Shown: positions 1 to 64,000, numbered from the stretch's first letter. The stretch: DNA of 64,000 nt from Clostridiales bacterium (GCA_017513085.1 JAFWDK010000010.1:64001-128000), one strand, 5' to 3'. Notes: a model not told the origin generated them from the sequence alone. Numbers and translations: made by a program.

Positions 1-576
1 ATTGAGTCTGCTCTCGAAAAATGCATTGATCGAGACATTCACGACTACCAGAACAAGTGGGGTCCAAGTGTATTGCAGGACGGTTATGGCAGAAAGAAGC
101 ATCACGACAAGGTTGCCGGTCAGAAGCGCTAGCGCAGTGAAAAGCCCTTTGACGCCGCCGGAATAGCCGGCATCGATTCCGGTACGGGCATCCGCCAATC
201 TATCCAGTGTCTTTTTATTTTCCGTGGTCTCATAACGGAGTTCCATGCTTTTTTTGCCGACGCCTGCTTCCAGATGACGGTTCAAGCCCTCGTAGTAGAC
301 TTTTTCAAGCTGTATCCCGATGAAGCAGATCACCGTGTTGAGAATAAAATCCGAGATGACCATGACAGAACCGATCTTTATGATCAGATTGATATCCGCA
401 TTCCCGGTGATCTCATCGATCATCATTTTGGGGCCGAACATCTTAATGAAAGGCAGGAAGATCATAGCCAGGATCGAAATGGCATACAGCCAATAAAACC
501 CTTTTTTAAAGCGTTTCATTGCTTTGGCAAAATACAGGATCGTGTTGGTTTTCTTTTTCGAAGATGTGTTACTCAT
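1..576 (-). CDS. ABC exporter half-transporter, N-terminal transmembrane part (runs off the left edge)
   Basis: Not in the ORF track. ATG at 576-574 overlaps the stop of the upstream ABC gene. Reads MSNTSSKKKTNTILYFAKAMKRFKKGFYWLYAISILAMIFLPFIKMFGPKMMIDEI..., a hydrophobic ABC TMD start like its neighbour. Confidence 0.8.
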   Translation of the reverse strand, partial: MSNTSSKKKTNTILYFAKAMKRFKKGFYWLYAISILAMIFLPFIKMFGPKMMIDEITGNADINLIIKIGSVMVISDFILNTVICFIGIQLEKVYYEGLNRHLEAGVGKKSMELRYETTENKKTLDRLADARTGIDAGYSGGVKGLFTALALLTGNLVVMLLSAITVLQYTWTPLVLVVVNVSINAFFESRLN

Positions 577-2377
577 TTTCTACACTTTCCTTTCTGTACA
601 GTTCAGCTTGTGTTTCGTAGAGCGCATAATATTTTCCTTTCTTCTGTATCAGTTCTTCATGTGAGCCGTACTCTACAAGATGAGAATCTTCAAACATGGC
701 GACTTTCTGGCAGAAACGGGTAGAGGAGAGCCTGTGGGAAATAAATATACCGGTCTTATCGCCGATCCATTCATTGAAGTGGGAATAGAGTCGTTCTTCG
801 GCAAGGGGATCAAGGGCGGAAGTCGGCTCGTCCAGGATGATAACCGGCGCGTCTTTATAAAGCGCTCGTGCCAACGCCAGTTTCTGCTTTTCACCACCGG
901 AAAAATCGACGCCTTCTTCTTCCAGAACTTTGAGGACCTGTGTTTTCTCACGGCTGTCCAGGCTTTCGATCTTCGCCCAAAGACCGCATTTTTTTAAACA
1001 TGTGCGGACTCTTTCAGGATCGGTCTCTTCTGCGATCTTCATGGAGACGTTTTCTTCTACACTGAACGGGTATTCCTCCACATTCTGAAATACCGCCGAG
1101 AAATAACGGAAAAGGTCTTCGCGTTCCATGAGACGGGTGTCTTTTCCGTTTAATGTAATGGAGCCCTCCGATGGCTTGTAAAAACCTGCAAGCAGTTTGA
1201 TGAAAGTGGTTTTGCCGGCACCATTCAAGCCGACGATCGCCAATCTCTGCCCGTAGGGGATGGAAAGCGAGACGTGTTCGAGAGCATTCCTGGTCTGCCC
1301 TTCGTAACAGAAGGTAACATCGTGAAATACGAATTCCGGCTTTTCTTCCATCCGGGGAAGATCGGTGTTCGTCGTTTCTTCGATCTTGTACGTGTCGATA
1401 AAAGCACGGAAATCTTTTACTTCGAGTGATTGCTTCTTGATCTCCGTATACTCCGCGATAAAGCCGTTTACGGCGGTGATGAAAATGTGGACTGAGGCAA
1501 TGTAAAGTGTGAACTCAGCAACGGTCAGGTTGTTTCGGGAGAGCTGGTAGATCAGAAAAACGTATAAACTTACTTCTTCCAGGAGGGAGAGTGGCATCAG
1601 GATCGCCTGGCTCTTGAACCAGAGATTTCGTGAGACCTTATACTTCTTCGCGATATCTTCGTTGATGCCAAGGTATTTTCTATAGATCCAGTCTTTCATG
1701 TCATAGACACGGATCTCTTTGGCGGAAGTGAAATGGTTAGTCAGATAACCCATGTTGAAGTGCTTCCGCCAATACGGACCGAGCGCATCCCAGACCAGAG
1801 CTTTGTCCTTCCTTTTCGTCTTGTCGACCACGATGAAAGAAAGGATCAGAAGGACCAGAAGGATCACGATCAGGAGAGGATGGAGACCGGAGATCAGGAT
1901 TCCTGCCATCACGATCTGAAGGGCAAGGGTCCCGCACTTGATGCTTGAATCCATCATGCCTTCGATGCTCTGGGTCTTCACATTCATGACATTCCGGATC
2001 CGTTCATGCTCGTCGAGCACCTTCGGGTTCTCCAGATTGGCATATTCCATGGAAGTCATGGTTTCCGTAAGTTCGCGCTTGAAACGGATCAGGGCATGTT
2101 TCATCTTATAAGGGGCGTTATTCTCCACATATCCTACTGCCAGGTAAGCAACAAGCATTACGACGGCATTGATCCCGATCAGCGTCAGCGTCCTGGACAC
2201 AGGTTCTCCTTCGGTAAGTGAGTCAATGATCAGTTTGACAGTGACGGGGACCACAAACAGTGATACCGTCTCGGCGACGATGCCGAGAAGACGTAAGGGG
2301 ATCAATCGGTTGCCCCAATTCTTCATTCCGCGCAGCACATAGGCAAGGTTGTTCCAGAATCCGTATTTCGTTTTCAT
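569..2377 (-). CDS. ABC exporter half-transporter (TMD + ATPase), multidrug/peptide type
   Basis: N-terminal TM helices; Walker A GLNGAGKT, signature FSGGEKQK, Walker B IILDEPT; GAGGAGG RBS. Confidence 0.93.
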   Translation of the reverse strand: MKTKYGFWNNLAYVLRGMKNWGNRLIPLRLLGIVAETVSLFVVPVTVKLIIDSLTEGEPVSRTLTLIGINAVVMLVAYLAVGYVENNAPYKMKHALIRFKRELTETMTSMEYANLENPKVLDEHERIRNVMNVKTQSIEGMMDSSIKCGTLALQIVMAGILISGLHPLLIVILLVLLILSFIVVDKTKRKDKALVWDALGPYWRKHFNMGYLTNHFTSAKEIRVYDMKDWIYRKYLGINEDIAKKYKVSRNLWFKSQAILMPLSLLEEVSLYVFLIYQLSRNNLTVAEFTLYIASVHIFITAVNGFIAEYTEIKKQSLEVKDFRAFIDTYKIEETTNTDLPRMEEKPEFVFHDVTFCYEGQTRNALEHVSLSIPYGQRLAIVGLNGAGKTTFIKLLAGFYKPSEGSITLNGKDTRLMEREDLFRYFSAVFQNVEEYPFSVEENVSMKIAEETDPERVRTCLKKCGLWAKIESLDSREKTQVLKVLEEEGVDFSGGEKQKLALARALYKDAPVIILDEPTSALDPLAEERLYSHFNEWIGDKTGIFISHRLSSTRFCQKVAMFEDSHLVEYGSHEELIQKKGKYYALYETQAELYRKESVENE

Positions 2378-2405
2378 AAGCCCTCCTCGGTCTTTTGATG
2401 CTTAC

Positions 2406-2436
2406 ACGATAAGGGGTGCCCCAAGGGGAGAGTCAA
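2406..2436 (-). promoter_or_regulatory. MerR-type promoter/operator of the ABC operon
   Basis: Minus strand reads TTGACT-ctccccttggggcacccct-TATCGT: 19-bp spacer with dyad CCCC-TT-GGGG. A MerR gene is adjacent. Confidence 0.8.
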
Positions 2437-2482
2437 TAGTGAAAACGGATTTTTTTAATTCATTTTGGAAAAAGCACTTGTC

Positions 2483-3655
2483 TTAATTTCTACAGTGCCA
2501 GAAGTAAGAATCGGTCGTGATCTGATTTTTGCTTTCCTCAAGCTTGGAAGCTAGGCTCTTCTTGATTTTTTCTTCATATCGCTCGAAGAATTTCTCCTGT
2601 CCTTCGTAAAGTGTCGTCATCTTATCAAAAAGCATATCTTCATTCTCATAGTAAAAATGGCTCTGCAGTTTGACGATCGATATATTGGAGAAATACTTAC
2701 TGATTTGTTTCTCGAAAGATTCGTTTTTACTCCGGATCTCCGATATACTATCTAGAATGAAGGATGCATTCAGCCCCGCATCGTTGAGAATATCACGGAA
2801 ATAGATGTTCCAGGAAGAATCGTGCGGTCCGTTGATGGAGAATACGCCGCCTTTTTTTAGAACTTGTGCGATTCTGTTCAGAAATGCTTCCGGGTCTTTC
2901 AGTTCTCTATAGATGTAGTGGGCAAGTATCATGGAATAGGGAGCATCATTCGTTATCCCTATCCAAGTTGATGGATCCTCAAGATCAGAGAAGCGAAGGT
3001 GGAATTTGATTCGTTCCGGAAGAGGTTCTTTCTCCAAATATTGTTCGAAGTCATCCGCCCAGCTTCCGTGGACATCATAAGCGAAAACTTCCGTGCCTTC
3101 CGGAAACCTGTCCCGGTTATTCCGCCAAAGTTTTCCGAATCCACAGCCAAGATCGAGGACTTTGGCATCCGGATTCCATTCGTGTGCGAGGAAAATCGTC
3201 TCGTACCAGTCTTCTCCGGGAACGGTGTGCAACTGGGCAAACCAGTGACTCCGGTCCAGTTCCTGATCCAGAGAGACGCTTTTTACAATGCCGGAAACAT
3301 CGTCCCAGTTGAGATCATCTTCTTTTCGGGTTAACGTGCGCCGGATCGTATCAATGACCATTTCGATGCTGTATCTTTTTTCTTCCATGGCACGTAACTG
3401 AAGTGTCAAAGCGGCGCGGATATCTTCGGCTTTGCCGTTGGCCAGGCTGTCACGGATGTCTTCCAGAGAGAATCCGATTTTTTTAAGTGCTACGATCTTG
3501 TTAAGCATAGCCAGGGATTCCTCATCGTAGAGACGGTAGTTTCCTTCGGAGTAGCCGGCTGGCCGGAGAAGTCCTTTTTCATCGTAAAGACGGATGGCCT
3601 TCTGCGAAACGCCGGCTTTCTTTGCGATTTCACCGGATGTCATTTTCTTTTCCAT
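2483..3655 (-). CDS. MerR-family regulator with C-terminal class I SAM-methyltransferase-like domain
   Basis: N-terminal MerR HTH (SGEIAKKAGVSQKAIRLYDEKGLL...NYRLY); later VLDLGCGFG SAM-binding motif. Confidence 0.88.
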   Translation of the reverse strand: MEKKMTSGEIAKKAGVSQKAIRLYDEKGLLRPAGYSEGNYRLYDEESLAMLNKIVALKKIGFSLEDIRDSLANGKAEDIRAALTLQLRAMEEKRYSIEMVIDTIRRTLTRKEDDLNWDDVSGIVKSVSLDQELDRSHWFAQLHTVPGEDWYETIFLAHEWNPDAKVLDLGCGFGKLWRNNRDRFPEGTEVFAYDVHGSWADDFEQYLEKEPLPERIKFHLRFSDLEDPSTWIGITNDAPYSMILAHYIYRELKDPEAFLNRIAQVLKKGGVFSINGPHDSSWNIYFRDILNDAGLNASFILDSISEIRSKNESFEKQISKYFSNISIVKLQSHFYYENEDMLFDKMTTLYEGQEKFFERYEEKIKKSLASKLEESKNQITTDSYFWHCRN

Positions 3656-3724
3656 ATTTATGGCCCTCCCGAAGCATCGATGAATCTATTATAACGGATT
3701 AAGGAATGTTAGCACAGTGCGGCC

Positions 3725-3844
3725 ATGCTTCCGGCAATCTATGGGAAGAATATCTTCCTTGGAATCGCAGTGTGTATTCTTGGCGTAGGACATATCGGTA
3801 TACATCTGATCTATAAAAAAGAAGCGGAAAACGTTATTTCCTGA
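3725..3844 (+). pseudogene. C-terminal remnant of a small membrane protein
   Basis: Frame reads MLPAIYGKNIFLGIAVCILGVGHIGIHLIYKKEAENVIS*: a hydrophobic helix plus GHIGIH ending, with no RBS or upstream coding region. Confidence 0.5.
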
Positions 3845-3926
3845 GCCGTTGGAATGATATAATGATTCATGTTCATTTCGAAGAAGTATATCTTCAGAAA
3901 TGTCCGGTAAGGAGATAAGAAATAGC

Positions 3927-4655
3927 ATGATATATGAGAAGAATTCCTATGTCACTGGGAGTATGTGTGACAGTAAACTAAAACTTTCTATCCTGGCTGC
4001 TGATGAGATCGTGGAGAATGCCGTGACGGAAACTATGGGCGATCTGGGCATTGACGGCATCGTGGCCATGGAGAAGTATAAGGCCATGTGGCTGATCGCC
4101 AAAAACAGCATCCGCTTTTTCCGTCGTCCGGTATGGCGGGAAGAGTTTACGGTGCGTTGTTTTATTTCTAAATTTTCTGCAGTAAAACTCATGTTGGATA
4201 CGATCGTGGAAGGAAAAGACGGGGAGAGATTGGTTCATGCCCGTACAGAACTGGCTGCCATCGATCTGGAAAGCCAGCGGATCCGCAAAGCCGAGACTGT
4301 AGGTTTTACTCCGGATATGGCGCATCCGGCCGAAGAAGGCGGACCGGAGTTTACACGTTTCCCGAAAACCGGCACAGAGCCTTTGGAGACGATCACGGTC
4401 CGCTCCACCAGCATGGACTATTGCTACCACACCAACAATATCGAGTATGTGCGCTTTATGCTGAATACCTACGATATCAGTTTTCTGAAATCGCATGATC
4501 CGGTATCTCTGGAGATCCACTATGGCAGCCAGTCTTTTGCCGGAGAAAACTTAACGATCGAGAAGCTGCATGCCGAAGACGGCGATCTTTTCAAGATCAT
4601 CCGCGATGAGACGGAGATCACTTCCTGTAAGATCTCCTGGCATAAGGAAGCATGA
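3927..4655 (+). CDS. Acyl-ACP thioesterase (double hotdog fold)
   Basis: Motifs CDSKLKL, RRPVWREE, DYCYHTNNIEY resemble FatA/FatB-type D-x-x-x-H-x-N-N. Start taken at ATG 3927 after AAGGAG. Confidence 0.85.
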   Translation: MIYEKNSYVTGSMCDSKLKLSILAADEIVENAVTETMGDLGIDGIVAMEKYKAMWLIAKNSIRFFRRPVWREEFTVRCFISKFSAVKLMLDTIVEGKDGERLVHARTELAAIDLESQRIRKAETVGFTPDMAHPAEEGGPEFTRFPKTGTEPLETITVRSTSMDYCYHTNNIEYVRFMLNTYDISFLKSHDPVSLEIHYGSQSFAGENLTIEKLHAEDGDLFKIIRDETEITSCKISWHKEA

Positions 4656-4769
4656 TCTGTCGACAGAACATTTATACCTACGGGAGCTGTTTTTCTGCTC
4701 ACTGATAATGCTATACTGGATTTGGATCGGGAAAGTCCGGTCTGAATCTGTTTAGAATACGATGCCACT

Positions 4770-5519
4770 ATGAATGAACATCAGAAGAAGAATTTAAATC
4801 GTTTTGAAGAACTGGCTGCGCGGGCCAGGAGTTCCGGCATATACACTTTCTCAACTTTCCATTCGCGCGAGACGGCAAGTCTTGCCTATGAAGTGGCATC
4901 GGAGAAAGAGGTCATGCTCTGGGGAGGAACGGATAACTGTGAACGTGTCGTGGCGCGTTTTGGCGATCCGGATGAAATCGGGTATAGCGAGGATTTTCCT
5001 ATCTGCATTCTCTGTGTAAAGCCGAAACAGGCGAAGTATGCGGATTCTCTGACTCATCGGGATTTCCTCGGGGCAATACTGAATCTCGGGATCGAACGGG
5101 ACATGCTCGGAGATATCCTGGTGCATGAGAACTCAGCTTATTTCTTCGTGATAGATAAAGTATCAGATGTGATCCGTTCTGATCTTGATCGGGTGAAACA
5201 TACGGCTGTAAGCTGCAGTGTGGTTGCGTCGGTGCCGGAAGACTGCCTGCCGAAACTGTCGGAGGAGCACATCACTGTTTTTTCGCCAAGGCTGGATGCG
5301 ATCTTGGCGAAGGTGTATCACCTTTCGAGGGAAGATGCGAAAACCATGTTCGACGATGAGAAAGTTACGCTGAATGGGAGGCTCTGCAGAAATCCCGAGA
5401 CCCTGCTGAAAGAGAATACTACTGTATCTGTGAGGGGATATGGTAAGATGGAATATCATGGTGAAGAATACACCACGAAGAAGGGAAAAACAGGACTGAC
5501 GATCTGGCGGTATATATAA
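4770..5519 (+). CDS. ylmH: YlmH/Sll1252-family RNA-binding protein (S4 domain)
   Basis: LTHRDFLGAILNLGIERDMLGDI and SPRLDAILAKVYHLSR...SVRGYGK motifs. Confidence 0.88.
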   Translation: MNEHQKKNLNRFEELAARARSSGIYTFSTFHSRETASLAYEVASEKEVMLWGGTDNCERVVARFGDPDEIGYSEDFPICILCVKPKQAKYADSLTHRDFLGAILNLGIERDMLGDILVHENSAYFFVIDKVSDVIRSDLDRVKHTAVSCSVVASVPEDCLPKLSEEHITVFSPRLDAILAKVYHLSREDAKTMFDDEKVTLNGRLCRNPETLLKENTTVSVRGYGKMEYHGEEYTTKKGKTGLTIWRYI

Positions 5520-5575
5520 AACACTTACCGGCTCTTTCCTGGTGTGAAGAGTTTGTCGGAGATTGGGGTGAAGAT

Positions 5576-6103
5576 ATGGAATTGTGGGATCTTTATGACA
5601 GTGAAGAGAAAATGACCGGGGAGGTATTTGAGCGTACGCACAATAGCTCTTTGAATATTCCTAATGGACGGTACCATCTGGTTTGCGATATTTTGGTGAA
5701 ACATACGGATGGAACATATCTGCTCTGCAGGCGGGATTTAAATAAAGATTCGTACCCCGGTTTTTGGGAAGCCAGCGCCGGCGGAGCTGCCCAACTAGGC
5801 GAAGACCCGCTGGCCTGCGCTGAAAGAGAGCTTTTTGAGGAGACCGGACTTCATGCCGAAAGGTTTGAACTTCTGAATAAGAGTTTCAATGAAAGAAGTC
5901 ATAGTATAGTTTATAGCTATATAACTGAAGTTTCCTGCCCGAAGGATGCAATCGTGCTTCAAAAAGGGGAGACGATCGATTATAAGTGGGTGGATGCAAA
6001 AGGACTGATCGAGAACTCGGAATCAGATCTGGCTGTAAGCACCAAGGTGGCGCGCTATCAGGCTTTTTATGATCAGTTGCGTCAACAAATAGCCTATCAG
6101 TAA
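5576..6103 (+). CDS. NUDIX hydrolase
   Basis: Nudix box GGAAQLGEDPLACAERELFEETGL; MELWDLYD start. Confidence 0.9.
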   Translation: MELWDLYDSEEKMTGEVFERTHNSSLNIPNGRYHLVCDILVKHTDGTYLLCRRDLNKDSYPGFWEASAGGAAQLGEDPLACAERELFEETGLHAERFELLNKSFNERSHSIVYSYITEVSCPKDAIVLQKGETIDYKWVDAKGLIENSESDLAVSTKVARYQAFYDQLRQQIAYQ

Positions 6104-6128
6104 GTTCAAGAAGGTAGTAGGATCAGGA

Positions 6129-7592
6129 ATGAGACGTTTGTTTGAAATCGATCTTAAGGATTATGAAGGCTGTACTAAGGTTTTCCGGCGGCCTTCGGTC
6201 CGTGCGGTCATCTTTAGAGGAAATAGAATCGCCATGGTTTATGCTACCAATGAGAAATACTATAAGTTTCCCGGAGGCGGCATGCATGATGACGAAGATA
6301 AGAAGGAGACCCTTCTTCGTGAGGTGAAAGAAGAGGTCGGTCTGGACGTTATTCCGGAAAGTATAGAAGAATTCGGAAGCGTTCTTCGAAGACAAAGAAG
6401 TGACCGGGATCCGGATACGGTCTTCGAGCAGGAGAATTTCTATTTCACATGCCAGACTCAGGCATTACAGGGACAGCAACATCTTGATGATTATGAAGCA
6501 GAGGCCGGCTTCGAGCTTCGCTTGGTGGATATCGATGAAGCCATCCGGGTCAACAAAGAGTACCGGAGTGAGTGCTTTTTCAACGAGATCATGATCGATC
6601 GGGAAAGACGTGTGCTGGAAATGATCAAATCGGAACGGTACGATGTGGTAGCTCTGGGTGAATTACTGATCGATTTTACGGAGTCGGGAAAAAGTGCGGA
6701 TGGAATGAAGCTTTTTGAGCAGAATCCGGGCGGAGCGCCGGCCAATCTTCTGACTGTTGTGAGCCATTTCGGATATAAGACAGCATTTATTGGGAAAGTC
6801 GGCGAGGATATGCACGGTCGGTTTCTGATTGAAACGCTGGAAAAAGAGGGAATCGATACCCGATCGGTGATCAGGGATCCGGAACAGTTTACTACACTTG
6901 CTTTTGTCGGACTCGATAAAAACGGGGAGAGGACTTTCTCGTTTGCCAGAAAGCCTGGCGCGGATACGATGCTCCGAAACGAAGAACTCGATCGGAAACG
7001 AATTTCCAATTGTAAGGTGTTCCACTTCGGTTCTCTTTCATTGACCGATGAACCGGCCAGGAGCGCGACGTGGGAAGCGGTGAGGATCGCCAAAGGCTGT
7101 GGAGCAACGGTTTCTTATGATCCGAATTACCGTGCCTCTTTGTGGCCGGATGAAGAAACTGCGACCGAAGTGATGCGTTCGGCGGTCCCTCGTGCTGATG
7201 TGCTGAAAGTATCGGAGGAAGAGAGTACCCTTCTTACAGGTTGTGCGGATCTTGAGGCGGCGGCAGACCGCTTATTGGCTATGGGACCGAAATTTCTAGC
7301 CATCACTCTCGGAAGCGAGGGTGTCCTGATCGCAAGAAAAGACAGAAAAGAGCGCGTGGAAGCGTTCCGGGTAAAAAGTGTCGACACGACCGGAGCGGGG
7401 GATTCTTTCTGGGGCGGGTTCATAAGCCGGTGGCTGTCTAATGGTGCAGATATAGAAGAGATGAAATGGGGAGAACTGGTAAGATGTGCACGGACAGGTA
7501 ATGCGGTTGCCGCTTTGTGCGTACAGAAACGGGGCGGGATCCCTTCTGTTCCTTCCAAGGAAGAAGTGGAGAAACTACTGAGCGATACGTGA
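6129..7592 (+). CDS. NUDIX hydrolase fused to PfkB-family carbohydrate kinase (fructokinase-like)
   Basis: Nudix box FPGGG...LLREVKEEVGL in the first ~170 aa; then YDVVALGELLIDF, NPGGAPAN, DPNYR and DTTGAGDSF PfkB motifs. Confidence 0.88.
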   Translation: MRRLFEIDLKDYEGCTKVFRRPSVRAVIFRGNRIAMVYATNEKYYKFPGGGMHDDEDKKETLLREVKEEVGLDVIPESIEEFGSVLRRQRSDRDPDTVFEQENFYFTCQTQALQGQQHLDDYEAEAGFELRLVDIDEAIRVNKEYRSECFFNEIMIDRERRVLEMIKSERYDVVALGELLIDFTESGKSADGMKLFEQNPGGAPANLLTVVSHFGYKTAFIGKVGEDMHGRFLIETLEKEGIDTRSVIRDPEQFTTLAFVGLDKNGERTFSFARKPGADTMLRNEELDRKRISNCKVFHFGSLSLTDEPARSATWEAVRIAKGCGATVSYDPNYRASLWPDEETATEVMRSAVPRADVLKVSEEESTLLTGCADLEAAADRLLAMGPKFLAITLGSEGVLIARKDRKERVEAFRVKSVDTTGAGDSFWGGFISRWLSNGADIEEMKWGELVRCARTGNAVAALCVQKRGGIPSVPSKEEVEKLLSDT

Positions 7593-7642
7593 TTCTATTG
7601 CGAGGTATATACGGAAGAATGAAGAAAGGACGAGGAACAATT

Positions 7643-8422
7643 ATGAGACTGGCTGCATTTCAATTTGCCGTATGTGGCTGCCTGGCGCAGAACATTGAAG
7701 TGATCAAGAACGCTATAGAACAGGCTTCTAAGAATAATGTGGATCTGCTTGTGTTTCCTGAATGCGCATTGACGGGCTATCCTCCTCGCGATATGGAAAA
7801 GTCCGAAGATATAGATGTGAGTGCGGTCAAGGCCGCAATAGAAGATCTCCGGACTATGGCTGATGACTTGGGCATTCATGTTATTCTTGGTACGATCGAC
7901 CAAACGCAGACGGAATACTATAACCGCGCATATCTGCTTTCGCCTCATGAACCTATACGCTGGTATGATAAGCGGGCTCTGTATGGATGGGATGAAGATA
8001 ACTTTACAGCCGGAAGCGAAAAAGGCGTATATGAAATAGATGGAATCAAGATCGGAATAAGGATCTGCTTCGAAGTGCGTTTCCCGGAGTATTTCAGAGA
8101 ATTGTATGTGGATGACACAGATCTGGACATCGTGCTGTTTTATGATGTAGCGGACAACGAGGATGAGAACCGGTACCAGATGATCCGAGGGCATCTTATT
8201 ACACGAGCTGTCGAAAATGTCACGCCGGTATTATCTGTAAATACGATACATCCATACCAGACGGCACCGACCTGTTTCATGAATGCATCCGGAGCCGTTT
8301 GTCAGGAACTTCCCAAGAACAGCGAGGGGATGCTGATATACGATTTCGAGAAACAGGAATTAAACTTTGGTGAGCTCGGTCGTAAACGGTATTCCGATCT
8401 GTTATTGAACCGGAAGGCGTAA
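7643..8422 (+). CDS. Carbon-nitrogen hydrolase (nitrilase superfamily)
   Basis: FPE, YDKR and ICFEVRFPE triad motifs (E-K-C). Start at ATG 7643 after GAGG. Confidence 0.9.
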   Translation: MRLAAFQFAVCGCLAQNIEVIKNAIEQASKNNVDLLVFPECALTGYPPRDMEKSEDIDVSAVKAAIEDLRTMADDLGIHVILGTIDQTQTEYYNRAYLLSPHEPIRWYDKRALYGWDEDNFTAGSEKGVYEIDGIKIGIRICFEVRFPEYFRELYVDDTDLDIVLFYDVADNEDENRYQMIRGHLITRAVENVTPVLSVNTIHPYQTAPTCFMNASGAVCQELPKNSEGMLIYDFEKQELNFGELGRKRYSDLLLNRKA

Positions 8423-8433
8423 GGAGAGTCAAT

Positions 8434-9018
8434 ATGGAAAAGTTTTATTTCGAGGTGCCGGGCATCGGCAGGAAGCAGGATGCCATCGAGTTCATTCAGG
8501 AGTTTTATGCGCATCAGTCGGACATCAACGGAACCGGCGCGCTGGACAGTTATGTTGATGACTACGAGGGCTGGCTGGAGAAACTGGAGAGGGATTACGT
8601 GCAGGTGCCGAGCGAGGAGCGGGTGCCGGCTCGGACATACTTTCTGGTTCGTGAGTCAGACAAGCGCATCGTGGGCATGATCAACATCCGTCTGGCATTG
8701 AATGAGCGGCTTCGTAAGTACGGCGGCCACATCGGCTACTGCATCCGCCCGACGGAGCGCGGCAAGGGGTACAACAACATGAACCTCTACCTGGGCCTGA
8801 AGGTCTGTGCGGCGCACGGCATCGAAACGGTGTTTATGGATGCGGACCTTGATAATCCGGCGTCGTGGAAGACGATGGAGGCATTTGGCGGCGTACGCAT
8901 CCGCGAGTATTTCGACGATGTGGATGCGCACTGCATGGTGGTCGACTACAATATTGATGTTCGAAAAGCACTGGCCGGTCACCCGGAGTACGAGGATTTG
9001 ACCATATCTCAGGAATAA
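8434..9018 (+). CDS. GNAT-family N-acetyltransferase
   Basis: GGHIGYCIRPTERGKGY, NPASWKTME; AAGGAG RBS. Confidence 0.9.
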   Translation: MEKFYFEVPGIGRKQDAIEFIQEFYAHQSDINGTGALDSYVDDYEGWLEKLERDYVQVPSEERVPARTYFLVRESDKRIVGMINIRLALNERLRKYGGHIGYCIRPTERGKGYNNMNLYLGLKVCAAHGIETVFMDADLDNPASWKTMEAFGGVRIREYFDDVDAHCMVVDYNIDVRKALAGHPEYEDLTISQE

Positions 9019-9034
9019 GGCGAAGGAGTCTGCG

Positions 9035-10159
9035 ATGATAAAAGCACTGTTTGTCGATTTTTACGGGACGCTCGTTCATGAAGACGGGGAGATCATAAAG
9101 GAGATCACCAACATCATTCATGACACAGGAAACGGGGCGGCGCCTTCCGAGATCGATTCTTTCTGGTGGAAGGACTTTCAGAACATGTTCGTTTCTTCCT
9201 TTGGCGACAGCTTCGAGCTGCAGCGCGATATCGAGCGAAAAGCACTTGCCCACACGACCGGGAAATTCGAATCTGCGGCAGATGCTTCCGCCTTATGCGA
9301 CCGACTGTTTTCCCAGTGGAGCCGGCCGGAGATTTTTGAAGATACGAAAGAGTTTTTCGATAGATCCCCGCTCCCGATCTATATTGTTTCCAATATTGAT
9401 AACATTGATATCCGTAGTGCCATCGAGTATCACGGACTAAAGCCGGCCGGTGTTTTTACATCGGAAGATGCCAGGTCTTATAAACCGCGAAAAGAACTGT
9501 TCGAGCTGGCGCTTTCCAAGACCGGACTTGATCCGGAGGAAGTGATCCATATCGGAGATTCGGTAAGCAGCGATGTTAAAGGGGCGTCGGCACTGGGGAT
9601 CAGGACTTTGTGGCTGAACCGCTTCGGTAAGGAGGTCCCTTCCGGGGTGACCTCGATTTCCACTCTTCTGGAGGTATTTATGAATTTGGATATTACTATT
9701 CGAAAAGCAACGCTGGATGATCTTCCGGCGCTTCGGGATCTTTATCTGGCGCTGGAGGAAGACGGCGTCCGGTACCAGCCGGAACACTTTGTGATCGGAG
9801 AGAGAACAGACGAATTCTTCCAGTCGATCTTTGACAGTGATACCCAGGATATCCTGGTAGCAGATATCGGCGGCGAAGCAGTCGGATTTGTGCATGTGAT
9901 GATCCTTCAGCAGAAAAAAGTCTCCTGCCTGAAGCCGCAGAGCGTGGTCTATATGCAGGACCTTTGCGTCCGCGAGGATCTTCGTAGCAAAGGCATCGGC
10001 ACCATCTTAGTCAAAGAGGCGAAGAAGTACGGAAAAGAGAAAGGCGTGGATTTTATCCGCACGCAGGTATTCCCCGGAAATGTGGATGGCATGCGCTTTT
10101 ATGAGAGAAACGGCTTCTGCGAGATGATGAAGACCATCGAGTGCCAGTCGCTGGACTAA
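9035..10159 (+). CDS. HAD-family hydrolase fused to GNAT acetyltransferase
   Basis: HAD motifs DFYGTL, SN, KP, HIGDS..SD; then GNAT (VREDLRSKGIG, FYERNGF) from internal ATG 9680. Confidence 0.88.
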   Translation: MIKALFVDFYGTLVHEDGEIIKEITNIIHDTGNGAAPSEIDSFWWKDFQNMFVSSFGDSFELQRDIERKALAHTTGKFESAADASALCDRLFSQWSRPEIFEDTKEFFDRSPLPIYIVSNIDNIDIRSAIEYHGLKPAGVFTSEDARSYKPRKELFELALSKTGLDPEEVIHIGDSVSSDVKGASALGIRTLWLNRFGKEVPSGVTSISTLLEVFMNLDITIRKATLDDLPALRDLYLALEEDGVRYQPEHFVIGERTDEFFQSIFDSDTQDILVADIGGEAVGFVHVMILQQKKVSCLKPQSVVYMQDLCVREDLRSKGIGTILVKEAKKYGKEKGVDFIRTQVFPGNVDGMRFYERNGFCEMMKTIECQSLD

Positions 10160-10265
10160 ACGCTTAGCGGTGCTGGACCCCCTAGTAATCTTTACTAACT
10201 CCCTATCAAGACTGAACTCCCCCCCTTAGTGATTAAAGTTTGAATGTAATCAGCAAAATCTTTTG

Positions 10266-10295
10266 TTGACAAAAACTAATGATCGTTAGTATAAT
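10266..10295 (+). promoter_or_regulatory. Sigma-A promoter with overlapping TetR-type palindromic operator
   Basis: TTGACA-18bp-TATAAT; imperfect palindrome ACTAATGATCGTTAGT at 10275-10290, directly upstream of a TetR gene. Confidence 0.8.
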
Positions 10296-10331
10296 CTCTA
10301 ACGAATGAAAGCAAATGTGAGGTCGATGAGA

Positions 10332-10961
10332 ATGAGCAGAAAAGAAGAGATCATCTACGCGACGCTGGAACTTGCCTCTGCAAACGGCATGAAAGGTGTG
10401 TCTATGTCGCAGATCGCAGAGAAGGTGGGGATCAAGGCACCATCAATTTATAACCACTTCAAGTCGAAGGACGAGATCATCCAGGAGATGTACCGTTTTC
10501 TTCGCGAGCAGGCGCTGAAAAACAGCAGGACGGCTCCTCTGGATTATGCCGCGATGTTTGAGAAGAAGAGCCTTCAGGAGATCCTTATGGGTTCTCTTTC
10601 TGCTTATATGGGGATCGTGTCTGATAAAGATATGCTCCGGTTCTTCAAGGTCCTTTATTCCGAACGATCCACAAATCCGGTCGCCGCGAAGATCATGGTG
10701 GAAGAGACGGAACGGATGCTTTCCCAGTCCAGGGATCTATTCTACGCCTTGGCCGTGCACGGAAAAATCCGAAACGAGAATGTGGATATGGCCTCGATGA
10801 CATATTCGCTCACCATGCACTCACTGATCGATTACCGGATGGATCAGATCACATCCGGAGAAGAAAAAAGATTTGGCGACGGGAAAAGCACTGTCCCCAA
10901 GAATATCACGGAGTTTGTGAAATGGTTTAGCTTTCAGCTGGCAGTACCGGAAAAAAGATAA
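10332..10961 (+). CDS. TetR/AcrR-family transcriptional regulator
   Basis: HTH SMSQIAEKVGIKAPSIYNHFKSKDEI. Start could be 10305, 10326 or 10332. Confidence 0.92.
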   Translation: MSRKEEIIYATLELASANGMKGVSMSQIAEKVGIKAPSIYNHFKSKDEIIQEMYRFLREQALKNSRTAPLDYAAMFEKKSLQEILMGSLSAYMGIVSDKDMLRFFKVLYSERSTNPVAAKIMVEETERMLSQSRDLFYALAVHGKIRNENVDMASMTYSLTMHSLIDYRMDQITSGEEKRFGDGKSTVPKNITEFVKWFSFQLAVPEKR

Positions 10962-10981
10962 AAGAAAGAGATGAAAAACAC

Positions 10982-11668
10982 ATGCAAAATGAAATGACGA
11001 TGAATGTAGATACGAATGCAAAAAAGAAACTGATCAACTGGATCGGGCTCCTGGGTATAGTGGCATTTCTGTCCTATCTGGCGGCATTGATCTTTTCGCC
11101 ACTGGATTTCCCAGGTTATAACTGGATGGAACAGGCAGCCAGTGACCTGTCTGCGGATTCCGCGCCATCTCGGCATCTCTGGGAGCAGCTGTCTGCATTT
11201 TATGATGCCGGAAGTGTCGTATGTGCCACCTGTATCGCGATCTATGTGTCGGAGAAGAAGATCTCCACGAAACTGTTCCGCCTTGGCATTTACCTTTTTA
11301 CGATCATGAACTGGGTCTCGAAGGTGGGATACCAGATGTTTGCCCTTTCCGATTCGGGAAAGGATATTGCCGGATTTCAGGAAACGATGCATATGGTAGT
11401 CACAGCGATTGTTGTGGTTCTCTCTATCGTATCTTTGATCATGCTGATCGTATCGGGATGCCGGCATAAGGAAGTCCGAGGCCCCGGGATCTGGGCGGCG
11501 ATCGCACTTGCCATGATGTTCATGGGTCCCATCGGGATGGGTGCTTTTCCCGCTAAATACTTCGGCATATTCGAAAGATTCAGTACTGTTGCGGCAGTCG
11601 GATATAATGCCGTACTGGGTGTATATCTGTTTCAAGGTTTCCGAATCTCTCAGAAATCTGAAGATTAA
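10982..11668 (+). CDS. Multi-pass membrane protein, DUF998-like
   Basis: About six TM segments; PGYNWMEQAASDL and GIFERF motifs. Confidence 0.7.
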   Translation: MQNEMTMNVDTNAKKKLINWIGLLGIVAFLSYLAALIFSPLDFPGYNWMEQAASDLSADSAPSRHLWEQLSAFYDAGSVVCATCIAIYVSEKKISTKLFRLGIYLFTIMNWVSKVGYQMFALSDSGKDIAGFQETMHMVVTAIVVVLSIVSLIMLIVSGCRHKEVRGPGIWAAIALAMMFMGPIGMGAFPAKYFGIFERFSTVAAVGYNAVLGVYLFQGFRISQKSED

Positions 11669-11745
11669 CGGAGAGAACACGGATCCTTTTATACTACGAA
11701 GCTGTTTCTCGAAAATGAGATGAGATGATATACTCAACTTAGTTC

Positions 11746-11776
11746 GGATGGAGAACTGTCCGGACTAAGTTTTTTA
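11746..11776 (+). terminator. Rho-independent terminator
   Basis: aacttagttcgga...tccggactaagtt stem followed by a T-run. Confidence 0.7.
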
Positions 11777-11814
11777 TTTCGACATATCGTTTGGCATTCG
11801 CAAGGGGAACGTAG

Positions 11815-12456
11815 ATGGATAAACACTTATTTTTTGAAAACGCCTACTTCGTGATCGGTACTTCCTATGCCGGGAAGTCCACGATGGTAAAAGAACTTGC
11901 AAAGAAACATAACGGGATCGCCTGTGAGGAGAACTATCACGATAACTATCCGGAGAAACTGGATAAAGAAGAGTTTCCTTGTCTGACGTATACGCGTGAT
12001 CTGGTGGACTGGCATGATTTTATCCGCCGTTCTCCGCAGGAATATAAGGACTGGATCGACGGCGCCAAGAGAGAAAGCGGAATACTCGAACTTCGAATGC
12101 TGCCGGAGATCTGCAGTAAAGGAAAGCCTGTGTTTGTGGATACGAATATCAGCCTGGATGACCTTCGTGTGATCACACCGAAGAACCATGTCGTCGTCCT
12201 TCTTTCGGATCCGCAGATCTCGATCCACCGCTTCTTCGACCGTCCGGACCCGGAGAAGCAGTTCTTGTATAAGCTGATGCTGGAAGAGCCGGATCCGGAG
12301 GCGGCACTGGCCAATTATCGAAAAGGCCTGGAACTGATCTGTTCACAGGAAGCCTATGATACACTTCTGAACTCCGGATTTGCCGTTATTCATCGTGATG
12401 AGAACAGAACGATCGAACAGACCGCCGCGCTCATAGACGAGATTTTCGGGTTATAA
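11815..12456 (+). CDS. P-loop kinase-like protein
   Basis: N-terminal Walker A GTSYAGKST. Confidence 0.75.
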   Translation: MDKHLFFENAYFVIGTSYAGKSTMVKELAKKHNGIACEENYHDNYPEKLDKEEFPCLTYTRDLVDWHDFIRRSPQEYKDWIDGAKRESGILELRMLPEICSKGKPVFVDTNISLDDLRVITPKNHVVVLLSDPQISIHRFFDRPDPEKQFLYKLMLEEPDPEAALANYRKGLELICSQEAYDTLLNSGFAVIHRDENRTIEQTAALIDEIFGL

Positions 12457-12483
12457 TGTGATCATTACATAGGAAGGAAGATC

Positions 12484-13437
12484 ATGATGAAGTCGGATTT
12501 CTTTTCAGGATTAGCGGAGAATAATAGAGAGCTGCTTCTGAAGGTCCCGATGAGTGATATTCATAATCACTCTACGAAGGGATGCAGACGCAGCTGGCTG
12601 GCGGAACAATTAAATATGGTTCTGCCGGAGCCTCCTGAAAAGTTCGATGGCCTTTCCGGTATGCAGGAATGGTTCACGAGAGAGATCAAGCCATACTGCA
12701 CCGGCAAAGAAGGCATCATACTCCGGTGGGAAGGTGCTTTTGCCGAGGCGAAAAGAAACAACATCGTACGGCTTGCGATGAACTTCGGCGTGACGGAGAT
12801 CGATCTGGTCGGCGGAATGGAGCCGTTTCGGAAAATGATCGACGGATTTCATCAGAAGCATTGTCCGGACACGGTATTCGAGCCGGAGATCACCTATATC
12901 TTGCTATGTAATGTGGAAGCAGAGACCGAAAGGATGGATCAGTTCGTTTCAGACGGATACTTCCGATCCATCGATGTCTGCGGCGGAGAAAACCTGCGGC
13001 CAATCGAAGATTTCCTGCCGCTCTATCGGAAAGCGGAGCAATATCATCTGGTCAAGAAGATGCATGTCGGAGAAAGCGGGCCGGCGGAAGATATCCGTAA
13101 AGCCGTGGAAATCCTGGGCCTGGATGAGGTCCACCACGGGATCCGCGCGGCCGATTCGAAAGACGTGATGCGCTTCCTAGCCGAGAACAAGATTCAGCTG
13201 AATGTGTGCCCGAGCAGTAACGTGATGCTGGGATATGCACGTAGTTTCAAAGACCATCCAATCAAGGTGCTCTTCGAAAGCGGGGTCAAGGTGACGATCA
13301 ACACAGACGATCTACTGATCTTTGACAGCTCGATCGAAAACGAATACCTGCTTTTATACCGCGCGTGTGTACTTAGTGCAGAACAATTAAATGAGATACG
13401 ATTGCTGGGCAACAGACCACGATCGAGAAGTATCTGA
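12484..13437 (+). CDS. Adenosine deaminase family metallohydrolase
   Basis: DIHNH, MHVGE, HHG, VCPSSN, INTDD motifs. Confidence 0.88.
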   Translation: MMKSDFFSGLAENNRELLLKVPMSDIHNHSTKGCRRSWLAEQLNMVLPEPPEKFDGLSGMQEWFTREIKPYCTGKEGIILRWEGAFAEAKRNNIVRLAMNFGVTEIDLVGGMEPFRKMIDGFHQKHCPDTVFEPEITYILLCNVEAETERMDQFVSDGYFRSIDVCGGENLRPIEDFLPLYRKAEQYHLVKKMHVGESGPAEDIRKAVEILGLDEVHHGIRAADSKDVMRFLAENKIQLNVCPSSNVMLGYARSFKDHPIKVLFESGVKVTINTDDLLIFDSSIENEYLLLYRACVLSAEQLNEIRLLGNRPRSRSI

Positions 13438-13523
13438 AGAAGTCGAAGCATTATACTTAGAAGACTTTGACAGATCCCCGAAGAATCACTACGATGAGAA
13501 GAGAATGTGTAAAGGAGATCTAC

Positions 13524-14315
13524 ATGCTGACCAAAGAAGATATCTTCCGTTTTCTTCAAGAGGCGGGAATCAAACACGATGATAAGGTAACGATCCACTG
13601 TTCGCTCCGTTCGATTGGAAAAATCGAGAATGGGGCAGATGGATTGATCGATGCTTTCTGCGAATACATGAAAAACGGTCTCTTTATTGTACCGACGCAC
13701 ACATGGAATAAGGTGTGGAGAGAGACTCCCTATTACGATGTCAGATCAACGGTTCCGGATATCGGGACACTTGCCGAGGTCGCTGCTTTTCGAAAAGATG
13801 GCGTACGGTCTCTGCATCCGACCCACTCTGTGACGGTCTTCGGAAAAGGCGCGGAAGAGTTTGTAAAGGGAGAGGAGAAGTGTGGATCTCCGGCGCCTGT
13901 CGGAAGCTGTATCAGCCGCCTCTACGAAGAAGGCGGAAAAGTCCTTCTGGTCGGTGTCGGCCATGAGAGAAACACGTATCTTCACTCGGTGGATGAACGC
14001 CTGAAGATCCCGGACCGTCTGAATCCGAATCCTTTCGAGATCACGATCATCGACCACCAGGGGCGCGAACTGAAATCGCCTCCGTTTCACTCGCACTACA
14101 CGGCGGCCGCTGACCGCTGCGTCTCCGAATATTATCCGAACTATAAAGAAGCTTTTGAGTACAAAGGGGCGGTGACGTATAGTAAACTCGGCAACGCGCT
14201 GGTATATGTTTGCGACTGTAGGAAAATGACGGACACCCTTAAAACGATGTGGGAACGCACAGATCGGGATCTATGCATCTCGGCAGATCCGATCCCGAGG
14301 GAACTTTATGAATGA
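13524..14315 (+). CDS. Aminoglycoside N(3)-acetyltransferase family protein (AAC(3)/YokD-like)
   Basis: IHCSLRSIG, VPTHTW, RSLHPTHS, LLVGVGHERNTYLH motifs; AAAGGAG RBS before ATG 13524. Confidence 0.88.
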   Translation: MLTKEDIFRFLQEAGIKHDDKVTIHCSLRSIGKIENGADGLIDAFCEYMKNGLFIVPTHTWNKVWRETPYYDVRSTVPDIGTLAEVAAFRKDGVRSLHPTHSVTVFGKGAEEFVKGEEKCGSPAPVGSCISRLYEEGGKVLLVGVGHERNTYLHSVDERLKIPDRLNPNPFEITIIDHQGRELKSPPFHSHYTAAADRCVSEYYPNYKEAFEYKGAVTYSKLGNALVYVCDCRKMTDTLKTMWERTDRDLCISADPIPRELYE

Positions 14316-14331
14316 TGGCAGGGAGTTCACT

Positions 14332-14805
14332 ATGGAAATTACGTATAGAAAACTCACAGAGAATGAACTGGGCGAGATCATTAGAATGAGGATCGACCAG
14401 CTGACGGAGGAATATACTGAAGTAGGCAGGACCGTGCCGGAGGGTGTGGATCTGGAGGAATCCCTGATGGATTTCTATAAGAGGAACCTGGCGGCCGGCA
14501 CGTATGTCTCGTGGCTTGCCTTTGACGGCGATAAGATCGTCGGGACAAGCGGGATGTCCTTCGCGGAGAAGCCGCCCTATTTTACCTGTCCGACCGGAAG
14601 ACTGGGGATTCTGTCGAGTATGTACACGGATCCGGACTACAGAAGGATGGGAATAGCTTCCGAACTTCTTAAAAGAGTTGTCCAGGAAGCCAAGGACTAT
14701 GGCTGCGGGACGATCTACATCACGGCATCGGATGTGGGCGTGAAACTTTATGAGGCGAACGGCTTCAAGCATAACGGGAATTTTCTGCAGTATAATTTTG
14801 TGTGA
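14332..14805 (+). CDS. GNAT-family N-acetyltransferase
   Basis: MYTDPDYRRMGIA, GVKLYEANGF. Confidence 0.9.
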   Translation: MEITYRKLTENELGEIIRMRIDQLTEEYTEVGRTVPEGVDLEESLMDFYKRNLAAGTYVSWLAFDGDKIVGTSGMSFAEKPPYFTCPTGRLGILSSMYTDPDYRRMGIASELLKRVVQEAKDYGCGTIYITASDVGVKLYEANGFKHNGNFLQYNFV

Positions 14806-14821
14806 CAGGTGGTACAGTAAT

Positions 14822-15385
14822 ATGCTTATACATACAGGAACCCGGACAATTGAGACGGAACGGCTGATCCTTCGCCGCTTCGAGTATTCGGATATTGATT
14901 CCATGATCCGTAACTGGATCGCGGATGAGAAGACGCAGTGGGATTATGGCGAGCCGTGTTATACGACCCCTGAAGCCGTCCGTGAACTTCTGGATACGAA
15001 GTATATTGTCTCTTACGCCAGAGAAGACTATTACCGTTGGGCTGTGATCGAGAAAGAATCAGGCGAATGCATCGGGCAGATCGCCTATTTTACAGTAGAT
15101 ACTAAGAATCAACATGGTGAGATCGAGTACGTGATCGGACCGTCGTTTCAGGGGCGTGGGTATGCCACCGAGATGACCAAAGCCGTCATCGCATTCGGGT
15201 TTGAAAAGATCAACTTCCACCGGATCGAGATCGACTGCCGGACAGAAAACGAAGCCTCCCGAAAAGTGATCGAGAAGTGCGGCCTGACATATGAAGGTGT
15301 CTTCCGAGATTTCTTCTGGAGATCTGATCACTACGAAGGACGAAGAGTATTCTCTATTTTGAAAGAGGAGTGGAAAGGCCAATGA
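14822..15385 (+). CDS. RimJ/RimL-type GNAT acetyltransferase
   Basis: IETERLILRRF, FQGRGYATE, NEASRKVIEKCG. Confidence 0.9.
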   Translation: MLIHTGTRTIETERLILRRFEYSDIDSMIRNWIADEKTQWDYGEPCYTTPEAVRELLDTKYIVSYAREDYYRWAVIEKESGECIGQIAYFTVDTKNQHGEIEYVIGPSFQGRGYATEMTKAVIAFGFEKINFHRIEIDCRTENEASRKVIEKCGLTYEGVFRDFFWRSDHYEGRRVFSILKEEWKGQ

Positions 15386-15975
15386 CAGAAAAAGAAAAGG
15401 CACAGGCCGGGTACTTATATAACGCCAACTATGATGAAGAGATATTGAAAGATATCTACGCATGCAATGATCTGTGCTATGAGTTTAATCAGATCAGACC
15501 ATCTGACCGAGAAGCGCAGGCGAAGCTTTTAGCGAAGATTTTCGGTACTATGGGGAAAAATGTATATGTAAATGCTCCGTTCTGGTGTGATTACGGATAC
15601 AACACGACGGTCGGCGATTATTTCTTTGCCAATCGTAATTGTCAGATCTTAGATGGCGGTAAGGTCACATTCGGGGACCATGTTTTTATCGCACCTAATT
15701 GTACTTTTACGACGGCCGAACATGCCTTGGATGCACAGCAGAGAAATGCGGGCCTTGAGGTTGCGCTACCTATCTCTATCGGGAATAATGTCTGGATCGG
15801 CGCAGGTGTTACTGTTCTCGGAGGCGTGACGATCGGAGATAATACGGTGATTGGGGCCGGAAGTGTAGTGACGAAAGATATTCCTTCAAATGTTGTCGCG
15901 GTAGGTGTTCCGTGCCGGGTCCAAAGAGAAATTACAGAGGAAGATAAGAAAAGGTATCCGATCTTCGAGGAATAA
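15382..15975 (+). CDS. Maltose/galactoside O-acetyltransferase (hexapeptide repeat)
   Basis: PFWCDYGYN, IGNNVWIGAGVTVLGGVTIGDNTVIGAGSVVTKDIP. Confidence 0.92.
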   Translation: MTEKEKAQAGYLYNANYDEEILKDIYACNDLCYEFNQIRPSDREAQAKLLAKIFGTMGKNVYVNAPFWCDYGYNTTVGDYFFANRNCQILDGGKVTFGDHVFIAPNCTFTTAEHALDAQQRNAGLEVALPISIGNNVWIGAGVTVLGGVTIGDNTVIGAGSVVTKDIPSNVVAVGVPCRVQREITEEDKKRYPIFEE

Positions 15976-16010
15976 GGGAAAAACGTATTCAAAGATCAAT
16001 AAGGCGATTG

Positions 16011-16041
16011 AAAGCAGTCCGAAGAATCTTCGGCTGCTTTT
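16011..16041 (+). terminator. Rho-independent terminator, followed by TGnTATAAT of the next operon
   Basis: aaagcagtccgaag-aat-cttcggctgctttt hairpin. Confidence 0.6.
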
Positions 16042-16096
16042 CTGTTATAATCGTTAGAGGAAACTTATTACTAGGGTGAGAGGATTATCAGTACCG

Positions 16097-16996
16097 ATGA
16101 GCAACGGATGGGTCAAAACGTTGAAGACCTTGAATTTTATAGGCGGGAAGGCGTGTTCAGAAGAGGAGATCAAGCGTCATCGGAAACTTGCTGAGTGGGC
16201 AGGCCGGATGGCGACGCCGAAAGGGAATGTGAAACGAAGAAGTTTCCGGATAGAAAGTGTTTCTTGCGAAGAATTCACGCCTTTATCCAAGCACGATCCT
16301 GATTATGTGATTCTCTACTGTCATGGCGGAGGATATGTCAGCGGTGGTCTTGGATATGCCGGGAATCTCTCTACGAAACTGGCCATGGCAACGGGGTTCA
16401 CGGTTTATTCTTTCGATTACCGGCTGGCGCCGGAACATCCTTACCCGGCTGCATCAGAGGATGCAACAACTGTCTGGAACTATCTAGTTGAAAAAGTAGC
16501 TGAAGCAGATCATGTGTTATTAGCCGGCGATTCGGCAGGCGGAAATATGGCGCTGGGCCTGACTCAGAGACTGATCTCGGAAGGGAAACCTGCGCCACGG
16601 GAACTTCTTTTATTTAGCCCCTGGACAGATATGACCGGAACATCCGAGTCCTATGAAACCAATCAGGACATCGATCCGATCCTTACGAAGGAATTTGTGA
16701 TGAATTCTGCCAAAGCCTATATGGGAGAAAAAGATCCGACAGATCCGGCATTCAGTCCGTTGTTCGGAAGCTTTGAACATTTCCCTCCTGTTTACATCAT
16801 GGCCGGAAGAAACGGGATCCTTTTAGATGATAGTGTTAAACTTAAAGAAAAGATAGATTCATCCGGTGGAAAGGCAGAACTTGATATTGAAGAGAAAGGA
16901 TGGCATGTGTACCAGCAGATGCCCGGCTCTATGGCGAAAAAAGCCATGAAACGGCTTGCTGAGCATGTATCATACGAGATCTATGGGAAGCGATAA
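16097..16996 (+). CDS. Alpha/beta hydrolase, HSL-family esterase
   Basis: HGGGY, DYRLAPEHPYPA, GDSAGG, WHVY motifs. Confidence 0.9.
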   Translation: MSNGWVKTLKTLNFIGGKACSEEEIKRHRKLAEWAGRMATPKGNVKRRSFRIESVSCEEFTPLSKHDPDYVILYCHGGGYVSGGLGYAGNLSTKLAMATGFTVYSFDYRLAPEHPYPAASEDATTVWNYLVEKVAEADHVLLAGDSAGGNMALGLTQRLISEGKPAPRELLLFSPWTDMTGTSESYETNQDIDPILTKEFVMNSAKAYMGEKDPTDPAFSPLFGSFEHFPPVYIMAGRNGILLDDSVKLKEKIDSSGGKAELDIEEKGWHVYQQMPGSMAKKAMKRLAEHVSYEIYGKR

Positions 16997-18233
16997 TTGG
17001 TACAAAGTTGATAACGTTTCAAAGGTGTTTCTGGCAACTCTTGGGAAGCGTGACACCCGGTCGTTTCGCCTTAGCTGTACGCTGAAGGAGGAGATTGATC
17101 CGGAACTGTTGCAACAGGCGGTGAATTCAGCCATCGAAGACCGTCCGCAGGTTCAGGTGAGGATCCGCCGTGGTATTTTCTGGCATTATATGGAAGACAC
17201 GGATCTTACGCCGGTGGTGAAACAGGAAGATGATCGGATCTGCCCGCTTCTATATGTTCCGTCCAAAACGATGCTTCACTACCAGGTGACCTATTTCGGG
17301 AATCGGATCAATCTGGAGATTTCACATGTTCTGGCTGACGGAACAGGTGCCATGGAATTTCTGAATATCATCGTACTCGATTATCTCAGAAGAAAGTATC
17401 CCGGTGAGCTTTCGGATATTACCGTCCACTCCGGTGCCTCGGAGGGGGATCTGAGTCAGGATAGTTACCGCCAGTTCTTCGGGAGCAAGAATCTCTCCCA
17501 CGGACCGGCCCGAAAGAAGGCATATCAATTAGGTGGACTGAAACTTCCTTACCATCAGCTGCAGTTCTTCGAGATCCATCTTCCGACCTCGCAGATCCTT
17601 CCTCGGGCAAAAGAACTGAAGGTTTCGCTGACAAGTTACCTGGGTGCGCTCTGGATGCTTGCGATCCGTGATGAGATGCCACCCAGAAAACGAGATCTTC
17701 CGGTGACGATATCTCTTCCCGTTAACCTTCGGAATTACTATCCCTCGAAGACGGCCCGTAACTTCTTCAACAGCGTGAACGTAACGCATGTCTTTGACAA
17801 TGAGATCACGTTGGAGGAACTGGCTGCGGAATTTGATGCATCTTTTAAGAGCCAGCTGACTGAGGAAAATGTGAAGAAACAGATGGACAGCTTCGAAACG
17901 ATGGAGTATGTGGCTCCTGTTCGGGTGGTGCCGCTATTTATCAAGCAGTGGGTGGTGCGTCATTTTACGAAGAAGTCGAATAAGAAGGTGTCTATGACTT
18001 TTTCGAACATGGGCGTGCAGAAGCCTCCCAAGTCACTTGGAGAGCGGATAGAAAACTACAGTGGTTTTTGCAGCACGAATACTATCTTTTCCACCATGTT
18101 CGGCTACGGGGAGCATCTGACCCTCGGAGTTTCTTTGGCGTATATGAATACCGGTGTCGTGAAAAATTTTGTGCGGTTCCTCTCTGCGTCCGGAGTGGAC
18201 ATCACCGTAAGTGCAACGGAGGTGATCAAATGA
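16983..18233 (+). CDS. Alcohol acetyltransferase / condensation-domain-like CoA-dependent acyltransferase
   Basis: HxxxDG motif (SHVLADG), PVNLR and FSNMG motifs. Confidence 0.8.
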   Translation: MGSDNWYKVDNVSKVFLATLGKRDTRSFRLSCTLKEEIDPELLQQAVNSAIEDRPQVQVRIRRGIFWHYMEDTDLTPVVKQEDDRICPLLYVPSKTMLHYQVTYFGNRINLEISHVLADGTGAMEFLNIIVLDYLRRKYPGELSDITVHSGASEGDLSQDSYRQFFGSKNLSHGPARKKAYQLGGLKLPYHQLQFFEIHLPTSQILPRAKELKVSLTSYLGALWMLAIRDEMPPRKRDLPVTISLPVNLRNYYPSKTARNFFNSVNVTHVFDNEITLEELAAEFDASFKSQLTEENVKKQMDSFETMEYVAPVRVVPLFIKQWVVRHFTKKSNKKVSMTFSNMGVQKPPKSLGERIENYSGFCSTNTIFSTMFGYGEHLTLGVSLAYMNTGVVKNFVRFLSASGVDITVSATEVIK

Positions 18234-18898
18234 GACGGTGCCCTTATTGTAAAGTCGGGATCGAGGGGGATCTTATGAAATGCCCGCTGTGCCAGAGCAA
18301 GCTTTCAGGCGACGGCGAAGATCCCTGTTATCCGAAGTTTGAAGCGCAGAAGAAGCGGTCACTCTTTTATAAGATCCAGCTGTTTGTCGTCTGGGGACTG
18401 CTGATTGCAGGAATCGGTCTTGATTTTATGGTCGGACTTCGGATCTCGGGTTTCCCGAAACTTCACTGGAGCCTTCTTCTGGCCATGTGGCTTATGGGGT
18501 TTGAGTTCGGCATTATGCGACAGTTTAAGCCCGGTACCGGATCGGCAGGCAAGGTGACCATGCTGGTACTGATCACGATCGCGATGTGGTGTGTTACCGC
18601 ATATTATCTCGGTTTCATGAAGATCACGATCGATCTGGTGGTCCCGAGTGCTCTGACGGCGACGAGTATTGCGAATTTCGTTTTGGCGATGATCGATAAA
18701 AACGGCAATACGATGTCTTACCTTCTTTCCGGATTACTCATGGGAGTCGTTCCGAGTATCGTATATTACTTTGCGAGTGCGAAAATGCCGATCGCCTGGG
18801 TCATCTGCCTGATGGTCAGTGTCATCCTTTTTGCAGGCGCCGTTATATTCAAGGGAAGAGCTGTGGCAGCTGAGCTCCAGAGACGCTTCCATGTGTAG
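18230..18898 (+). CDS. Zn-ribbon membrane protein (DUF6320-like)
   Basis: CPYC...CPLC at the N-terminus, then about six TM helices; ATGA overlap with the upstream gene. Confidence 0.7.
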   Translation: MRRCPYCKVGIEGDLMKCPLCQSKLSGDGEDPCYPKFEAQKKRSLFYKIQLFVVWGLLIAGIGLDFMVGLRISGFPKLHWSLLLAMWLMGFEFGIMRQFKPGTGSAGKVTMLVLITIAMWCVTAYYLGFMKITIDLVVPSALTATSIANFVLAMIDKNGNTMSYLLSGLLMGVVPSIVYYFASAKMPIAWVICLMVSVILFAGAVIFKGRAVAAELQRRFHV

Positions 18899-18907
18899 GA
18901 GATAGAT

Positions 18908-19327
18908 ATGGAAAAAAGTAAGATCGAAGCTTTTATCAGGAAGCAGAAAGTAGCGTTCATCTGCTCTGTGGATGAGGATGGATTTCCTAATGTGAAAGCA
19001 ATGCTGAAACCGAGAAAGATCGAAGGGCTTCATGATTTCTATTTCTCTACCAATACATCCTCCATGCGGGTCAAGCAATACTTGAATGATCCGAAGGCGT
19101 GCATTTACTTCTACCAAAAGGGATTGATCAAATACACGGGAGTTATGCTGAAAGGTAAAATGGAAGTGCTTACAGACCAGAAGACAAAGAATATGATCTG
19201 GCGGAAAGGTGACACGATCTTCTATAAAGGCGGCGTTACGGATCCAGACTACTGCGTTTTGCGGTTTGCTGCAGAAAGCGGAAGATACTATTGCGATCTG
19301 AAGACAGAGAACTTTTCGATCGACTGA
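18908..19327 (+). CDS. Pyridoxamine 5'-phosphate oxidase / general stress protein 26-like flavin-binding protein
   Basis: SVDEDGFPNVKAM, YFSTNTSS, GVTDPDYCVLRF. Confidence 0.85.
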   Translation: MEKSKIEAFIRKQKVAFICSVDEDGFPNVKAMLKPRKIEGLHDFYFSTNTSSMRVKQYLNDPKACIYFYQKGLIKYTGVMLKGKMEVLTDQKTKNMIWRKGDTIFYKGGVTDPDYCVLRFAAESGRYYCDLKTENFSID

Positions 19328-19361
19328 ACAGACTGCTTTTAGCGATATCTGCGGAGGATTT

Positions 19362-20156
19362 TTGACAATGGAAGATTGGGAATTAGAAGTGAAGAATCAT
19401 TGGAATCAGGTTTCTGATTCCGATTGGTATAAATCATTAAGAACCGAAGAGAGACTTACCAGATTAAGACAGGATCCGGCTACAGCATTTCATCCGGAAA
19501 TGTTCTCTCTTATAAAGAAACATGTCGGGGACTTTTCCGGGAAAAAGATCTTGTTGCCGTCAAGCGGAGATAACTACGCTGCCTTTGCATTCGCATTAAT
19601 GGGCGCAAAGGTTACCTCTGCGGATATAAGCGAAAGACAGCTTGAAAATGCAAAGGAGATCTCTGACAGCTGGGGCTTAGATATCGAGTATATCTGTGAT
19701 AACACGATGTATTTGTCGAAAATCGAAGATGCATCTTACGATCTTGTATATACATCAAACGGGACATTGACCTGGATCGGCGACTTAAATGAAATGTACC
19801 GGAATGTGGCTCGTGTATTAAAGACGGGTGGGTATTCGGCAATGCTTGATATTCATCCTTTCAATCGGCCATTTACCGGTGAAGCGTGGAAAGCGCCTAC
19901 TATCAAGAAGTCCTATTACGATGTTTTTCCTGATCTTCATTGGAGGGTGCAGGATATCGTTAACTCTTATATCTCTGCCGGACTTCAGATAGAGGAGATG
20001 GCGGAACTCCCGGCAATCGATGCTTCATTCTGGTATTCCTTTGATGAGTTGAAAACAAAAACACCGGCGGACATAGAAAACATAAATGATTGGAAGAGTA
20101 ATGTGATGGCAGCACTTCCTGCGTGGCTGGGTTTGATTGCCAGAAAGGAGAATTAA
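19362..20156 (+). CDS. Class I SAM-dependent methyltransferase
   Basis: GAKVTSADISERQL, YDLVYTSNG, RVLKTGG. Start at 19362 (TTG) or 19368 (ATG). Confidence 0.85.
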   Translation: MTMEDWELEVKNHWNQVSDSDWYKSLRTEERLTRLRQDPATAFHPEMFSLIKKHVGDFSGKKILLPSSGDNYAAFAFALMGAKVTSADISERQLENAKEISDSWGLDIEYICDNTMYLSKIEDASYDLVYTSNGTLTWIGDLNEMYRNVARVLKTGGYSAMLDIHPFNRPFTGEAWKAPTIKKSYYDVFPDLHWRVQDIVNSYISAGLQIEEMAELPAIDASFWYSFDELKTKTPADIENINDWKSNVMAALPAWLGLIARKEN

Positions 20157-20157
20157 A

Positions 20158-20520
20158 ATGAAAAAGTGGTATGACGAAGAATATGAATTTACTGTGGAAG
20201 TGACCGGGTTCCTTCATGGAGACCATACGGAAAGATACTGCCGAAACGGAGAAGAGATCGGCGACAAATATACCTGCACCTATGGCTGCCCTGTAAATCA
20301 GGATGGATATGGCATCTGCTCGAAGACCATGATGATGCTGTATCCCTTGATGGAAGCAGTCAGAAGCGGCGGTGATCTTGAGAATCTCGGCGGTGACGGT
20401 AAGTATTCCAAAACCGTGGTATGCCCCGATGGCTGCGTGATCTTTAAGCTCACAGCAAAGCCCCTTGGAAATGAGAATTTCCACAAAGGCGGATTCTATG
20501 ATTATCCCGATGCAACCTAA
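20158..20520 (+). CDS. Small Cys-rich protein, TIGR04076-like
   Basis: YCRNGEEIGDKY, GICSK, VCPDGCVIFKL pattern. Confidence 0.7.
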   Translation: MKKWYDEEYEFTVEVTGFLHGDHTERYCRNGEEIGDKYTCTYGCPVNQDGYGICSKTMMMLYPLMEAVRSGGDLENLGGDGKYSKTVVCPDGCVIFKLTAKPLGNENFHKGGFYDYPDAT

Positions 20521-20548
20521 ATGGTGTCACTAGAAAAAGGGAGAAAAG

Positions 20549-21013
20549 ATGAATAGAACAGAAATAACTGAACTGACTGTATTGTGCCTGATTCACGACG
20601 AGGAGCGGTATTTGCTTCAGGATCGTGTGAGCGAGGACTGGAAAGGATATACGCTACCGGGAGGTCATGTGGAACCGGGTGAATCGATCGTCGATGCGGT
20701 GATCCGTGAGATGAAAGAAGAGACGGGACTTACGATACGTTCTCCAAGACTCTGCGGAATCAAACAGTTTCCGTTGAAAGACGGTGACTATGCTAATGGC
20801 CGGTATCTCGTATTCCTATATGAGACAAGTGATTTTGAAGGAGAATTAGTTTCATCTGATGAAGGAGCCATGCACTGGGTCGAGAAAAAGGAACTCGCAA
20901 ATGTCAACATAGTTGAAGATTTTCACGATCTCATCGATGTTATGATGAATGAGAATTACAGTGAATTCCAGTACACCGTCGAGGACGGAAACTGGATCGT
21001 GCATAAGCGATAG
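20549..21013 (+). CDS. NUDIX hydrolase (MutT/8-oxo-dGTPase-like)
   Basis: PGGHVEPGESIVDAVIREMKEETGL; SSDEG. Confidence 0.9.
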   Translation: MNRTEITELTVLCLIHDEERYLLQDRVSEDWKGYTLPGGHVEPGESIVDAVIREMKEETGLTIRSPRLCGIKQFPLKDGDYANGRYLVFLYETSDFEGELVSSDEGAMHWVEKKELANVNIVEDFHDLIDVMMNENYSEFQYTVEDGNWIVHKR

Positions 21014-21031
21014 ACGGTGGGGAGGGTCAAT

Positions 21032-21505
21032 ATGTTTGTAAACGATTTGGAATACAGATGTGCAGATACAAGTGATGCGAAACTGCTGGTGGAAATCTAT
21101 AATTCTGCATTTTATGATGATTTCATCCGCTACGGACAGTGCCAGGCGTATGGCCGTTCCGAGGAGAATATGCAGATGTCTATCATCGATTATCCGAAGA
21201 TCATTGCCTATGATCAGGGAAAGGCTGTAGGCGTTATCAGTTATAAAGAGGAAGAACCCGGAAAGTATTATATCGGCTGCTTAGCAGTCGTAAAAGAAGA
21301 ACAGGGCCGTGGAATCGGAACGCTGCTGATGAAGCATTTTATGAGTGAACATCCGGATTGGCAGGAGCTCACGTTGGTCACTCCCAAAGATAATGAGCGG
21401 AATATCCGGTTTTACACCAAGCGGTTCGGTTTCGATATTGTGGGAGAAGAAGTAGATGGAACGGTGACTGTTCTACATTTTAAACTAAGCAGGAAAGACA
21501 TATGA
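21032..21505 (+). CDS. GNAT-family N-acetyltransferase
   Basis: LAVVKEEQGRGIG, NIRFYTKRFGF; GGAGG RBS. Confidence 0.88.
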   Translation: MFVNDLEYRCADTSDAKLLVEIYNSAFYDDFIRYGQCQAYGRSEENMQMSIIDYPKIIAYDQGKAVGVISYKEEEPGKYYIGCLAVVKEEQGRGIGTLLMKHFMSEHPDWQELTLVTPKDNERNIRFYTKRFGFDIVGEEVDGTVTVLHFKLSRKDI

Positions 21506-22119
21506 AGAATATTCTGATCGTTGGTCCGAGCAGATCTGGAAAATCTACCTTAGCGAAAAGAATTCATGAAGAATTGGGATTCTTTGTTCTCAGTACAGAT
21601 AAGCTTGTGGCCGTTTTTCAAAATGCGTACCCGCAACTGGATATACGTCTGAATTGGGATAGAGATAAAACGACCGAGAATCTGGCACCATTCCTGGGGC
21701 ATTTTCTTGGAACATTCGATACTTCTGATGGCCGGGGATTGCTTGGCTATAGTCATGGTGATACCGGTGAGAACAGATTTGTTATCGAAGGATCGTATTT
21801 TGATCCGGAGATAATAACGAGGATCCTTAAATCATATAATTGCGATTCTTTAAAGGAAAAGTTCATACTAATTGGTCTGTTACAAAGAGAAAAGAACGCA
21901 GAGGATTTTTATAGAGATTTTCGAAAATATGATACAGATAAAGATTGGACATTTCATTTGTCAGATGAAGAACTCATGAATGTATCTGTGGAGGCAGTTT
22001 CCTACAACCAATCTATGTTTGAACTGCTTGATCGGTATGGATTCGATATTTATGATACGTCACATGATCGTGAAGCTATATTTGATGAAATACTGAAGAA
22101 AATACGGACGGATAAGTGA
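21502..22119 (+). CDS. P-loop kinase-like (AAA-family) protein
   Basis: Walker A GPSRSGKST, VIEG. Confidence 0.75.
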   Translation: MKNILIVGPSRSGKSTLAKRIHEELGFFVLSTDKLVAVFQNAYPQLDIRLNWDRDKTTENLAPFLGHFLGTFDTSDGRGLLGYSHGDTGENRFVIEGSYFDPEIITRILKSYNCDSLKEKFILIGLLQREKNAEDFYRDFRKYDTDKDWTFHLSDEELMNVSVEAVSYNQSMFELLDRYGFDIYDTSHDREAIFDEILKKIRTDK

Positions 22120-22185
22120 TTACAGTCTGATAGGAGATTGCTATGGATAAAGAAGCGATGTTTTCGGCAATCAATGGAAAGAAAC

Positions 22186-22914
22186 ATGGGAACAATTAAA
22201 GATTACAGAAAGATGGTAGAGCAGCCATGGGGCAGGATGTTCTACGAAATGATATATAATCAGCTGGACTTTTCAGGTGATAAGAGGCTTAGGATACTGG
22301 ATTTTGGTGCAGGATTCTGCATTACTTCGGATCACTATGCCAAGGATCATGAAGTGATTGCGGTAGAGCCGAATGAAGAGATGTACAGCCTGCGGGTCAA
22401 GGAAAATGAGTATACCCTGATCAAGCAGGGATTGGATTATCTTAAGACAGTGCCGGATAACTCGATCGATGTTGCTCTTTGCCATAATGTTCTGGAATAT
22501 GTTGATAACAGAGAAGAAATCCTGAAGCAGCTGGCGCGGGTAGTCAAACCGGAAGGAGTCCTTTCTGTAATTAAACATAATCTTTACGGAAGAGTCATGG
22601 GAAGTGCGGTGCTTGCTGACGATCCTCAAGCGGCACTGGATCTTCTGAATGAAGTTCCCGAGGACAGCATGTTCGGAAACAGAAGCGTATATAGCGATGA
22701 ACTGCTTATCGAAGCATTGTCTCATGATATGACACTCTCTGAAACATTTGGAATAAGGGCATTCTTCGGGCTTTCTTCCAATAATGAGATCAAGTCGAAG
22801 ACAGAATGGTACCAGCCGATGCTCGAGCTGGAAATCAAAGCGAGCACGATGGATGAATTCAGGAAAATAGCGTTTTTCCACCATCTGGTGTTTCGAAAGA
22901 ACGGGAGAAGCTAG
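22186..22914 (+). CDS. Class I SAM-dependent methyltransferase
   Basis: ILDFGAGF, AVEPN, CHNVLEY, RVVKPEG. Confidence 0.88.
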   Translation: MGTIKDYRKMVEQPWGRMFYEMIYNQLDFSGDKRLRILDFGAGFCITSDHYAKDHEVIAVEPNEEMYSLRVKENEYTLIKQGLDYLKTVPDNSIDVALCHNVLEYVDNREEILKQLARVVKPEGVLSVIKHNLYGRVMGSAVLADDPQAALDLLNEVPEDSMFGNRSVYSDELLIEALSHDMTLSETFGIRAFFGLSSNNEIKSKTEWYQPMLELEIKASTMDEFRKIAFFHHLVFRKNGRS

Positions 22915-22917
22915 AAA

Positions 22918-23850
22918 GTGATAACGAAGAACAGACAATCAAATGATACGATTTCCCGCATGGCAAAACTGGCTTTCCCGGATAAGCAGATCGCGGAAGT
23001 AAAAGAACTTACCGAGGGCATGTGTAATGTGACCTATTCGATTGCTTTTAGCGATGGCAGCGAGAGCATCCTGAAAATTGCGGCGAAAGATCGAAGCGGA
23101 AATACTTCGAATGAAGTGAATCTAATGCGTGCCGAGATTACGGCCATGAATCTGGTTGCCGAAAAATGCTCGTTTAAAGTAGCTGACGTCCAGTACTATG
23201 ATGCCAGTAACACGATCTGCGATGGAAACTACTTCTTCATGGAAAAACTGGAGGGTGACAATTTCCACTTCGTGAAAGAGAAGATGTCGGAAGAGGAGAT
23301 CTCCGCGATAGGAAAAGAACTCGGCAGGATATCCAGAGAACTATCCACGATTCAGAATCCGGACTTCGGGTTCCTGGGAGAAGATACCCGATATGAATCT
23401 CTATTTACGTTTGTCAAACAGATGCTGTCAAATCTCATCTCCGATGCGGAAAGAAGAAACGTCGACATTCTATACGATGGCCGGACACTTCTGGATCAAT
23501 TGGAAAAGGATAAAGGCGCTTTTGAAGAGGTGAAGAAAGCCTCCCTCGTCCACTGGGATATGTGGGAAGGAAATGTATTTGTCAAAGATGGACGTGTGAG
23601 CGGTATCATAGACTGGGAAAGAGCGATGTGGGGCGAACCGTTTATGGATGACCGCTTCAGAATGCATAACAGAGATAAGGTTTTTCTGGAAGGCTTTGGT
23701 CAGACTTCGTTCTCCGAGGATGAACTAAGGAGAATGCGTTGGTATGACATCATCCTTTACTTAACGATGATGATCGAAGTCTTCTATAGAGAATTCGAGG
23801 ATAAAGGGCAGTATTTCTGGGCAAGAGAGATGCTGGAGAAGGTTGTTTAG
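22918..23850 (+). CDS. Aminoglycoside phosphotransferase (APH)-family kinase
   Basis: LVHWDMWEGNV, GIIDWE motifs. Confidence 0.88.
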   Translation: MITKNRQSNDTISRMAKLAFPDKQIAEVKELTEGMCNVTYSIAFSDGSESILKIAAKDRSGNTSNEVNLMRAEITAMNLVAEKCSFKVADVQYYDASNTICDGNYFFMEKLEGDNFHFVKEKMSEEEISAIGKELGRISRELSTIQNPDFGFLGEDTRYESLFTFVKQMLSNLISDAERRNVDILYDGRTLLDQLEKDKGAFEEVKKASLVHWDMWEGNVFVKDGRVSGIIDWERAMWGEPFMDDRFRMHNRDKVFLEGFGQTSFSEDELRRMRWYDIILYLTMMIEVFYREFEDKGQYFWAREMLEKVV

Positions 23851-23868
23851 AAAGGACAGGAGTTTTCT

Positions 23869-24426
23869 ATGAGCGAACATGCACATCCGGAAGAAGAAAA
23901 GAAAGAGATGGCTCTTCTAAAGATCGGAGAACTGGCCAGCCTTGCCGGGGTCTCATCGAAGGCTTTGCGGCTCTATGAAAGTAAAGATATCATCAAGCCG
24001 GTGAAGGTCGATCCGGAGACCGGTTACCGGTTCTACTCCGCGGAGCAGTGCGAGATCGTGGAAGCGCTGGTCGCGCTACAGGATATGGGATTTTCGTTAA
24101 ATGAGATCAGGATGCTTCTGCAGGAACCGGCTTCTACGGAAGACATTCAAGTGCTTTTCGCAAAGAAGAGACAGGCGCTTCAGGAAACGATCTGGAAGGT
24201 TCAGGCCCAGATCGAGGAGGTGGATGCGCTGGAAGGAAGTCTCTTAGGGAAGAAGCCTTGGCCGTCGGAGAAGGCGGATACGGAAGATCCGATGACGGAG
24301 GAATCCTCGCTTTCGAAACCATTCCTAGAAATGAGCGACGACGAACGTGCCTGGTATCTGGCGAAAATGGTCCGCGTGAATCCGCATAATGTCCGTCAGA
24401 TCTTAAGTGAAGCGATCTGGCTGTAA
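23869..24426 (+). CDS. MerR-family transcriptional regulator
   Basis: KIGELASLAGVSSKALRLYE...VDPETGYRFY. Confidence 0.9.
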   Translation: MSEHAHPEEEKKEMALLKIGELASLAGVSSKALRLYESKDIIKPVKVDPETGYRFYSAEQCEIVEALVALQDMGFSLNEIRMLLQEPASTEDIQVLFAKKRQALQETIWKVQAQIEEVDALEGSLLGKKPWPSEKADTEDPMTEESSLSKPFLEMSDDERAWYLAKMVRVNPHNVRQILSEAIWL

Positions 24427-24437
24427 GCCTAGGTGCT

Positions 24438-25412
24438 TCAGGCTTCTGCGTGTCCCTGCTCAAGCACTTCCAGAGCTCGCTCCGCGCCGGCACGGTTATT
24501 CTTCATGTTATTCACGGAGCGGTTGATGACAAAGACACTCTGCATGACGCCCGCCCGGTACTGGGTGATCTTCATGAGCGTGGCAAGGCTGTCGATGGAT
24601 TCGCCCATCATGGTGCCGCCCAATACCAGTAACAGGATATAACCGGATCCGCCGGAAAGGGTATTGAGAAAGTTTGATCTGGCCATCGCCCGGTGTGCCT
24701 TCATATTCTCCTGAAGCATACTCAGGCTCGTATCTTCGACTTTCTTCATGACCAGTTCTTTTCCATCAAAGATCGAGATCGCCTGATGCGCTCTCAGGAT
24801 CGGCTCCGCCCAGTTGGTGTATTCGCCGAACTTCTCCTGGGCGCGCTTCTTGAACTGAGGGATCTTTCTGACCACGACGATGCAGCTCAGAAACATGAAG
24901 GGAACCGTGATCGCAATGGATACGGCGAGTAATGGCAGGTTCAGGAAGGCCAGGACGATGGACGACAGGATCAGATTCACGAGAGCAATGAATAAATGCA
25001 TGAATGTGACAGGCCCCATCATGTAGGCGTGCAGGCGGTCCACATCGTAGTTCATCCGGTTGATCCATTCGCCGCTCGAAAAGCACTGGATATCGGCATA
25101 TTCCGAGGAAATTATATGGGAGAGGAGCTTCTTCCGAAGTCTTGAAAGGAGAAGCAGATTCAGTTTCATGGAGATCGTTGCCCAGATCGTCATGTTATAG
25201 ACGAACAAAAGGAGCGAAAGAAGAAGGAAAAGCCAGAATGTGGGAAGAAGGGAATCCCTCTGCCCCTGCTCCATCAGACGAATAAACCGGGAAATCAGAT
25301 TTGCGGAAAGCACGGTGCTGAGAAAGTCAAAGGGCGCGCGAAGAAGAAGGGATACGATGAACAGACGAAGGACACCGAGTTCGCGCAGAAGATGACACAG
25401 CCTTCTAAACAT
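24438..25412 (-). CDS. ABC exporter transmembrane domain protein (no ATPase domain)
   Basis: Six-helix ABC_membrane pattern with SSGEWINRMNYDV; ends right after the TMD. Confidence 0.8.
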   Translation of the reverse strand: MFRRLCHLLRELGVLRLFIVSLLLRAPFDFLSTVLSANLISRFIRLMEQGQRDSLLPTFWLFLLLSLLLFVYNMTIWATISMKLNLLLLSRLRKKLLSHIISSEYADIQCFSSGEWINRMNYDVDRLHAYMMGPVTFMHLFIALVNLILSSIVLAFLNLPLLAVSIAITVPFMFLSCIVVVRKIPQFKKRAQEKFGEYTNWAEPILRAHQAISIFDGKELVMKKVEDTSLSMLQENMKAHRAMARSNFLNTLSGGSGYILLLVLGGTMMGESIDSLATLMKITQYRAGVMQSVFVINRSVNNMKNNRAGAERALEVLEQGHAEA

Positions 25413-26076
25413 AGAGCGTTCCCCCTTCCATACGAAGAATCCGGTCGTAACCCTTCAGGTATTCGACCTGATGCGTGACATGTACGATGGTAAGATTACG
25501 GGAAGAGTCCGCGGTGCAGGCGTCTAGAGAGGCCATAACAGAAGCGGCTGTGGATGCATCCAGAGATGCTGTGGGTTCATCCAGGAGAAGAAGTGGTGCT
25601 TCCTTGCACATGGCCCGTGCAATCGCCAGACGCTGGGCCTGTCCGCCGGAAAGTTCATCTGCGCGGTCACCGAGATAGGTGTGGATCCCGTCAGGCAGGG
25701 AATCGACCCACTCAAGCAAACTGACCTGTTCCAGTACTTTTCGCACTGAACCTTCGCTATAGTCATGCCCCAGCGTGATATTCTCGAAAATAGTCATCGG
25801 CAGCAGCATCGCCGATTGCATAACGACCGAGACGTTCTTTCGGATATCCGAAGGAACGGATTTTCCGAGAATGTTTACCGAGCCCGAAGAAGGCCGCAGA
25901 AGACCCGCCAGGATCTTGAGAAAAGTGCTTTTGCCGCATCCGCTTTCGCCTACGATGCCGATTCTTTCTCCTTTTTGGATCGTAAGAGAAATATCCTGAA
26001 GGATAGGCTTGGTATCGTAGGAAAAAGAAATGTGGGAAATATCTGCTAGAATCTGCTTCTTATCGGAATTAGACAT
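25405..26076 (-). CDS. Stand-alone ABC ATP-binding protein
   Basis: GESGCGKST, LSGGQAQR, LLLDEPT, H-loop VTH. Confidence 0.92.
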   Translation of the reverse strand: MSNSDKKQILADISHISFSYDTKPILQDISLTIQKGERIGIVGESGCGKSTFLKILAGLLRPSSGSVNILGKSVPSDIRKNVSVVMQSAMLLPMTIFENITLGHDYSEGSVRKVLEQVSLLEWVDSLPDGIHTYLGDRADELSGGQAQRLAIARAMCKEAPLLLLDEPTASLDASTAASVMASLDACTADSSRNLTIVHVTHQVEYLKGYDRILRMEGGTLYV

Positions 26077-27007
26077 GAGATCCTCCTTCTAAGATGATAT
26101 CGATCCGCTTCAGGTTCGATGTGAAAGTCCGAAAATGTGCAAGGAATGTCGGGGTATTCATGAGAAACCCGGTGACATTATTCTGAAGATTCAGAAATAC
26201 GATAAAAGTTCCAAGTGTGATCGTCCCGGAAATGACCATGTATCCGCCGGTTAAGAAAAGGCAGAGTAAAGGTACTTTGGAGAGAAGACCGGAAATAGAA
26301 TTCAGCACCGCATGAAGCTGATCATCTTTCCGGAAACTCTTCCCCCACGCCTCCATATCCTGATCGTATTTTTCTTCTAGAAAAGCACCTGCGTCGAAAA
26401 CCGAGATGACCGGGTGATTCGTGACTGCGCTGAAGACCGTGCGGTTCATGCGGCGCTTAGCGGCAAGCGTGGCTTTCGTGATCTTGGCAAGTTTAGATCC
26501 GGAGAAAGCAACGTAGATCAGGATCAGAAGAGTCGGGAGCAGAAATGCCAGGGAAAGAAGTACATTTTCGATAAAGAGAAATACCAGTACCAGAATACAG
26601 GTGATGAGCATGCTGATATTAAAGAAGAAAGAATTGCTGAAAAAGTCAGAAGACAGCGCCAGCTCACCCTGCACAGTGGACATGGCCTGATCAGCGGATA
26701 TCGTTGCGCCCTTCGGGCTTTCAAGGAGATATCGCATGTATCCCATGCGAAGTGTATGGGAAGCTTTCTCGGCAGTATAGTTTCCTACCATCTGATCGAG
26801 GTAATTGAGACTGGCTAAAGCCAGGATCAGAAGAAGCAGAAGAAGGACAAGTTCCGGAATGATCCCGTTTTCATCCACGATCCGATTGACCAGGATCCCA
26901 ACAAAATGGGCATAGACGAGCTGGGCAACATTCACCAGCAACGATATAAACAGAGCAAATGTGACCCAGATCCGATTTGCCTTAAGTATCCTTCCGAGAA
27001 CGCTCAT
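26069..27007 (-). CDS. ABC exporter transmembrane domain protein (no ATPase domain)
   Basis: Six TM helices, GGYMVISGTITLGTFIVF motif; GGAGG RBS. Confidence 0.8.
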   Translation of the reverse strand: MSVLGRILKANRIWVTFALFISLLVNVAQLVYAHFVGILVNRIVDENGIIPELVLLLLLLILALASLNYLDQMVGNYTAEKASHTLRMGYMRYLLESPKGATISADQAMSTVQGELALSSDFFSNSFFFNISMLITCILVLVFLFIENVLLSLAFLLPTLLILIYVAFSGSKLAKITKATLAAKRRMNRTVFSAVTNHPVISVFDAGAFLEEKYDQDMEAWGKSFRKDDQLHAVLNSISGLLSKVPLLCLFLTGGYMVISGTITLGTFIVFLNLQNNVTGFLMNTPTFLAHFRTFTSNLKRIDIILEGGSHV

Positions 27008-27037
27008 ACCATGACCTCCTTAACACTATCTGGCTCA

Positions 27038-27068
27038 ATCGTAAACCTTGTCCCAAGGACAAAGTCAA
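27038..27068 (-). promoter_or_regulatory. MerR-type promoter/operator of the three-gene ABC operon
   Basis: Minus strand reads TTGACT-ttgtccttgggacaaggtt-TACGAT: 19-bp spacer with dyad TTGTCC-TTG-GGACAA. Confidence 0.85.
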
Positions 27069-27203
27069 GAGAAGATGGTGTGAAAAAAATTCATTATTCC
27101 GAGAAAGCGAAGCCTACCAGAGGAAGTTTGACTCTTATGTGCTATAATCGAACTGAGGTTGCGTAGACGTTGAAAGGATTTTCAGATAAACAGGGGTAGT
27201 AAA

Positions 27204-28334
27204 ATGAACGTAGAAGCACTAAATTGTCAGTGTTGCGGAGCAGCTCTGAAAATTGGAAATTCCGTATGTACATGTGAGTATTGTGGTACCACCAATATTG
27301 TGAGCGGCAGTACCGGCAAGTATATAGATCTTCTTAACAGAGCCAATAAACTCAGACAGCAGTGTGAGTTTGACAGAGCTTTCAGGGTGTATGACGAGAT
27401 CCTTGCCGAGAATGGATCCTATGTGGATGTTCTGTGGGCCCAGACTCTTTGTGAGTATGGAATAGAGTATGTTCAGGATCCCGTATCCGGAAGATACATG
27501 CCTACGCTTCACAGGATCAAGGATGAAAGTATATTAAATTCCGAGTCTTTCAATGAAGCACTCGGTAAGGCTGATGATGCGCAGAAGGAAGAGTTGAAAA
27601 ACGCGGCGATGGAGATTGCCAAGATTCAGGAAGATTATCTGAACATTGCTGCGGGGGAGAAGCCTTATGATGTTTTCATTTGTTATAAGGAAACCGATGA
27701 AGAGACCGGCGAGCGTACAGCAGACAGCGATATCGCATTTAAACTCTACGAGAAACTTGCCCGCTACGGATTAAAGGTCTTCTTTTCCAGAGTCACACTT
27801 CAGGATAAGCTGGGTGTAAACTATGAGCCTTATATTTTTGCAGCATTAAAGAGTGCCACCGTCATGGCGGTTATAGGCACAAAGGCCGAGTATTTTAGTG
27901 CCGTATGGGTCAGGAATGAATGGGCAAGATTTTATAAACTCAAAGAATTAAACGACAGAAAACTGATGCTCTTTGCCTGCAATGATATCGAAGATCTTCC
28001 ACCCGTATTCAGACAGAAGCAGGCGCAGCTGCTTACGGAATCCGATGCCGTTGAAAACATGGCGGAGAATATCAGAGATTACGTACTTAAGATAAAAGGT
28101 GAAAACAAAGAATTGGTTCAGGCCAGGTGCCCCAATTGTTATAAAGTGATTACTGCGGATCCTTCCATGCAGGCTGCCATTTGTCCCCAGTGTAAGAAGC
28201 CTTTTGTCGTTGCGGATGCGGTGGTAATGTCTGATCTTCTTAACAAAAAAAGAATTAAATGTCCTTTTTGCGGAAGAGAGCAGGAACGTAACAGATTCGG
28301 ATGTATTTTCTGCCATAAGAAAATTCCTGTGTGA
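27204..28334 (+). CDS. TIR-domain protein with N- and C-terminal Zn-ribbons
   Basis: CxxC pairs at both ends; TIR motifs YDVFICYK, LKVFFS, WVRNEW (putative catalytic Glu). Confidence 0.82.
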   Translation: MNVEALNCQCCGAALKIGNSVCTCEYCGTTNIVSGSTGKYIDLLNRANKLRQQCEFDRAFRVYDEILAENGSYVDVLWAQTLCEYGIEYVQDPVSGRYMPTLHRIKDESILNSESFNEALGKADDAQKEELKNAAMEIAKIQEDYLNIAAGEKPYDVFICYKETDEETGERTADSDIAFKLYEKLARYGLKVFFSRVTLQDKLGVNYEPYIFAALKSATVMAVIGTKAEYFSAVWVRNEWARFYKLKELNDRKLMLFACNDIEDLPPVFRQKQAQLLTESDAVENMAENIRDYVLKIKGENKELVQARCPNCYKVITADPSMQAAICPQCKKPFVVADAVVMSDLLNKKRIKCPFCGREQERNRFGCIFCHKKIPV

Positions 28335-28359
28335 GAAAGGGAATATACTACCGGTATCT

Positions 28360-29406
28360 TTGGGAAATCACTGCCAATGGTATAATCTAGATAATAAATT
28401 GAATGAACCGGAAGGAGTGATTCCCACAGATATTCTTGATACCGCACTTCAACTTTATTTTCAGCCGCCCTGTGTTTTTAACATGATACCGGGGCATGAT
28501 GGTGGACGCAATCTGGCTTTCCTTGTAAAAAAGGACGATGAGAAATATGTTCTTCGTCTCTCTTCGATGGATGACCGTCGGGAGGAAGATTTTCTCGCAG
28601 AAGCAGAGTTTATCCACTATCTGGCGCAGCATGGCGCGCCGGTTGCTGATGTGATCCCCTCAGTCAACGGGAAACTTGTGGAAGTAGTGACTTCGTCCCC
28701 CAAGCCCGTTTGCGCTTGCCTTTTTGAGTATGCCAAGGGGAAGCTTCTTTGTGAGAATCAGTACCGTTACCGGGAAGGAGTGCCGATCGAAGAATATTTC
28801 TATAATACGGGAAAAGCACTTGGCGCGATCCATCGTCTTTCCAAACAATATGAGCCATCTCATCGAAGGATGGATTATTCGGACAAGTATAACAAAGAGT
28901 ATATCGATCAGCTGATCCCGGATAAATACAAGGATCTGAAGCAGGCGATCTATCGTAGACTGGATATGTTCGCTGAATTACCGCGTGAGGCAGAGGATTA
29001 CGGACTTGTTCACTTTGATTTCAGTGACGGGAACTATCACATAGACTTCAGTACAGGGGATATCACGGTGTTCGACTTTGATAACTCTCTTTATTGCTGG
29101 TACATGTTCGATCTTGCCAATCTCTGGATCCATGGCGAAGGCTGGTGCCGCTTCATCCGCAAAAAAGAGGATAAGAAGGCATATTGGCAGCACTACTTCG
29201 ATACGGTCCTGGAAGGATATAGAAGCGAGACGGACGTTTCCGAGGATCTTCTTTCGAAGCTCCCTCTGTTTATTGATATGGTTCTGATCGAGAATATCGT
29301 AGATGAGTTCGAGTGCTGTGAAAGAGAAGGTGAGAAACTTGATTTCAAAGACATCAAGACCAAGGCAAAATGTCTGATCAAAGACCTTCCCTACTTCGGA
29401 GAATAG
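28360..29406 (+). CDS. APH/choline-kinase-like phosphotransferase (YerI/type II homoserine kinase-like)
   Basis: GLVHFDFSDGNY, VFDFD, YMFDLA. True start uncertain (28399 or 28417 possible). Confidence 0.85.
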   Translation: MGNHCQWYNLDNKLNEPEGVIPTDILDTALQLYFQPPCVFNMIPGHDGGRNLAFLVKKDDEKYVLRLSSMDDRREEDFLAEAEFIHYLAQHGAPVADVIPSVNGKLVEVVTSSPKPVCACLFEYAKGKLLCENQYRYREGVPIEEYFYNTGKALGAIHRLSKQYEPSHRRMDYSDKYNKEYIDQLIPDKYKDLKQAIYRRLDMFAELPREAEDYGLVHFDFSDGNYHIDFSTGDITVFDFDNSLYCWYMFDLANLWIHGEGWCRFIRKKEDKKAYWQHYFDTVLEGYRSETDVSEDLLSKLPLFIDMVLIENIVDEFECCEREGEKLDFKDIKTKAKCLIKDLPYFGE

Positions 29407-29429
29407 TCTTACGTAACGGAGAGTTAAAA

Positions 29430-30191
29430 ATGGTAGGTATATATTTTAGCGGGACAGGCAATTCGAAATATGCTGTGGAGCTGTTTTGCAGCGAGTACAA
29501 CAAAGATTCCCGTGCATATTCGATCGAGGATGATGAGGCATTAACAGCTATAAAGGAGTCGGACCTTATCGTCTTTGCCTATCCGGTTCAGTTCAGTACG
29601 ATTCCCAAGATTTTGCGGGACTTTATTACGGATCACAAAGCGCTGTGGATGAATAAGAAGGTTTTCCTGATTGCGACGATGGGGCTTTTCAGCGGGGATG
29701 GCGCAGGAATACTCGGACGACTTTTGAAAAAGCATGGAGCGAAACCAGTTGGTGGACTTCATCTTAAAATGCCGGACAGTATAGCTGATGAAAAAGCACT
29801 GAAACGTCCGCTTCAGAAGAATAAGGAACTTGTAAAGCAGGCAGAACAGAAGATAAAGGAATCCGTGAATCGTTTGAAAGCCGGGAGTCCCACGAAGGAA
29901 GGGATGGGACCGCTTTACAGACTGGCTGGTTTCTTCGGACAGAGAGCGTACTTCGGACATAAGACCAAAGCGTATTCCTCCAAGCTTAAGGTGGATACGG
30001 ATTCGTGTATCGGATGCGGGATATGCGAAAAGGTATGTCCGATGGGGAATATGGCAATTAAGGATAAAAAAGCAGTTTCAAGTGACCGGTGCACCATGTG
30101 CTATCGCTGTATCAACATATGTCCCAAGCAGGCACTTACCCTTCTTGGGAAAAGAGTAGTGGAACAGTGCGGAATTGAAAAATACAGGTGA
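29430..30191 (+). CDS. Flavodoxin + 2[4Fe-4S] ferredoxin fusion (EFR1-like)
   Basis: YFSGTGNS; CIGCGICEKVCP and CTMCYRCINICP. Confidence 0.9.
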   Translation: MVGIYFSGTGNSKYAVELFCSEYNKDSRAYSIEDDEALTAIKESDLIVFAYPVQFSTIPKILRDFITDHKALWMNKKVFLIATMGLFSGDGAGILGRLLKKHGAKPVGGLHLKMPDSIADEKALKRPLQKNKELVKQAEQKIKESVNRLKAGSPTKEGMGPLYRLAGFFGQRAYFGHKTKAYSSKLKVDTDSCIGCGICEKVCPMGNMAIKDKKAVSSDRCTMCYRCINICPKQALTLLGKRVVEQCGIEKYR

Positions 30192-30201
30192 GGAAATTTT
30201 A

Positions 30202-30297
30202 ATGATTTATCTTGAAACAGACAGACTTATTCTTCGTGTGGAATACAGACTTCTTAAGTCTGTATGGATGGGCCGATCCTCCGCTTTCAGGAGATAG
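30202..30297 (+). pseudogene. Internally deleted RimJ/RimL-type acetyltransferase
   Basis: GAGG RBS, then MIYLETDRLILR joined in frame to VEYRLLKSVW...: typical first and last residues of the family (compare gene 14822). Confidence 0.7.
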
Positions 30298-30300
30298 AAT

Positions 30301-31176
30301 ATGGAATTGATTAGTGATTACATGATGGATGATACATACCGTCATATGTTGAATGAATTAACCAGAAACACTTTCGGATTTGATTTTGAAAGTTGGGTGA
30401 CGAATGGATATTTTGAAGGAGACTATATCCCGTATTCTTTCATGGATGAAGGAAGAATCGTATCCAATGTGTCTGCGAATCGAATGAAGCTTATGCAAAA
30501 CGGTTCCGTGAAATACTATGTACAGATCGGAACTGTTATGACAGATGAAAGCTATCGAGGACAGGGCCTCGCAGCGAAACTGATAAAGCGTGTCATAAAT
30601 GAATATGAACAAGAATGTGATGGCATTTACTTGTTCAGTAATTTGAGCGCGTTAGGTTTTTATCAGAAGATGGGTTTTAAGGTTGAAAACCAGTACAGAT
30701 ACTATGTAAAAGATGAGTACTGTCATTCTGATAAATCAAAAGATGGATTTAAGCCAATAAAGGATTTGGATGATGATATAAAGAAGAAATACTTAGATTA
30801 TGTCCGTAACAGCGCATATCAATCTTCTTTTGAGCAGATCAATAAGTATGGCTTACAGATGTTTTATACTGCCGGCATGGATAATGTGTATTACGCCGAT
30901 GATATCGACAGTTTTATTGTGATGGAACAAGATGGGTGTGCTGTATTAGAATCAGTACTGTGCAAGGAAAAAGTGGCACTCGCAGATGTTGTACAACGCA
31001 TTGATCTGGAGAGTCGTAAATGCAGACTAGGGTTTACTCCGCATGAGTCAGATAAGAAAATATGCATTTCTGAAGTATATAATGGTGGAGATGACTACAG
31101 GCTTTTCTACAGAGGAAAAGAACTTGAAGCTATTGAACAGGACAGGTTTTATTTTCCGGATCTGTCACATGCGTAA
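30301..31176 (+). CDS. GNAT-family acetyltransferase (Eis-like N-terminal domain)
   Basis: QIGTVMTDESYRGQGLA, FYQKMGF. Confidence 0.85.
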   Translation: MELISDYMMDDTYRHMLNELTRNTFGFDFESWVTNGYFEGDYIPYSFMDEGRIVSNVSANRMKLMQNGSVKYYVQIGTVMTDESYRGQGLAAKLIKRVINEYEQECDGIYLFSNLSALGFYQKMGFKVENQYRYYVKDEYCHSDKSKDGFKPIKDLDDDIKKKYLDYVRNSAYQSSFEQINKYGLQMFYTAGMDNVYYADDIDSFIVMEQDGCAVLESVLCKEKVALADVVQRIDLESRKCRLGFTPHESDKKICISEVYNGGDDYRLFYRGKELEAIEQDRFYFPDLSHA

Positions 31177-31197
31177 ACGGAAAATGAGGAATGAACG

Positions 31198-31959
31198 ATG
31201 TTGCTTGAAGAATTTGACAGAGAAACAAGAGCTATAATTGATCCGGACATGTGTGCGGAAAGAATGGAGGACTTCCCTGAAGTTACGATATCCTGCTTTT
31301 CATGGAAGCTGTTTGAAAGTGTTCTTGCTACATTTGATGCCCGGAAAATCGCGGATGTTCATTCTGCTACGGGTCTCAATCCGGTATATGAAGTCGAGTA
31401 TAAGGGAAAGCGGTTTACGTTGTATCATTCGTTGGTCGGCGAACCGATATGTGTTGCCCAGTATGAAGATTTGATAGCAATGGGTAGTAAACGTCTCATA
31501 CTGCTCGGTAACTGCGGTGTTTTAGATAAAACCATTGAAGATTGCGGGATCATCATTCCGACTGCTGCATTGCGGGATGAGGGGACAAGCTATCACTATG
31601 CTGAGCCTGGTGATGTGATAGAAGTAAACAAGAAATACAGAGATACGTTTAAGACGGTCTTAAAAGAGTGTGGTTATTCTTATGTGGAAGGAATTACATG
31701 GACAACGGATGCCTGCTATCGTGAGACAAGAGAAAAAGTAAACCGCAGAAAGAAACAGGGAGCAATCTGTGTCGAGATGGAATGTGCAGGCATGCAGGCG
31801 GTATGCGATTTCAGAGGAACGGAATTCTTCCAGTTCTTTTACGCAGGAGACAACCTCGACCATTCCACATGGGATCCGAGAAGTCTCTCGAATGGATCGC
31901 GTCTCAATGATAAGACGAAAATAATGTTCCTGGCGTTTGAACTGGGGCTGAGAATATGA
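31198..31959 (+). CDS. Nucleoside phosphorylase (uridine/purine phosphorylase family 1)
   Basis: RDEGTSYHY, WTTDACYRET, VEMECA. Confidence 0.9.
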   Translation: MLLEEFDRETRAIIDPDMCAERMEDFPEVTISCFSWKLFESVLATFDARKIADVHSATGLNPVYEVEYKGKRFTLYHSLVGEPICVAQYEDLIAMGSKRLILLGNCGVLDKTIEDCGIIIPTAALRDEGTSYHYAEPGDVIEVNKKYRDTFKTVLKECGYSYVEGITWTTDACYRETREKVNRRKKQGAICVEMECAGMQAVCDFRGTEFFQFFYAGDNLDHSTWDPRSLSNGSRLNDKTKIMFLAFELGLRI

Positions 31960-31984
31960 CGATCTGGGAGAGTTTGAGGAATAT

Positions 31985-32113
31985 ATGGAATTAATGAAAC
32001 TGGATAATGATTTCTCCGTTTGCAAGGTTGCGTCGATTGCAGACATTGATATGACAGCGGACTTTTTCTTCATTGGCAAAACAGATGAATAATTGTCTTT
32101 GGTTTGTAATACT
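31985..32113 (+). pseudogene. Truncated ACT-domain protein
   Basis: MELMKLDNDFSVCKVASIADIDMTADFFFIGKTDE*LSLVCNT: in-frame TAA where TDEELSLV is expected; the rest of the gene is missing. Confidence 0.75.
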
Positions 32114-32171
32114 GGCCGCAGAAGGATATACGATAGTATAAAATCATATTAGAACTAAAAAGGAGAGCAAT

Positions 32172-32705
32172 ATGTCGATCGGACTTAAGAGCGGAACCGT
32201 TATATTAGAGCCCCATCAGGAAGAGTGGGATATGGAAGGTAAACGTATCTGTGCGACCATTAAAGAGATTCTTGGCAAGGATGTAGTCGATGCACAGCAT
32301 GTAGGAAGTACTTCCATTAAGAGTATATGTGCCAAACCGATCATAGATATAGCTGTTGCCGTAAGAGATTTTCAGGATATAAGAAAACACGACGATGAAC
32401 TTGCTGAGCATGGGATCATCTATCGCAAAGAAGACTATCCGGGTCAACATCTGTACCGTATCGGAGATCTGGATAACGGAATAGTTACTCACTATATACA
32501 TGTTGTATTAGCGGATTCTTTTCAATGGCAAAACTATATCAACTTCAGAGACTATCTAAATTCTCACACCGAAGAGGCCGAAGCTTATGAGAAGTGTAAG
32601 CAGGATCTGTGGTCGAGATATCCTAATGATCGTGAAGCCTATGTTGAGGGCAAGAGTGAGCTCGTAACGGAACTACTTGCTAAAGCTTCTGATTGGCAAG
32701 ACTAA
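32172..32705 (+). CDS. GrpB-family (nucleotidyltransferase-fold) protein
   Basis: HVGSTS, AKPIIDI, FRDYL, YVEGKS motifs. Confidence 0.9.
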   Translation: MSIGLKSGTVILEPHQEEWDMEGKRICATIKEILGKDVVDAQHVGSTSIKSICAKPIIDIAVAVRDFQDIRKHDDELAEHGIIYRKEDYPGQHLYRIGDLDNGIVTHYIHVVLADSFQWQNYINFRDYLNSHTEEAEAYEKCKQDLWSRYPNDREAYVEGKSELVTELLAKASDWQD

Positions 32706-32716
32706 AGGAGAAACAA

Positions 32717-33223
32717 ATGAACTATATCAATAAGGGAAAACGGGATGTAATCATCATACCAACGTTTAGTAATGTGCAAATTCTGGAAACGATCAGAAAA
32801 AAGTACGATGAACTTTACGGTATTGTGCCACCACATATTACCCTTGCTTTCCCATTCGATAGTGATATCTCAAATGATGATTTAGAACGTAAATTGTCCG
32901 AAATTGCAAGTGATTTCAAACCGTTCAAAATAAGATTGAAAGGAATTTCTTTTGGTTTTGATACCCGAGTGAATACATATTACATTTTCCTGGATTTTAT
33001 TCAAGGAGAAGAGATAATTACTGCGATTCACAAAAGGATTTATTGTGATATTCTTCATAAAGAGCTGCCTTTTGAGTATAAACCCCATATTACATTAGGA
33101 TGCACAAAGGAAAAGATCGATCTTAGCTTAGATGAAGAATTTGAAACTACAGTTGATCAGTTATCTGTTGAGTTAATTGGTGAAAATGAAGAATCAAACA
33201 TAATCATCCGGATTAGCTTATAA
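32717..33223 (+). CDS. 2H phosphoesterase / 2'-5' RNA ligase family protein
   Basis: Two HxT motifs (PPHITL, KPHITL); AAGGAG RBS. Confidence 0.88.
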   Translation: MNYINKGKRDVIIIPTFSNVQILETIRKKYDELYGIVPPHITLAFPFDSDISNDDLERKLSEIASDFKPFKIRLKGISFGFDTRVNTYYIFLDFIQGEEIITAIHKRIYCDILHKELPFEYKPHITLGCTKEKIDLSLDEEFETTVDQLSVELIGENEESNIIIRISL

Positions 33224-33265
33224 TGTAGTGGAGCAAAGAAATAAATACTCAGGACAGGGATCTAT

Positions 33266-34039
33266 ATGGAAGACTCTATAATCACAAAGAACAAACAGTA
33301 TTGGGATGAACACGCTGATCTTTGGTTTGGAACGACGGCTCTGCCCCGATACGGAGTTAAGTTTGTCACGGAGGATGATCTGCATTTCTTCTCGGATGTG
33401 GCCGGCAAGAAGGCTCTTGAAATATGCTGCGGAAGCGGACATTCACTAAAATACCTTTGGAATAAAGGCGCCGGCGAGCTCTGGGGGCTTGATCTGTCAC
33501 AAAAGCAGCTGGACAATGCCAGGCAGTTCTTAAACGGGAGTGGCTGTGATCCAAAGCTTATTTGTGCACCTATGGAGGAAGATTCAGGCATTCCCCGAGA
33601 TTATTTTGACTACGTATATTCCATCTATGGTATCGGCTGGACGACTGACCTTGCCGGCACATTTAAGAAGATTGCCTCGTATCTGAAAAAGGACGGCATC
33701 TTCATATTCAGCTGGGGACATCCGCTTCATTATTGCGTGGCAAAATCATATGCAACCGGCGAAGATGAAGTGCAGGATGGAGAACTCGTATTCTCAAGGA
33801 GTTATTTCGATGAGTCATATTTTGATATGCCGGTTCACGACACCACTGTGACATTTGCGAACAGGAAGATATCTACTTATGTCAATGCATTGTATGAAGC
33901 CGGTTTTATCATCGAGAAGATGGTCGAGCAAACTGATGAACAGACACTGGCTGACAGTAAGGACAACAGCCCGAAAGCGCAGAAAGCGAGGATGATCCCT
34001 CTATCAATGTGCTTTAAGTGCAGAAAAATAGGCGGATAA
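33266..34039 (+). CDS. Class I SAM-dependent methyltransferase
   Basis: ALEICCGSGHS, GLDLS, FDYVYSIY. Confidence 0.9.
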   Translation: MEDSIITKNKQYWDEHADLWFGTTALPRYGVKFVTEDDLHFFSDVAGKKALEICCGSGHSLKYLWNKGAGELWGLDLSQKQLDNARQFLNGSGCDPKLICAPMEEDSGIPRDYFDYVYSIYGIGWTTDLAGTFKKIASYLKKDGIFIFSWGHPLHYCVAKSYATGEDEVQDGELVFSRSYFDESYFDMPVHDTTVTFANRKISTYVNALYEAGFIIEKMVEQTDEQTLADSKDNSPKAQKARMIPLSMCFKCRKIGG

Positions 34040-34066
34040 TCATCCATTTTAAATCTGGAGAAAAAC

Positions 34067-34633
34067 ATGAACGCGAGAGAATACCTTGAAATATTACATG
34101 TAGCTGAAAGACTCAAAGATACGCCCAGACACTGTACGACCACCAACGGAAGAACGGAGAGTGTGGCGGAACACAGCTGGAGAGTATCACTCATGGCTTC
34201 ACTCCTGAGACACGAATTCCCTGATCTTGATATGGATAAGGTCGTTAGTATGTGTCTTATTCACGATCTCGGAGAATGTTTTACCGGTGACATACCTGCT
34301 TTTGTTAAGACGGATGCTGACAGAAAAACAGAAGATACATTATTAGAACAATGGGTGAAGTCGCTTACGGAAGAGATATCCTCCGATCTCTCTGCTCTAT
34401 ACAAGGAAATGGATGCGCAGAAGACGGCGGAAGCGAAATTGTATAAGGCCTTAGACAAACTTGAAGCCTTGATCCAGCATAATGAGTCTCCTTTGAGCAC
34501 ATGGGCGGAGAACGAGTACGAGCTGAATAAGACGTATGCTTTCGAAACGGTCTCATTCTCGAAATGGCTTACAGCACTTCGAGAAGAGATCCTTAAGGAT
34601 ACGATTGAAAAAATCGAAAAGGAGAGTGAATAA
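34067..34633 (+). CDS. HD-domain phosphohydrolase
   Basis: ESVAEHSWR, IHDLGE, DKLE. Confidence 0.9.
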   Translation: MNAREYLEILHVAERLKDTPRHCTTTNGRTESVAEHSWRVSLMASLLRHEFPDLDMDKVVSMCLIHDLGECFTGDIPAFVKTDADRKTEDTLLEQWVKSLTEEISSDLSALYKEMDAQKTAEAKLYKALDKLEALIQHNESPLSTWAENEYELNKTYAFETVSFSKWLTALREEILKDTIEKIEKESE

Positions 34634-35146
34634 ATGGAAAACATTGTTTTTAGAGAAGCAACAATGGATGATGCAGAGGAAATGATTTCCTATCTGAACA
34701 TCGTCGGGAGAGAATCCGGAAATCTCATGCATGGGGCAGACGGTTTTAAAGCACCGGTCGAAGCGGTGAAACGGCGCATCCAGGCTTCCCATGACGCAGA
34801 TAACAGCATAATTCTGATTGCCCTTTCGGATGGGAAGATCATAGGCCGGGCTGAACTGGCCGGCTATCCGGCGGCAAAATTGCATCATAATGCCACGTTT
34901 TCCATTTCTGTCCGAAAAGACTACTGGAATATGAAAATCGGCACAAGGCTGATGACAGAAATCATTGAATGTGCGAAAAAGATGAATCTTCGGAATATTG
35001 ATCTGGAAGTAGTAGTTGATAATAAGGCAGCCATTGCGCTTTACCATAAAATGGGATTTACCGATATAGGAGTATACAAGAACTACTGGTATGCGAATAA
35101 TACCTATAGCGATGCCATTGTCATGCAGAAATGTTTGAACGACTAA
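34634..35146 (+). CDS. GNAT-family N-acetyltransferase
   Basis: SVRKDYWNMKIG, NKAAIALYHKMGF. Confidence 0.9.
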   Translation: MENIVFREATMDDAEEMISYLNIVGRESGNLMHGADGFKAPVEAVKRRIQASHDADNSIILIALSDGKIIGRAELAGYPAAKLHHNATFSISVRKDYWNMKIGTRLMTEIIECAKKMNLRNIDLEVVVDNKAAIALYHKMGFTDIGVYKNYWYANNTYSDAIVMQKCLND

Positions 35147-35170
35147 TATAGAAGCGATTGAGGATCCTTT

Positions 35171-36529
35171 TTGATGGATATTGAAGGAAGAAAAGAATTC
35201 AAAAAGCAGCTTATGAGTCTGTCAGTGCCTTTGGCGCTACAGAATCTTCTTACGGCTCTTGTCGGCGCATCGGATGCACTTATGCTAGGACGTCTGACGC
35301 AGGATGCGATCGCAGCCGTATCGCTTGCCAATCAGATTGCTTTTGTTATGTCTTTATTCTATAGCGTTGCTATTGTTGCAGCGAGTGTTCTGATATCCCA
35401 ATATTGGGGCAAGAAGGACTATCTTAATGCAAAAAGATTTCTGGGAATGGCAATTCGATATGCCCTGGGCATCGGAATCATCTTCACGGTAGGTGCTTAT
35501 ATCTTTGCAGAACAACTTATAGGGATATTGACTAATGAGCAGGAGCTAATCCGGATCGGAGCGGATTACCTGAGGATTGTGTGCTTCTCTTATGTTTTTA
35601 CCTCTGTATTGCGGTGTTTTCTGATGATTATGAAGATTTCCGGGCATGTGAAGTTGAGCGTCTGGATCTCTGTTGTTACCGTAACAGTGGACATGGCAGC
35701 CGATTTCTTCCTGATCTATGGATTTGGAAAGATCCCTGCTTTGGGTGCAAACGGCTCTGCTTATTCAACGATCGTTGTGGAAATGATTGCTCTGATCTGG
35801 TGTGTTATTTGGGCGCAGAGAAATGAGAATATACGTCTTGGAAAAGATTCCCTGCTTTGTTTTTCCAGGACATATGAGCGAAAACTTTGGAAGATCATCC
35901 CCGGAATGATGTTGTCCTCACTGGCTTGGGGATTCAGCATCCCAATGCACTCGTTTTTTCTGGGACATCTCGGGACAGATGCCACGGCAGCAGCCGCTGT
36001 AGTCACAGTCGCTCAGCAACTGATACAGGGACTTACTCATGGCTTCTCTACCGGTATCAGTATCATGATCGGGAAACTCCTTGGACAGAATAAATTGGAT
36101 AAGGCGAAAGAATATGGTGCTCTTAGTTGGAAAGTGTCATTGATTTCAGGAATGATAAATGTATTGCTGATTTGCATTGTTGGACCGCTTGTTTATGTAT
36201 TCTATGTACTTGAAGCCCTGGCCAAGCAATATCTCATACAAATGCTTATTTTCCTGGCTTTCTATATGGTGGCGTATGCATACAATACCATTATTACCTG
36301 TGGAGTCTTTCCAGCGGGAGGAGATTCGATTTATGACGGGATAAGTGTTTTGATTGCCACCTGGTGCTTTGCGATTCCACTGGCTCTTATCGCCTGCTTT
36401 GTATTACATCTTCCGGTCATAGTCGTTTATGTAATCATGTGCCTGGATGAGATAGTGAAGGTGCCTTTTATCAGGTGGAGATATAATAAATATATATGGC
36501 TAAAGAATCTTACAAAAGAGACTGCTTAA
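35171..36529 (+). CDS. MATE-family efflux transporter
   Basis: About 12 TM helices; DALMLGRL, ISQYWG, LGANGSAYST. Confidence 0.9.
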   Translation: MMDIEGRKEFKKQLMSLSVPLALQNLLTALVGASDALMLGRLTQDAIAAVSLANQIAFVMSLFYSVAIVAASVLISQYWGKKDYLNAKRFLGMAIRYALGIGIIFTVGAYIFAEQLIGILTNEQELIRIGADYLRIVCFSYVFTSVLRCFLMIMKISGHVKLSVWISVVTVTVDMAADFFLIYGFGKIPALGANGSAYSTIVVEMIALIWCVIWAQRNENIRLGKDSLLCFSRTYERKLWKIIPGMMLSSLAWGFSIPMHSFFLGHLGTDATAAAAVVTVAQQLIQGLTHGFSTGISIMIGKLLGQNKLDKAKEYGALSWKVSLISGMINVLLICIVGPLVYVFYVLEALAKQYLIQMLIFLAFYMVAYAYNTIITCGVFPAGGDSIYDGISVLIATWCFAIPLALIACFVLHLPVIVVYVIMCLDEIVKVPFIRWRYNKYIWLKNLTKETA

Positions 36530-36576
36530 GGAAAAACAGACATGATCAGAACATAAGAATTTAAAGAGGTAATGAT

Positions 36577-37164
36577 ATGAAAGTGTTAATTGTATATTGC
36601 CATCCTTCAAAAGATAGTTTTACGAATGAGGTATATAAATCTTTTGAACGAGGATTAAGAGATGCAGGTCATGAGATTTTAATATCCGATTTGTATGATA
36701 TGGATTTTAAAACGGACATGAGTGAAGAAGAATATTTACGAGAAACCTATTACAAAGCGGATGGAATAAAATCAAAAGATGTCTTGATCGAACAGGAAAA
36801 AATACAGAACAGTGATGCAATTGTGTTTATATATCCTGTATTTTGGACGGAAGCACCTGCGAAGCTTGTGGGTTGGTTTGACCGGGTTTGGACAACAGGA
36901 TTTGCTTATAGACCAGATCCTGCGATGAAGGTTCTTGAAAAAGCATTATTTATTGTTTGCGCAGGAAAAACCATGCAATCTCTCATTGAAACAGGGGAGA
37001 AGAGTGCTATGGAAACAGTAATGTTGGGAGATAGAATTCGTAATAGGGCAAAAGAGAAAGAAATGGTAATTTTTGATAATATATCGCATTGGAATGAAGA
37101 AGCACGAAATGAGAATATGCCACGACATCTTTCCAAGGCATATGATATGGGTGTAAATTTCTAG
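36577..37164 (+). CDS. NAD(P)H dehydrogenase (quinone), flavodoxin-like fold
   Basis: YCHPSKDSF, DLY, YPVFWTEAPAKLVGWFDRV. Confidence 0.9.
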   Translation: MKVLIVYCHPSKDSFTNEVYKSFERGLRDAGHEILISDLYDMDFKTDMSEEEYLRETYYKADGIKSKDVLIEQEKIQNSDAIVFIYPVFWTEAPAKLVGWFDRVWTTGFAYRPDPAMKVLEKALFIVCAGKTMQSLIETGEKSAMETVMLGDRIRNRAKEKEMVIFDNISHWNEEARNENMPRHLSKAYDMGVNF

Positions 37165-37193
37165 AACGTAAGAACGGAGTTGAAGAGAAGTCT

Positions 37194-37715
37194 ATGATCA
37201 TACTTATAACAGGTGCATCACATACCGGAAAAACTGTTTTGGCGCAGAGATTGCTTGAAAAATATAAATACCCGTATCTTTCCATAGATCATTTGAAAAT
37301 GGGACTTATTCGCAGTGGAAACACTGATCTTACGCCTGATGACGATGCCGAGCTTACGGAATATTTGTGGCCGATCGTCAGAGAAATCATCAAGACAGCC
37401 ATAGAGAATGAGCAGAACCTTATTGTTGAGGGATGTTATGTTCCTTTTGATTGGAGAAACAGTTTTGATGAGCAGTATCTTCTGTCGATAAGATTCATCT
37501 GTCTTGCTATGTCAGATGAATATATGATTTCGCATTTTGGAGATATAAAAGCGCATGGCTCAGACATTGAAAACAGGCTCGATGATTCTGATTGTACAGT
37601 TGAACAAGTGATGAAAGACAACCGCCAGATCATTGCCGGTTACAAATCCAGTGGCGAAAAGATTACTTTGATTACAGACAACTATGAGGATTCGATAAGA
37701 GGCATATTGAATTAA
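37194..37715 (+). CDS. P-loop kinase (2-phosphoglycerate/adenylate kinase-like)
   Basis: GASHTGKT, SIDHLKMGLIRSG, IVEG. Confidence 0.8.
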   Translation: MIILITGASHTGKTVLAQRLLEKYKYPYLSIDHLKMGLIRSGNTDLTPDDDAELTEYLWPIVREIIKTAIENEQNLIVEGCYVPFDWRNSFDEQYLLSIRFICLAMSDEYMISHFGDIKAHGSDIENRLDDSDCTVEQVMKDNRQIIAGYKSSGEKITLITDNYEDSIRGILN

Positions 37716-37728
37716 CAAATTCAAGTTT
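37715..37728 (+). repeat. 14-bp intergenic direct repeat ACAAATTCAAGTTT, copy 1
   Basis: Overlaps the TAA of the kinase gene; exact copy at 39549-39562. Confidence 0.75.
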
Positions 37729-37767
37729 GTCATGAGGTTGCATTTTGCGGATTTGTGAAAGGTTTTT

Positions 37768-38307
37768 ATGGATATTAGAATTGAACCTATATTGATTGAA
37801 CAAAAATCTGTATTCATTCAGATGATGGAGTTATACAATTATGATTTTTCAGAGTTTTCCGATGATGATATAAATGAATATGGATACTTTGGTTATTCGC
37901 GTATTGATGATTATTGGAATGAGGAAGGAAGATATCCTTACTTTATTAGAGTTGACGGGAAACTTGCAGGATTAGTCTTGGTCAGGTCCTGCAGTGAACA
38001 TAATGATTTATCCAATCCTCACAATATAGCTGAATTCTTCGTGATGAAAAAATACCGGCACAAAGGAGTTGGGAAGATGGTTGCTATGAAGATTTTCGAT
38101 ATGTTTCCCGGTGGATGGGAAATATCACAATGGCAAAATAACCTGCCTGCTCAAACCTTCTGGAAGATAGTCATTAACGAATATACTAATGGTAAGTTTG
38201 ATACATTTACTGCAATAGAGAAAGGCGAGGTTGGTTTTACATTTGATAATTCACTTAGCCGTGGTGATGAGGGAAAAGATGAAATACCAATACAAAGAAA
38301 TGCCTGA
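37768..38307 (+). CDS. GNAT-family N-acetyltransferase
   Basis: IAEFFVMKKYRHKGVG, NLPAQTFW. Confidence 0.88.
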   Translation: MDIRIEPILIEQKSVFIQMMELYNYDFSEFSDDDINEYGYFGYSRIDDYWNEEGRYPYFIRVDGKLAGLVLVRSCSEHNDLSNPHNIAEFFVMKKYRHKGVGKMVAMKIFDMFPGGWEISQWQNNLPAQTFWKIVINEYTNGKFDTFTAIEKGEVGFTFDNSLSRGDEGKDEIPIQRNA

Positions 38308-38346
38308 ATCTATGATGGTCTGTTTTTGAGTTTGGATTATGAATGA

Positions 38347-38420
38347 TTTCTCCCAATTATATTGAAAAATCTCCCAAAAGGATGTATGATTTGGGAGAAA
38401 AGTATGTTGGTTGGGAGAAA
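38347..38420 (+). promoter_or_regulatory. Promoter with four TCTCCCAA half-sites upstream of the Fic gene
   Basis: TTTCTCCCAA 38347, AATCTCCCAA 38368, TTGGGAGAAA 38391 and 38411; TTGAAA(38362)-17bp-TATGAT(38385). Confidence 0.75.
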
Positions 38421-38433
38421 GGATAGTTGCCGG

Positions 38434-39513
38434 ATGAGACAGTTTGATTATTCTAAATTGGCTGATAGAACTTGGGATAATGAAATAGTATCTTATATTT
38501 CAAAGATTCACGAGTACAAAGGAAAACAGGAATTGTTCCTTCGTCAGAAGCCGGTTGAACTTACACGTCTTATCGAGGTGGCTAAAGCTCAAAGTACTGA
38601 GGCTTCAAACCGTATCGAAGGAATAGTAACCACCAGCTCAAGACTAAAACAGTTAATGAACGATAAAACGACACCTAAGAATAGAGATGAGGAAGAAATC
38701 CTTGGGTATCGAAACGTACTTAATCTGGTGCATGATAATTACGATGCAATCCCTGTAAGACGAAATTATATCCTTCAGATGCATAAGGAATTACTAAAGT
38801 ATACGAATTTCTCTTACGGCGGTCAGTTTAAGACAACTCCCAATGAAATCGATATGGTTACGGAGGCCGGTGAGAAGATCGTGCTATTCAGACCTTTAGC
38901 ACCATATGAGACTCCCGATGCTATTGATCAAATTTGTGAGCAGTATCAGAAAGAGTTGGATAGAGGTGTGGTTGATGAGTTAATACTAATTCCATGCTTC
39001 CTTCTCGATTTCCTGTGTATTCACCCATTTAATGATGGAAACGGAAGAATGAGTCGACTAATTACTCTGCTTCTTCTAAATAGATGTGGATACCTGGTTG
39101 GACAATACATAAGTATCGAGAAAGCAATTGCTGATACTAAGGAAGCCTATTATGATTCGTTGCAGAGAGCTGATCAAAATTGGCATGAAGGACAAAACGA
39201 TCCCAAACCGTTTATCAAATACATGCTGGGTGTAATCCTCGCATGCTATCGCGAGTTTGAGCGAAGAGTCACTATTGCTCACCCTGAAGGAACTAGAAGT
39301 ACTTCGTACGACATAGTTAAGGCTTGTGTTACAGAACGAATCGGAAAGTTTACTAAATTGGAAGTGCTGACATTATGTCCGAGTTTGGGGAGCTCTTCCG
39401 TAGAATCTGCCTTGAAAAAACTGGTTGATGAAGGATATCTTGTTCGTATTGGATCTGGGCGAAAGACGCAATATGTAAAAGCTGATGCTATCAAACATAA
39501 GCGGAAGCTGTAA
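38434..39513 (+). CDS. Fic-family protein with probable C-terminal winged helix
   Basis: Canonical Fic motif HPFNDGNGRMSR, N-terminal SNRIEG inhibitory-type motif, C-terminal VESALKKLVDEGYLVRIGSGRKTQY. Confidence 0.92.
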   Translation: MRQFDYSKLADRTWDNEIVSYISKIHEYKGKQELFLRQKPVELTRLIEVAKAQSTEASNRIEGIVTTSSRLKQLMNDKTTPKNRDEEEILGYRNVLNLVHDNYDAIPVRRNYILQMHKELLKYTNFSYGGQFKTTPNEIDMVTEAGEKIVLFRPLAPYETPDAIDQICEQYQKELDRGVVDELILIPCFLLDFLCIHPFNDGNGRMSRLITLLLLNRCGYLVGQYISIEKAIADTKEAYYDSLQRADQNWHEGQNDPKPFIKYMLGVILACYREFERRVTIAHPEGTRSTSYDIVKACVTERIGKFTKLEVLTLCPSLGSSSVESALKKLVDEGYLVRIGSGRKTQYVKADAIKHKRKL

Positions 39514-39548
39514 GGCGCGTTCGATGGAATATGAGGGTATCCTGTGAC

Positions 39549-39562
39549 ACAAATTCAAGTTT
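39549..39562 (+). repeat. 14-bp intergenic direct repeat ACAAATTCAAGTTT, copy 2
   Basis: Exact copy of 37715-37728, again just after a stop codon (TGA 39545-39547). Confidence 0.75.
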
Positions 39563-39592
39563 ATAGGGTTGATGCCATAGTCGAGAAGAAAA

Positions 39593-39697
39593 GATACCGC
39601 AGACCACAGTGGATCCGAGTTCTTTGAAATGAACTGCAAAGAAACGTCGCGGATAGCAAAGGATTTTACGGTGGAGGTTATCAGAAGCGAGCAATAA
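39593..39697 (+). pseudogene. C-terminal remnant resembling MTA/SAH nucleosidase
   Basis: Frame DTADHSGSEFFEMNCKETSRIAKDFTVEVIRSEQ* resembles the D-x-A-D...F-E terminal helix of MtnN-family proteins; no start codon. Confidence 0.55.
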
Positions 39698-39710
39698 AAG
39701 GAGTTGGCAA

Positions 39711-40310
39711 ATGAGCCAGATTGTTGAAAAAATGCGGCAGGAGATAATCGATCGAAGTGCCCGATTTGAAGAACTGACAAAAGGTACGAAGGATGAGTAC
39801 AACATATATCGGGAGCATATCCAGTATGTTTATAAGTATGTTGTAATGCTCTCAAAGGACAAGAATGTCGATGGGGAAGTGTTGGAATTAGCTGCCCTTT
39901 TACATGATATTTCCATGACCGATATGTCACTGGACCGAAGCCGGCACAATGAATACGGTGCGGGAATTGCGGAACAGTTGTTACGGGAGAGTAATTACCC
40001 GGAAGACAAAACGCAGCTTGTCAAAAGATGTATTCTGAATCACAGTAAAGGAAGACAGCAATACCGGAGCACGGAGGAAGAGCAGATCCTTGTCGATGCT
40101 GACGGATTATCTCATTTTGATGTTGTTAAGACGCTTTATTCCTTGCCAAGTAAAGTCATGGGATTAAACGAAGAGGACTCGGTGCGGTTTGTGCAGGATA
40201 AACTGACCGGAGACTATAATGAATTAAGTGATGATCTCAAATACTTGGTAAAAGAAAAATATGACAGAATAATGGCCTCCAAATGCGAAGATGATATAAA
40301 AGCACTGTGA
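39711..40310 (+). CDS. HD-domain metal-dependent phosphohydrolase
   Basis: EHIQ...AALLHDI...RH...NHS...DADGL; AAGGAG RBS. Confidence 0.88.
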   Translation: MSQIVEKMRQEIIDRSARFEELTKGTKDEYNIYREHIQYVYKYVVMLSKDKNVDGEVLELAALLHDISMTDMSLDRSRHNEYGAGIAEQLLRESNYPEDKTQLVKRCILNHSKGRQQYRSTEEEQILVDADGLSHFDVVKTLYSLPSKVMGLNEEDSVRFVQDKLTGDYNELSDDLKYLVKEKYDRIMASKCEDDIKAL

Positions 40311-40415
40311 TATTCGGTGTGAAGGAAAGTTATCTCTTGAATTTATCGTTCCAAACATTAGTTGACTATCTGGTGTAAGTGTGCGAAAATGCCTGAAAAC
40401 AACGAGGTGTTTAGT

Positions 40416-40877
40416 GTGATTAAGGTGCTTTTTATCTGCCACGGCAATATATGTCGTTCGACAATGGCTCAGTCTATGTTCCAGAATATGGTGAACAAGT
40501 TGGGGCTTTCAGATAGATTTTTTATTGATTCGGCTGCGACGAGCAGGGAGGAGATAGGGAATACGCCTCACTATGGAACGGTCAGTAAGCTTCGTTCTGT
40601 CGGGATTCCTCTAGTACCACATCGTGCACGCCAGATGACTCAAAATGACTATGAGAACTTTGATTATCTTATCGGGATGGATTCCTATAACGTCTCTAAT
40701 ATGACGCGTATTGCCGGAGGTGATCCAAATCATAAGATATTTCAAATGCTTGAGTTTGCTGGATCACGCAGAAGCATTGCCGATCCATGGTACACAGATA
40801 ATTTCGATGAAACTTACGATGACTTGAAAGAAGGGTTGGAAAGTTTTATGGAATATCTTATTTCCGAAGGCATCTAA
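40416..40877 (+). CDS. Low-molecular-weight protein-tyrosine phosphatase
   Basis: CHGNICRS and IADPWY motifs; GTG start after GAGGTG. Confidence 0.93.
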   Translation: MIKVLFICHGNICRSTMAQSMFQNMVNKLGLSDRFFIDSAATSREEIGNTPHYGTVSKLRSVGIPLVPHRARQMTQNDYENFDYLIGMDSYNVSNMTRIAGGDPNHKIFQMLEFAGSRRSIADPWYTDNFDETYDDLKEGLESFMEYLISEGI

Positions 40878-41039
40878 GATTGTGTGGTTACGATAGCCGT
40901 ATCTTTTTGCATGTTGTGAAGATTTCATAAATTATCTGGAACTTGCGGTATTTGTTTGATGAAAAAATAGAGTCCGGAATGCGTACTTTTTCTGTTTTTT
41001 TTCTTATAATGCTCTTAGACAGCAATCAGGGGATGACAT

Positions 41040-42401
41040 ATGGGAAATAAGAATGTTACGGATATGACGGTTGGAAATCCGACCAGACATATTTTGAAGT
41101 TTACTTTGCCGCTTCTGATCGGCAATCTTTTTCAGCAACTTTATAATATGGTCGACTCTATTGTAGTAGGTCGTTATGTCAGTCCGCACGCATTGGCGGC
41201 AGTTGGCGCATGCGGTTCTCTGAATTTCCTTTTCTTTTCTTTGAGTTCCGGTCTTGCTGTCGGTATTGGCGTAATCGCTTCACAATATTTCGGTGCAAAC
41301 GATGAGAAGCAACTTAAGAAGACAATAGCTAACTCGATCTATGTTCTTGCTTCATCAGCACTCGTCGTCACGCTGATCGGTTTCTTCTTAGCAGGACCGA
41401 TCCTTAGGCTTTTACAGACTCCGGATGCATACATAGCTGATTCAATCGACTATTTTCGGGTGACCTGCCTTGGAATAGTCGGCGTTGCATTTTATAACGG
41501 CGTAGCCGCTTTGCTCCGGGCAGTCGGCGACTCTAAAACACCATTGTATTTCTTGATCTTAAGTAGTGTTATAAACGTGAGCCTTGACCTAGTCTTTGTA
41601 CTTTGTTTCGGCCTTGGTGTAGTCGGGGTAGCGTTAGCAACTATCATTGCTCAAGCTGTGTCGGCAATCGTTTCCATTATTTTTGCATATAACAAAATCA
41701 CATATTTTAAGCTTGGTAAGAAGGACTTGCACCCGGACTTTTCAATGATCCGTGACTCTTTCAGGCTTGGCGCGCCGGTGGCTATTCAGAATTCTATGAT
41801 AGCTGTTTCTTGTATTTCTCTTCAGGCAGTTGTCAATGGCTTTGGTCCTGATGTGGCATCTGCTTATACTATATGTGGTCGTATTGAACAGTTGGTTCAA
41901 CAGCCATATGGCTCGCTTGGCATGGCGCTTACTTCCTATTCAGGTCAGAATATCGGGGCGAAGAAACAGGAACGTGTGGTGGAAGGCTTCCGCAAATCTA
42001 CTTTGATCGTTCTTGCTTTCAGCCTGATCATGCTTCCGCTGTTTTTCTTTGGAGGAAAGTTTATTTGCGGAATTTTTATTAAGGAAGAAGAGGCGGCGGA
42101 GGTCATCCTGTCCCTTGGCGCACGAGCACTGAAGATCACGAGTCCTTTTTACTTCGCATTAGGAATGATCTACGTTCCCAGAGCAGTTCTGAATGGTTGT
42201 GGCGATACAGGATTTGCTATGATCAATGGTCTTACGGAAGTGGTCTGCCGAATTCTTTTCTCCAATATCCTGACAAGGATTCCTATCCTGGGTTATTGGG
42301 GCATATGGGTCACGACAGGTCTTACATGGGGCTTTACGGCAATCGTATGCGTGTGGAGATATAAAGGCGGGAAGTGGAAGTATAAAGCGCTTGAACGCTA
42401 G
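41040..42401 (+). CDS. MATE-family efflux transporter
   Basis: GNLFQQLYNMVDSIVVG, GDSKTPL, GVALATIIAQ. Confidence 0.93.
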   Translation: MGNKNVTDMTVGNPTRHILKFTLPLLIGNLFQQLYNMVDSIVVGRYVSPHALAAVGACGSLNFLFFSLSSGLAVGIGVIASQYFGANDEKQLKKTIANSIYVLASSALVVTLIGFFLAGPILRLLQTPDAYIADSIDYFRVTCLGIVGVAFYNGVAALLRAVGDSKTPLYFLILSSVINVSLDLVFVLCFGLGVVGVALATIIAQAVSAIVSIIFAYNKITYFKLGKKDLHPDFSMIRDSFRLGAPVAIQNSMIAVSCISLQAVVNGFGPDVASAYTICGRIEQLVQQPYGSLGMALTSYSGQNIGAKKQERVVEGFRKSTLIVLAFSLIMLPLFFFGGKFICGIFIKEEEAAEVILSLGARALKITSPFYFALGMIYVPRAVLNGCGDTGFAMINGLTEVVCRILFSNILTRIPILGYWGIWVTTGLTWGFTAIVCVWRYKGGKWKYKALER

Positions 42402-42488
42402 ATAAGCGTATTGAGTCATTTGTTGACATCATTATCCTTTGACTTTTTATGGTATAATAGATAAATCTATCTTTGAAAGTAGGAGGAA

Positions 42489-43829
42489 ATGAGCATGGAT
42501 GTTGATAAGATTTCGAAATACTCTTCTTGCCAGCGGCCGCTCCTTGTAAAGAACGACACGATCGAAGATGCGCTTTTTGAGAAATATGGCGTAAATCGCG
42601 GATTGCGCGACATCAATGGAAAAGGTGTACTAACCGGACTTACCAGAATTTCGAAGATCGTTTCCTTTACATCCGGACCGGATGGCAAGCAGGTGCCGTG
42701 TCCGGGAGAGCTTTGGTATCGTGGATACAATATCAAAACTCTGATTAAAGAATTGGGTGAGCGCGAATATGGATTTGAGAGGACGGCTTACCTGCTTTTG
42801 TTTGGTGAAAAACCGACGGAAAGCCAATTGCTTGAGTTTCAGGACGTGTTAGATGAATGTCGTTGCCTTCCGACAAACTTTACCCGTGATGTTATCATGA
42901 AAGCGCCAAGTCACGACATTATGAATTCGATTACGAGAAGTGTGCTGACGCTTGCTTCCTATGATGACGAATCTACTACTTCATCCGTAGAGAACAGTTT
43001 GAGACAGTGTATTCAGCTTATTGCGCAGTATCCGATGCTTGCTGTTTACAGTTATCATGCATATAACCATTACGATAATGATGAGAGTATGTATATCCAT
43101 CGCCCGAGAAGAGGAAAATCTACTGCAGAAAACTTCCTTCTCATGCTTCGCCCTGATCAGAAGTATACCGATCTTGAGGCTAAGGTTCTTGATGTGGCTT
43201 TGATGCTTCATATGGAACATGGCGGCGGTAACAATTCCACGTTTACGACTCGTGTAGTTACGTCGTCAGGTTCAGACACTTATTCGGCCATGGCGGCGGC
43301 CATGTCTTCGCTCAAAGGACCGAAGCACGGCGGTGCGAATATTAAGGTTGTTCAGATGATGGACGATATTCGTGAACATATATCGGATTGGGAAGACCGG
43401 GCAGCTATTAAAGAGTATCTCATGAAAATCTTAAGCAAGCAGGCATTTGATAAGAGCGGTCTGATCTATGGTATGGGACACGCCGTCTATTCGATGAGTG
43501 ATCCGAGAGAAGAAGTGCTGAACTCTTATGTCGAGGCTTTAGCGAAAGAAAAGGATATGGAAAGAGATTATATCCTTTATAAGAATGTAGAAGAGCTGGC
43601 GCCGGAAGCTATTGCCGAAACGAGAAAGATATTTAAGGGTGTAAGTCCTAATGTAGACTTTTACAGTGGTCTGGTCTATAAGATCCTTGGTATTCCGGAG
43701 GAACTTTATACACCGTTGTTTGCGACGGCTCGTATTGTCGGATGGAGTGCACATCGTATAGAGGAACTTATCGGAATGAATAAGATCATTCGTCCTGCAT
43801 ACAAAAGTGTCATGACAGAAATTGAATAA
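42489..43829 (+). CDS. gltA: Citrate synthase (citrate/2-methylcitrate synthase family)
   Basis: HMEHGGGNNST, GPKHGGAN, GMGHAVY..SDPR, NVDFYSG, ARIVGWSAH. Confidence 0.93.
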   Translation: MSMDVDKISKYSSCQRPLLVKNDTIEDALFEKYGVNRGLRDINGKGVLTGLTRISKIVSFTSGPDGKQVPCPGELWYRGYNIKTLIKELGEREYGFERTAYLLLFGEKPTESQLLEFQDVLDECRCLPTNFTRDVIMKAPSHDIMNSITRSVLTLASYDDESTTSSVENSLRQCIQLIAQYPMLAVYSYHAYNHYDNDESMYIHRPRRGKSTAENFLLMLRPDQKYTDLEAKVLDVALMLHMEHGGGNNSTFTTRVVTSSGSDTYSAMAAAMSSLKGPKHGGANIKVVQMMDDIREHISDWEDRAAIKEYLMKILSKQAFDKSGLIYGMGHAVYSMSDPREEVLNSYVEALAKEKDMERDYILYKNVEELAPEAIAETRKIFKGVSPNVDFYSGLVYKILGIPEELYTPLFATARIVGWSAHRIEELIGMNKIIRPAYKSVMTEIE

Positions 43830-43860
43830 AATACCGAAAAAGTTCAGTATTATCACCAAA

Positions 43861-43903
43861 AAAGGTCGGTTGAATTGAAATCAGCCGGCCTTTCTGATAT
43901 TAT
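43861..43903 (+). promoter_or_regulatory. Palindrome-embedded sigma-A promoter (may also terminate gltA)
   Basis: Arms aaaggtcggttga / tcagccggccttt around loop aTTGAAA; TTGAAA-17bp-TATTAT with extended TG. Confidence 0.7.
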
Positions 43904-43968
43904 TTGTGCATAGTTTTTTCTGTTTTATGGGTTTGTAAGTTTTTTTTATACTTCGGGGGGATGATCCT

Positions 43969-45645
43969 ATGTCAGGAAGACGTTGGTTTGCTCTGTTGAG
44001 CACTTTTGTCGTGTTTTCATTTTTCGTGCAGTTTGCACGGCTTCCGTTACTGCAGATAAAAACAGTTTCTGCTGATACTGCAGATTATGTACAGGTTCTG
44101 GATGTTGCAGGAACGTCTGTTACCATTGAAAACCAGAAATTCAATAATAGTGATTTCGTTTTTGAACTGAAACTTCAAGGTTGTAAAGATTTCAATGAAG
44201 CGAATATAACCGTTAAGTTTAATGAGGAAAACTGCATTCCGTCTATAAATGCCGGGCGTCATGGAGTGTTCTATGTTGATCCGTATAAAGTTGAACCGAG
44301 ACATACCAGTGCAAGTTCGGTAAGTGGGAATACGGTTTCTATTACAACTAAGGATAGAGGAGTTCTCGATGGACATGGAAAGATCCGTGTGCGTATGATC
44401 CTTAATACAGAAGCCTATCTTTCCAGTGCAGCTGTCGTTTCGGTTTCTCCGGAGCCGACGCCGTCACCTACCCCGGTACCAACCAATACGCCTACGCCAA
44501 CGCCTACCAATACACCGACGCCTACAAAGGCACCGACCAATACACCGACACCTACAAAGGCACCGACAAATACGCCTACTCCTACGAAGAAACCTACGAA
44601 TACGCCTACGCCAACGAAGAAGCCCACGAATACGCCTACTCCGACTAAGCGTCCGACCAATACACCAACACCTACAAAGGCACCGACAAATACACCTACG
44701 CCTACGAAGAAACCTACGAATACGCCTACGCCAACGAAGAAGCCTACGAATACGCCTACTCCGACTAAGCGTCCGACCAATACACCAACACCTACGAAGG
44801 TGCCGACAAACACGCCGATTCCAACTAAGAAGCCGACAAATACGCCGATTCCGACTGGAAAACCGACGAATATGCCGTTGCCTACCCAAGCTCCGACAAA
44901 TACACCTATACCGACTCAATCTCCAACGAATACTCCAATCCCTACCGCGACCCCGTTGCCGACAGTTGTGGCTCCGGGACCGATCGGTGATCCGACGGCA
45001 ACTCCTGAACCGACTGTAACTCCGGAACCAACTTCGACTCCATCTCCGGTACCGGAAGCGACGCCGACTGAAGCTCCGGAAACATCGGAAGAATCTTCTG
45101 CTGAAGAGACCGACGCTCCGACTGATGAAACGGCAAGCTCTGAAACAGATCCGGTAACAGAGAGTTCAGATGGTGCGGAAGTTGTACTCGGTGTTTCCAA
45201 AGAATCCGGAGATAACAATGATCCTTCCGAACCAGGTGGTGGCAAAGAAACGGAAGTTTTCATTCCTACGGAGCGGCCTGAGCTTTCCACCAATGCTTCA
45301 ACTGCTTATAAGCAGAAGAGCCAGGCGGGCTTCTTCATCTGGTTTGCCATCCTGTTTGTTCTTGTGATTGCAATCTATTTGCGTTATAACCACCTTGCTA
45401 AGAAAGACATGGCTTTTGTGGATATTTGCAAGAACTTTATTCCGATTCCTGGTCGTATGAATAAAGGAGCGTCCACAAATGTTTCCGGTTCGACGATGTC
45501 GTCTGCCGCTAATGGTAATATCGCTCCGTCAAGATCGGTGGCCAGCGTCGGACAAAGCTATCGCCCGATCAAGTCAACGGTTAGAAAAGAACCCGGCGCA
45601 TCGCAGGACCTTTCCGGAAAGGGTCCGGATCTGAACGAGAAGTAA
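43969..45645 (+). CDS. Secreted, C-terminally membrane-anchored Pro/Thr-rich surface protein (paralog 1)
   Basis: Signal peptide, ~115-aa domain, [10 protein letters not shown] repeats, acidic Ser/Thr stalk, TM helix, tail RYxxLxKKxMxFVxICKNFIP. Confidence 0.85.
44453..44965 (+). repeat. Coding tandem repeat (30-bp unit, [10 protein letters not shown]) with a 120-bp higher-order duplication
   Basis: 44581-44700 is nearly identical to 44701-44820. Confidence 0.9.
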
Positions 45646-45699
45646 GAGCGATCCGTGCTTTTTGTCTTTGCCCGGTAAGCATATTTTGAGAAGACTCGG

Positions 45700-45742
45700 A
45701 AGAGCCGGCTGATTTGTCATCGGCCGGCTTTTTTGCTATGAT
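45700..45742 (+). promoter_or_regulatory. Palindrome-embedded sigma-A promoter
   Basis: Arms aagagccggctga / tcggccggctttt around loop tTTGTCA; TTGTCA-17bp-TATGAT with extended TG. Confidence 0.7.
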
Positions 45743-45785
45743 TGTGGCGAGGGGATAAAATATTTGTGAAGTAAGGGGGATGTGT

Positions 45786-46826
45786 ATGCATAAAAGTCGC
45801 TGGATGAGACTTCTGAGTCTGATTCTTGCTTTATTTTTATGTTCGTGCTGTCTTTCAGTAATCAGGTCCCAAACCGTTCGTGCAGTTTCTAATGCAGAAG
45901 GAATCGTCGAAATCGACGGAAAGGGCAAATATAACCAGGCCAAGATCCGCGTGGTCATTCAACAATATGATGAATCTTCGATTTATCGAGGAAGAATCTA
46001 TGATCAAGGGGCCTGGTCGGAAACACCGAACCTTCTTTTCTCGACTACGTTAAAAAACAGTACGTTGACGATAATCGTTCAAAGTGCGGATTATTCTCCG
46101 ATTGAAGTGTCCAGGATCCATATATGGGTCTCGGTGGAGACTGTAGCAAAGCTTCAACTGTTGTCGGATGTTTCTTACGAGAAACTTTCTCCGCCACCGG
46201 GTACGACAAAAGCACCGACCTCGACACCGATGCCGACGCCTTCTCCTACGCCGTCTCCTGATGAGGCTACTCCGACGCCGCTTCCTACCGATACTCCAAC
46301 GCCGACGCCGTTGCCCACCAATACTCCGACGCCGCTTCCTACAAATACTCCGACTCCGACACCAACTCCTACGCCAAGTGCAGACGCCGGGCTTATTGTC
46401 GATGAATCCGGAGATTTGCCCGGAGATCCGTCCGAAGATGACCCGGGTGGGGCTTCAGAGGTTTTGATTCCGACACAAAGACCGGATAGTACTTCCGGAA
46501 AATCAACCTATAAAGCAGAAAGCCAGACGAGTTTCTTTGCCTGGTTCGCGATTATCTTTGTGCTGGCGATAGTGATTTTCGTACGCTATAGTTCACTGTC
46601 CAAAAAAGACATGGGATTTGTAGAGATCTGTAAGAACTTTATACCTTTGCCCGGTGCGGCCAAGAGAAGAGAAGCTGCAGAGAAAGAACGTATGACGGCT
46701 CCGGTTATATCTGAACCCGCACATAAAACAGCCAGCGTGGCGCAGGTATACCGTCCTATCAAGTCAACGGTGAGAAAGACTGATACGCCGAAGGATCCGG
46801 GCACTGGTTCTGCCGATCCGCAGTGA
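45786..46826 (+). CDS. Secreted, membrane-anchored Pro/Thr-rich surface protein (paralog 2)
   Basis: Same architecture and C-terminal motif; shares [10 protein letters not shown] with paralog 1. Confidence 0.85.
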
Positions 46827-46891
46827 TTTTTCTTTGGTCACAAAATATATCATGAAAAGTGCTTGAAAATACAACGTTTTGTAACATTGGA

Positions 46892-46934
46892 AATAGCCGG
46901 TTGAATTGAAATCAATAGGCTATTCTGATATGAT
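46892..46934 (+). promoter_or_regulatory. Palindrome-embedded sigma-A promoter
   Basis: Arms aatagccggttga / tcaataggctatt around loop aTTGAAA; TTGAAA-17bp-TATGAT with extended TG. Confidence 0.7.
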
Positions 46935-46983
46935 AAACGATAAGGGTAATTCTAATTTAGTTATGATAATTAGGAGCGTAAGT

Positions 46984-48255
46984 ATGAAGGTGACACGAAA
47001 AAGTAAGTTTCTCAGTATTTTTGTCAGTATACTGATCTGTTTGTTTGGTGTGTTCGGCACGATGATCCCGCATATTCTGGCCGAATCCACAAGCTGCTCT
47101 GTAGATATTGACGGTGGTGGAGATAAGAATGAAGCCTACATTGTTTTAAAGGTAGCAGGAGATGGAGCGAAGGTCAATTCCGCTAAGTCTTCTTGCAGTT
47201 CATCACAGGTAAGTGTCAGTACTTCCGTAGAATACGATACTATCAATGTTCATATTAAATCTAAAGACGGTTCAGCAATCAAACCTGCTTCGGTACTTGT
47301 TACTGCTGATGTGTCTGACGGTGCATCGTTGTATCTGGATAAAATCATTTATAACAAGTTTAATCCGAATACACCAACGCCGGCTCCAACCAATACGCCG
47401 ACTCCCGTACCGACGAATACACCTACACCATTACCAACCAATACACCGACTCCTGTACCGACAAATACTCCGAGTCCCACGCCTAAGCCGACAAAAGCTC
47501 CTACACCTACACCTGTTGGTGGAGTAGTAACATCTACACCGACTCCGGCTCCGACGAATACACCTACACCGAAGCCGACAGATACGCCGACGCCTGTGCC
47601 GACAGATACGCCGACGCCGACTGCGGAACCGACGGAAACTTCCGAGAGCAGTTCTGAATCCAGTTCGAGTGAAGCGACATCAGAGTCACAATCTGAGTCC
47701 ACAAGCGAATCTTCCGCAACGGAGAGCGCTTCCGGTGCTGGCGTTGTAGAACCTTCTGATTCCTCTGCGCCGTCAGACAGCAGCAGTGCTGAGACGTCAT
47801 CGTCTGATGTGTCAGAGACGACAGAATCCACAAAGACTTCGACGAAGTTCGTTACACCGACAATGTCTCTTTTGCCGACCACGGTGACAACCAAGAAGGA
47901 GAATCCTTACACATTCTTTATCTGGTTTGCTATTATTTTCGTACTGATCATTGTGATATACATGCGTTACAATGCTCTTTCCAAGAAGCGTATGGACTTT
48001 GTAGAGATCTGCAAGAACTTTATTCCTGTTCCGGACTTCATCAAGGATATCTTCAAGAAAAAGAAAGAAGAAGATACAGAGACGAAGCAGGATACCGTTG
48101 TTAAGAACGGATATCTGCAGAAGCCTTCCGTAGGAGACGCGCAGGCTTTCCGTCCTGCGAAGGTCGCCAGAAAGATCGAGAAGAAAAAAGAAGATGAAAA
48201 GATCGATATTGAGGATGACCTGGAAAGCGATATCGACGATCTGGACAGTCTTTGA
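46984..48255 (+). CDS. Secreted, membrane-anchored Pro/Thr/Ser-rich surface protein (paralog 3)
   Basis: AGGAG RBS before ATG 46984; signal peptide, PT repeats, Ser/Glu stalk, TM and the same ICKNFIP motif. Confidence 0.85.
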
Positions 48256-48276
48256 TACGAATGAGAATCGATAATA

Positions 48277-48310
48277 GAGAGAGGATGCTTGAGAAAGCAT
48301 CCTCTTTTTG
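48277..48310 (+). terminator. Rho-independent terminator
   Basis: agaggatgctt-gaga-aagcatcctct followed by a T-run. Confidence 0.8.
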
Positions 48311-48359
48311 TATTTCTTGCAAATAAAAAAGTTGCCTCAAATTTGAGACAACTTTTATC

Positions 48360-48434
48360 TGGTGACCCTAAGGAGAATCGAACTCCTGATTGCGCCTTGA
48401 GAGGGCGCCGTCTTAACCGCTTGACCATAGGGCC
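48360..48434 (-). tRNA. tRNA-Glu (anticodon CTC)
   Basis: Minus strand GGCCCTATGGTCAAGCGGTTAAGACGGCGCC-CTCTCAA-GGCGCAATCAGGAGTTCGATTCTCCTTAGGGTCACCA; its terminator hairpin lies at about 48326-48356. Confidence 0.97.
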
Positions 48435-48576
48435 AAATCACCGTTTCGTAAGTGCATGAAAGATAATAACATAAGAAAAGTCGCTGTGCAAGTTCTTTTT
48501 GAATAAAACTAAAAAAGACTTTTCAGAATCGATGATTCTATATATACTTTATAGAACAATTAGGATATACTACAAG

Positions 48577-48590
48577 AGAACATATTTTCG
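48577..48590 (+). promoter_or_regulatory. Probable LexA (Cheo/SOS) box upstream of uvrA
   Basis: AGAACATATTTTCG versus the Firmicute consensus CGAAC-N4-GTTCG, 15 bp before the uvrA start. Confidence 0.65.
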
Positions 48591-48605
48591 AATTGGAGCA
48601 GTGAC

Positions 48606-51599
48606 ATGAATCAGTATATTCGCATACGTGGTGCCAGAGAACATAATCTTCAGAATATTAATGTTGATATCAAGAGAGATGAGATGGTCGTGATCACCGG
48701 ATTGTCCGGTTCCGGAAAGTCTTCTCTTGCTTTTGATACTATATATGCGGAAGGACAGAGACGTTATGTGGAATCCTTGTCTTCGTATGCGAGACAATTC
48801 CTCGGACAATTGGAGAAACCGGATTTTGATAGTATTGATGGTTTGTCTCCGTCTATTGCGATCGATCAGAAGACGACGAGCAGGAATCCGAGATCGACAG
48901 TTGGTACAGTTACTGAAGTTTATGACTATTTCCGTCTTTTGTATGCAAGGATCGGAGTCCCTCATTGCCCTCATTGCGGAAAGGTAATCGAATCCCAGTC
49001 TATTGACCAGATCATCGAACAACTGATGGGATATCAGGAAGGTACAAGACTGATCCTTATGGCTCCTGTGGTTCGTGGCAAGAAGGGTGAGTTTTCCAAA
49101 CTGCTTGATGATTTCCGTAAAAACGGTTATGCACGTGTCCGGCTGGATGGTCAGATGTATGAGCTTGATGAAGAAATCAGTATCGAGAAGAATAAGAAAC
49201 ATAATCTCGAGGTGATCGTAGATCGTCTTGTTGTTCGGCAAGAGGCCCGATCTCGTTTGAATGATTCTTGTGAGACCGCGCTGAAACTTGCGGATGGGCT
49301 CCTTCTTGTAAAGATTCAGGTGCCGAAGGAATCGGAAGATGGAGAGCGCACATTTGAAGAGAGCGAAGTGCTTTTCTCGCAGAAGCTTTCATGTCCGGAT
49401 TGCGGAATAAGTGTGGAAGAGCTTTCTCCGAGAATGTTTTCGTTTAACAACCCTTTCGGAGCATGCCCAGAGTGTTCGGGACTAGGTTTTCATACAAATG
49501 TCGATCCGGAACTTTGTGTGCAGCATCCGGAGCTTTCGCTCAACGATGGCGCGATTACTACGGCAGGATGGAAGTTTGATGACCCGAAGAGCTGGGGAAG
49601 AGCTTTTATTGAAGCTCTATCCGCCAGATACGGTTTTTCGCTCGATACTCCGTGGAACAAACTTCCGAAGCGTATCCAGGATATTATTCTGTATGGAAAC
49701 GGTGGAGAGAAGCTGATCATTGATACCAGCAACAGTATCTATCGTCGTGACGGTATTTATATGAATTCCTGGGAGGGCGTGGTTCACAGCGTGGAGCGCC
49801 GTAGCCGGGAGGCTTCCTCGGAAGAGATGAAGGAACATTATGCCCAGTATATGACGATATATGAATGTGGTTCCTGCCATGGCGCGCGATTGAATCCGAT
49901 GGCTCTGGCTGTAACGGTCGGCGGCAAGAATATCTTTGAAGTGACAGCAATGCCGATCAGAAAGTGCGTCAAGCATCTTCAGAATCTTAATCTGCGCTTG
50001 CGTGAGAAGAAGATCGCTGAGCCGATCCTTAAGGAGATTACATCCAGACTCAGCTTTATGATTGATGTGGGTCTTGAATATTTGACGCTTTCCCGAGCTG
50101 CGGCTACTTTGTCCGGCGGAGAAGCGCAGCGTATCCGACTCGCTACACAGATCGGTTCGAGTCTGACCGGTGTGCTCTATATTCTGGATGAGCCTTCAAT
50201 TGGTCTCCATCAGAGAGATAATAACCGGCTTCTGGCGACCCTTCAGAAACTGAAGAATCTCGGCAATACTGTTTTGGTCGTAGAACATGATGAAGATACG
50301 ATGAGACAGGCGGACCAGATCATTGATATGGGACCCGGCGCCGGTGAGCATGGCGGTTTTGTAGTGGGTGTCGGTACTGCTGAAGAGATTATGAAAGTGC
50401 CTGAGTCGATTACCGGACAGTACCTTTCCGGAGAAAAATTTATACCGATTCCTTTGCAGAGGAGAAAACCGGACGGGCGATATCTGACAGTCTGCGGAGC
50501 GAGAGAGAATAACCTTAAGGGTATCGATGTGAAGATCCCGATAGGTCTCTTTACATGTGTGACCGGTGTTTCCGGTTCCGGGAAAAGTTCGCTTGTAAAC
50601 GGTATCATTCTGAGAAGACTGGCTACCGATTTGAATGGAGCCCGACGTTCGAAGGGGCTTTGCGACAAGATCACCGGTGTCGGACATCTGGATAAGGTGA
50701 TCTCCATCGATCAGTCTCCAATCGGTAGAAGTCCGCGTTCCAATCCGGCCACATATACCGGATGCTTTGATATGATTCGTGAACTTTATGCCAATACTCC
50801 GGATGCTAAGGCACGTGGGTATAAGAACGGGCGGTTTAGTTTTAATATCAAGGGTGGTCGTTGTGAGGCCTGCTCCGGTGATGGCGTGAACCGTATTGAG
50901 ATGCATTTTCTGCCGGATGTTTATGTGAAGTGTGATGTTTGTAAGGGGAAGAGATACAACCGCGAAACTTTGCAGGTCAAATATAAAGGTAAGAATATTG
51001 CGGATGTGCTGGCGATGACAGTGGATGAGGCACTTGAGTTTTTCCAGAATGTTCCGAAGATCCGCAATAAGCTCCAGACGCTTTCGGAGGTCGGCCTTGG
51101 GTATATACGTCTTGGACAGCCTGCCACGCAGCTGTCCGGTGGTGAAGCGCAGCGTGTCAAGCTGGCAACGGAGCTCTCGAGACGGAGCACCGGCCGTACA
51201 TTCTATATTCTGGATGAACCGACGACGGGTCTGCATATTGCAGATGTGCATAAGCTTGTTGACATTTTGAACCGCCTGGCCGAAAATGGTAATACTGTTC
51301 TGGTCATCGAGCATAATCTGGATGTGATTAAGACAGCGGATCATATTATTGATCTTGGGCCTGAAGGTGGAGATAAGGGCGGTACGATCATTGCAGAGGG
51401 CTCTCCTGAGGAGATCTGCGAGGTAAAGGAGTCGTACACGGGACAATTCCTCAAACCTGTCTTGGAAAAAACCAGAGCATTGATGGGTGATTCTGCGCCT
51501 GTAATAGATAAAAAACAAAAAAAGAGAATTGAAAGGGATGCGCTTGAGATCGCTGTCGGACCAAAACCGCGGCGTAAGCGTAAACCACTGGAAGAGTAG
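48606..51599 (+). CDS. uvrA: Excinuclease ABC subunit A
   Basis: [10 protein letters not shown], two Walker A ([18 protein letters not shown]), two LSGGEAQR, zinc fingers. Confidence 0.98.
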
Positions 51600-51608
51600 G
51601 AAATAGTA

Positions 51609-54068
51609 ATGAGTTTATGTACTTTGTGTAAGAAGAACGTGGCGGTGGTGTTCACGACGAGATTTGAGAACAACCAGCGTATCAACGAGGGCCTTTGCAT
51701 TAAGTGTGCTTATGAGACCGGAATCGGTGGAATCGAAGAGATGTTTGCCGCGGCCGGGATCAATGAGGACAATATTGATAATGTGACCGAGAAGATGAAC
51801 CGGATGATGTCCGGAATCGATTCTTCTAATCCTGAGCAATTGCTGAAGATGCTTGTGGAAAACGACCAGGAACCACCGTTCCCGATGGATTTTGAATTCC
51901 CTGAACTTGAGGGGGATGATGAAGAACCTGACGAGGGTGAGGATTCTGACGAATCTTTTGATGAGCCGGCGGAGGAGAACGGGCAGGAGTTTGATCAGCC
52001 TGAACGCGAGTCGTTGTCGGACTTCCGTGAGTTTTTCCTGGGTGGTTCGCGTAATGGTTCTTCGAGATCGGATAAGAGTAAGACGAAAAAGAAGAAAGAC
52101 GATCAGAAGTCGAAATATCTCGATATGTATGGTACCAACCTTACGCAAAAAGCCAGAGATGGTGAGATCGATAAGCTGGTCGGACGTGATAAGGAAATCT
52201 CGCGTGTCATTCAGATACTGAACCGCCGTTCGAAAAACAATCCTGCGTTGATAGGTAATCCTGGCGTCGGCAAAACTGCTATTGCTGAAGGCCTTGCGGT
52301 TCGTATTGCCAATGGAGAGGTTCCTCAAAAACTTCTGGATATGAAGGTCTATCTTCTTGATATGATGGCTCTTGTGGCCGGCACGCAGTTCCGCGGACAG
52401 TTTGAGAGCCGTATGAAGGGCGTCGTGGATGAGGCGACCCGCAAGCAGAATGTGATACTTGTCATCGATGAGATGCATAACATTATGGGTGCCGGTGATG
52501 CTGAGGGTGCAATGAATGCTGCCAATATCCTGAAACCTGCATTGGCGAAGGGACAGATCCGAGTGATCGGTTCTACTACGCTTGATGAGTATCGCCGCCA
52601 TATCGAGAAGGATTCCGCGTTAGAAAGACGTTTCCAGAAAGTGATCGTCGAAGAACCTTCGGTGGAGGAATCGATCGAGATCCTTAAGGGTATCCGTGAA
52701 TACTATGAGAAACATCACTTTGTCCAGTATCCGGATGATGTGATCGAGTATGCTGTTCAGGCATCCTCACGATATATTATGGATCGGTATCTTCCTGACA
52801 AGGCCATTGATCTTCTGGATGAGGCAGGTTCGCAGGTGAATCTCAAAGAGGTTCGTCTGGTTAATCTTGCATCGATGAAGAAGGAGTGGAAGAAACTCGA
52901 TGCGGAAGTTCGTTCGCTGGAATCCCGCATCGAATCCTCGGCAACCCCGGAAGAGATTGAAAAAGAACATCTCTACGAGCAGCAGGCCGAGAAAAAATCC
53001 CGCGTCTTAAGGCTCGAGAAGGAGATCGAATCGTTGGAGAATGACTTGGTTCCTGCCATTATCACGAAGGAAGATATTTCTCGCGTAGTGGAGATGTGGA
53101 CCGGTATTCCGGTAAAGAGGATCTCCGAGACGGAATCAGAGCAGCTTCTGAAATTGGAGGAGCGGCTCCATGAACGTGTTATCGGCCAGGATAAAGCAGT
53201 GAGCGCTTTGGCCCGCGCGATCCGAAGAAACCGTTCAGGCTTTGGTAAAGCGCATAAGCCGTCTTCTTTCATTTTTGTCGGACCTACCGGTGTAGGTAAG
53301 ACAGAATTAGTCAAGGCTTTGGCTGAAGCTATGTTTGCCAGAGAAGATGCGTTGATCCGTATTGATATGTCTGAATATATGGAAGCACATACTGTCAGCA
53401 AATTGATTGGTTCTCCGCCGGGGTATGTCGGTTATGACGATGGCGGGCAACTGACAGAACGTGTTAGAAGAAAACCCTATTCGGTAGTGCTTTTTGATGA
53501 GATCGAGAAGGCACATCCGGATGTGTTTAATATGCTTCTTCAGATACTCGACGATGGTCGTTTAACAGACAGCCATGGACGTCTTGTCAATTTCGAGCAT
53601 ACGATTCTGATCATGACGTCTAATGCCGGTACTTCCTTGAAGGCGAATGGTTTCGGATTCGGTGCGGAAGGGCATATTGCTTTGGAAAACCGGGTGCATA
53701 CAGTTCTGAAGGAGATGTTCCGTCCGGAATTCCTGAACCGTATTGATGAAATTGTCGTATTCCAGGAGTTGACGAAAGAAGAGATCCGCAGGATCGTTGA
53801 CCTGATGCTGCATGAACTTGCCTCGCAATTGGGCGAGAAGGGAATCTCGTTGAAGGTTTCTGATGCTGCTAAAGATCAGCTGGCAGTAGAAGGTTACGAT
53901 GTGAAATATGGAGCTCGTCCTCTTCGGAAGACGATCCAGCGCCGGCTGGAAGATCCTCTGGCTGACATGTTCCTGTCCGGAAAACTGGATAAGGCTGAAG
54001 CTGTGTCGATCGATTACAAGAATGATGAGTTTACTTTTCACCTGAAAAAGAAAAAGGAGAAGTCTTGA
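51609..54068 (+). CDS. ATP-dependent Clp protease ATPase, ClpC/ClpE-like with N-terminal Zn finger
   Basis: CTLC...CIKC N-terminus; two AAA+ modules ([16 protein letters not shown]), RIDMSEY, GFGF ClpP-binding-loop-like motif, YGARPL. Confidence 0.93.
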
Positions 54069-54075
54069 TCTTTCG

Positions 54076-55647
54076 ATGAGAGATCTGCGTCCGACTATGA
54101 AGTGGGAGTATAAGAGAATCAGGAAAACCAGTTGGGATACTGTTTTCGGGAAGGGATGGAGACCATGGCTTTTGCTGGTTGCCGCGTGCTTCCTGTTTTC
54201 TTTGATCGGTGCCCAGTATACTCTTCAGACACAAGGCCTTGACTATGTTGACCAATGGCTGGGATACAAAGACGAGAATTATGAAGCAAACGTCGGGTAT
54301 CTGAAAGACTATGTTTCTGATCTGAAAATCGTTAAAAGTTTGCCGGCTGAAGTGGAGAAATCGGCTGTGGATTCTCTGGATTCCATTGCGGCCAGTAATT
54401 CATGGGTGATCCGTGTCCTGGCGCATAATGCGGCATATTTTGAGAGAAACCCCGGAGAAGTCATTGCCAATCTTCTTATTATCGGACTAATCATGTTCAT
54501 AGTGAAGTTTTTCTTCCTGAATGCATCTGAAATAGGCCTTTACAGATATGTTCTGGAGAACAGGCAGCAGGAGAAGGTCAAGTTCCGAAGGATCTTTGCG
54601 CCTTTTCACCTGAAGATGATCCCGAATGTTATCTGGGTAACATTCCGATATAGCATGACGCTGCTCAAATGGTATATGCTCTTTATTATTCCCGGTATTT
54701 ATAAGACATTCCAGCTTTCCATGATTCCGTTTATCCTCGCGGAAAATCCGAAGATCAAATACAAAGATGCGGTGAAGCTTTCCAAGGCGATGACGAAGGG
54801 ATATAAATGGAAGATGTTTGTGACGGATCTTTCCTATATTTACATCTGGCTGTTGCATTTGATTCCGTTCGCCGGCCTGCTTGTTTCGGTGCCGTTGAGC
54901 ATGCAGCTGGATGCGGAATACTATTTTACGCTTCGAAACCGTGCGGGTATCGATTATACGAATCTCCCCGAGCAGGCTTTTGCAGGAGCGCCGTACGTTA
55001 AGAGAATGCAGGATAGAAAGAGAAATCCTAATATCGTACTCTCCGACCCCGAATATGTTCTTACTGACGTGAATACCAAAACTGCGCATAAGAAGGGATT
55101 GTTTCGTTTTGACTACAGTCCTTTCGATATTGTGTTTATGTTTTTCAGTTTTTGCATGGTCGGCTGGATCTGGGAAGTCTGCTATGAGTTTGTCGACACA
55201 GGACTCCTGGTGAATCGTGGGACGATGTACGGACCATGGATCCCGATATATGGATTCGGCGGTATAGCCATCGTGCTCCTGCTTAGCCGTTTCAAAGAGA
55301 GTAAGATCAAGCTTTTTCTGATGACGATGCTGGTCTGTGCAATACTGGAATACCTTGGAAGTTTTGCGCTTGAGTTTATGTTCAACTCTTCGTATTGGGA
55401 CTATAAAGAAATGTTCATGAATGTGAACGGCCGGATCTGCCTTGCGGGATTGATGGCTTTTGGCGTGGGAGGATTGTTCGGTGTCTATATTGCCGGACCG
55501 GCAATCAGCCGATTTGTCGATCGATTCTCGAGAAGGACCCAGTATATTGCTGCTGGAATTCTGGGAGCTTTGTTTGTGACGGATATTGTCTGTTGCGTGA
55601 TATTCGGCTTTAATTCCGGTGCTAGTGTGGGTGGAAAGATCGTCTGA
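54076..55647 (+). CDS. Membrane protein: DUF975-like domain fused to a putative ABC permease (DUF1113/CmpB-like) domain
   Basis: FIIPGIYK..SMIPFILAENP..AVKLSKAMTKGYKWK; then GWIWE..NRG..GPWIPIYG..LEY..WDY...NVNGRICL. Confidence 0.75.
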   Translation: MRDLRPTMKWEYKRIRKTSWDTVFGKGWRPWLLLVAACFLFSLIGAQYTLQTQGLDYVDQWLGYKDENYEANVGYLKDYVSDLKIVKSLPAEVEKSAVDSLDSIAASNSWVIRVLAHNAAYFERNPGEVIANLLIIGLIMFIVKFFFLNASEIGLYRYVLENRQQEKVKFRRIFAPFHLKMIPNVIWVTFRYSMTLLKWYMLFIIPGIYKTFQLSMIPFILAENPKIKYKDAVKLSKAMTKGYKWKMFVTDLSYIYIWLLHLIPFAGLLVSVPLSMQLDAEYYFTLRNRAGIDYTNLPEQAFAGAPYVKRMQDRKRNPNIVLSDPEYVLTDVNTKTAHKKGLFRFDYSPFDIVFMFFSFCMVGWIWEVCYEFVDTGLLVNRGTMYGPWIPIYGFGGIAIVLLLSRFKESKIKLFLMTMLVCAILEYLGSFALEFMFNSSYWDYKEMFMNVNGRICLAGLMAFGVGGLFGVYIAGPAISRFVDRFSRRTQYIAAGILGALFVTDIVCCVIFGFNSGASVGGKIV

Positions 55648-55662
55648 TCCGGATCAAAAGAA

Positions 55663-55690
55663 AAGAGCTGCCTTGTGAAAGACAGCTCTT
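55663..55690. terminator. Terminator hairpin between convergent genes
   Basis: aagagctg...cagctctt stem flanked by A- and T-rich tracts. Confidence 0.65.
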
Positions 55691-55714
55691 GTTGTTTGTA
55701 TCTTTTTCCGATGC

Positions 55715-56926
55715 TCAGGAACGGTAACTTGCGTTGATCTTTACATAGTCGTAAGTGAAGTCACAGGTCCACATACGGTCGCTGTATTCTCCGTCGTTCA
55801 GTTCGATCTGGATCAGAATGTCATGCTCCGAAAGCTTCTCTTTGGCGACATCTTCGTCAAAGGGGAGTGCAACACCGTTTTCGTATACGGCGAGTCCGCT
55901 TAAGGACATGCTGATTTTATCGGGGTCGATATCGGCTCCGGAATAACCCAGCGCGGTAATAAAGCGTCCGCAGTTTGCATCCTGACCGAAGATAGCTGTT
56001 TTGCAAAGCGGGGAACGGCAGATGGCCAGTACACAAAGGTATGCGTCGTTAGCGGTTTTGGCGCCGTTGACAACTACTTCTACAAGTTTTGAAGCTCCTT
56101 CACCGTCAGAGGCGATCATCTTGGCAAGATCGAAGCAGAGGGAGTGGAATGCTTCCTTGAAAACATCGTATTCTTCAGTTCCTTCTTTGATTTCAGGGGT
56201 TTCTGAAGCACCATTGGCCATGATGACGACCATGTCGCAGACAGATGTGTCGCCGTCTACGGTAACACGATTATAAGTGTCCTTGACATTACTGCTGATC
56301 ATGGACTGAAGCGCACTCTGCCCGATGTTAGCGTCCGTTGTGAAAACACTGATCATGGTGGCCAGGTTCGGATGGATCATGCCGGAACCTTTTGCAATAG
56401 CGGAGATCGTGATTTCTTTGCCGAAAATGCTTACGGTTGCGGCGACCTCTTTAGGCTGGGTATCTGTGGTCATGATGGCGCGCTCGGCAAGATGACCGCA
56501 TTCTTCGGAAGATGAAGCATTTTTGACCAAAGAAGGGATCGCAGATGTGATCTTGTCTAATGGAAGACGGGTACCGATGACGCCGGTAGAGGCGGTAAGG
56601 ATCATGTTGGATTCGGTATTCAGGATCGAGGCGACAGCGGAAGCCATGGCTTCTGCATCACTTTCTCCCTCGGCACCGACACATGCATTGGCGTTGCCGC
56701 TGTTGATGATGATGCCGGAAACAGTTTCCTGTGATCGGATGATGGAAATGGAACGCGTCAGAGAGTGCCCTTTTACCAGGTTGGAGGTATATACGCCGGC
56801 TACTTTCGCCGGAGTTAAGGATCCTATGAATGCAAGATCCGGATTGCCGTTCGGCTTAAGACCGCAAGACACGCCGTTTGCGATGAAGCCTTTCGGAAGA
56901 GTGATATAGGCATTTGTTATTTCCAT
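55715..56926 (-). CDS. argJ: Ornithine acetyltransferase / N-acetylglutamate synthase ArgJ
   Basis: NSGNANAC, ASTGVIG, IMTTDT, AKGSGMIHPNLATM, DGEGASK, WTCDFTYDYVKINASYRS. Confidence 0.97.
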   Translation of the reverse strand: MEITNAYITLPKGFIANGVSCGLKPNGNPDLAFIGSLTPAKVAGVYTSNLVKGHSLTRSISIIRSQETVSGIIINSGNANACVGAEGESDAEAMASAVASILNTESNMILTASTGVIGTRLPLDKITSAIPSLVKNASSSEECGHLAERAIMTTDTQPKEVAATVSIFGKEITISAIAKGSGMIHPNLATMISVFTTDANIGQSALQSMISSNVKDTYNRVTVDGDTSVCDMVVIMANGASETPEIKEGTEEYDVFKEAFHSLCFDLAKMIASDGEGASKLVEVVVNGAKTANDAYLCVLAICRSPLCKTAIFGQDANCGRFITALGYSGADIDPDKISMSLSGLAVYENGVALPFDEDVAKEKLSEHDILIQIELNDGEYSDRMWTCDFTYDYVKINASYRS

Positions 56927-57016
56927 ATAAAAGCACCTCGTTCGAATTATGTAGATGCATTATACACCAATAATGAAAAGTTTTTCCAGATTCATGAAAT
57001 AAATCAAAAGAAGTGC

Positions 57017-57046
57017 TTGACATAATGGCTTGGAAAACATTATAAT
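57017..57046 (+). promoter_or_regulatory. Sigma-A promoter of the tRNA cluster
   Basis: TTGACA-18bp-TATAAT, 25 bp upstream of tRNA-His. Confidence 0.7.
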
Positions 57047-57071
57047 TTCGTAGTGCCTTTTGGGAGAACTT

Positions 57072-57149
57072 GGTGGGATTAGCTCAGTTGGTTAGAGCGC
57101 TAGTTTGTGGCACTAGAGGTCATGGGTTCGACCCCCATATCCCACCCCA
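57072..57149 (+). tRNA. tRNA-His (GTG)
   Basis: Cloverleaf with anticodon arm CTAGT-TTGTGGC-ACTAG, G-1 and encoded CCA. Confidence 0.96.
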
Positions 57150-57172
57150 ATTAAACCTAAGAGGTTTTTTAT

Positions 57173-57247
57173 TGGGGTATAGCCAAGCGGTAAGGCACGG
57201 GACTTTGACTCCCGCATTCGTAGGTCCGAATCCTGCTACCCCAGCCA
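57173..57247 (+). tRNA. tRNA-Gln (TTG)
   Basis: Anticodon arm CGGGA-CTTTGAC-TCCCG; CCA end. Confidence 0.95.
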
Positions 57248-57250
57248 TAT

Positions 57251-57326
57251 GGTTCACTAGCTCAGTCGGTAGAGCACTTGACTTTTAATCAAGGGGTCTG
57301 GAGTTCGAGCCTCCAGTGAGCCACCA
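57251..57326 (+). tRNA. tRNA-Lys (TTT)
   Basis: Anticodon arm CTTGA-CTTTTAA-TCAAG; GTTCGAG; CCA end. Confidence 0.96.
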
Positions 57327-57334
57327 TACGAATG

Positions 57335-57368
57335 AGAAAACTGCTTTTCGAAGCAGTTTTTCTTTTTT
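57335..57368 (+). terminator. Rho-independent terminator after the tRNA cluster
   Basis: aaaactgctt-ttcg-aagcagtttt followed by a T-run. Confidence 0.85.
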
Positions 57369-57491
57369 ATTCCCAAACGTCTCAGGATGTGATTCCCTTT
57401 GCGTATTTGTGTGTTTTCGAAAAATCCTTGCACTTTCAGAAACGGACAGCGATAATGATGAATAGGTTCACTATGGGGAAGAGGTAGAAGC

Positions 57492-58085
57492 ATGGCCAGA
57501 TTTGAGATCGTACATCCGCTGCCAGAAAGCTGTCTTTCTGTTCAGACGAAAAGATTGTTGCTTGCGGTGTATAAGCCGTCGGCAGCCGCCAGGGTCACGG
57601 ACTATCTTGTAAGGAACCGGGCTTTTCATACGCCGTTTACGCAGAAGCACAGTGACCGGTACTTTACGGTTAGCGAACAGAAGGCATATTTAAAATCGGA
57701 TCTTTATCAATACAGACACAATTCTCAGGTCGGGTTCTGGATCTCAACGATCGAAGAGCCGGATGTGATCATCGGAAGACTATCCTTTTACTCTATTATC
57801 GGAGGAGCCATGATGACCAGCTTTGTCGGGTATCATCTTGATGAGAAGTGTCAGGGAAAGGGCTATATGTTAGAGGCGCTTCAAGCCGGCTGCGATTTTA
57901 TGTTCAAGTATTACCGCCTTCACCGGATCCAGGCAGATGTTATGCCTACGAATGAAAAGTCGCTTCGTGTAGTACAGAAGACCGGCTTTGTGAAGATGGG
58001 CTACAATGTTCGTTATATGGAGATCGATGGATCATATAAAGATCATGTGATGTATGTGCTTTTGAATCCGTCTGTGGAAAAGTGA
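57492..58085 (+). CDS. RimJ-like ribosomal-protein N-acetyltransferase
   Basis: VGYHLDEKCQGKGYM, LHRIQADVMPTNEKS, YMEIDGSYKDH. Confidence 0.85.
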   Translation: MARFEIVHPLPESCLSVQTKRLLLAVYKPSAAARVTDYLVRNRAFHTPFTQKHSDRYFTVSEQKAYLKSDLYQYRHNSQVGFWISTIEEPDVIIGRLSFYSIIGGAMMTSFVGYHLDEKCQGKGYMLEALQAGCDFMFKYYRLHRIQADVMPTNEKSLRVVQKTGFVKMGYNVRYMEIDGSYKDHVMYVLLNPSVEK

Positions 58086-58177
58086 GAGTATTCCCAAAAA
58101 ACTATTTGCAAATATCGAAAAAGAATGGTGTACTATAAGTTAGAGTATAAATGTACCAAAACGGAGGAGCGTGTGTT

Positions 58178-58621
58178 ATGAAACGATCTTCATTATATAC
58201 AAAGGTTGTTGCGTTGGCTTTAGTATGCGCGATGGGCGGAGCAGTCGTCGGTTGCGGTAAGAAGGAAGAAACGACCACAACAGCACCAAGTTCAATTGAG
58301 GTTACGTCTGAGACAACTCCGGTCGAGTCTGCTACGACGACGACCGAATCCACGACTTTGATGGAATATGGCGAGTCCCTGGCTCCGAATGATATTCAAG
58401 TGACCTGGCAGGAAGATGCAATGGATCCGAAGGTGATGTATATCGTCGGTGTCGAGAATTACTTGAAAGTGCGTAAAGGTCCGGATACGAAGTATGATCA
58501 GGTCGGATCCCTTACCAAAGGAATGCAGGTTATTGTAGTAGCGAAGACCAATAATAACTGGTACAAACTACAGGACGGCTATTATGTATCTGCCGATTAT
58601 GTTTCGTTGACAGCGTCGTAA
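58178..58621 (+). CDS. Lipoprotein with Thr-rich linker and bacterial SH3 domain
   Basis: Lipobox VVGC; LKVRKGPDTKY...WYKL...YVSADY; GGAGG RBS. Confidence 0.85.
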   Translation: MKRSSLYTKVVALALVCAMGGAVVGCGKKEETTTTAPSSIEVTSETTPVESATTTTESTTLMEYGESLAPNDIQVTWQEDAMDPKVMYIVGVENYLKVRKGPDTKYDQVGSLTKGMQVIVVAKTNNNWYKLQDGYYVSADYVSLTAS

Positions 58622-58721
58622 AATCCGAGTTTTGAGGTTTTTAAAATTTAGTATAGACAATCCAACTTTCGTGTAGTATTATATCTAGGCAAGTTTTTAG
58701 AGCGCTTCACGAAAGTGATAT

Positions 58722-58795
58722 GCGGGTGTAGTTCAATGGTAGAACTCCAGCCTTCCAAGCTGATCACGTGGGTTCGATTCCCATCACCCGCTCCA
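58722..58795 (+). tRNA. tRNA-Gly (TCC)
   Basis: GCGGGTG acceptor stem, anticodon loop CTTCCAA, CCA end. Confidence 0.96.
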
Positions 58796-58832
58796 TGAAT
58801 GACGATCTATACGATCGTCATTCTTACATCGT

Positions 58833-58909
58833 GGGTCCATAGCTCAGCTGGATAGAGCAACAGCCTTCTAAGCTGTGGGCCGGAGGTTCGAATCCCCCTG
58901 GGCTCACCA
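58833..58909 (+). tRNA. tRNA-Arg (TCT)
   Basis: Anticodon arm ACAGC-CTTCTAA-GCTGT; CCA end. Confidence 0.96.
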
Positions 58910-59012
58910 TGACATGAAATAAGATCATCTTGTTCTAAGTAGTGGAGAAGATGATCTTATTTTTTGCCTAAAAACAAATTGTAGCAAATTTTGTGGGAAA
59001 AGCACCCTAACA

Positions 59013-59028
59013 CCACATTATATTGTGG
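59013..59028 (+). promoter_or_regulatory. NrdR-box-like palindrome next to the -10 of the topoisomerase operon
   Basis: CCACATTATATTGTGG versus consensus acaCwAtATaTwGtgt; immediately followed by TATAAT. Confidence 0.45.
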
Positions 59029-59066
59029 TATAATTGATAAGATTATAAGGGAGAGGTTTTGAAAGT

Positions 59067-61049
59067 ATGCCAAGTAAGTCTTATGGAAACGACACAATTA
59101 CCGCACTGAAGGGTGCCGACCGTGTACGTAAACGTCCGGGTGTTATATTCGGTTCGGATGGTCTGGAAGGCTGTGAACACTCGTTTTTTGAAATCCTGAG
59201 TAACTCGATTGATGAAGCCCGTGAAGGCTATGGAGATAAGATCGAAGTTGTCCGTTATAAAGACGGATCCATTTCGGTTGAGGATTTCGGTCGTGGTATC
59301 CCTCTCGATTACAATACCAAGGAGCAGCGTTTTAACTGGGAACTGGTATACTGTGAGCTTTATGCCGGCGGTAAATATAATAACGATACCGGTGAGAGCT
59401 ATGAGTTCAGCCTGGGTTTGAATGGTCTCGGTGCGTGCGCGACACAGTATTCTTCCGAATACTTTGACGTGACGGTATTCCGCGACGGGTTTAAGTATAA
59501 TCTTCATTTTGAAAAGGGAGAGAATGTTGGAGGCCTTCTAAAAGAACCGACACGTTTCAAGCGTACGGGTACGATCCAGAAATGGAAACCGGACAGAGAA
59601 GTTTTTACGGACATCAATATTCCATTGGATTCTTTTCTTCAGATCCTCAAGCGTCAGGCGGTAGTCAACAGTGGCGTTACGTTCCTTCTGAAGGATGAGG
59701 AAAGCGGAGAAGAGTTTACTTTCTGCTATCCGTCCGGTATTGAGGGTTATGTTGCAGAGTTTGACGGTGGCAAGGGCCTTTCTTCTCCGGCATCTTTTGA
59801 TGGTATGGGACGAGGCAAGGATCGCGCGGATAAGCCGGAATATAAAGTAAAGTGCCAGGTTGCTTTCTGCTTTAATAATGAGACGAACATTCTGGAGTAT
59901 TACCATAACAGTAGTTTCCTTGAACATGGCGGTGCTCCGGATAAAGCAGTCAGAAGTGCTTTTACCGCAGAAATTGATAAGCAGATCCGTGCGAGAGACA
60001 AATATAAAGCGAACGAGAGTAAGATCGTGTTCCAGGATGTCGCAGACAGCCTGATCCTGGTAACGAGTTCTTTTTCCACTCAGACCAGCTACGAGAACCA
60101 GACGAAGAAAGCTATCACGAATAAGTTCATCCAGGATTTCATGGCTGACCTGATCCGTCAGAAATTGGAAGTTTGGTTTATTGAAAATAAGCCGGAAGGT
60201 GACAGGGTCGTTGAGCAGATCCTGATCAATAAGAGATCGCGTGAGAATGCGGAGAAGACGCGCCTGAATGTCAAGAAGAAGCTTATGGGAAGCATTGACA
60301 TCAATAACCGTGTCAAAAAGTTTGTAGACTGCCGTACAAAGGATGTGGAGCAAAGAGAACTCTATATCGTAGAGGGCGATTCCGCTCTCGGTTCTTGTAA
60401 AATGGGCCGAGATGCCGAATTCCAGGCGATCATGCCGGTAAGAGGTAAGATCCTGAACTGCCTGAAGGCGGAATACTCTATGATCTTTAAGAGTGAGATC
60501 ATTACGGATCTGGTGAAGGTCCTGGGCTGCGGGGTTGAGATCCAGACCAAGCATAACAAGGATCTGTCATCTTTTGATATGTCGCTTCTGCGCTGGAATA
60601 AAGTTATTATTTGTACCGATGCCGACGTAGACGGATTCCATATCCGCACTTTGATCCTGGCTATGATCTTCCGCCTTATGCCGTCCTTGATCCGTGAGGG
60701 AAAAGTCTTTATTGCAGAATCCCCGCTTTTTGAGATCACCTATCGGAATAAGGGTGAGGAGAAGACTTTGTTTGCTTATAACGAGAAAGAGAAAACAGAG
60801 ATCCTTCAGAAGTATCCGCCGGAAAAGTGTTCGCTTCAGCGTTCGAAAGGACTTGGTGAGAATGAGCCTGAGATGATGTGGGAGACTACTATGAATCCTG
60901 CGACGAGAAGGTTGATCAAAGTCGTTCCGGGTGATGAGAAGCAGACAATGGAAACTTTTGAATTGCTTCTGGGTGATAACCTGGCCGGCCGTAAAGAGCA
61001 TATCGAGCGCGATGGTCACCTCTACCTGGAGATGCTTGATGTTGACTGA
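59067..61049 (+). CDS. parE: Type IIA DNA topoisomerase subunit B (GyrB/ParE family, probably topoisomerase IV)
   Basis: VRKRPG, EILSNSIDE, DFGRGIP, VEGDSA, PVRGKILN, TDADVDG, QRSKGLGE. Confidence 0.85.
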   Translation: MPSKSYGNDTITALKGADRVRKRPGVIFGSDGLEGCEHSFFEILSNSIDEAREGYGDKIEVVRYKDGSISVEDFGRGIPLDYNTKEQRFNWELVYCELYAGGKYNNDTGESYEFSLGLNGLGACATQYSSEYFDVTVFRDGFKYNLHFEKGENVGGLLKEPTRFKRTGTIQKWKPDREVFTDINIPLDSFLQILKRQAVVNSGVTFLLKDEESGEEFTFCYPSGIEGYVAEFDGGKGLSSPASFDGMGRGKDRADKPEYKVKCQVAFCFNNETNILEYYHNSSFLEHGGAPDKAVRSAFTAEIDKQIRARDKYKANESKIVFQDVADSLILVTSSFSTQTSYENQTKKAITNKFIQDFMADLIRQKLEVWFIENKPEGDRVVEQILINKRSRENAEKTRLNVKKKLMGSIDINNRVKKFVDCRTKDVEQRELYIVEGDSALGSCKMGRDAEFQAIMPVRGKILNCLKAEYSMIFKSEIITDLVKVLGCGVEIQTKHNKDLSSFDMSLLRWNKVIICTDADVDGFHIRTLILAMIFRLMPSLIREGKVFIAESPLFEITYRNKGEEKTLFAYNEKEKTEILQKYPPEKCSLQRSKGLGENEPEMMWETTMNPATRRLIKVVPGDEKQTMETFELLLGDNLAGRKEHIERDGHLYLEMLDVD

Positions 61050-61105
61050 CGGAACTGCTTCCGGGAGATCAGAAGAGATAGAAACATTAGAAAAGAGAAC
61101 GAGAC

Positions 61106-63367
61106 ATGGCAAGAAAGAGTTCGAAAAAAGATATAAGTGATATGCCGGAAAGAAATTCCCTGAAGGACAAGTCTTCCGGACTTCCGCCGGCGCCGCCGAC
61201 ATTACAGGATATTAACGATACGCTGGAGACGAACTTTATGCCGTACGCCATGAGTATCATCGTGTCCCGTGCGATTCCGGAAATCGACGGATTCAAGCCG
61301 TCTCACAGAAAACTTCTATATACGATGTATAAGATGGGACTTCTTACCGGTAACCGCACCAAGTCGAGTAATGTTGTCGGTCAGACCATGAAACTCAATC
61401 CGCATGGAGATATGGCTATCTATGAGACGATGGTCCGTCTTGCGAGAGGAAACGGATCTTTGCTTCATCCGTATGTGGATTCCAAGGGTAACTTTGGTAA
61501 GCAGTATTCGCGGGATATGCAGTACGCGGCTCCGAGATATACCGAGGTGCGTCTTGAAAAACTGTGTGAAGAGCTTTTCCGCGGTCTGGATAAAAATGCC
61601 GTGGATTTCGTTGATAACTATGATGGTACGATGAAAGAACCGGTTTTGCTTCCGGCTTCTTACCCGTCGATCCTGGTTAACAATAATCAGGGTATTGCTG
61701 CCGGTATGGCTTCTAATATCTGCTCCTTCAATATTCGGGAAGTGTGTGAGGCAACGATAGCCTATATGAAGGATCCGACCACGGATATCCTTGAGATCAT
61801 GCCGGCGCCGGATTTCCCTGGTGGAGGAACGATCCTGTACGATGAAGCTTCTATGCGTGCGATCTATGAAAGCGGTCGTGGCCCGGTACGTATCCGTTCG
61901 AAGTATTTTGCCGATAAATCCAATAATCTGATCGAAGTAACGCAGATCCCTTATACTACTACAGCGGAGGCGGTGATCGATGAGATCACGGAACTCGTGA
62001 AGAGCGGCAAGGTCAAGGAGATCAATGATGTTCGTGATGAGACGGACCTCGATGGTCTTAAGATCTGTATCGAGTGCAAGCGGGGAACGGATCTGGATGC
62101 ACTGATGACGAAGCTTTTCCGTTTTACCAGACTTGAGGATACTTTCTCCTGCAACTTTAATGTTCTGATCAATGGTTACCCGAGAGTTTTGGGCGTGCAG
62201 CAGCTTTTGGCCGAGTGGATCGTCTGGAGAAGAGCTTGTCAGAAACGTGAACTGGTCTATGAGTTGGATAAGAAGAAGGATAAGCTTCATCTTCTTGATG
62301 GTTTGGCGAAGATACTTCTGGATATAGATAAGGCGATTGCGATCATCCGTAATACCGAATTGGAAGAGGATGTAGTGCCTAACCTCATGCAGGGTTTTGA
62401 TATAGACAGCATCCAGGCGGAGTATGTGGCTGAGATCAAACTTCGTAATATCAACCGGGAATATATCCTGAAGCGTACGGCTGACCGTGAAGACCTGATC
62501 AAGGAGATCAAGGATCTCGAAGATACGATCAAGAGTCCGGCGCGCATCGATGCCAGAATTATCAAAGGCCTGGAGAACGTTGCGAAAAAGTATGGTCAGG
62601 AAAGACGATCCGAATTGCTTAAGGCGGAAGAAGCGGTAACATTCAACGATCAGAATATGATCGAGGACTATCGCCTGAAGCTTTTCCTTTCTGACCATGG
62701 CTACATAAAGAAGATTGCATTGACGTCTCTTCGCAACGCAGGAGATTTGAAGATCAAGGAAGACGATACGATCGTAATGGAACTTGAAGGTACGAATAAA
62801 TCAGAGATCCTGTTCTTCTCGGATAAGGCGAACTGCTATAAGATCCGTGCCCATGAGCTTCCGGATACTAAGCCTTCCGAATATGGCGGATATCTGCCGA
62901 ATGTGCTGCAGATGGAAGAGAATGAAAAGATAGTCTTTATGCATATTACGGATGACTATAAGGGCAATGTGCTTTTTGCTTTTGAAAACGGTAAGATCTC
63001 GAAGATTCCGATGGCGGCATATGAGACGAAGCAGAATCGAAAGAAACTGATCCATGCTTATAGTGATCTTTCTCCGATCGTAAGTATCCATTACATTACG
63101 GAAGATATCACAATGGCTGCTTTTTCCAATCTGCGGAAAGCTATTGTTTTTGACACGTCGCTGATCCCGCTTAAGACGACACGTTCATCTCAAGGTGTTC
63201 AGGTCCTGACATCCAAGAGGGGAAGTGTGTTGACCGAGGTGAAGAGATTGGAGGATACCGGTTTTACGGATCCTGAGTATTATCGCATACGTCGTATTCC
63301 TGCGATCGGCTATTATCTTAAGGAGGATACGATCGAGGATCGTCAGATCACATTAGGAGATTTGTAA
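61106..63367 (+). CDS. parC: Type IIA DNA topoisomerase subunit A (GyrA/ParC family, probably topoisomerase IV)
   Basis: SRAIPEIDGFKPSHR, NPHGD, AAPRYTE (catalytic Tyr), APDFPGGG; no QxRGGxG GyrA-box seen. Confidence 0.85.
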   Translation: MARKSSKKDISDMPERNSLKDKSSGLPPAPPTLQDINDTLETNFMPYAMSIIVSRAIPEIDGFKPSHRKLLYTMYKMGLLTGNRTKSSNVVGQTMKLNPHGDMAIYETMVRLARGNGSLLHPYVDSKGNFGKQYSRDMQYAAPRYTEVRLEKLCEELFRGLDKNAVDFVDNYDGTMKEPVLLPASYPSILVNNNQGIAAGMASNICSFNIREVCEATIAYMKDPTTDILEIMPAPDFPGGGTILYDEASMRAIYESGRGPVRIRSKYFADKSNNLIEVTQIPYTTTAEAVIDEITELVKSGKVKEINDVRDETDLDGLKICIECKRGTDLDALMTKLFRFTRLEDTFSCNFNVLINGYPRVLGVQQLLAEWIVWRRACQKRELVYELDKKKDKLHLLDGLAKILLDIDKAIAIIRNTELEEDVVPNLMQGFDIDSIQAEYVAEIKLRNINREYILKRTADREDLIKEIKDLEDTIKSPARIDARIIKGLENVAKKYGQERRSELLKAEEAVTFNDQNMIEDYRLKLFLSDHGYIKKIALTSLRNAGDLKIKEDDTIVMELEGTNKSEILFFSDKANCYKIRAHELPDTKPSEYGGYLPNVLQMEENEKIVFMHITDDYKGNVLFAFENGKISKIPMAAYETKQNRKKLIHAYSDLSPIVSIHYITEDITMAAFSNLRKAIVFDTSLIPLKTTRSSQGVQVLTSKRGSVLTEVKRLEDTGFTDPEYYRIRRIPAIGYYLKEDTIEDRQITLGDL

Positions 63368-63370
63368 TAC

Positions 63371-64000
63371 ATGATGGAGTTTGGAGGCAATACGGTTCGC
63401 ATGGAGAGACCACGTCCGATCGGTACGTGGGTCTTGATCTTCATTGGATTGATCTGTATTACCTCGCTCCTTGGCATTATGATATTTGTATCCAACAGTA
63501 ATGAGAGGATCGCCAGAATAATGCCGAAATTCGAGTCGGCGCTGGAAAAGCGTGACTATGCGCTGGCTCTTTCGATGTATCGGGATATCAATGACGTTAT
63601 CATTAACCGTGATCCGGGAGATACGACAGATGCTTCTGACGAGTATGAGATCCTGAATCAGATGGAAATGCAGGTTAATGAACGTGTAAGCAGCATCGAG
63701 AACAAGATACGCTATGAGAGATATACTCCTTCTAAGGATGATATTGCATTTTTGGAGGGATTAGGTGAGCTGACGGGAGCAAGAATGACCATATGGCTTA
63801 CTGATCTTTGCGAAGAGTTTTTGCTGGGTACGATTGAAAAACCGACGTTGACGTTTATCTTCCAGAAACTGGAGAACCTGAGTAATCTTTCTGCGGCGGC
63901 GCGTCCTCTTCGAATCGAAGTAGATCAGATCGAGTTGTTCCGGGGAGATGTGCAGACGGCGGAGAGAATGTTTACCGATGGGGAATATATCGAATGCGTC
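63371..64000 (+). CDS. N-terminally membrane-anchored protein of unknown function (runs off the right edge)
   Basis: Open frame from ATG 63371 to the window end: MMEFGGNTVRMERPRPIGTWVLIFIGLICITSLLGIMIFVS..., one TM helix then a helical region. Confidence 0.75.
   Translation, partial: MMEFGGNTVRMERPRPIGTWVLIFIGLICITSLLGIMIFVSNSNERIARIMPKFESALEKRDYALALSMYRDINDVIINRDPGDTTDASDEYEILNQMEMQVNERVSSIENKIRYERYTPSKDDIAFLEGLGELTGARMTIWLTDLCEEFLLGTIEKPTLTFIFQKLENLSNLSAAARPLRIEVDQIELFRGDVQTAERMFTDGEYIECV

Follow-up and report, generated by a model that had tools for sequence, protein, structure and literature searches.

How a bacterium without an evident integron comes to carry a one-directional run of about 35 kb of small, unrelated enzyme genes is the question raised by this locus of a rumen Clostridiales bacterium. 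The window, the whole 64,000-nt stretch of DNA that was analysed, had been described in an earlier note as holding a candidate integron-like cassette array that grew one gene at a time. We find that the array is organised like an integron and shows no sign of integron-like working. The reading that we prefer, at a probability of roughly 0.65, takes the block for a hotspot of horizontal gene transfer (HGT) in the chromosome, an 'additive' flexible genomic island that contains no mobile-element genes and is fixed between conserved genes.

Layout and gene content of the array

The array is bounded by a YlmH-like gene on the left and by a low-molecular-weight protein-tyrosine phosphatase (LMW-PTP) gene on the right (Table 1). 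In the hotspot reading, the conserved neighbours are an acyl-ACP thioesterase gene at the left and the LMW-PTP, MATE and citrate synthase genes at the right. Our ORF count agreed with the earlier one, placing 41 of the 44 intervening genes on one strand, and the only minus-strand genes were those of the ABC exporter operon at 24438-27007. The gaps were mostly small, as had been stated. From ylmH to the MATE gene there were 46 spacers with a median of 22.5 nt, of which 13 measured 0 nt or less, 18 measured 1-30 nt, 7 measured 31-56 nt and 8 were longer. A Shine-Dalgarno-like tetramer preceded a candidate start in 34 of 42 plus-strand ORFs (the 41 of the array and the LMW-PTP gene); this raw count, given without a chance expectation, agrees with the description of genes with their own ribosome-binding sites. 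The genes were also short, with a median of 218 aa against 320 aa genome-wide, and 0.6% of 44-gene windows were equally short.

Pfam families were assigned to 43 of the 44 array ORFs (E≤1e-3), with ORF 20137-20520 as the sole case lacking a match at this threshold. The counts were identical to those of the earlier note: GNAT (PF00583) eight times, NUDIX, class-I SAM methyltransferase and P-loop kinase-like (AAA_18/AAA_33) three times each, and HD and APH twice each. Further families were AAC(3), hexapeptide acetyltransferase, TIR, Fic, MATE, TetR and MerR. Judged by Pfam family names, the gene set would consist of enzymes acting on small molecules and nucleotides by modification or hydrolysis, together with a few regulators and exporters. 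The enzyme types comprised GNAT, AAC(3), APH and P-loop kinases, NUDIX, HD, methyltransferases, esterases and flavoproteins. The likely benefit to the host would be a changing repertoire for detoxification, antibiotic modification and nucleotide house-cleaning in the rumen.

Elsewhere on contig C5 (1-320 kb), 79.4% of 233 crude ORFs were on the plus strand. Compared to this background the strand bias of the array was modest, with P=0.012 for 41/44 and P=0.097 for the 38/43 given by a crude caller. The array therefore lies only modestly above the background bias against which it was to be judged, and strand bias by itself is weak evidence. The gene-by-gene shifts in base composition that had been noted were present but not extreme; the spread of GC at third codon positions (GC3) was raised (sd 0.096 vs 0.078), and 8.5% of windows were as variable. 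Promoter-like and terminator-like counts across the whole array were at chance level. Inside the array a single consensus promoter and a single strong terminator were seen (Table 1); the stems of the remaining plus-strand hairpin matches had 5-7 pairs, and these matches lay at 16019-16033 and for the most part within ORFs. As in an integron, the array thus consists of co-oriented, mostly promoterless, functionally unrelated single genes.

Table 1. Features of the locus, in positions of the window
Feature	Position	Strand	Basis or remark
Array	5576..40310	+	44 ORFs: 41 on +, 3 on -; small unrelated enzymes, regulators, exporters; mosaic with the arrays of congeners
Acyl-ACP thioesterase gene, conserved left flank	3900..4655	+	Pfam Acyl-ACP_TE
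YlmH-like RNA-binding protein gene, head of array	4770..5519	+	Pfam YlmH_RBD
NUDIX-PfkB kinase fusion gene	6129..7592	+	Pfam; core-like divergence (77-78%)
HAD-GNAT fusion gene	9035..10159	+	Pfam; each half stands alone in other taxa
Two-gene module, TetR regulator and DUF998 membrane protein	10160..11677	+	Own consensus promoter 10266-10295
Intrinsic-terminator-like hairpin, strong	11736..11771	+	16 pairs and T run; only strong + strand hairpin
Single-gene insertion, P-loop kinase body	21506..22129	+	ORF 21502-22119, GC3 0.33
MerR regulator (+) and convergent three-gene ABC exporter operon (-)	23869..27007	.	Pfam
Replaceable five-gene segment	30192..34063	+	GNAT, PNP_UDP phosphorylase, GrpB, LigT-like 2H phosphoesterase, methyltransferase
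Gene scar, 46-aa ORF fragment	31960..32171	+	50-54% identical to part of a protein
13-nt word CAAATTCAAGTTT, first copy	37716..37728	+	End point of homology blocks with G002 and G007
13-nt word CAAATTCAAGTTT, second copy	39550..39562	+	Word repeat
LMW protein-tyrosine phosphatase gene, internal recombination junction	40362..40877	+	Identity step vs G007
MATE transporter and citrate synthase genes, conserved right flank	41040..43829	+	Core-like divergence (75-78%)

Gene content of the array differs between related species

The genomes compared were all metagenome-assembled, and several of their arrays were split across small contigs. The arrays of G005, G007 and G016 have as neighbours the thioesterase flank seen here, the MATE-citrate synthase flank or both; the thioesterase, 76-79% identical in these three congeners, directly adjoins their arrays. 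The YlmH-like gene was not found at the corresponding place in these three genomes. In G002 it is 84% identical and is followed by the array, on a 204-kb contig. As in published hotspots, flanks are therefore shared (the thioesterase and MATE-citrate synthase genes in G005, G007 and G016) and the content between them is a mosaic.

At the corresponding locus, the arrays of the congeners differed by insertion, deletion and replacement of whole genes, and the order of the array genes was colinear with G002, G005, G007 and G016. In the fetched contigs of G002, matches were found for 28 of the 44 array genes; they form 10 colinear blocks, between which the arrays differ by 1-11 whole genes. The ends of homology blocks fell at most 15 nt from a gene boundary in 26 of 37 unique cases, compared to 6.7% expected by chance (P ~1e-22). 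Certain insertions occupied spacers of ~16 nt or started exactly at a stop codon, and ATGA start/stop overlaps were seen at three module junctions. The alignment across relatives proposed in the earlier note did reveal single-gene indels, for example the P-loop kinase gene, whose ATG overlaps the TGA of the GNAT gene upstream. A contig from sequencing run X16 jumps exactly from 21505 to 22130 and so lacks the kinase body, and G002 and G016 have ~60-90 nt of unrelated spacer in its place. The five-gene segment was replaced by two different genes in G002 and by 478 other letters in an X16 contig. The TetR/DUF998 module was missing at the corresponding position in G002, and copies with 75-82% identity were located at other places in G001, G002, G003, G007 and G017. 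These alignments show a content that turns over by insertion, deletion and replacement of whole genes, and in this respect the description as a gene-accretion locus stands.

Not all differences were clean. In the G005 array, genes 12484, 20549 and 21017 survive as pieces of 198, 78 and 159 nt, respectively, with patchwork remnants at 18432-18712, and G007 retained the last 108 nt of GNAT gene 37768. Methyltransferase gene 22138 shares its initial ~45 nt with an unrelated G002 gene. The arrays of the congeners thus show additional scars. At least five scars had been claimed for the array itself, and one can be upheld in this genome: the spacer at 31960-32171 is the only one with detectable gene homology and therefore the only supported scar. 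It matches part of a protein whose coding sequence lies at G000:C14:235527-235640 and which also occurs in L104. Both neighbour fusions in Table 1 were upheld. Scars, chimeric genes and neighbour fusions are the traces of imprecise events.

Shared array genes are more similar than the core genome

The array genes shared with G002, G005, G007 and G016 were 88-99% identical, compared to 67-86% for flanking and control core DNA. In G002, 24 of the 28 matched array genes were at least 88% identical and some reached 99%, and the MerR/ABC exporter unit was 88-95% identical in all four genomes. Array segments with at least 88% identity were found in 8 of 18 congeners, among the matches listed. Three control regions showed 67-86% identity and were largely colinear, and each of two random control regions was found on one contig per congener. 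Identity within the array changed block by block, gene by gene, in steps rather than uniformly, and some steps lay within genes, such as that at ~34850 in the GNAT gene 34634-35146. The LMW-PTP gene was 93-100% identical to that of G007 up to ~40475 and ~50% identical from ~40555 on. Breakpoints and identity steps inside genes indicate both homologous and illegitimate recombination. The contrast between array and core shows recent exchange, between species of the genus, of stretches of one to several genes.

These data also bear on whether the block is a vertically inherited cluster of housekeeping operons, changed by differential loss only and co-oriented through leading-strand bias. The modest strand bias, the order colinear with four congeners, the frequent loss recorded by deletion scars and the array of G004, with identities of 70-83% near core values, are all consistent with this. 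Vertical descent cannot, however, explain an array at 88-99% beside control DNA at 67-86%, nor does it fit the stepwise identity of single genes within blocks. Conserved content and order with congruent divergence, which the earlier note held to be decisive, were found in the three control regions but not in the array. The proposed search for discordant relatives was made for one gene, the HAD-GNAT fusion, and for the GNAT half it did find close relatives in other families and in another phylum. Residues 1-215 matched stand-alone genes at 54-67% identity, and residues 216-374 matched stand-alone genes at 75-86% amino-acid identity in records of rumen Lachnospiraceae and Treponema. We consider a purely vertical origin very unlikely.

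A misjoined or misbinned assembly, in which array contigs of one species were placed in the genome of another, is a concern with metagenome-assembled genomes whose arrays often fragment into small contigs. The array lies, however, inside a 388-kb contig, and contigs from run X2, from a different study, span 21001-41000 with almost no differences, one of them continuing 1,937 nt beyond 41000. In G007, a single contig (C58) physically joins an array at 95-99% identity to that species' own MATE-citrate synthase core genes at 75-77%, and the G002 array is also placed on a long contig. An artefact is therefore extremely improbable.

Integron machinery and recombination sites

A whole-genome search (99.4% completeness) with the integron integrase profile NCBIfam TIGR02249 found no integron integrase; the best score was 49 bits against a cut-off of 265, no better than in 14 control genomes. 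The genome encodes only four tyrosine recombinases, none of them (PF00589) in the window and the nearest at C5:288 kb, ~183 kb away. An attC site is an imperfect inverted repeat of about 57-140 nt that follows each cassette, and the 38 of 46 spacers that measure at most 56 nt are too short for one. In a search by sequence pattern, core-site pairs of the form RYYYAAC...GTTRRRY occurred 0 times in 5550-41000 compared to 6.1 +/- 3.0 expected from 50 shuffles. Profile and core-site searches thus agree with the earlier statement that no integrase, transposase or attC is visible.

Neither a repeated site nor a shared junction motif was found in the array, which also offered no definable attI or Pc element. 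The repeated intergenic motif that had been reported came down to one 13-nt word present twice (37716 and 39550), flanking the GNAT (37768-38307) and Fic (38362-39513) genes, with no family of repeated sites; two copies compare to 0.11 expected, and two were reached in 1 of 100 shuffles. Genome-specific genes were dispersed over at least six sites (5576, 7517, 10305-10982, 21502, 30301-32693 and 37768) and were not stacked at one end. The absent IntI, attC-like sites and repeats, the dispersed new genes and the intragenic junctions rule against an integron, and the proposal of an integron-like, site-specific cassette system found no backing in IntI, attC-like sites, a junction motif or the positions of the junctions.

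A second array and similar loci in other Clostridia

A second, larger array was found on contig C10, giving at least two such arrays in this genome. Its modules are ORF-exact and reordered, with orientation kept in 36 of 36 matched blocks. A permuted order with kept orientation is not the product of simple homologous recombination, and repeated duplication and loss or independent insertions are needed. Of 47 loci of at least 14 kb that surround homologues in other Clostridia, 16 had at least 90% of their ORFs co-oriented.

These observations raise the question whether a site-specific or ORF-precise machinery, encoded elsewhere in the genome or unrecognised, takes up, releases and shuffles single promoterless genes, in function much like an integron. 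The whole-gene modules with their precise block ends, the clean presence or absence of 21506-22129, the ATGA overlaps, the permuted C10 order and the similar architecture in other Clostridia would all fit, as would the gene families: those of integron cassettes include GNAT, NUDIX, methyltransferases and toxin-antitoxin genes. Against it stand an IntI score at the level of control genomes, the few and distant tyrosine recombinases, the lack of attC-like pairs and junction motif among short spacers, five homologous arrays in whose selected ORFs there was no recombinase, and junctions and identity steps within ORFs with new genes that are dispersed rather than polar. We regard such a machinery as unlikely. 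It is equally doubtful that Clostridia hold a widespread cassette system without integrase or attC, in which near-exact start-to-stop ORFs are captured, reordered and passed between species with orientation kept; if true, such arrays would be a Gram-positive functional counterpart of sedentary chromosomal integrons. Candidate agents for it are a recombinase encoded elsewhere or a process tied to ATGA-type transcription or translation signals.

Mobile-element genes

Pfam searches found no integrase, transposase, recombinase, relaxase, conjugation, replication or phage families in the 44 array ORFs, nor in selected ORFs of the arrays of G002, G005, G007, G016 and G004. Megablast found no match for 5550-41000 in 72,556 plasmid records and none for 5550-30500, the part compared, in 50,697 phage records. 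These results, together with a locus and flanks that are constant across several species and an identity that is block-wise rather than uniform, argue against a reading in which the array is the cargo, or what decay has left, of an integrated ICE, plasmid or prophage transferred as a whole between species. The high identity between species would suit such an element, as would the extra read depth at 36342-38342 in two runs, which suggests that the genes of this interval are carried by other organisms as well, and the toxin-antitoxin genes, AbiEii and one IS200/IS605 element of the C10 array. The absence of mobile-element genes expected of a hotspot holds for the array studied here but not for C10. 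On balance, movement as a mobile-element cargo is highly improbable.

Proposed mechanism and comparison with known systems

In the hotspot model, genes would be exchanged by RecA-type homologous recombination of the ordinary kind. Its anchors would be the array genes that the species share, at 88-99% identity, since the core has diverged too far to serve. With flanking core genes only 75-78% identical, the classic double crossover within them cannot be the route between these species, and the anchors would have to lie within the array. New genes may arrive through illegitimate recombination, homology-facilitated or not, at short microhomologies, and spacers could later be trimmed by deletion bias. 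Selection would keep the single orientation by favouring read-through transcription and coupled translation of leading-strand genes. An intact ComEC homologue is present, but it counts for little, as one is also found in 10 of 14 control genomes. Against the hotspot model, the whole-gene modularity is very sharp for a site-free process.

HGT hotspots without mobile elements were modelled by Oliveira, Touchon and Rocha (2017, PMC5635113). In the outline given there, such hotspots share with this array a fixed spot between conserved genes, concentrated accessory genes with rapid turnover, and the lack of integrase or mobile-element genes. The homologous recombination seen around the borders of those hotspots may have a counterpart here in the junction within the border gene LMW-PTP and in the identity steps inside array genes. 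That model, as outlined, involves within-species crossovers in flanking core genes, whereas here the flanks are at 75-78% and the array is at 88-99%. The array also differs from those hotspots in its unusually uniform content, nearly all of it small enzymes encoded in the same direction with very short spacers, and in occurring at least twice in one genome.

In Alteromonas, additive flexible genomic islands often adjoin tRNA genes and carry integrases or integrons, which are absent from the array here. As summarised in PMC4898812, those islands are alike in their conserved positions and in strain differences made of small gene cassettes. Sedentary chromosomal integrons and CALINs, the latter being clusters of attC sites without an integrase, are described in outline in PMC8618304 as similarly long, co-oriented arrays of mostly promoterless, unrelated small genes that vary between relatives. 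The array differs from both in having no IntI, no attC, spacers too short for one, no polar insertion, and junctions within ORFs.

Arrays of the rAID type have an associated recombinase and repeats; both are absent here and the array genes are enzymes, so this identity was rejected. Acquired interbacterial defence clusters of Bacteroidales are arrays of orphan immunity genes (bioRxiv 10.1101/471110), and the T6SS immunity arrays of Vibrio cholerae are built by sequential displacement (PMC5361080). As presented in the main lines of these reports, they resemble the array in their co-oriented small protective genes, successive recombination and sharing across species of a gut community, but they hold toxin-immunity genes tied to T6SS effectors, whereas the genes here encode enzymes and no recombinase. 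A single immunity family, WapI-like, was seen by Pfam among selected ORFs of the G005 array.

Gene content and layout of the array

The window corresponds to C5:64001-128000 of the host genome (3.06 Mb in 36 contigs, completeness 99.4%), which carries 44 small-enzyme ORFs at 5576-40310, between a YlmH-like gene and the gene for an LMW protein-tyrosine phosphatase (LMW-PTP). A Pfam family could be given to 43 of the 44, 41 were on the + strand, and the spacers between them had a median of 22.5 nt, with 38 of 46 being 56 nt or shorter. The gene content, the layout and the tiny spacers described in an earlier note on this DNA were thus accurate. A promoter and terminator scan gave promoter-like and terminator-like counts at chance level across the whole array, and since few stood out, most of the array looks like long read-through units.

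Features of the array and of a second array in the same genome (bare coordinates are window positions; C10 is another contig)
Feature	Position or number	Remark
YlmH-like gene	4770-5519	left bound of array
LMW-PTP gene	40362-40877	right bound of array
GNAT acetyltransferases	8 array ORFs	Pfam
NUDIX hydrolases	3 array ORFs	Pfam
SAM methyltransferases	3 array ORFs	Pfam
P-loop kinase-like proteins	3 array ORFs	Pfam
HD phosphohydrolases	2 array ORFs	Pfam
APH-type kinases	2 array ORFs	Pfam
AAC(3), hexapeptide acetyltransferase, nitrilase-type C-N hydrolase, adenosine-deaminase-like protein, esterase, PNPOx-like protein, flavodoxin-like proteins, GrpB, LigT-like phosphoesterase, PNP/UDP phosphorylase, TIR protein, Fic protein	single-copy list	Pfam
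TetR and MerR regulators, MATE exporter	in array	Pfam
Three-gene ABC exporter	- strand	only minus-strand genes of array
Consensus promoter	10266-10295	before TetR gene; only one standing out
Strong terminator hairpin	11736-11771	only one standing out
GNAT matches, second array	16	
YafQ/RelB and AbiEii modules	second array	
IS200/IS605 element, one	C10:113062-114575	second array; TnpA and TnpB

The GC skew identified the + strand as the leading strand over C5:1-320 kb of the host contig, where 79.4% of 233 crude ORFs outside the array were also on +. The strand bias claimed earlier stood as a count (41/44), but against this background it reached only P = 0.012, or P = 0.097 for the 38/43 found with a crude ORF caller, and co-orientation by itself is weak evidence. 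The array genes were short, with a median of 218 aa compared to 320 aa genome-wide, a size equalled in 0.6% of 44-gene windows, and their GC3 ranged from 0.29 to 0.73, a spread among the top 8.5% of windows. Of the 46 GNAT (PF00583) matches in the genome, 24 were in two places, namely eight in this array and 16 at C10:61-138 kb. At least five gene scars had also been proposed; when 12 translated spacers were searched with tblastn against all fetched DNA, the one at 31960-32171 was supported, and the other matches were rejected as conserved intergenic DNA of congeners.

Both the GC skew and the gene strand switch at C5 ~320 kb. The site resembles a replication terminus, and the array would then lie in the part of its replichore close to the terminus. 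A XerC/D-like tyrosine recombinase gene (337 aa) was seen at C5:288257-288991. The TIR-domain protein (27204-28334, 376 aa) has a zinc-ribbon-like tail, and congener arrays hold longer TPR-TIR-DUF6273 proteins beside an SPFH/Band-7 protein and an unknown ORF (fetched loci L010:17356-19368, L014:16398-18398 and L024:3672-6029); these TIR genes among the array enzymes may be an anti-phage or NAD-targeting module. Just 3' of the citrate synthase gene, where the local GC skew is negative, three large ORFs at 43969-48255 (558, 348 and 449 aa) had no credible Pfam family. The stretch at ~47369-47650 had numerous short matches (60-280 nt, 65-88%), scattered over different contigs in all five fetched congeners, and may hold a repeated domain or a repeat element.

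Whole-gene differences between congeners

When the first half of the array was used as the query against 18 species of the same genus, all 18 had array matches and at least 8 of the 18 had segments of at least 88% identity among the matches listed. The homologous contigs of five congeners were fetched for comparison. The arrays of G005, G007 and G016 adjoined the same thioesterase and/or the same MATE-citrate synthase genes, and that of G002 lay 3' of its YlmH homologue on a 204-kb contig. All were colinear with the array studied here and differed from it by whole genes. Ten blocks, with 28 of the 44 genes in them, were common to G002 and the array studied here; between these blocks lay segments of 1-11 genes found in one genome only. 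The genes found only in G002 or G005 were of the same kinds (APH, esterase, aldo-keto reductase, flavodoxin, glyoxalase, ADP-ribosylglycohydrolase and methyltransferase, with TetR, AraC and PadR regulators). Block ends were within 15 nt of a gene boundary in 26 of 37 unique cases compared to 6.7% expected, in a count that left out the congener G004, blocks below 200 nt or 85% identity, blocks outside 5550-40900 and contig ends, and for which nine gene starts had been shifted to downstream candidates, most with a Shine-Dalgarno-like motif 5' of them.

Divergence of the array compared to the core

The array genes in common with G002, G005, G007 and G016 mostly showed 88-99% DNA identity, and 24 of the 28 G002 matches were at least 88% identical. 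In contrast, identity was 75-78% in the adjacent MATE-citrate synthase genes, 73-78% in the downstream UvrA, ClpB, ArgJ and ParE/ParC genes, and 67-86% in two random 20-kb control regions from other contigs, which were colinear and on one contig per congener. Identity to the contig G007:C58 was 93-100% up to ~40475, inside the LMW-PTP gene, fell abruptly to about 50% for the remainder of the gene, and was 67-84% across MATE and citrate synthase. The second array showed the same pattern, with 78-93% identity between species; in the more distant congener G004 the array studied here was at 70-83%, near its core values. An array identity so far above the core indicates recent and repeated transfer of array DNA from species to species. 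Differential loss after vertical descent cannot account for the array differences, since array genes at 88-99% stand against control and flanking DNA at 67-86%; these figures, together with the whole-gene indels among congeners, bore out the gene accretion that the earlier note had suggested.

The GNAT half of a HAD-GNAT fusion (9035-10159) showed 75-86% protein identity to stand-alone genes in records titled rumen Lachnospiraceae or Butyrivibrio and Treponema, Spirochaetaceae or Treponemataceae, and the HAD half 54-67% to other stand-alone genes, which indicates that exchange extends beyond the genus for the GNAT half. A GNAT-half homologue with 68% amino-acid identity was also seen on a 2.2-kb contig titled Methanobrevibacter MAG (L071); because the contig is so short, a binning error is more likely than transfer to an archaeon.

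Tests for an integron

The integron-like mechanism proposed for the array was not supported. An integron integrase was absent from the genome, where the best TIGR02249 score was 49 bits compared to a cut-off of 265, the level of genomes without integrons, and the nearest of four tyrosine recombinases was ~183 kb from the array. Within the array there were no attC-like core-site pairs, compared to 6.1 ± 3.0 in shuffles, and most spacers are shorter than any known attC. A repeat search found no repeated element in the array, only short pairs at chance level, and the contexts of all stop and start codons, aligned by eye, had no common motif. The 'repeated intergenic motif' reported earlier came down to one 13-nt word present twice, at 37716 and 39550. 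No recombinase or transposase was found in the ORFs examined from the homologous arrays of the five congeners. Lacking IntI, attC, repeats, a motif and a recombinase, the locus fails the tests that define an integron or a CALIN.

As candidate mobile-element sources, plasmids (searched with 5550-41000) and phages (searched with 5550-30500) gave no Megablast match, a search that tests near-identical DNA only. Treponema integrons were dropped as a source after the loci of GNAT homologues from rumen Treponema (L060 and L064) were checked for integron-like repeats; no array was seen in the fetched locus L065. At 9079-17561 of L064, an uncultured rumen Treponema record, five copies of a 43-nt repeat family, some inverted, flank the GNAT homologue and neighbouring small genes; the family looks like a regulatory, operator or promoter-type motif and not attC.

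Junctions and the order of modules

Some junctions fell inside genes. An identity step at ~34850, within the GNAT gene 34634-35146, was found in comparison to both G002 and G007, the LMW-PTP gene was chimeric, and the methyltransferase gene at 22138 had its ribosome-binding site and first ~45 nt in common with an otherwise unrelated G002 gene. Short remnants of genes intact in the host genome were kept in G005, and the last 108 nt of the GNAT gene at 37768 in G007. Such junctions and remnants point to homologous recombination tracts and imprecise deletion and not to a site-specific enzyme. An unrecognised cassette mechanism behind the array is improbable. Some insertions were strikingly neat: the ATG of the kinase gene 21502-22119 shares bases with the TGA of the gene 5' of it, G002 has 758 nt inserted into the ~16-nt spacer after AAC(3), and the modules on C10 were ORF-exact.

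These C10 modules belong to the second array (about 55000-146000; L027-L031), which is larger, mostly on the minus strand and of the same gene kinds, again with ATGA junctions. Module order varied among congeners, with two adjacent swaps, each in two or three independent genomes, and a five-module stretch whose order is nearly reversed in G002 (B E G F D C H compared to B C D ... E F G H), and orientation was kept in all 36 matched blocks. This reordering with orientation kept is the observation that best keeps a cassette mechanism alive; it could also result from repeated tandem duplication and loss or from independent insertions. The second array also held NUDIX-APH, GNAT-nitroreductase and peptidase-methyltransferase fusions, a CPT-like kinase, beta-lactamase-fold proteins and MerR, TetR and AraC regulators, with one regulator carrying an 'integron-associated effector binding' Cass2 domain.

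A proposed hotspot without mobile elements

From the sequence comparisons, we read the locus as a hotspot of horizontal gene transfer without mobile elements, a kind described by Oliveira, Touchon and Rocha (PMC5635113), and the array as a recombination-permissive zone common to several rumen species. Unlike in the hotspots described there, the homology for exchange would here be given by the array's own highly similar genes and not by the diverged core flanks. New genes would enter by illegitimate or homology-facilitated illegitimate recombination, spacers would be trimmed by a deletion bias that also makes fusions and scars, and the one orientation would be held by selection for read-through transcription and translational coupling. 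ComEC was intact in the genome, which is uninformative. Judging by family names, the genes may serve as a changeable set of tools with which antibiotics, plant compounds and aberrant nucleotides are modified or exported. Known recombination does not fully account for how sharply the modules coincide with whole genes, or for the reordering without inversion.

The array fits a known category, that of the hotspot or additive flexible island; its gene-exact modules, near-zero spacers, one orientation, several arrays per genome, interspecies identity far above the core and reordering without inversion are unusual for it. No description of such arrays in Clostridia was found in the full-text literature searched, whose coverage excludes most subscription journals. 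Homologues in many other Clostridia, cultured Lachnospiraceae and Faecalicatena included, also lay in co-oriented arrays of small genes. At least 90% of the ORFs were co-oriented in 16 of 47 loci of at least 14 kb, and Pfam searches of three of them gave GNAT, NUDIX, APH, GrpB, methyltransferase and DJ-1 genes. The architecture is thus general and can be tested in culture. If this reading is true, compact operon-like arrays house a share of the accessory 'chemical defence' genes of gut and rumen Clostridia, namely acetyltransferases, kinases, hydrolases and exporters of types by which antibiotics and other small molecules are modified. The arrays would then be interspecies zones where DNA is alike enough to recombine despite 67-86% identity elsewhere. 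Resistance-like and detoxifying genes could then spread through the microbiome without plasmids, phages, transposons or integrons, and screens based on mobile elements would overlook it.

The array in metagenomes

Among public metagenomes from rumen and gut, 20 run rows from 13 studies contained part of the window. In run X16, one contig lacked exactly 21506-22129, the body of the low-GC kinase gene, and another had 478 other letters in place of 30189-34062. Near-identical contigs over 21001-41000 in run X2, from another study, supported the assembly. Gaps in the cover of the window by X6, X9 and X16 are no evidence of absence. X16 is labelled a metatranscriptome, and its contigs over 27203-30188 and 34063-37730 came from a variant strain; this cover does not amount to transcription, since DNA may be present and the data are contigs only.

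In X2 and X9, summed contig depth rose two- to eight-fold over 36342-38342 (flavodoxin-like, kinase and GNAT genes), with many variant contigs and loose ends at 37525, 38270-38315 and 39502, and other, more abundant organisms or strains of these samples appear to hold the genes in other contexts. The Fic-domain protein (38362-39513, 383 aa) was 99% identical in G007. Other strains and samples have different DNA on its two sides, a ACGGAGAATT-type motif is common to the loose ends at 38315 and 39502, and the Fic gene appears to be a mobile single-gene module.
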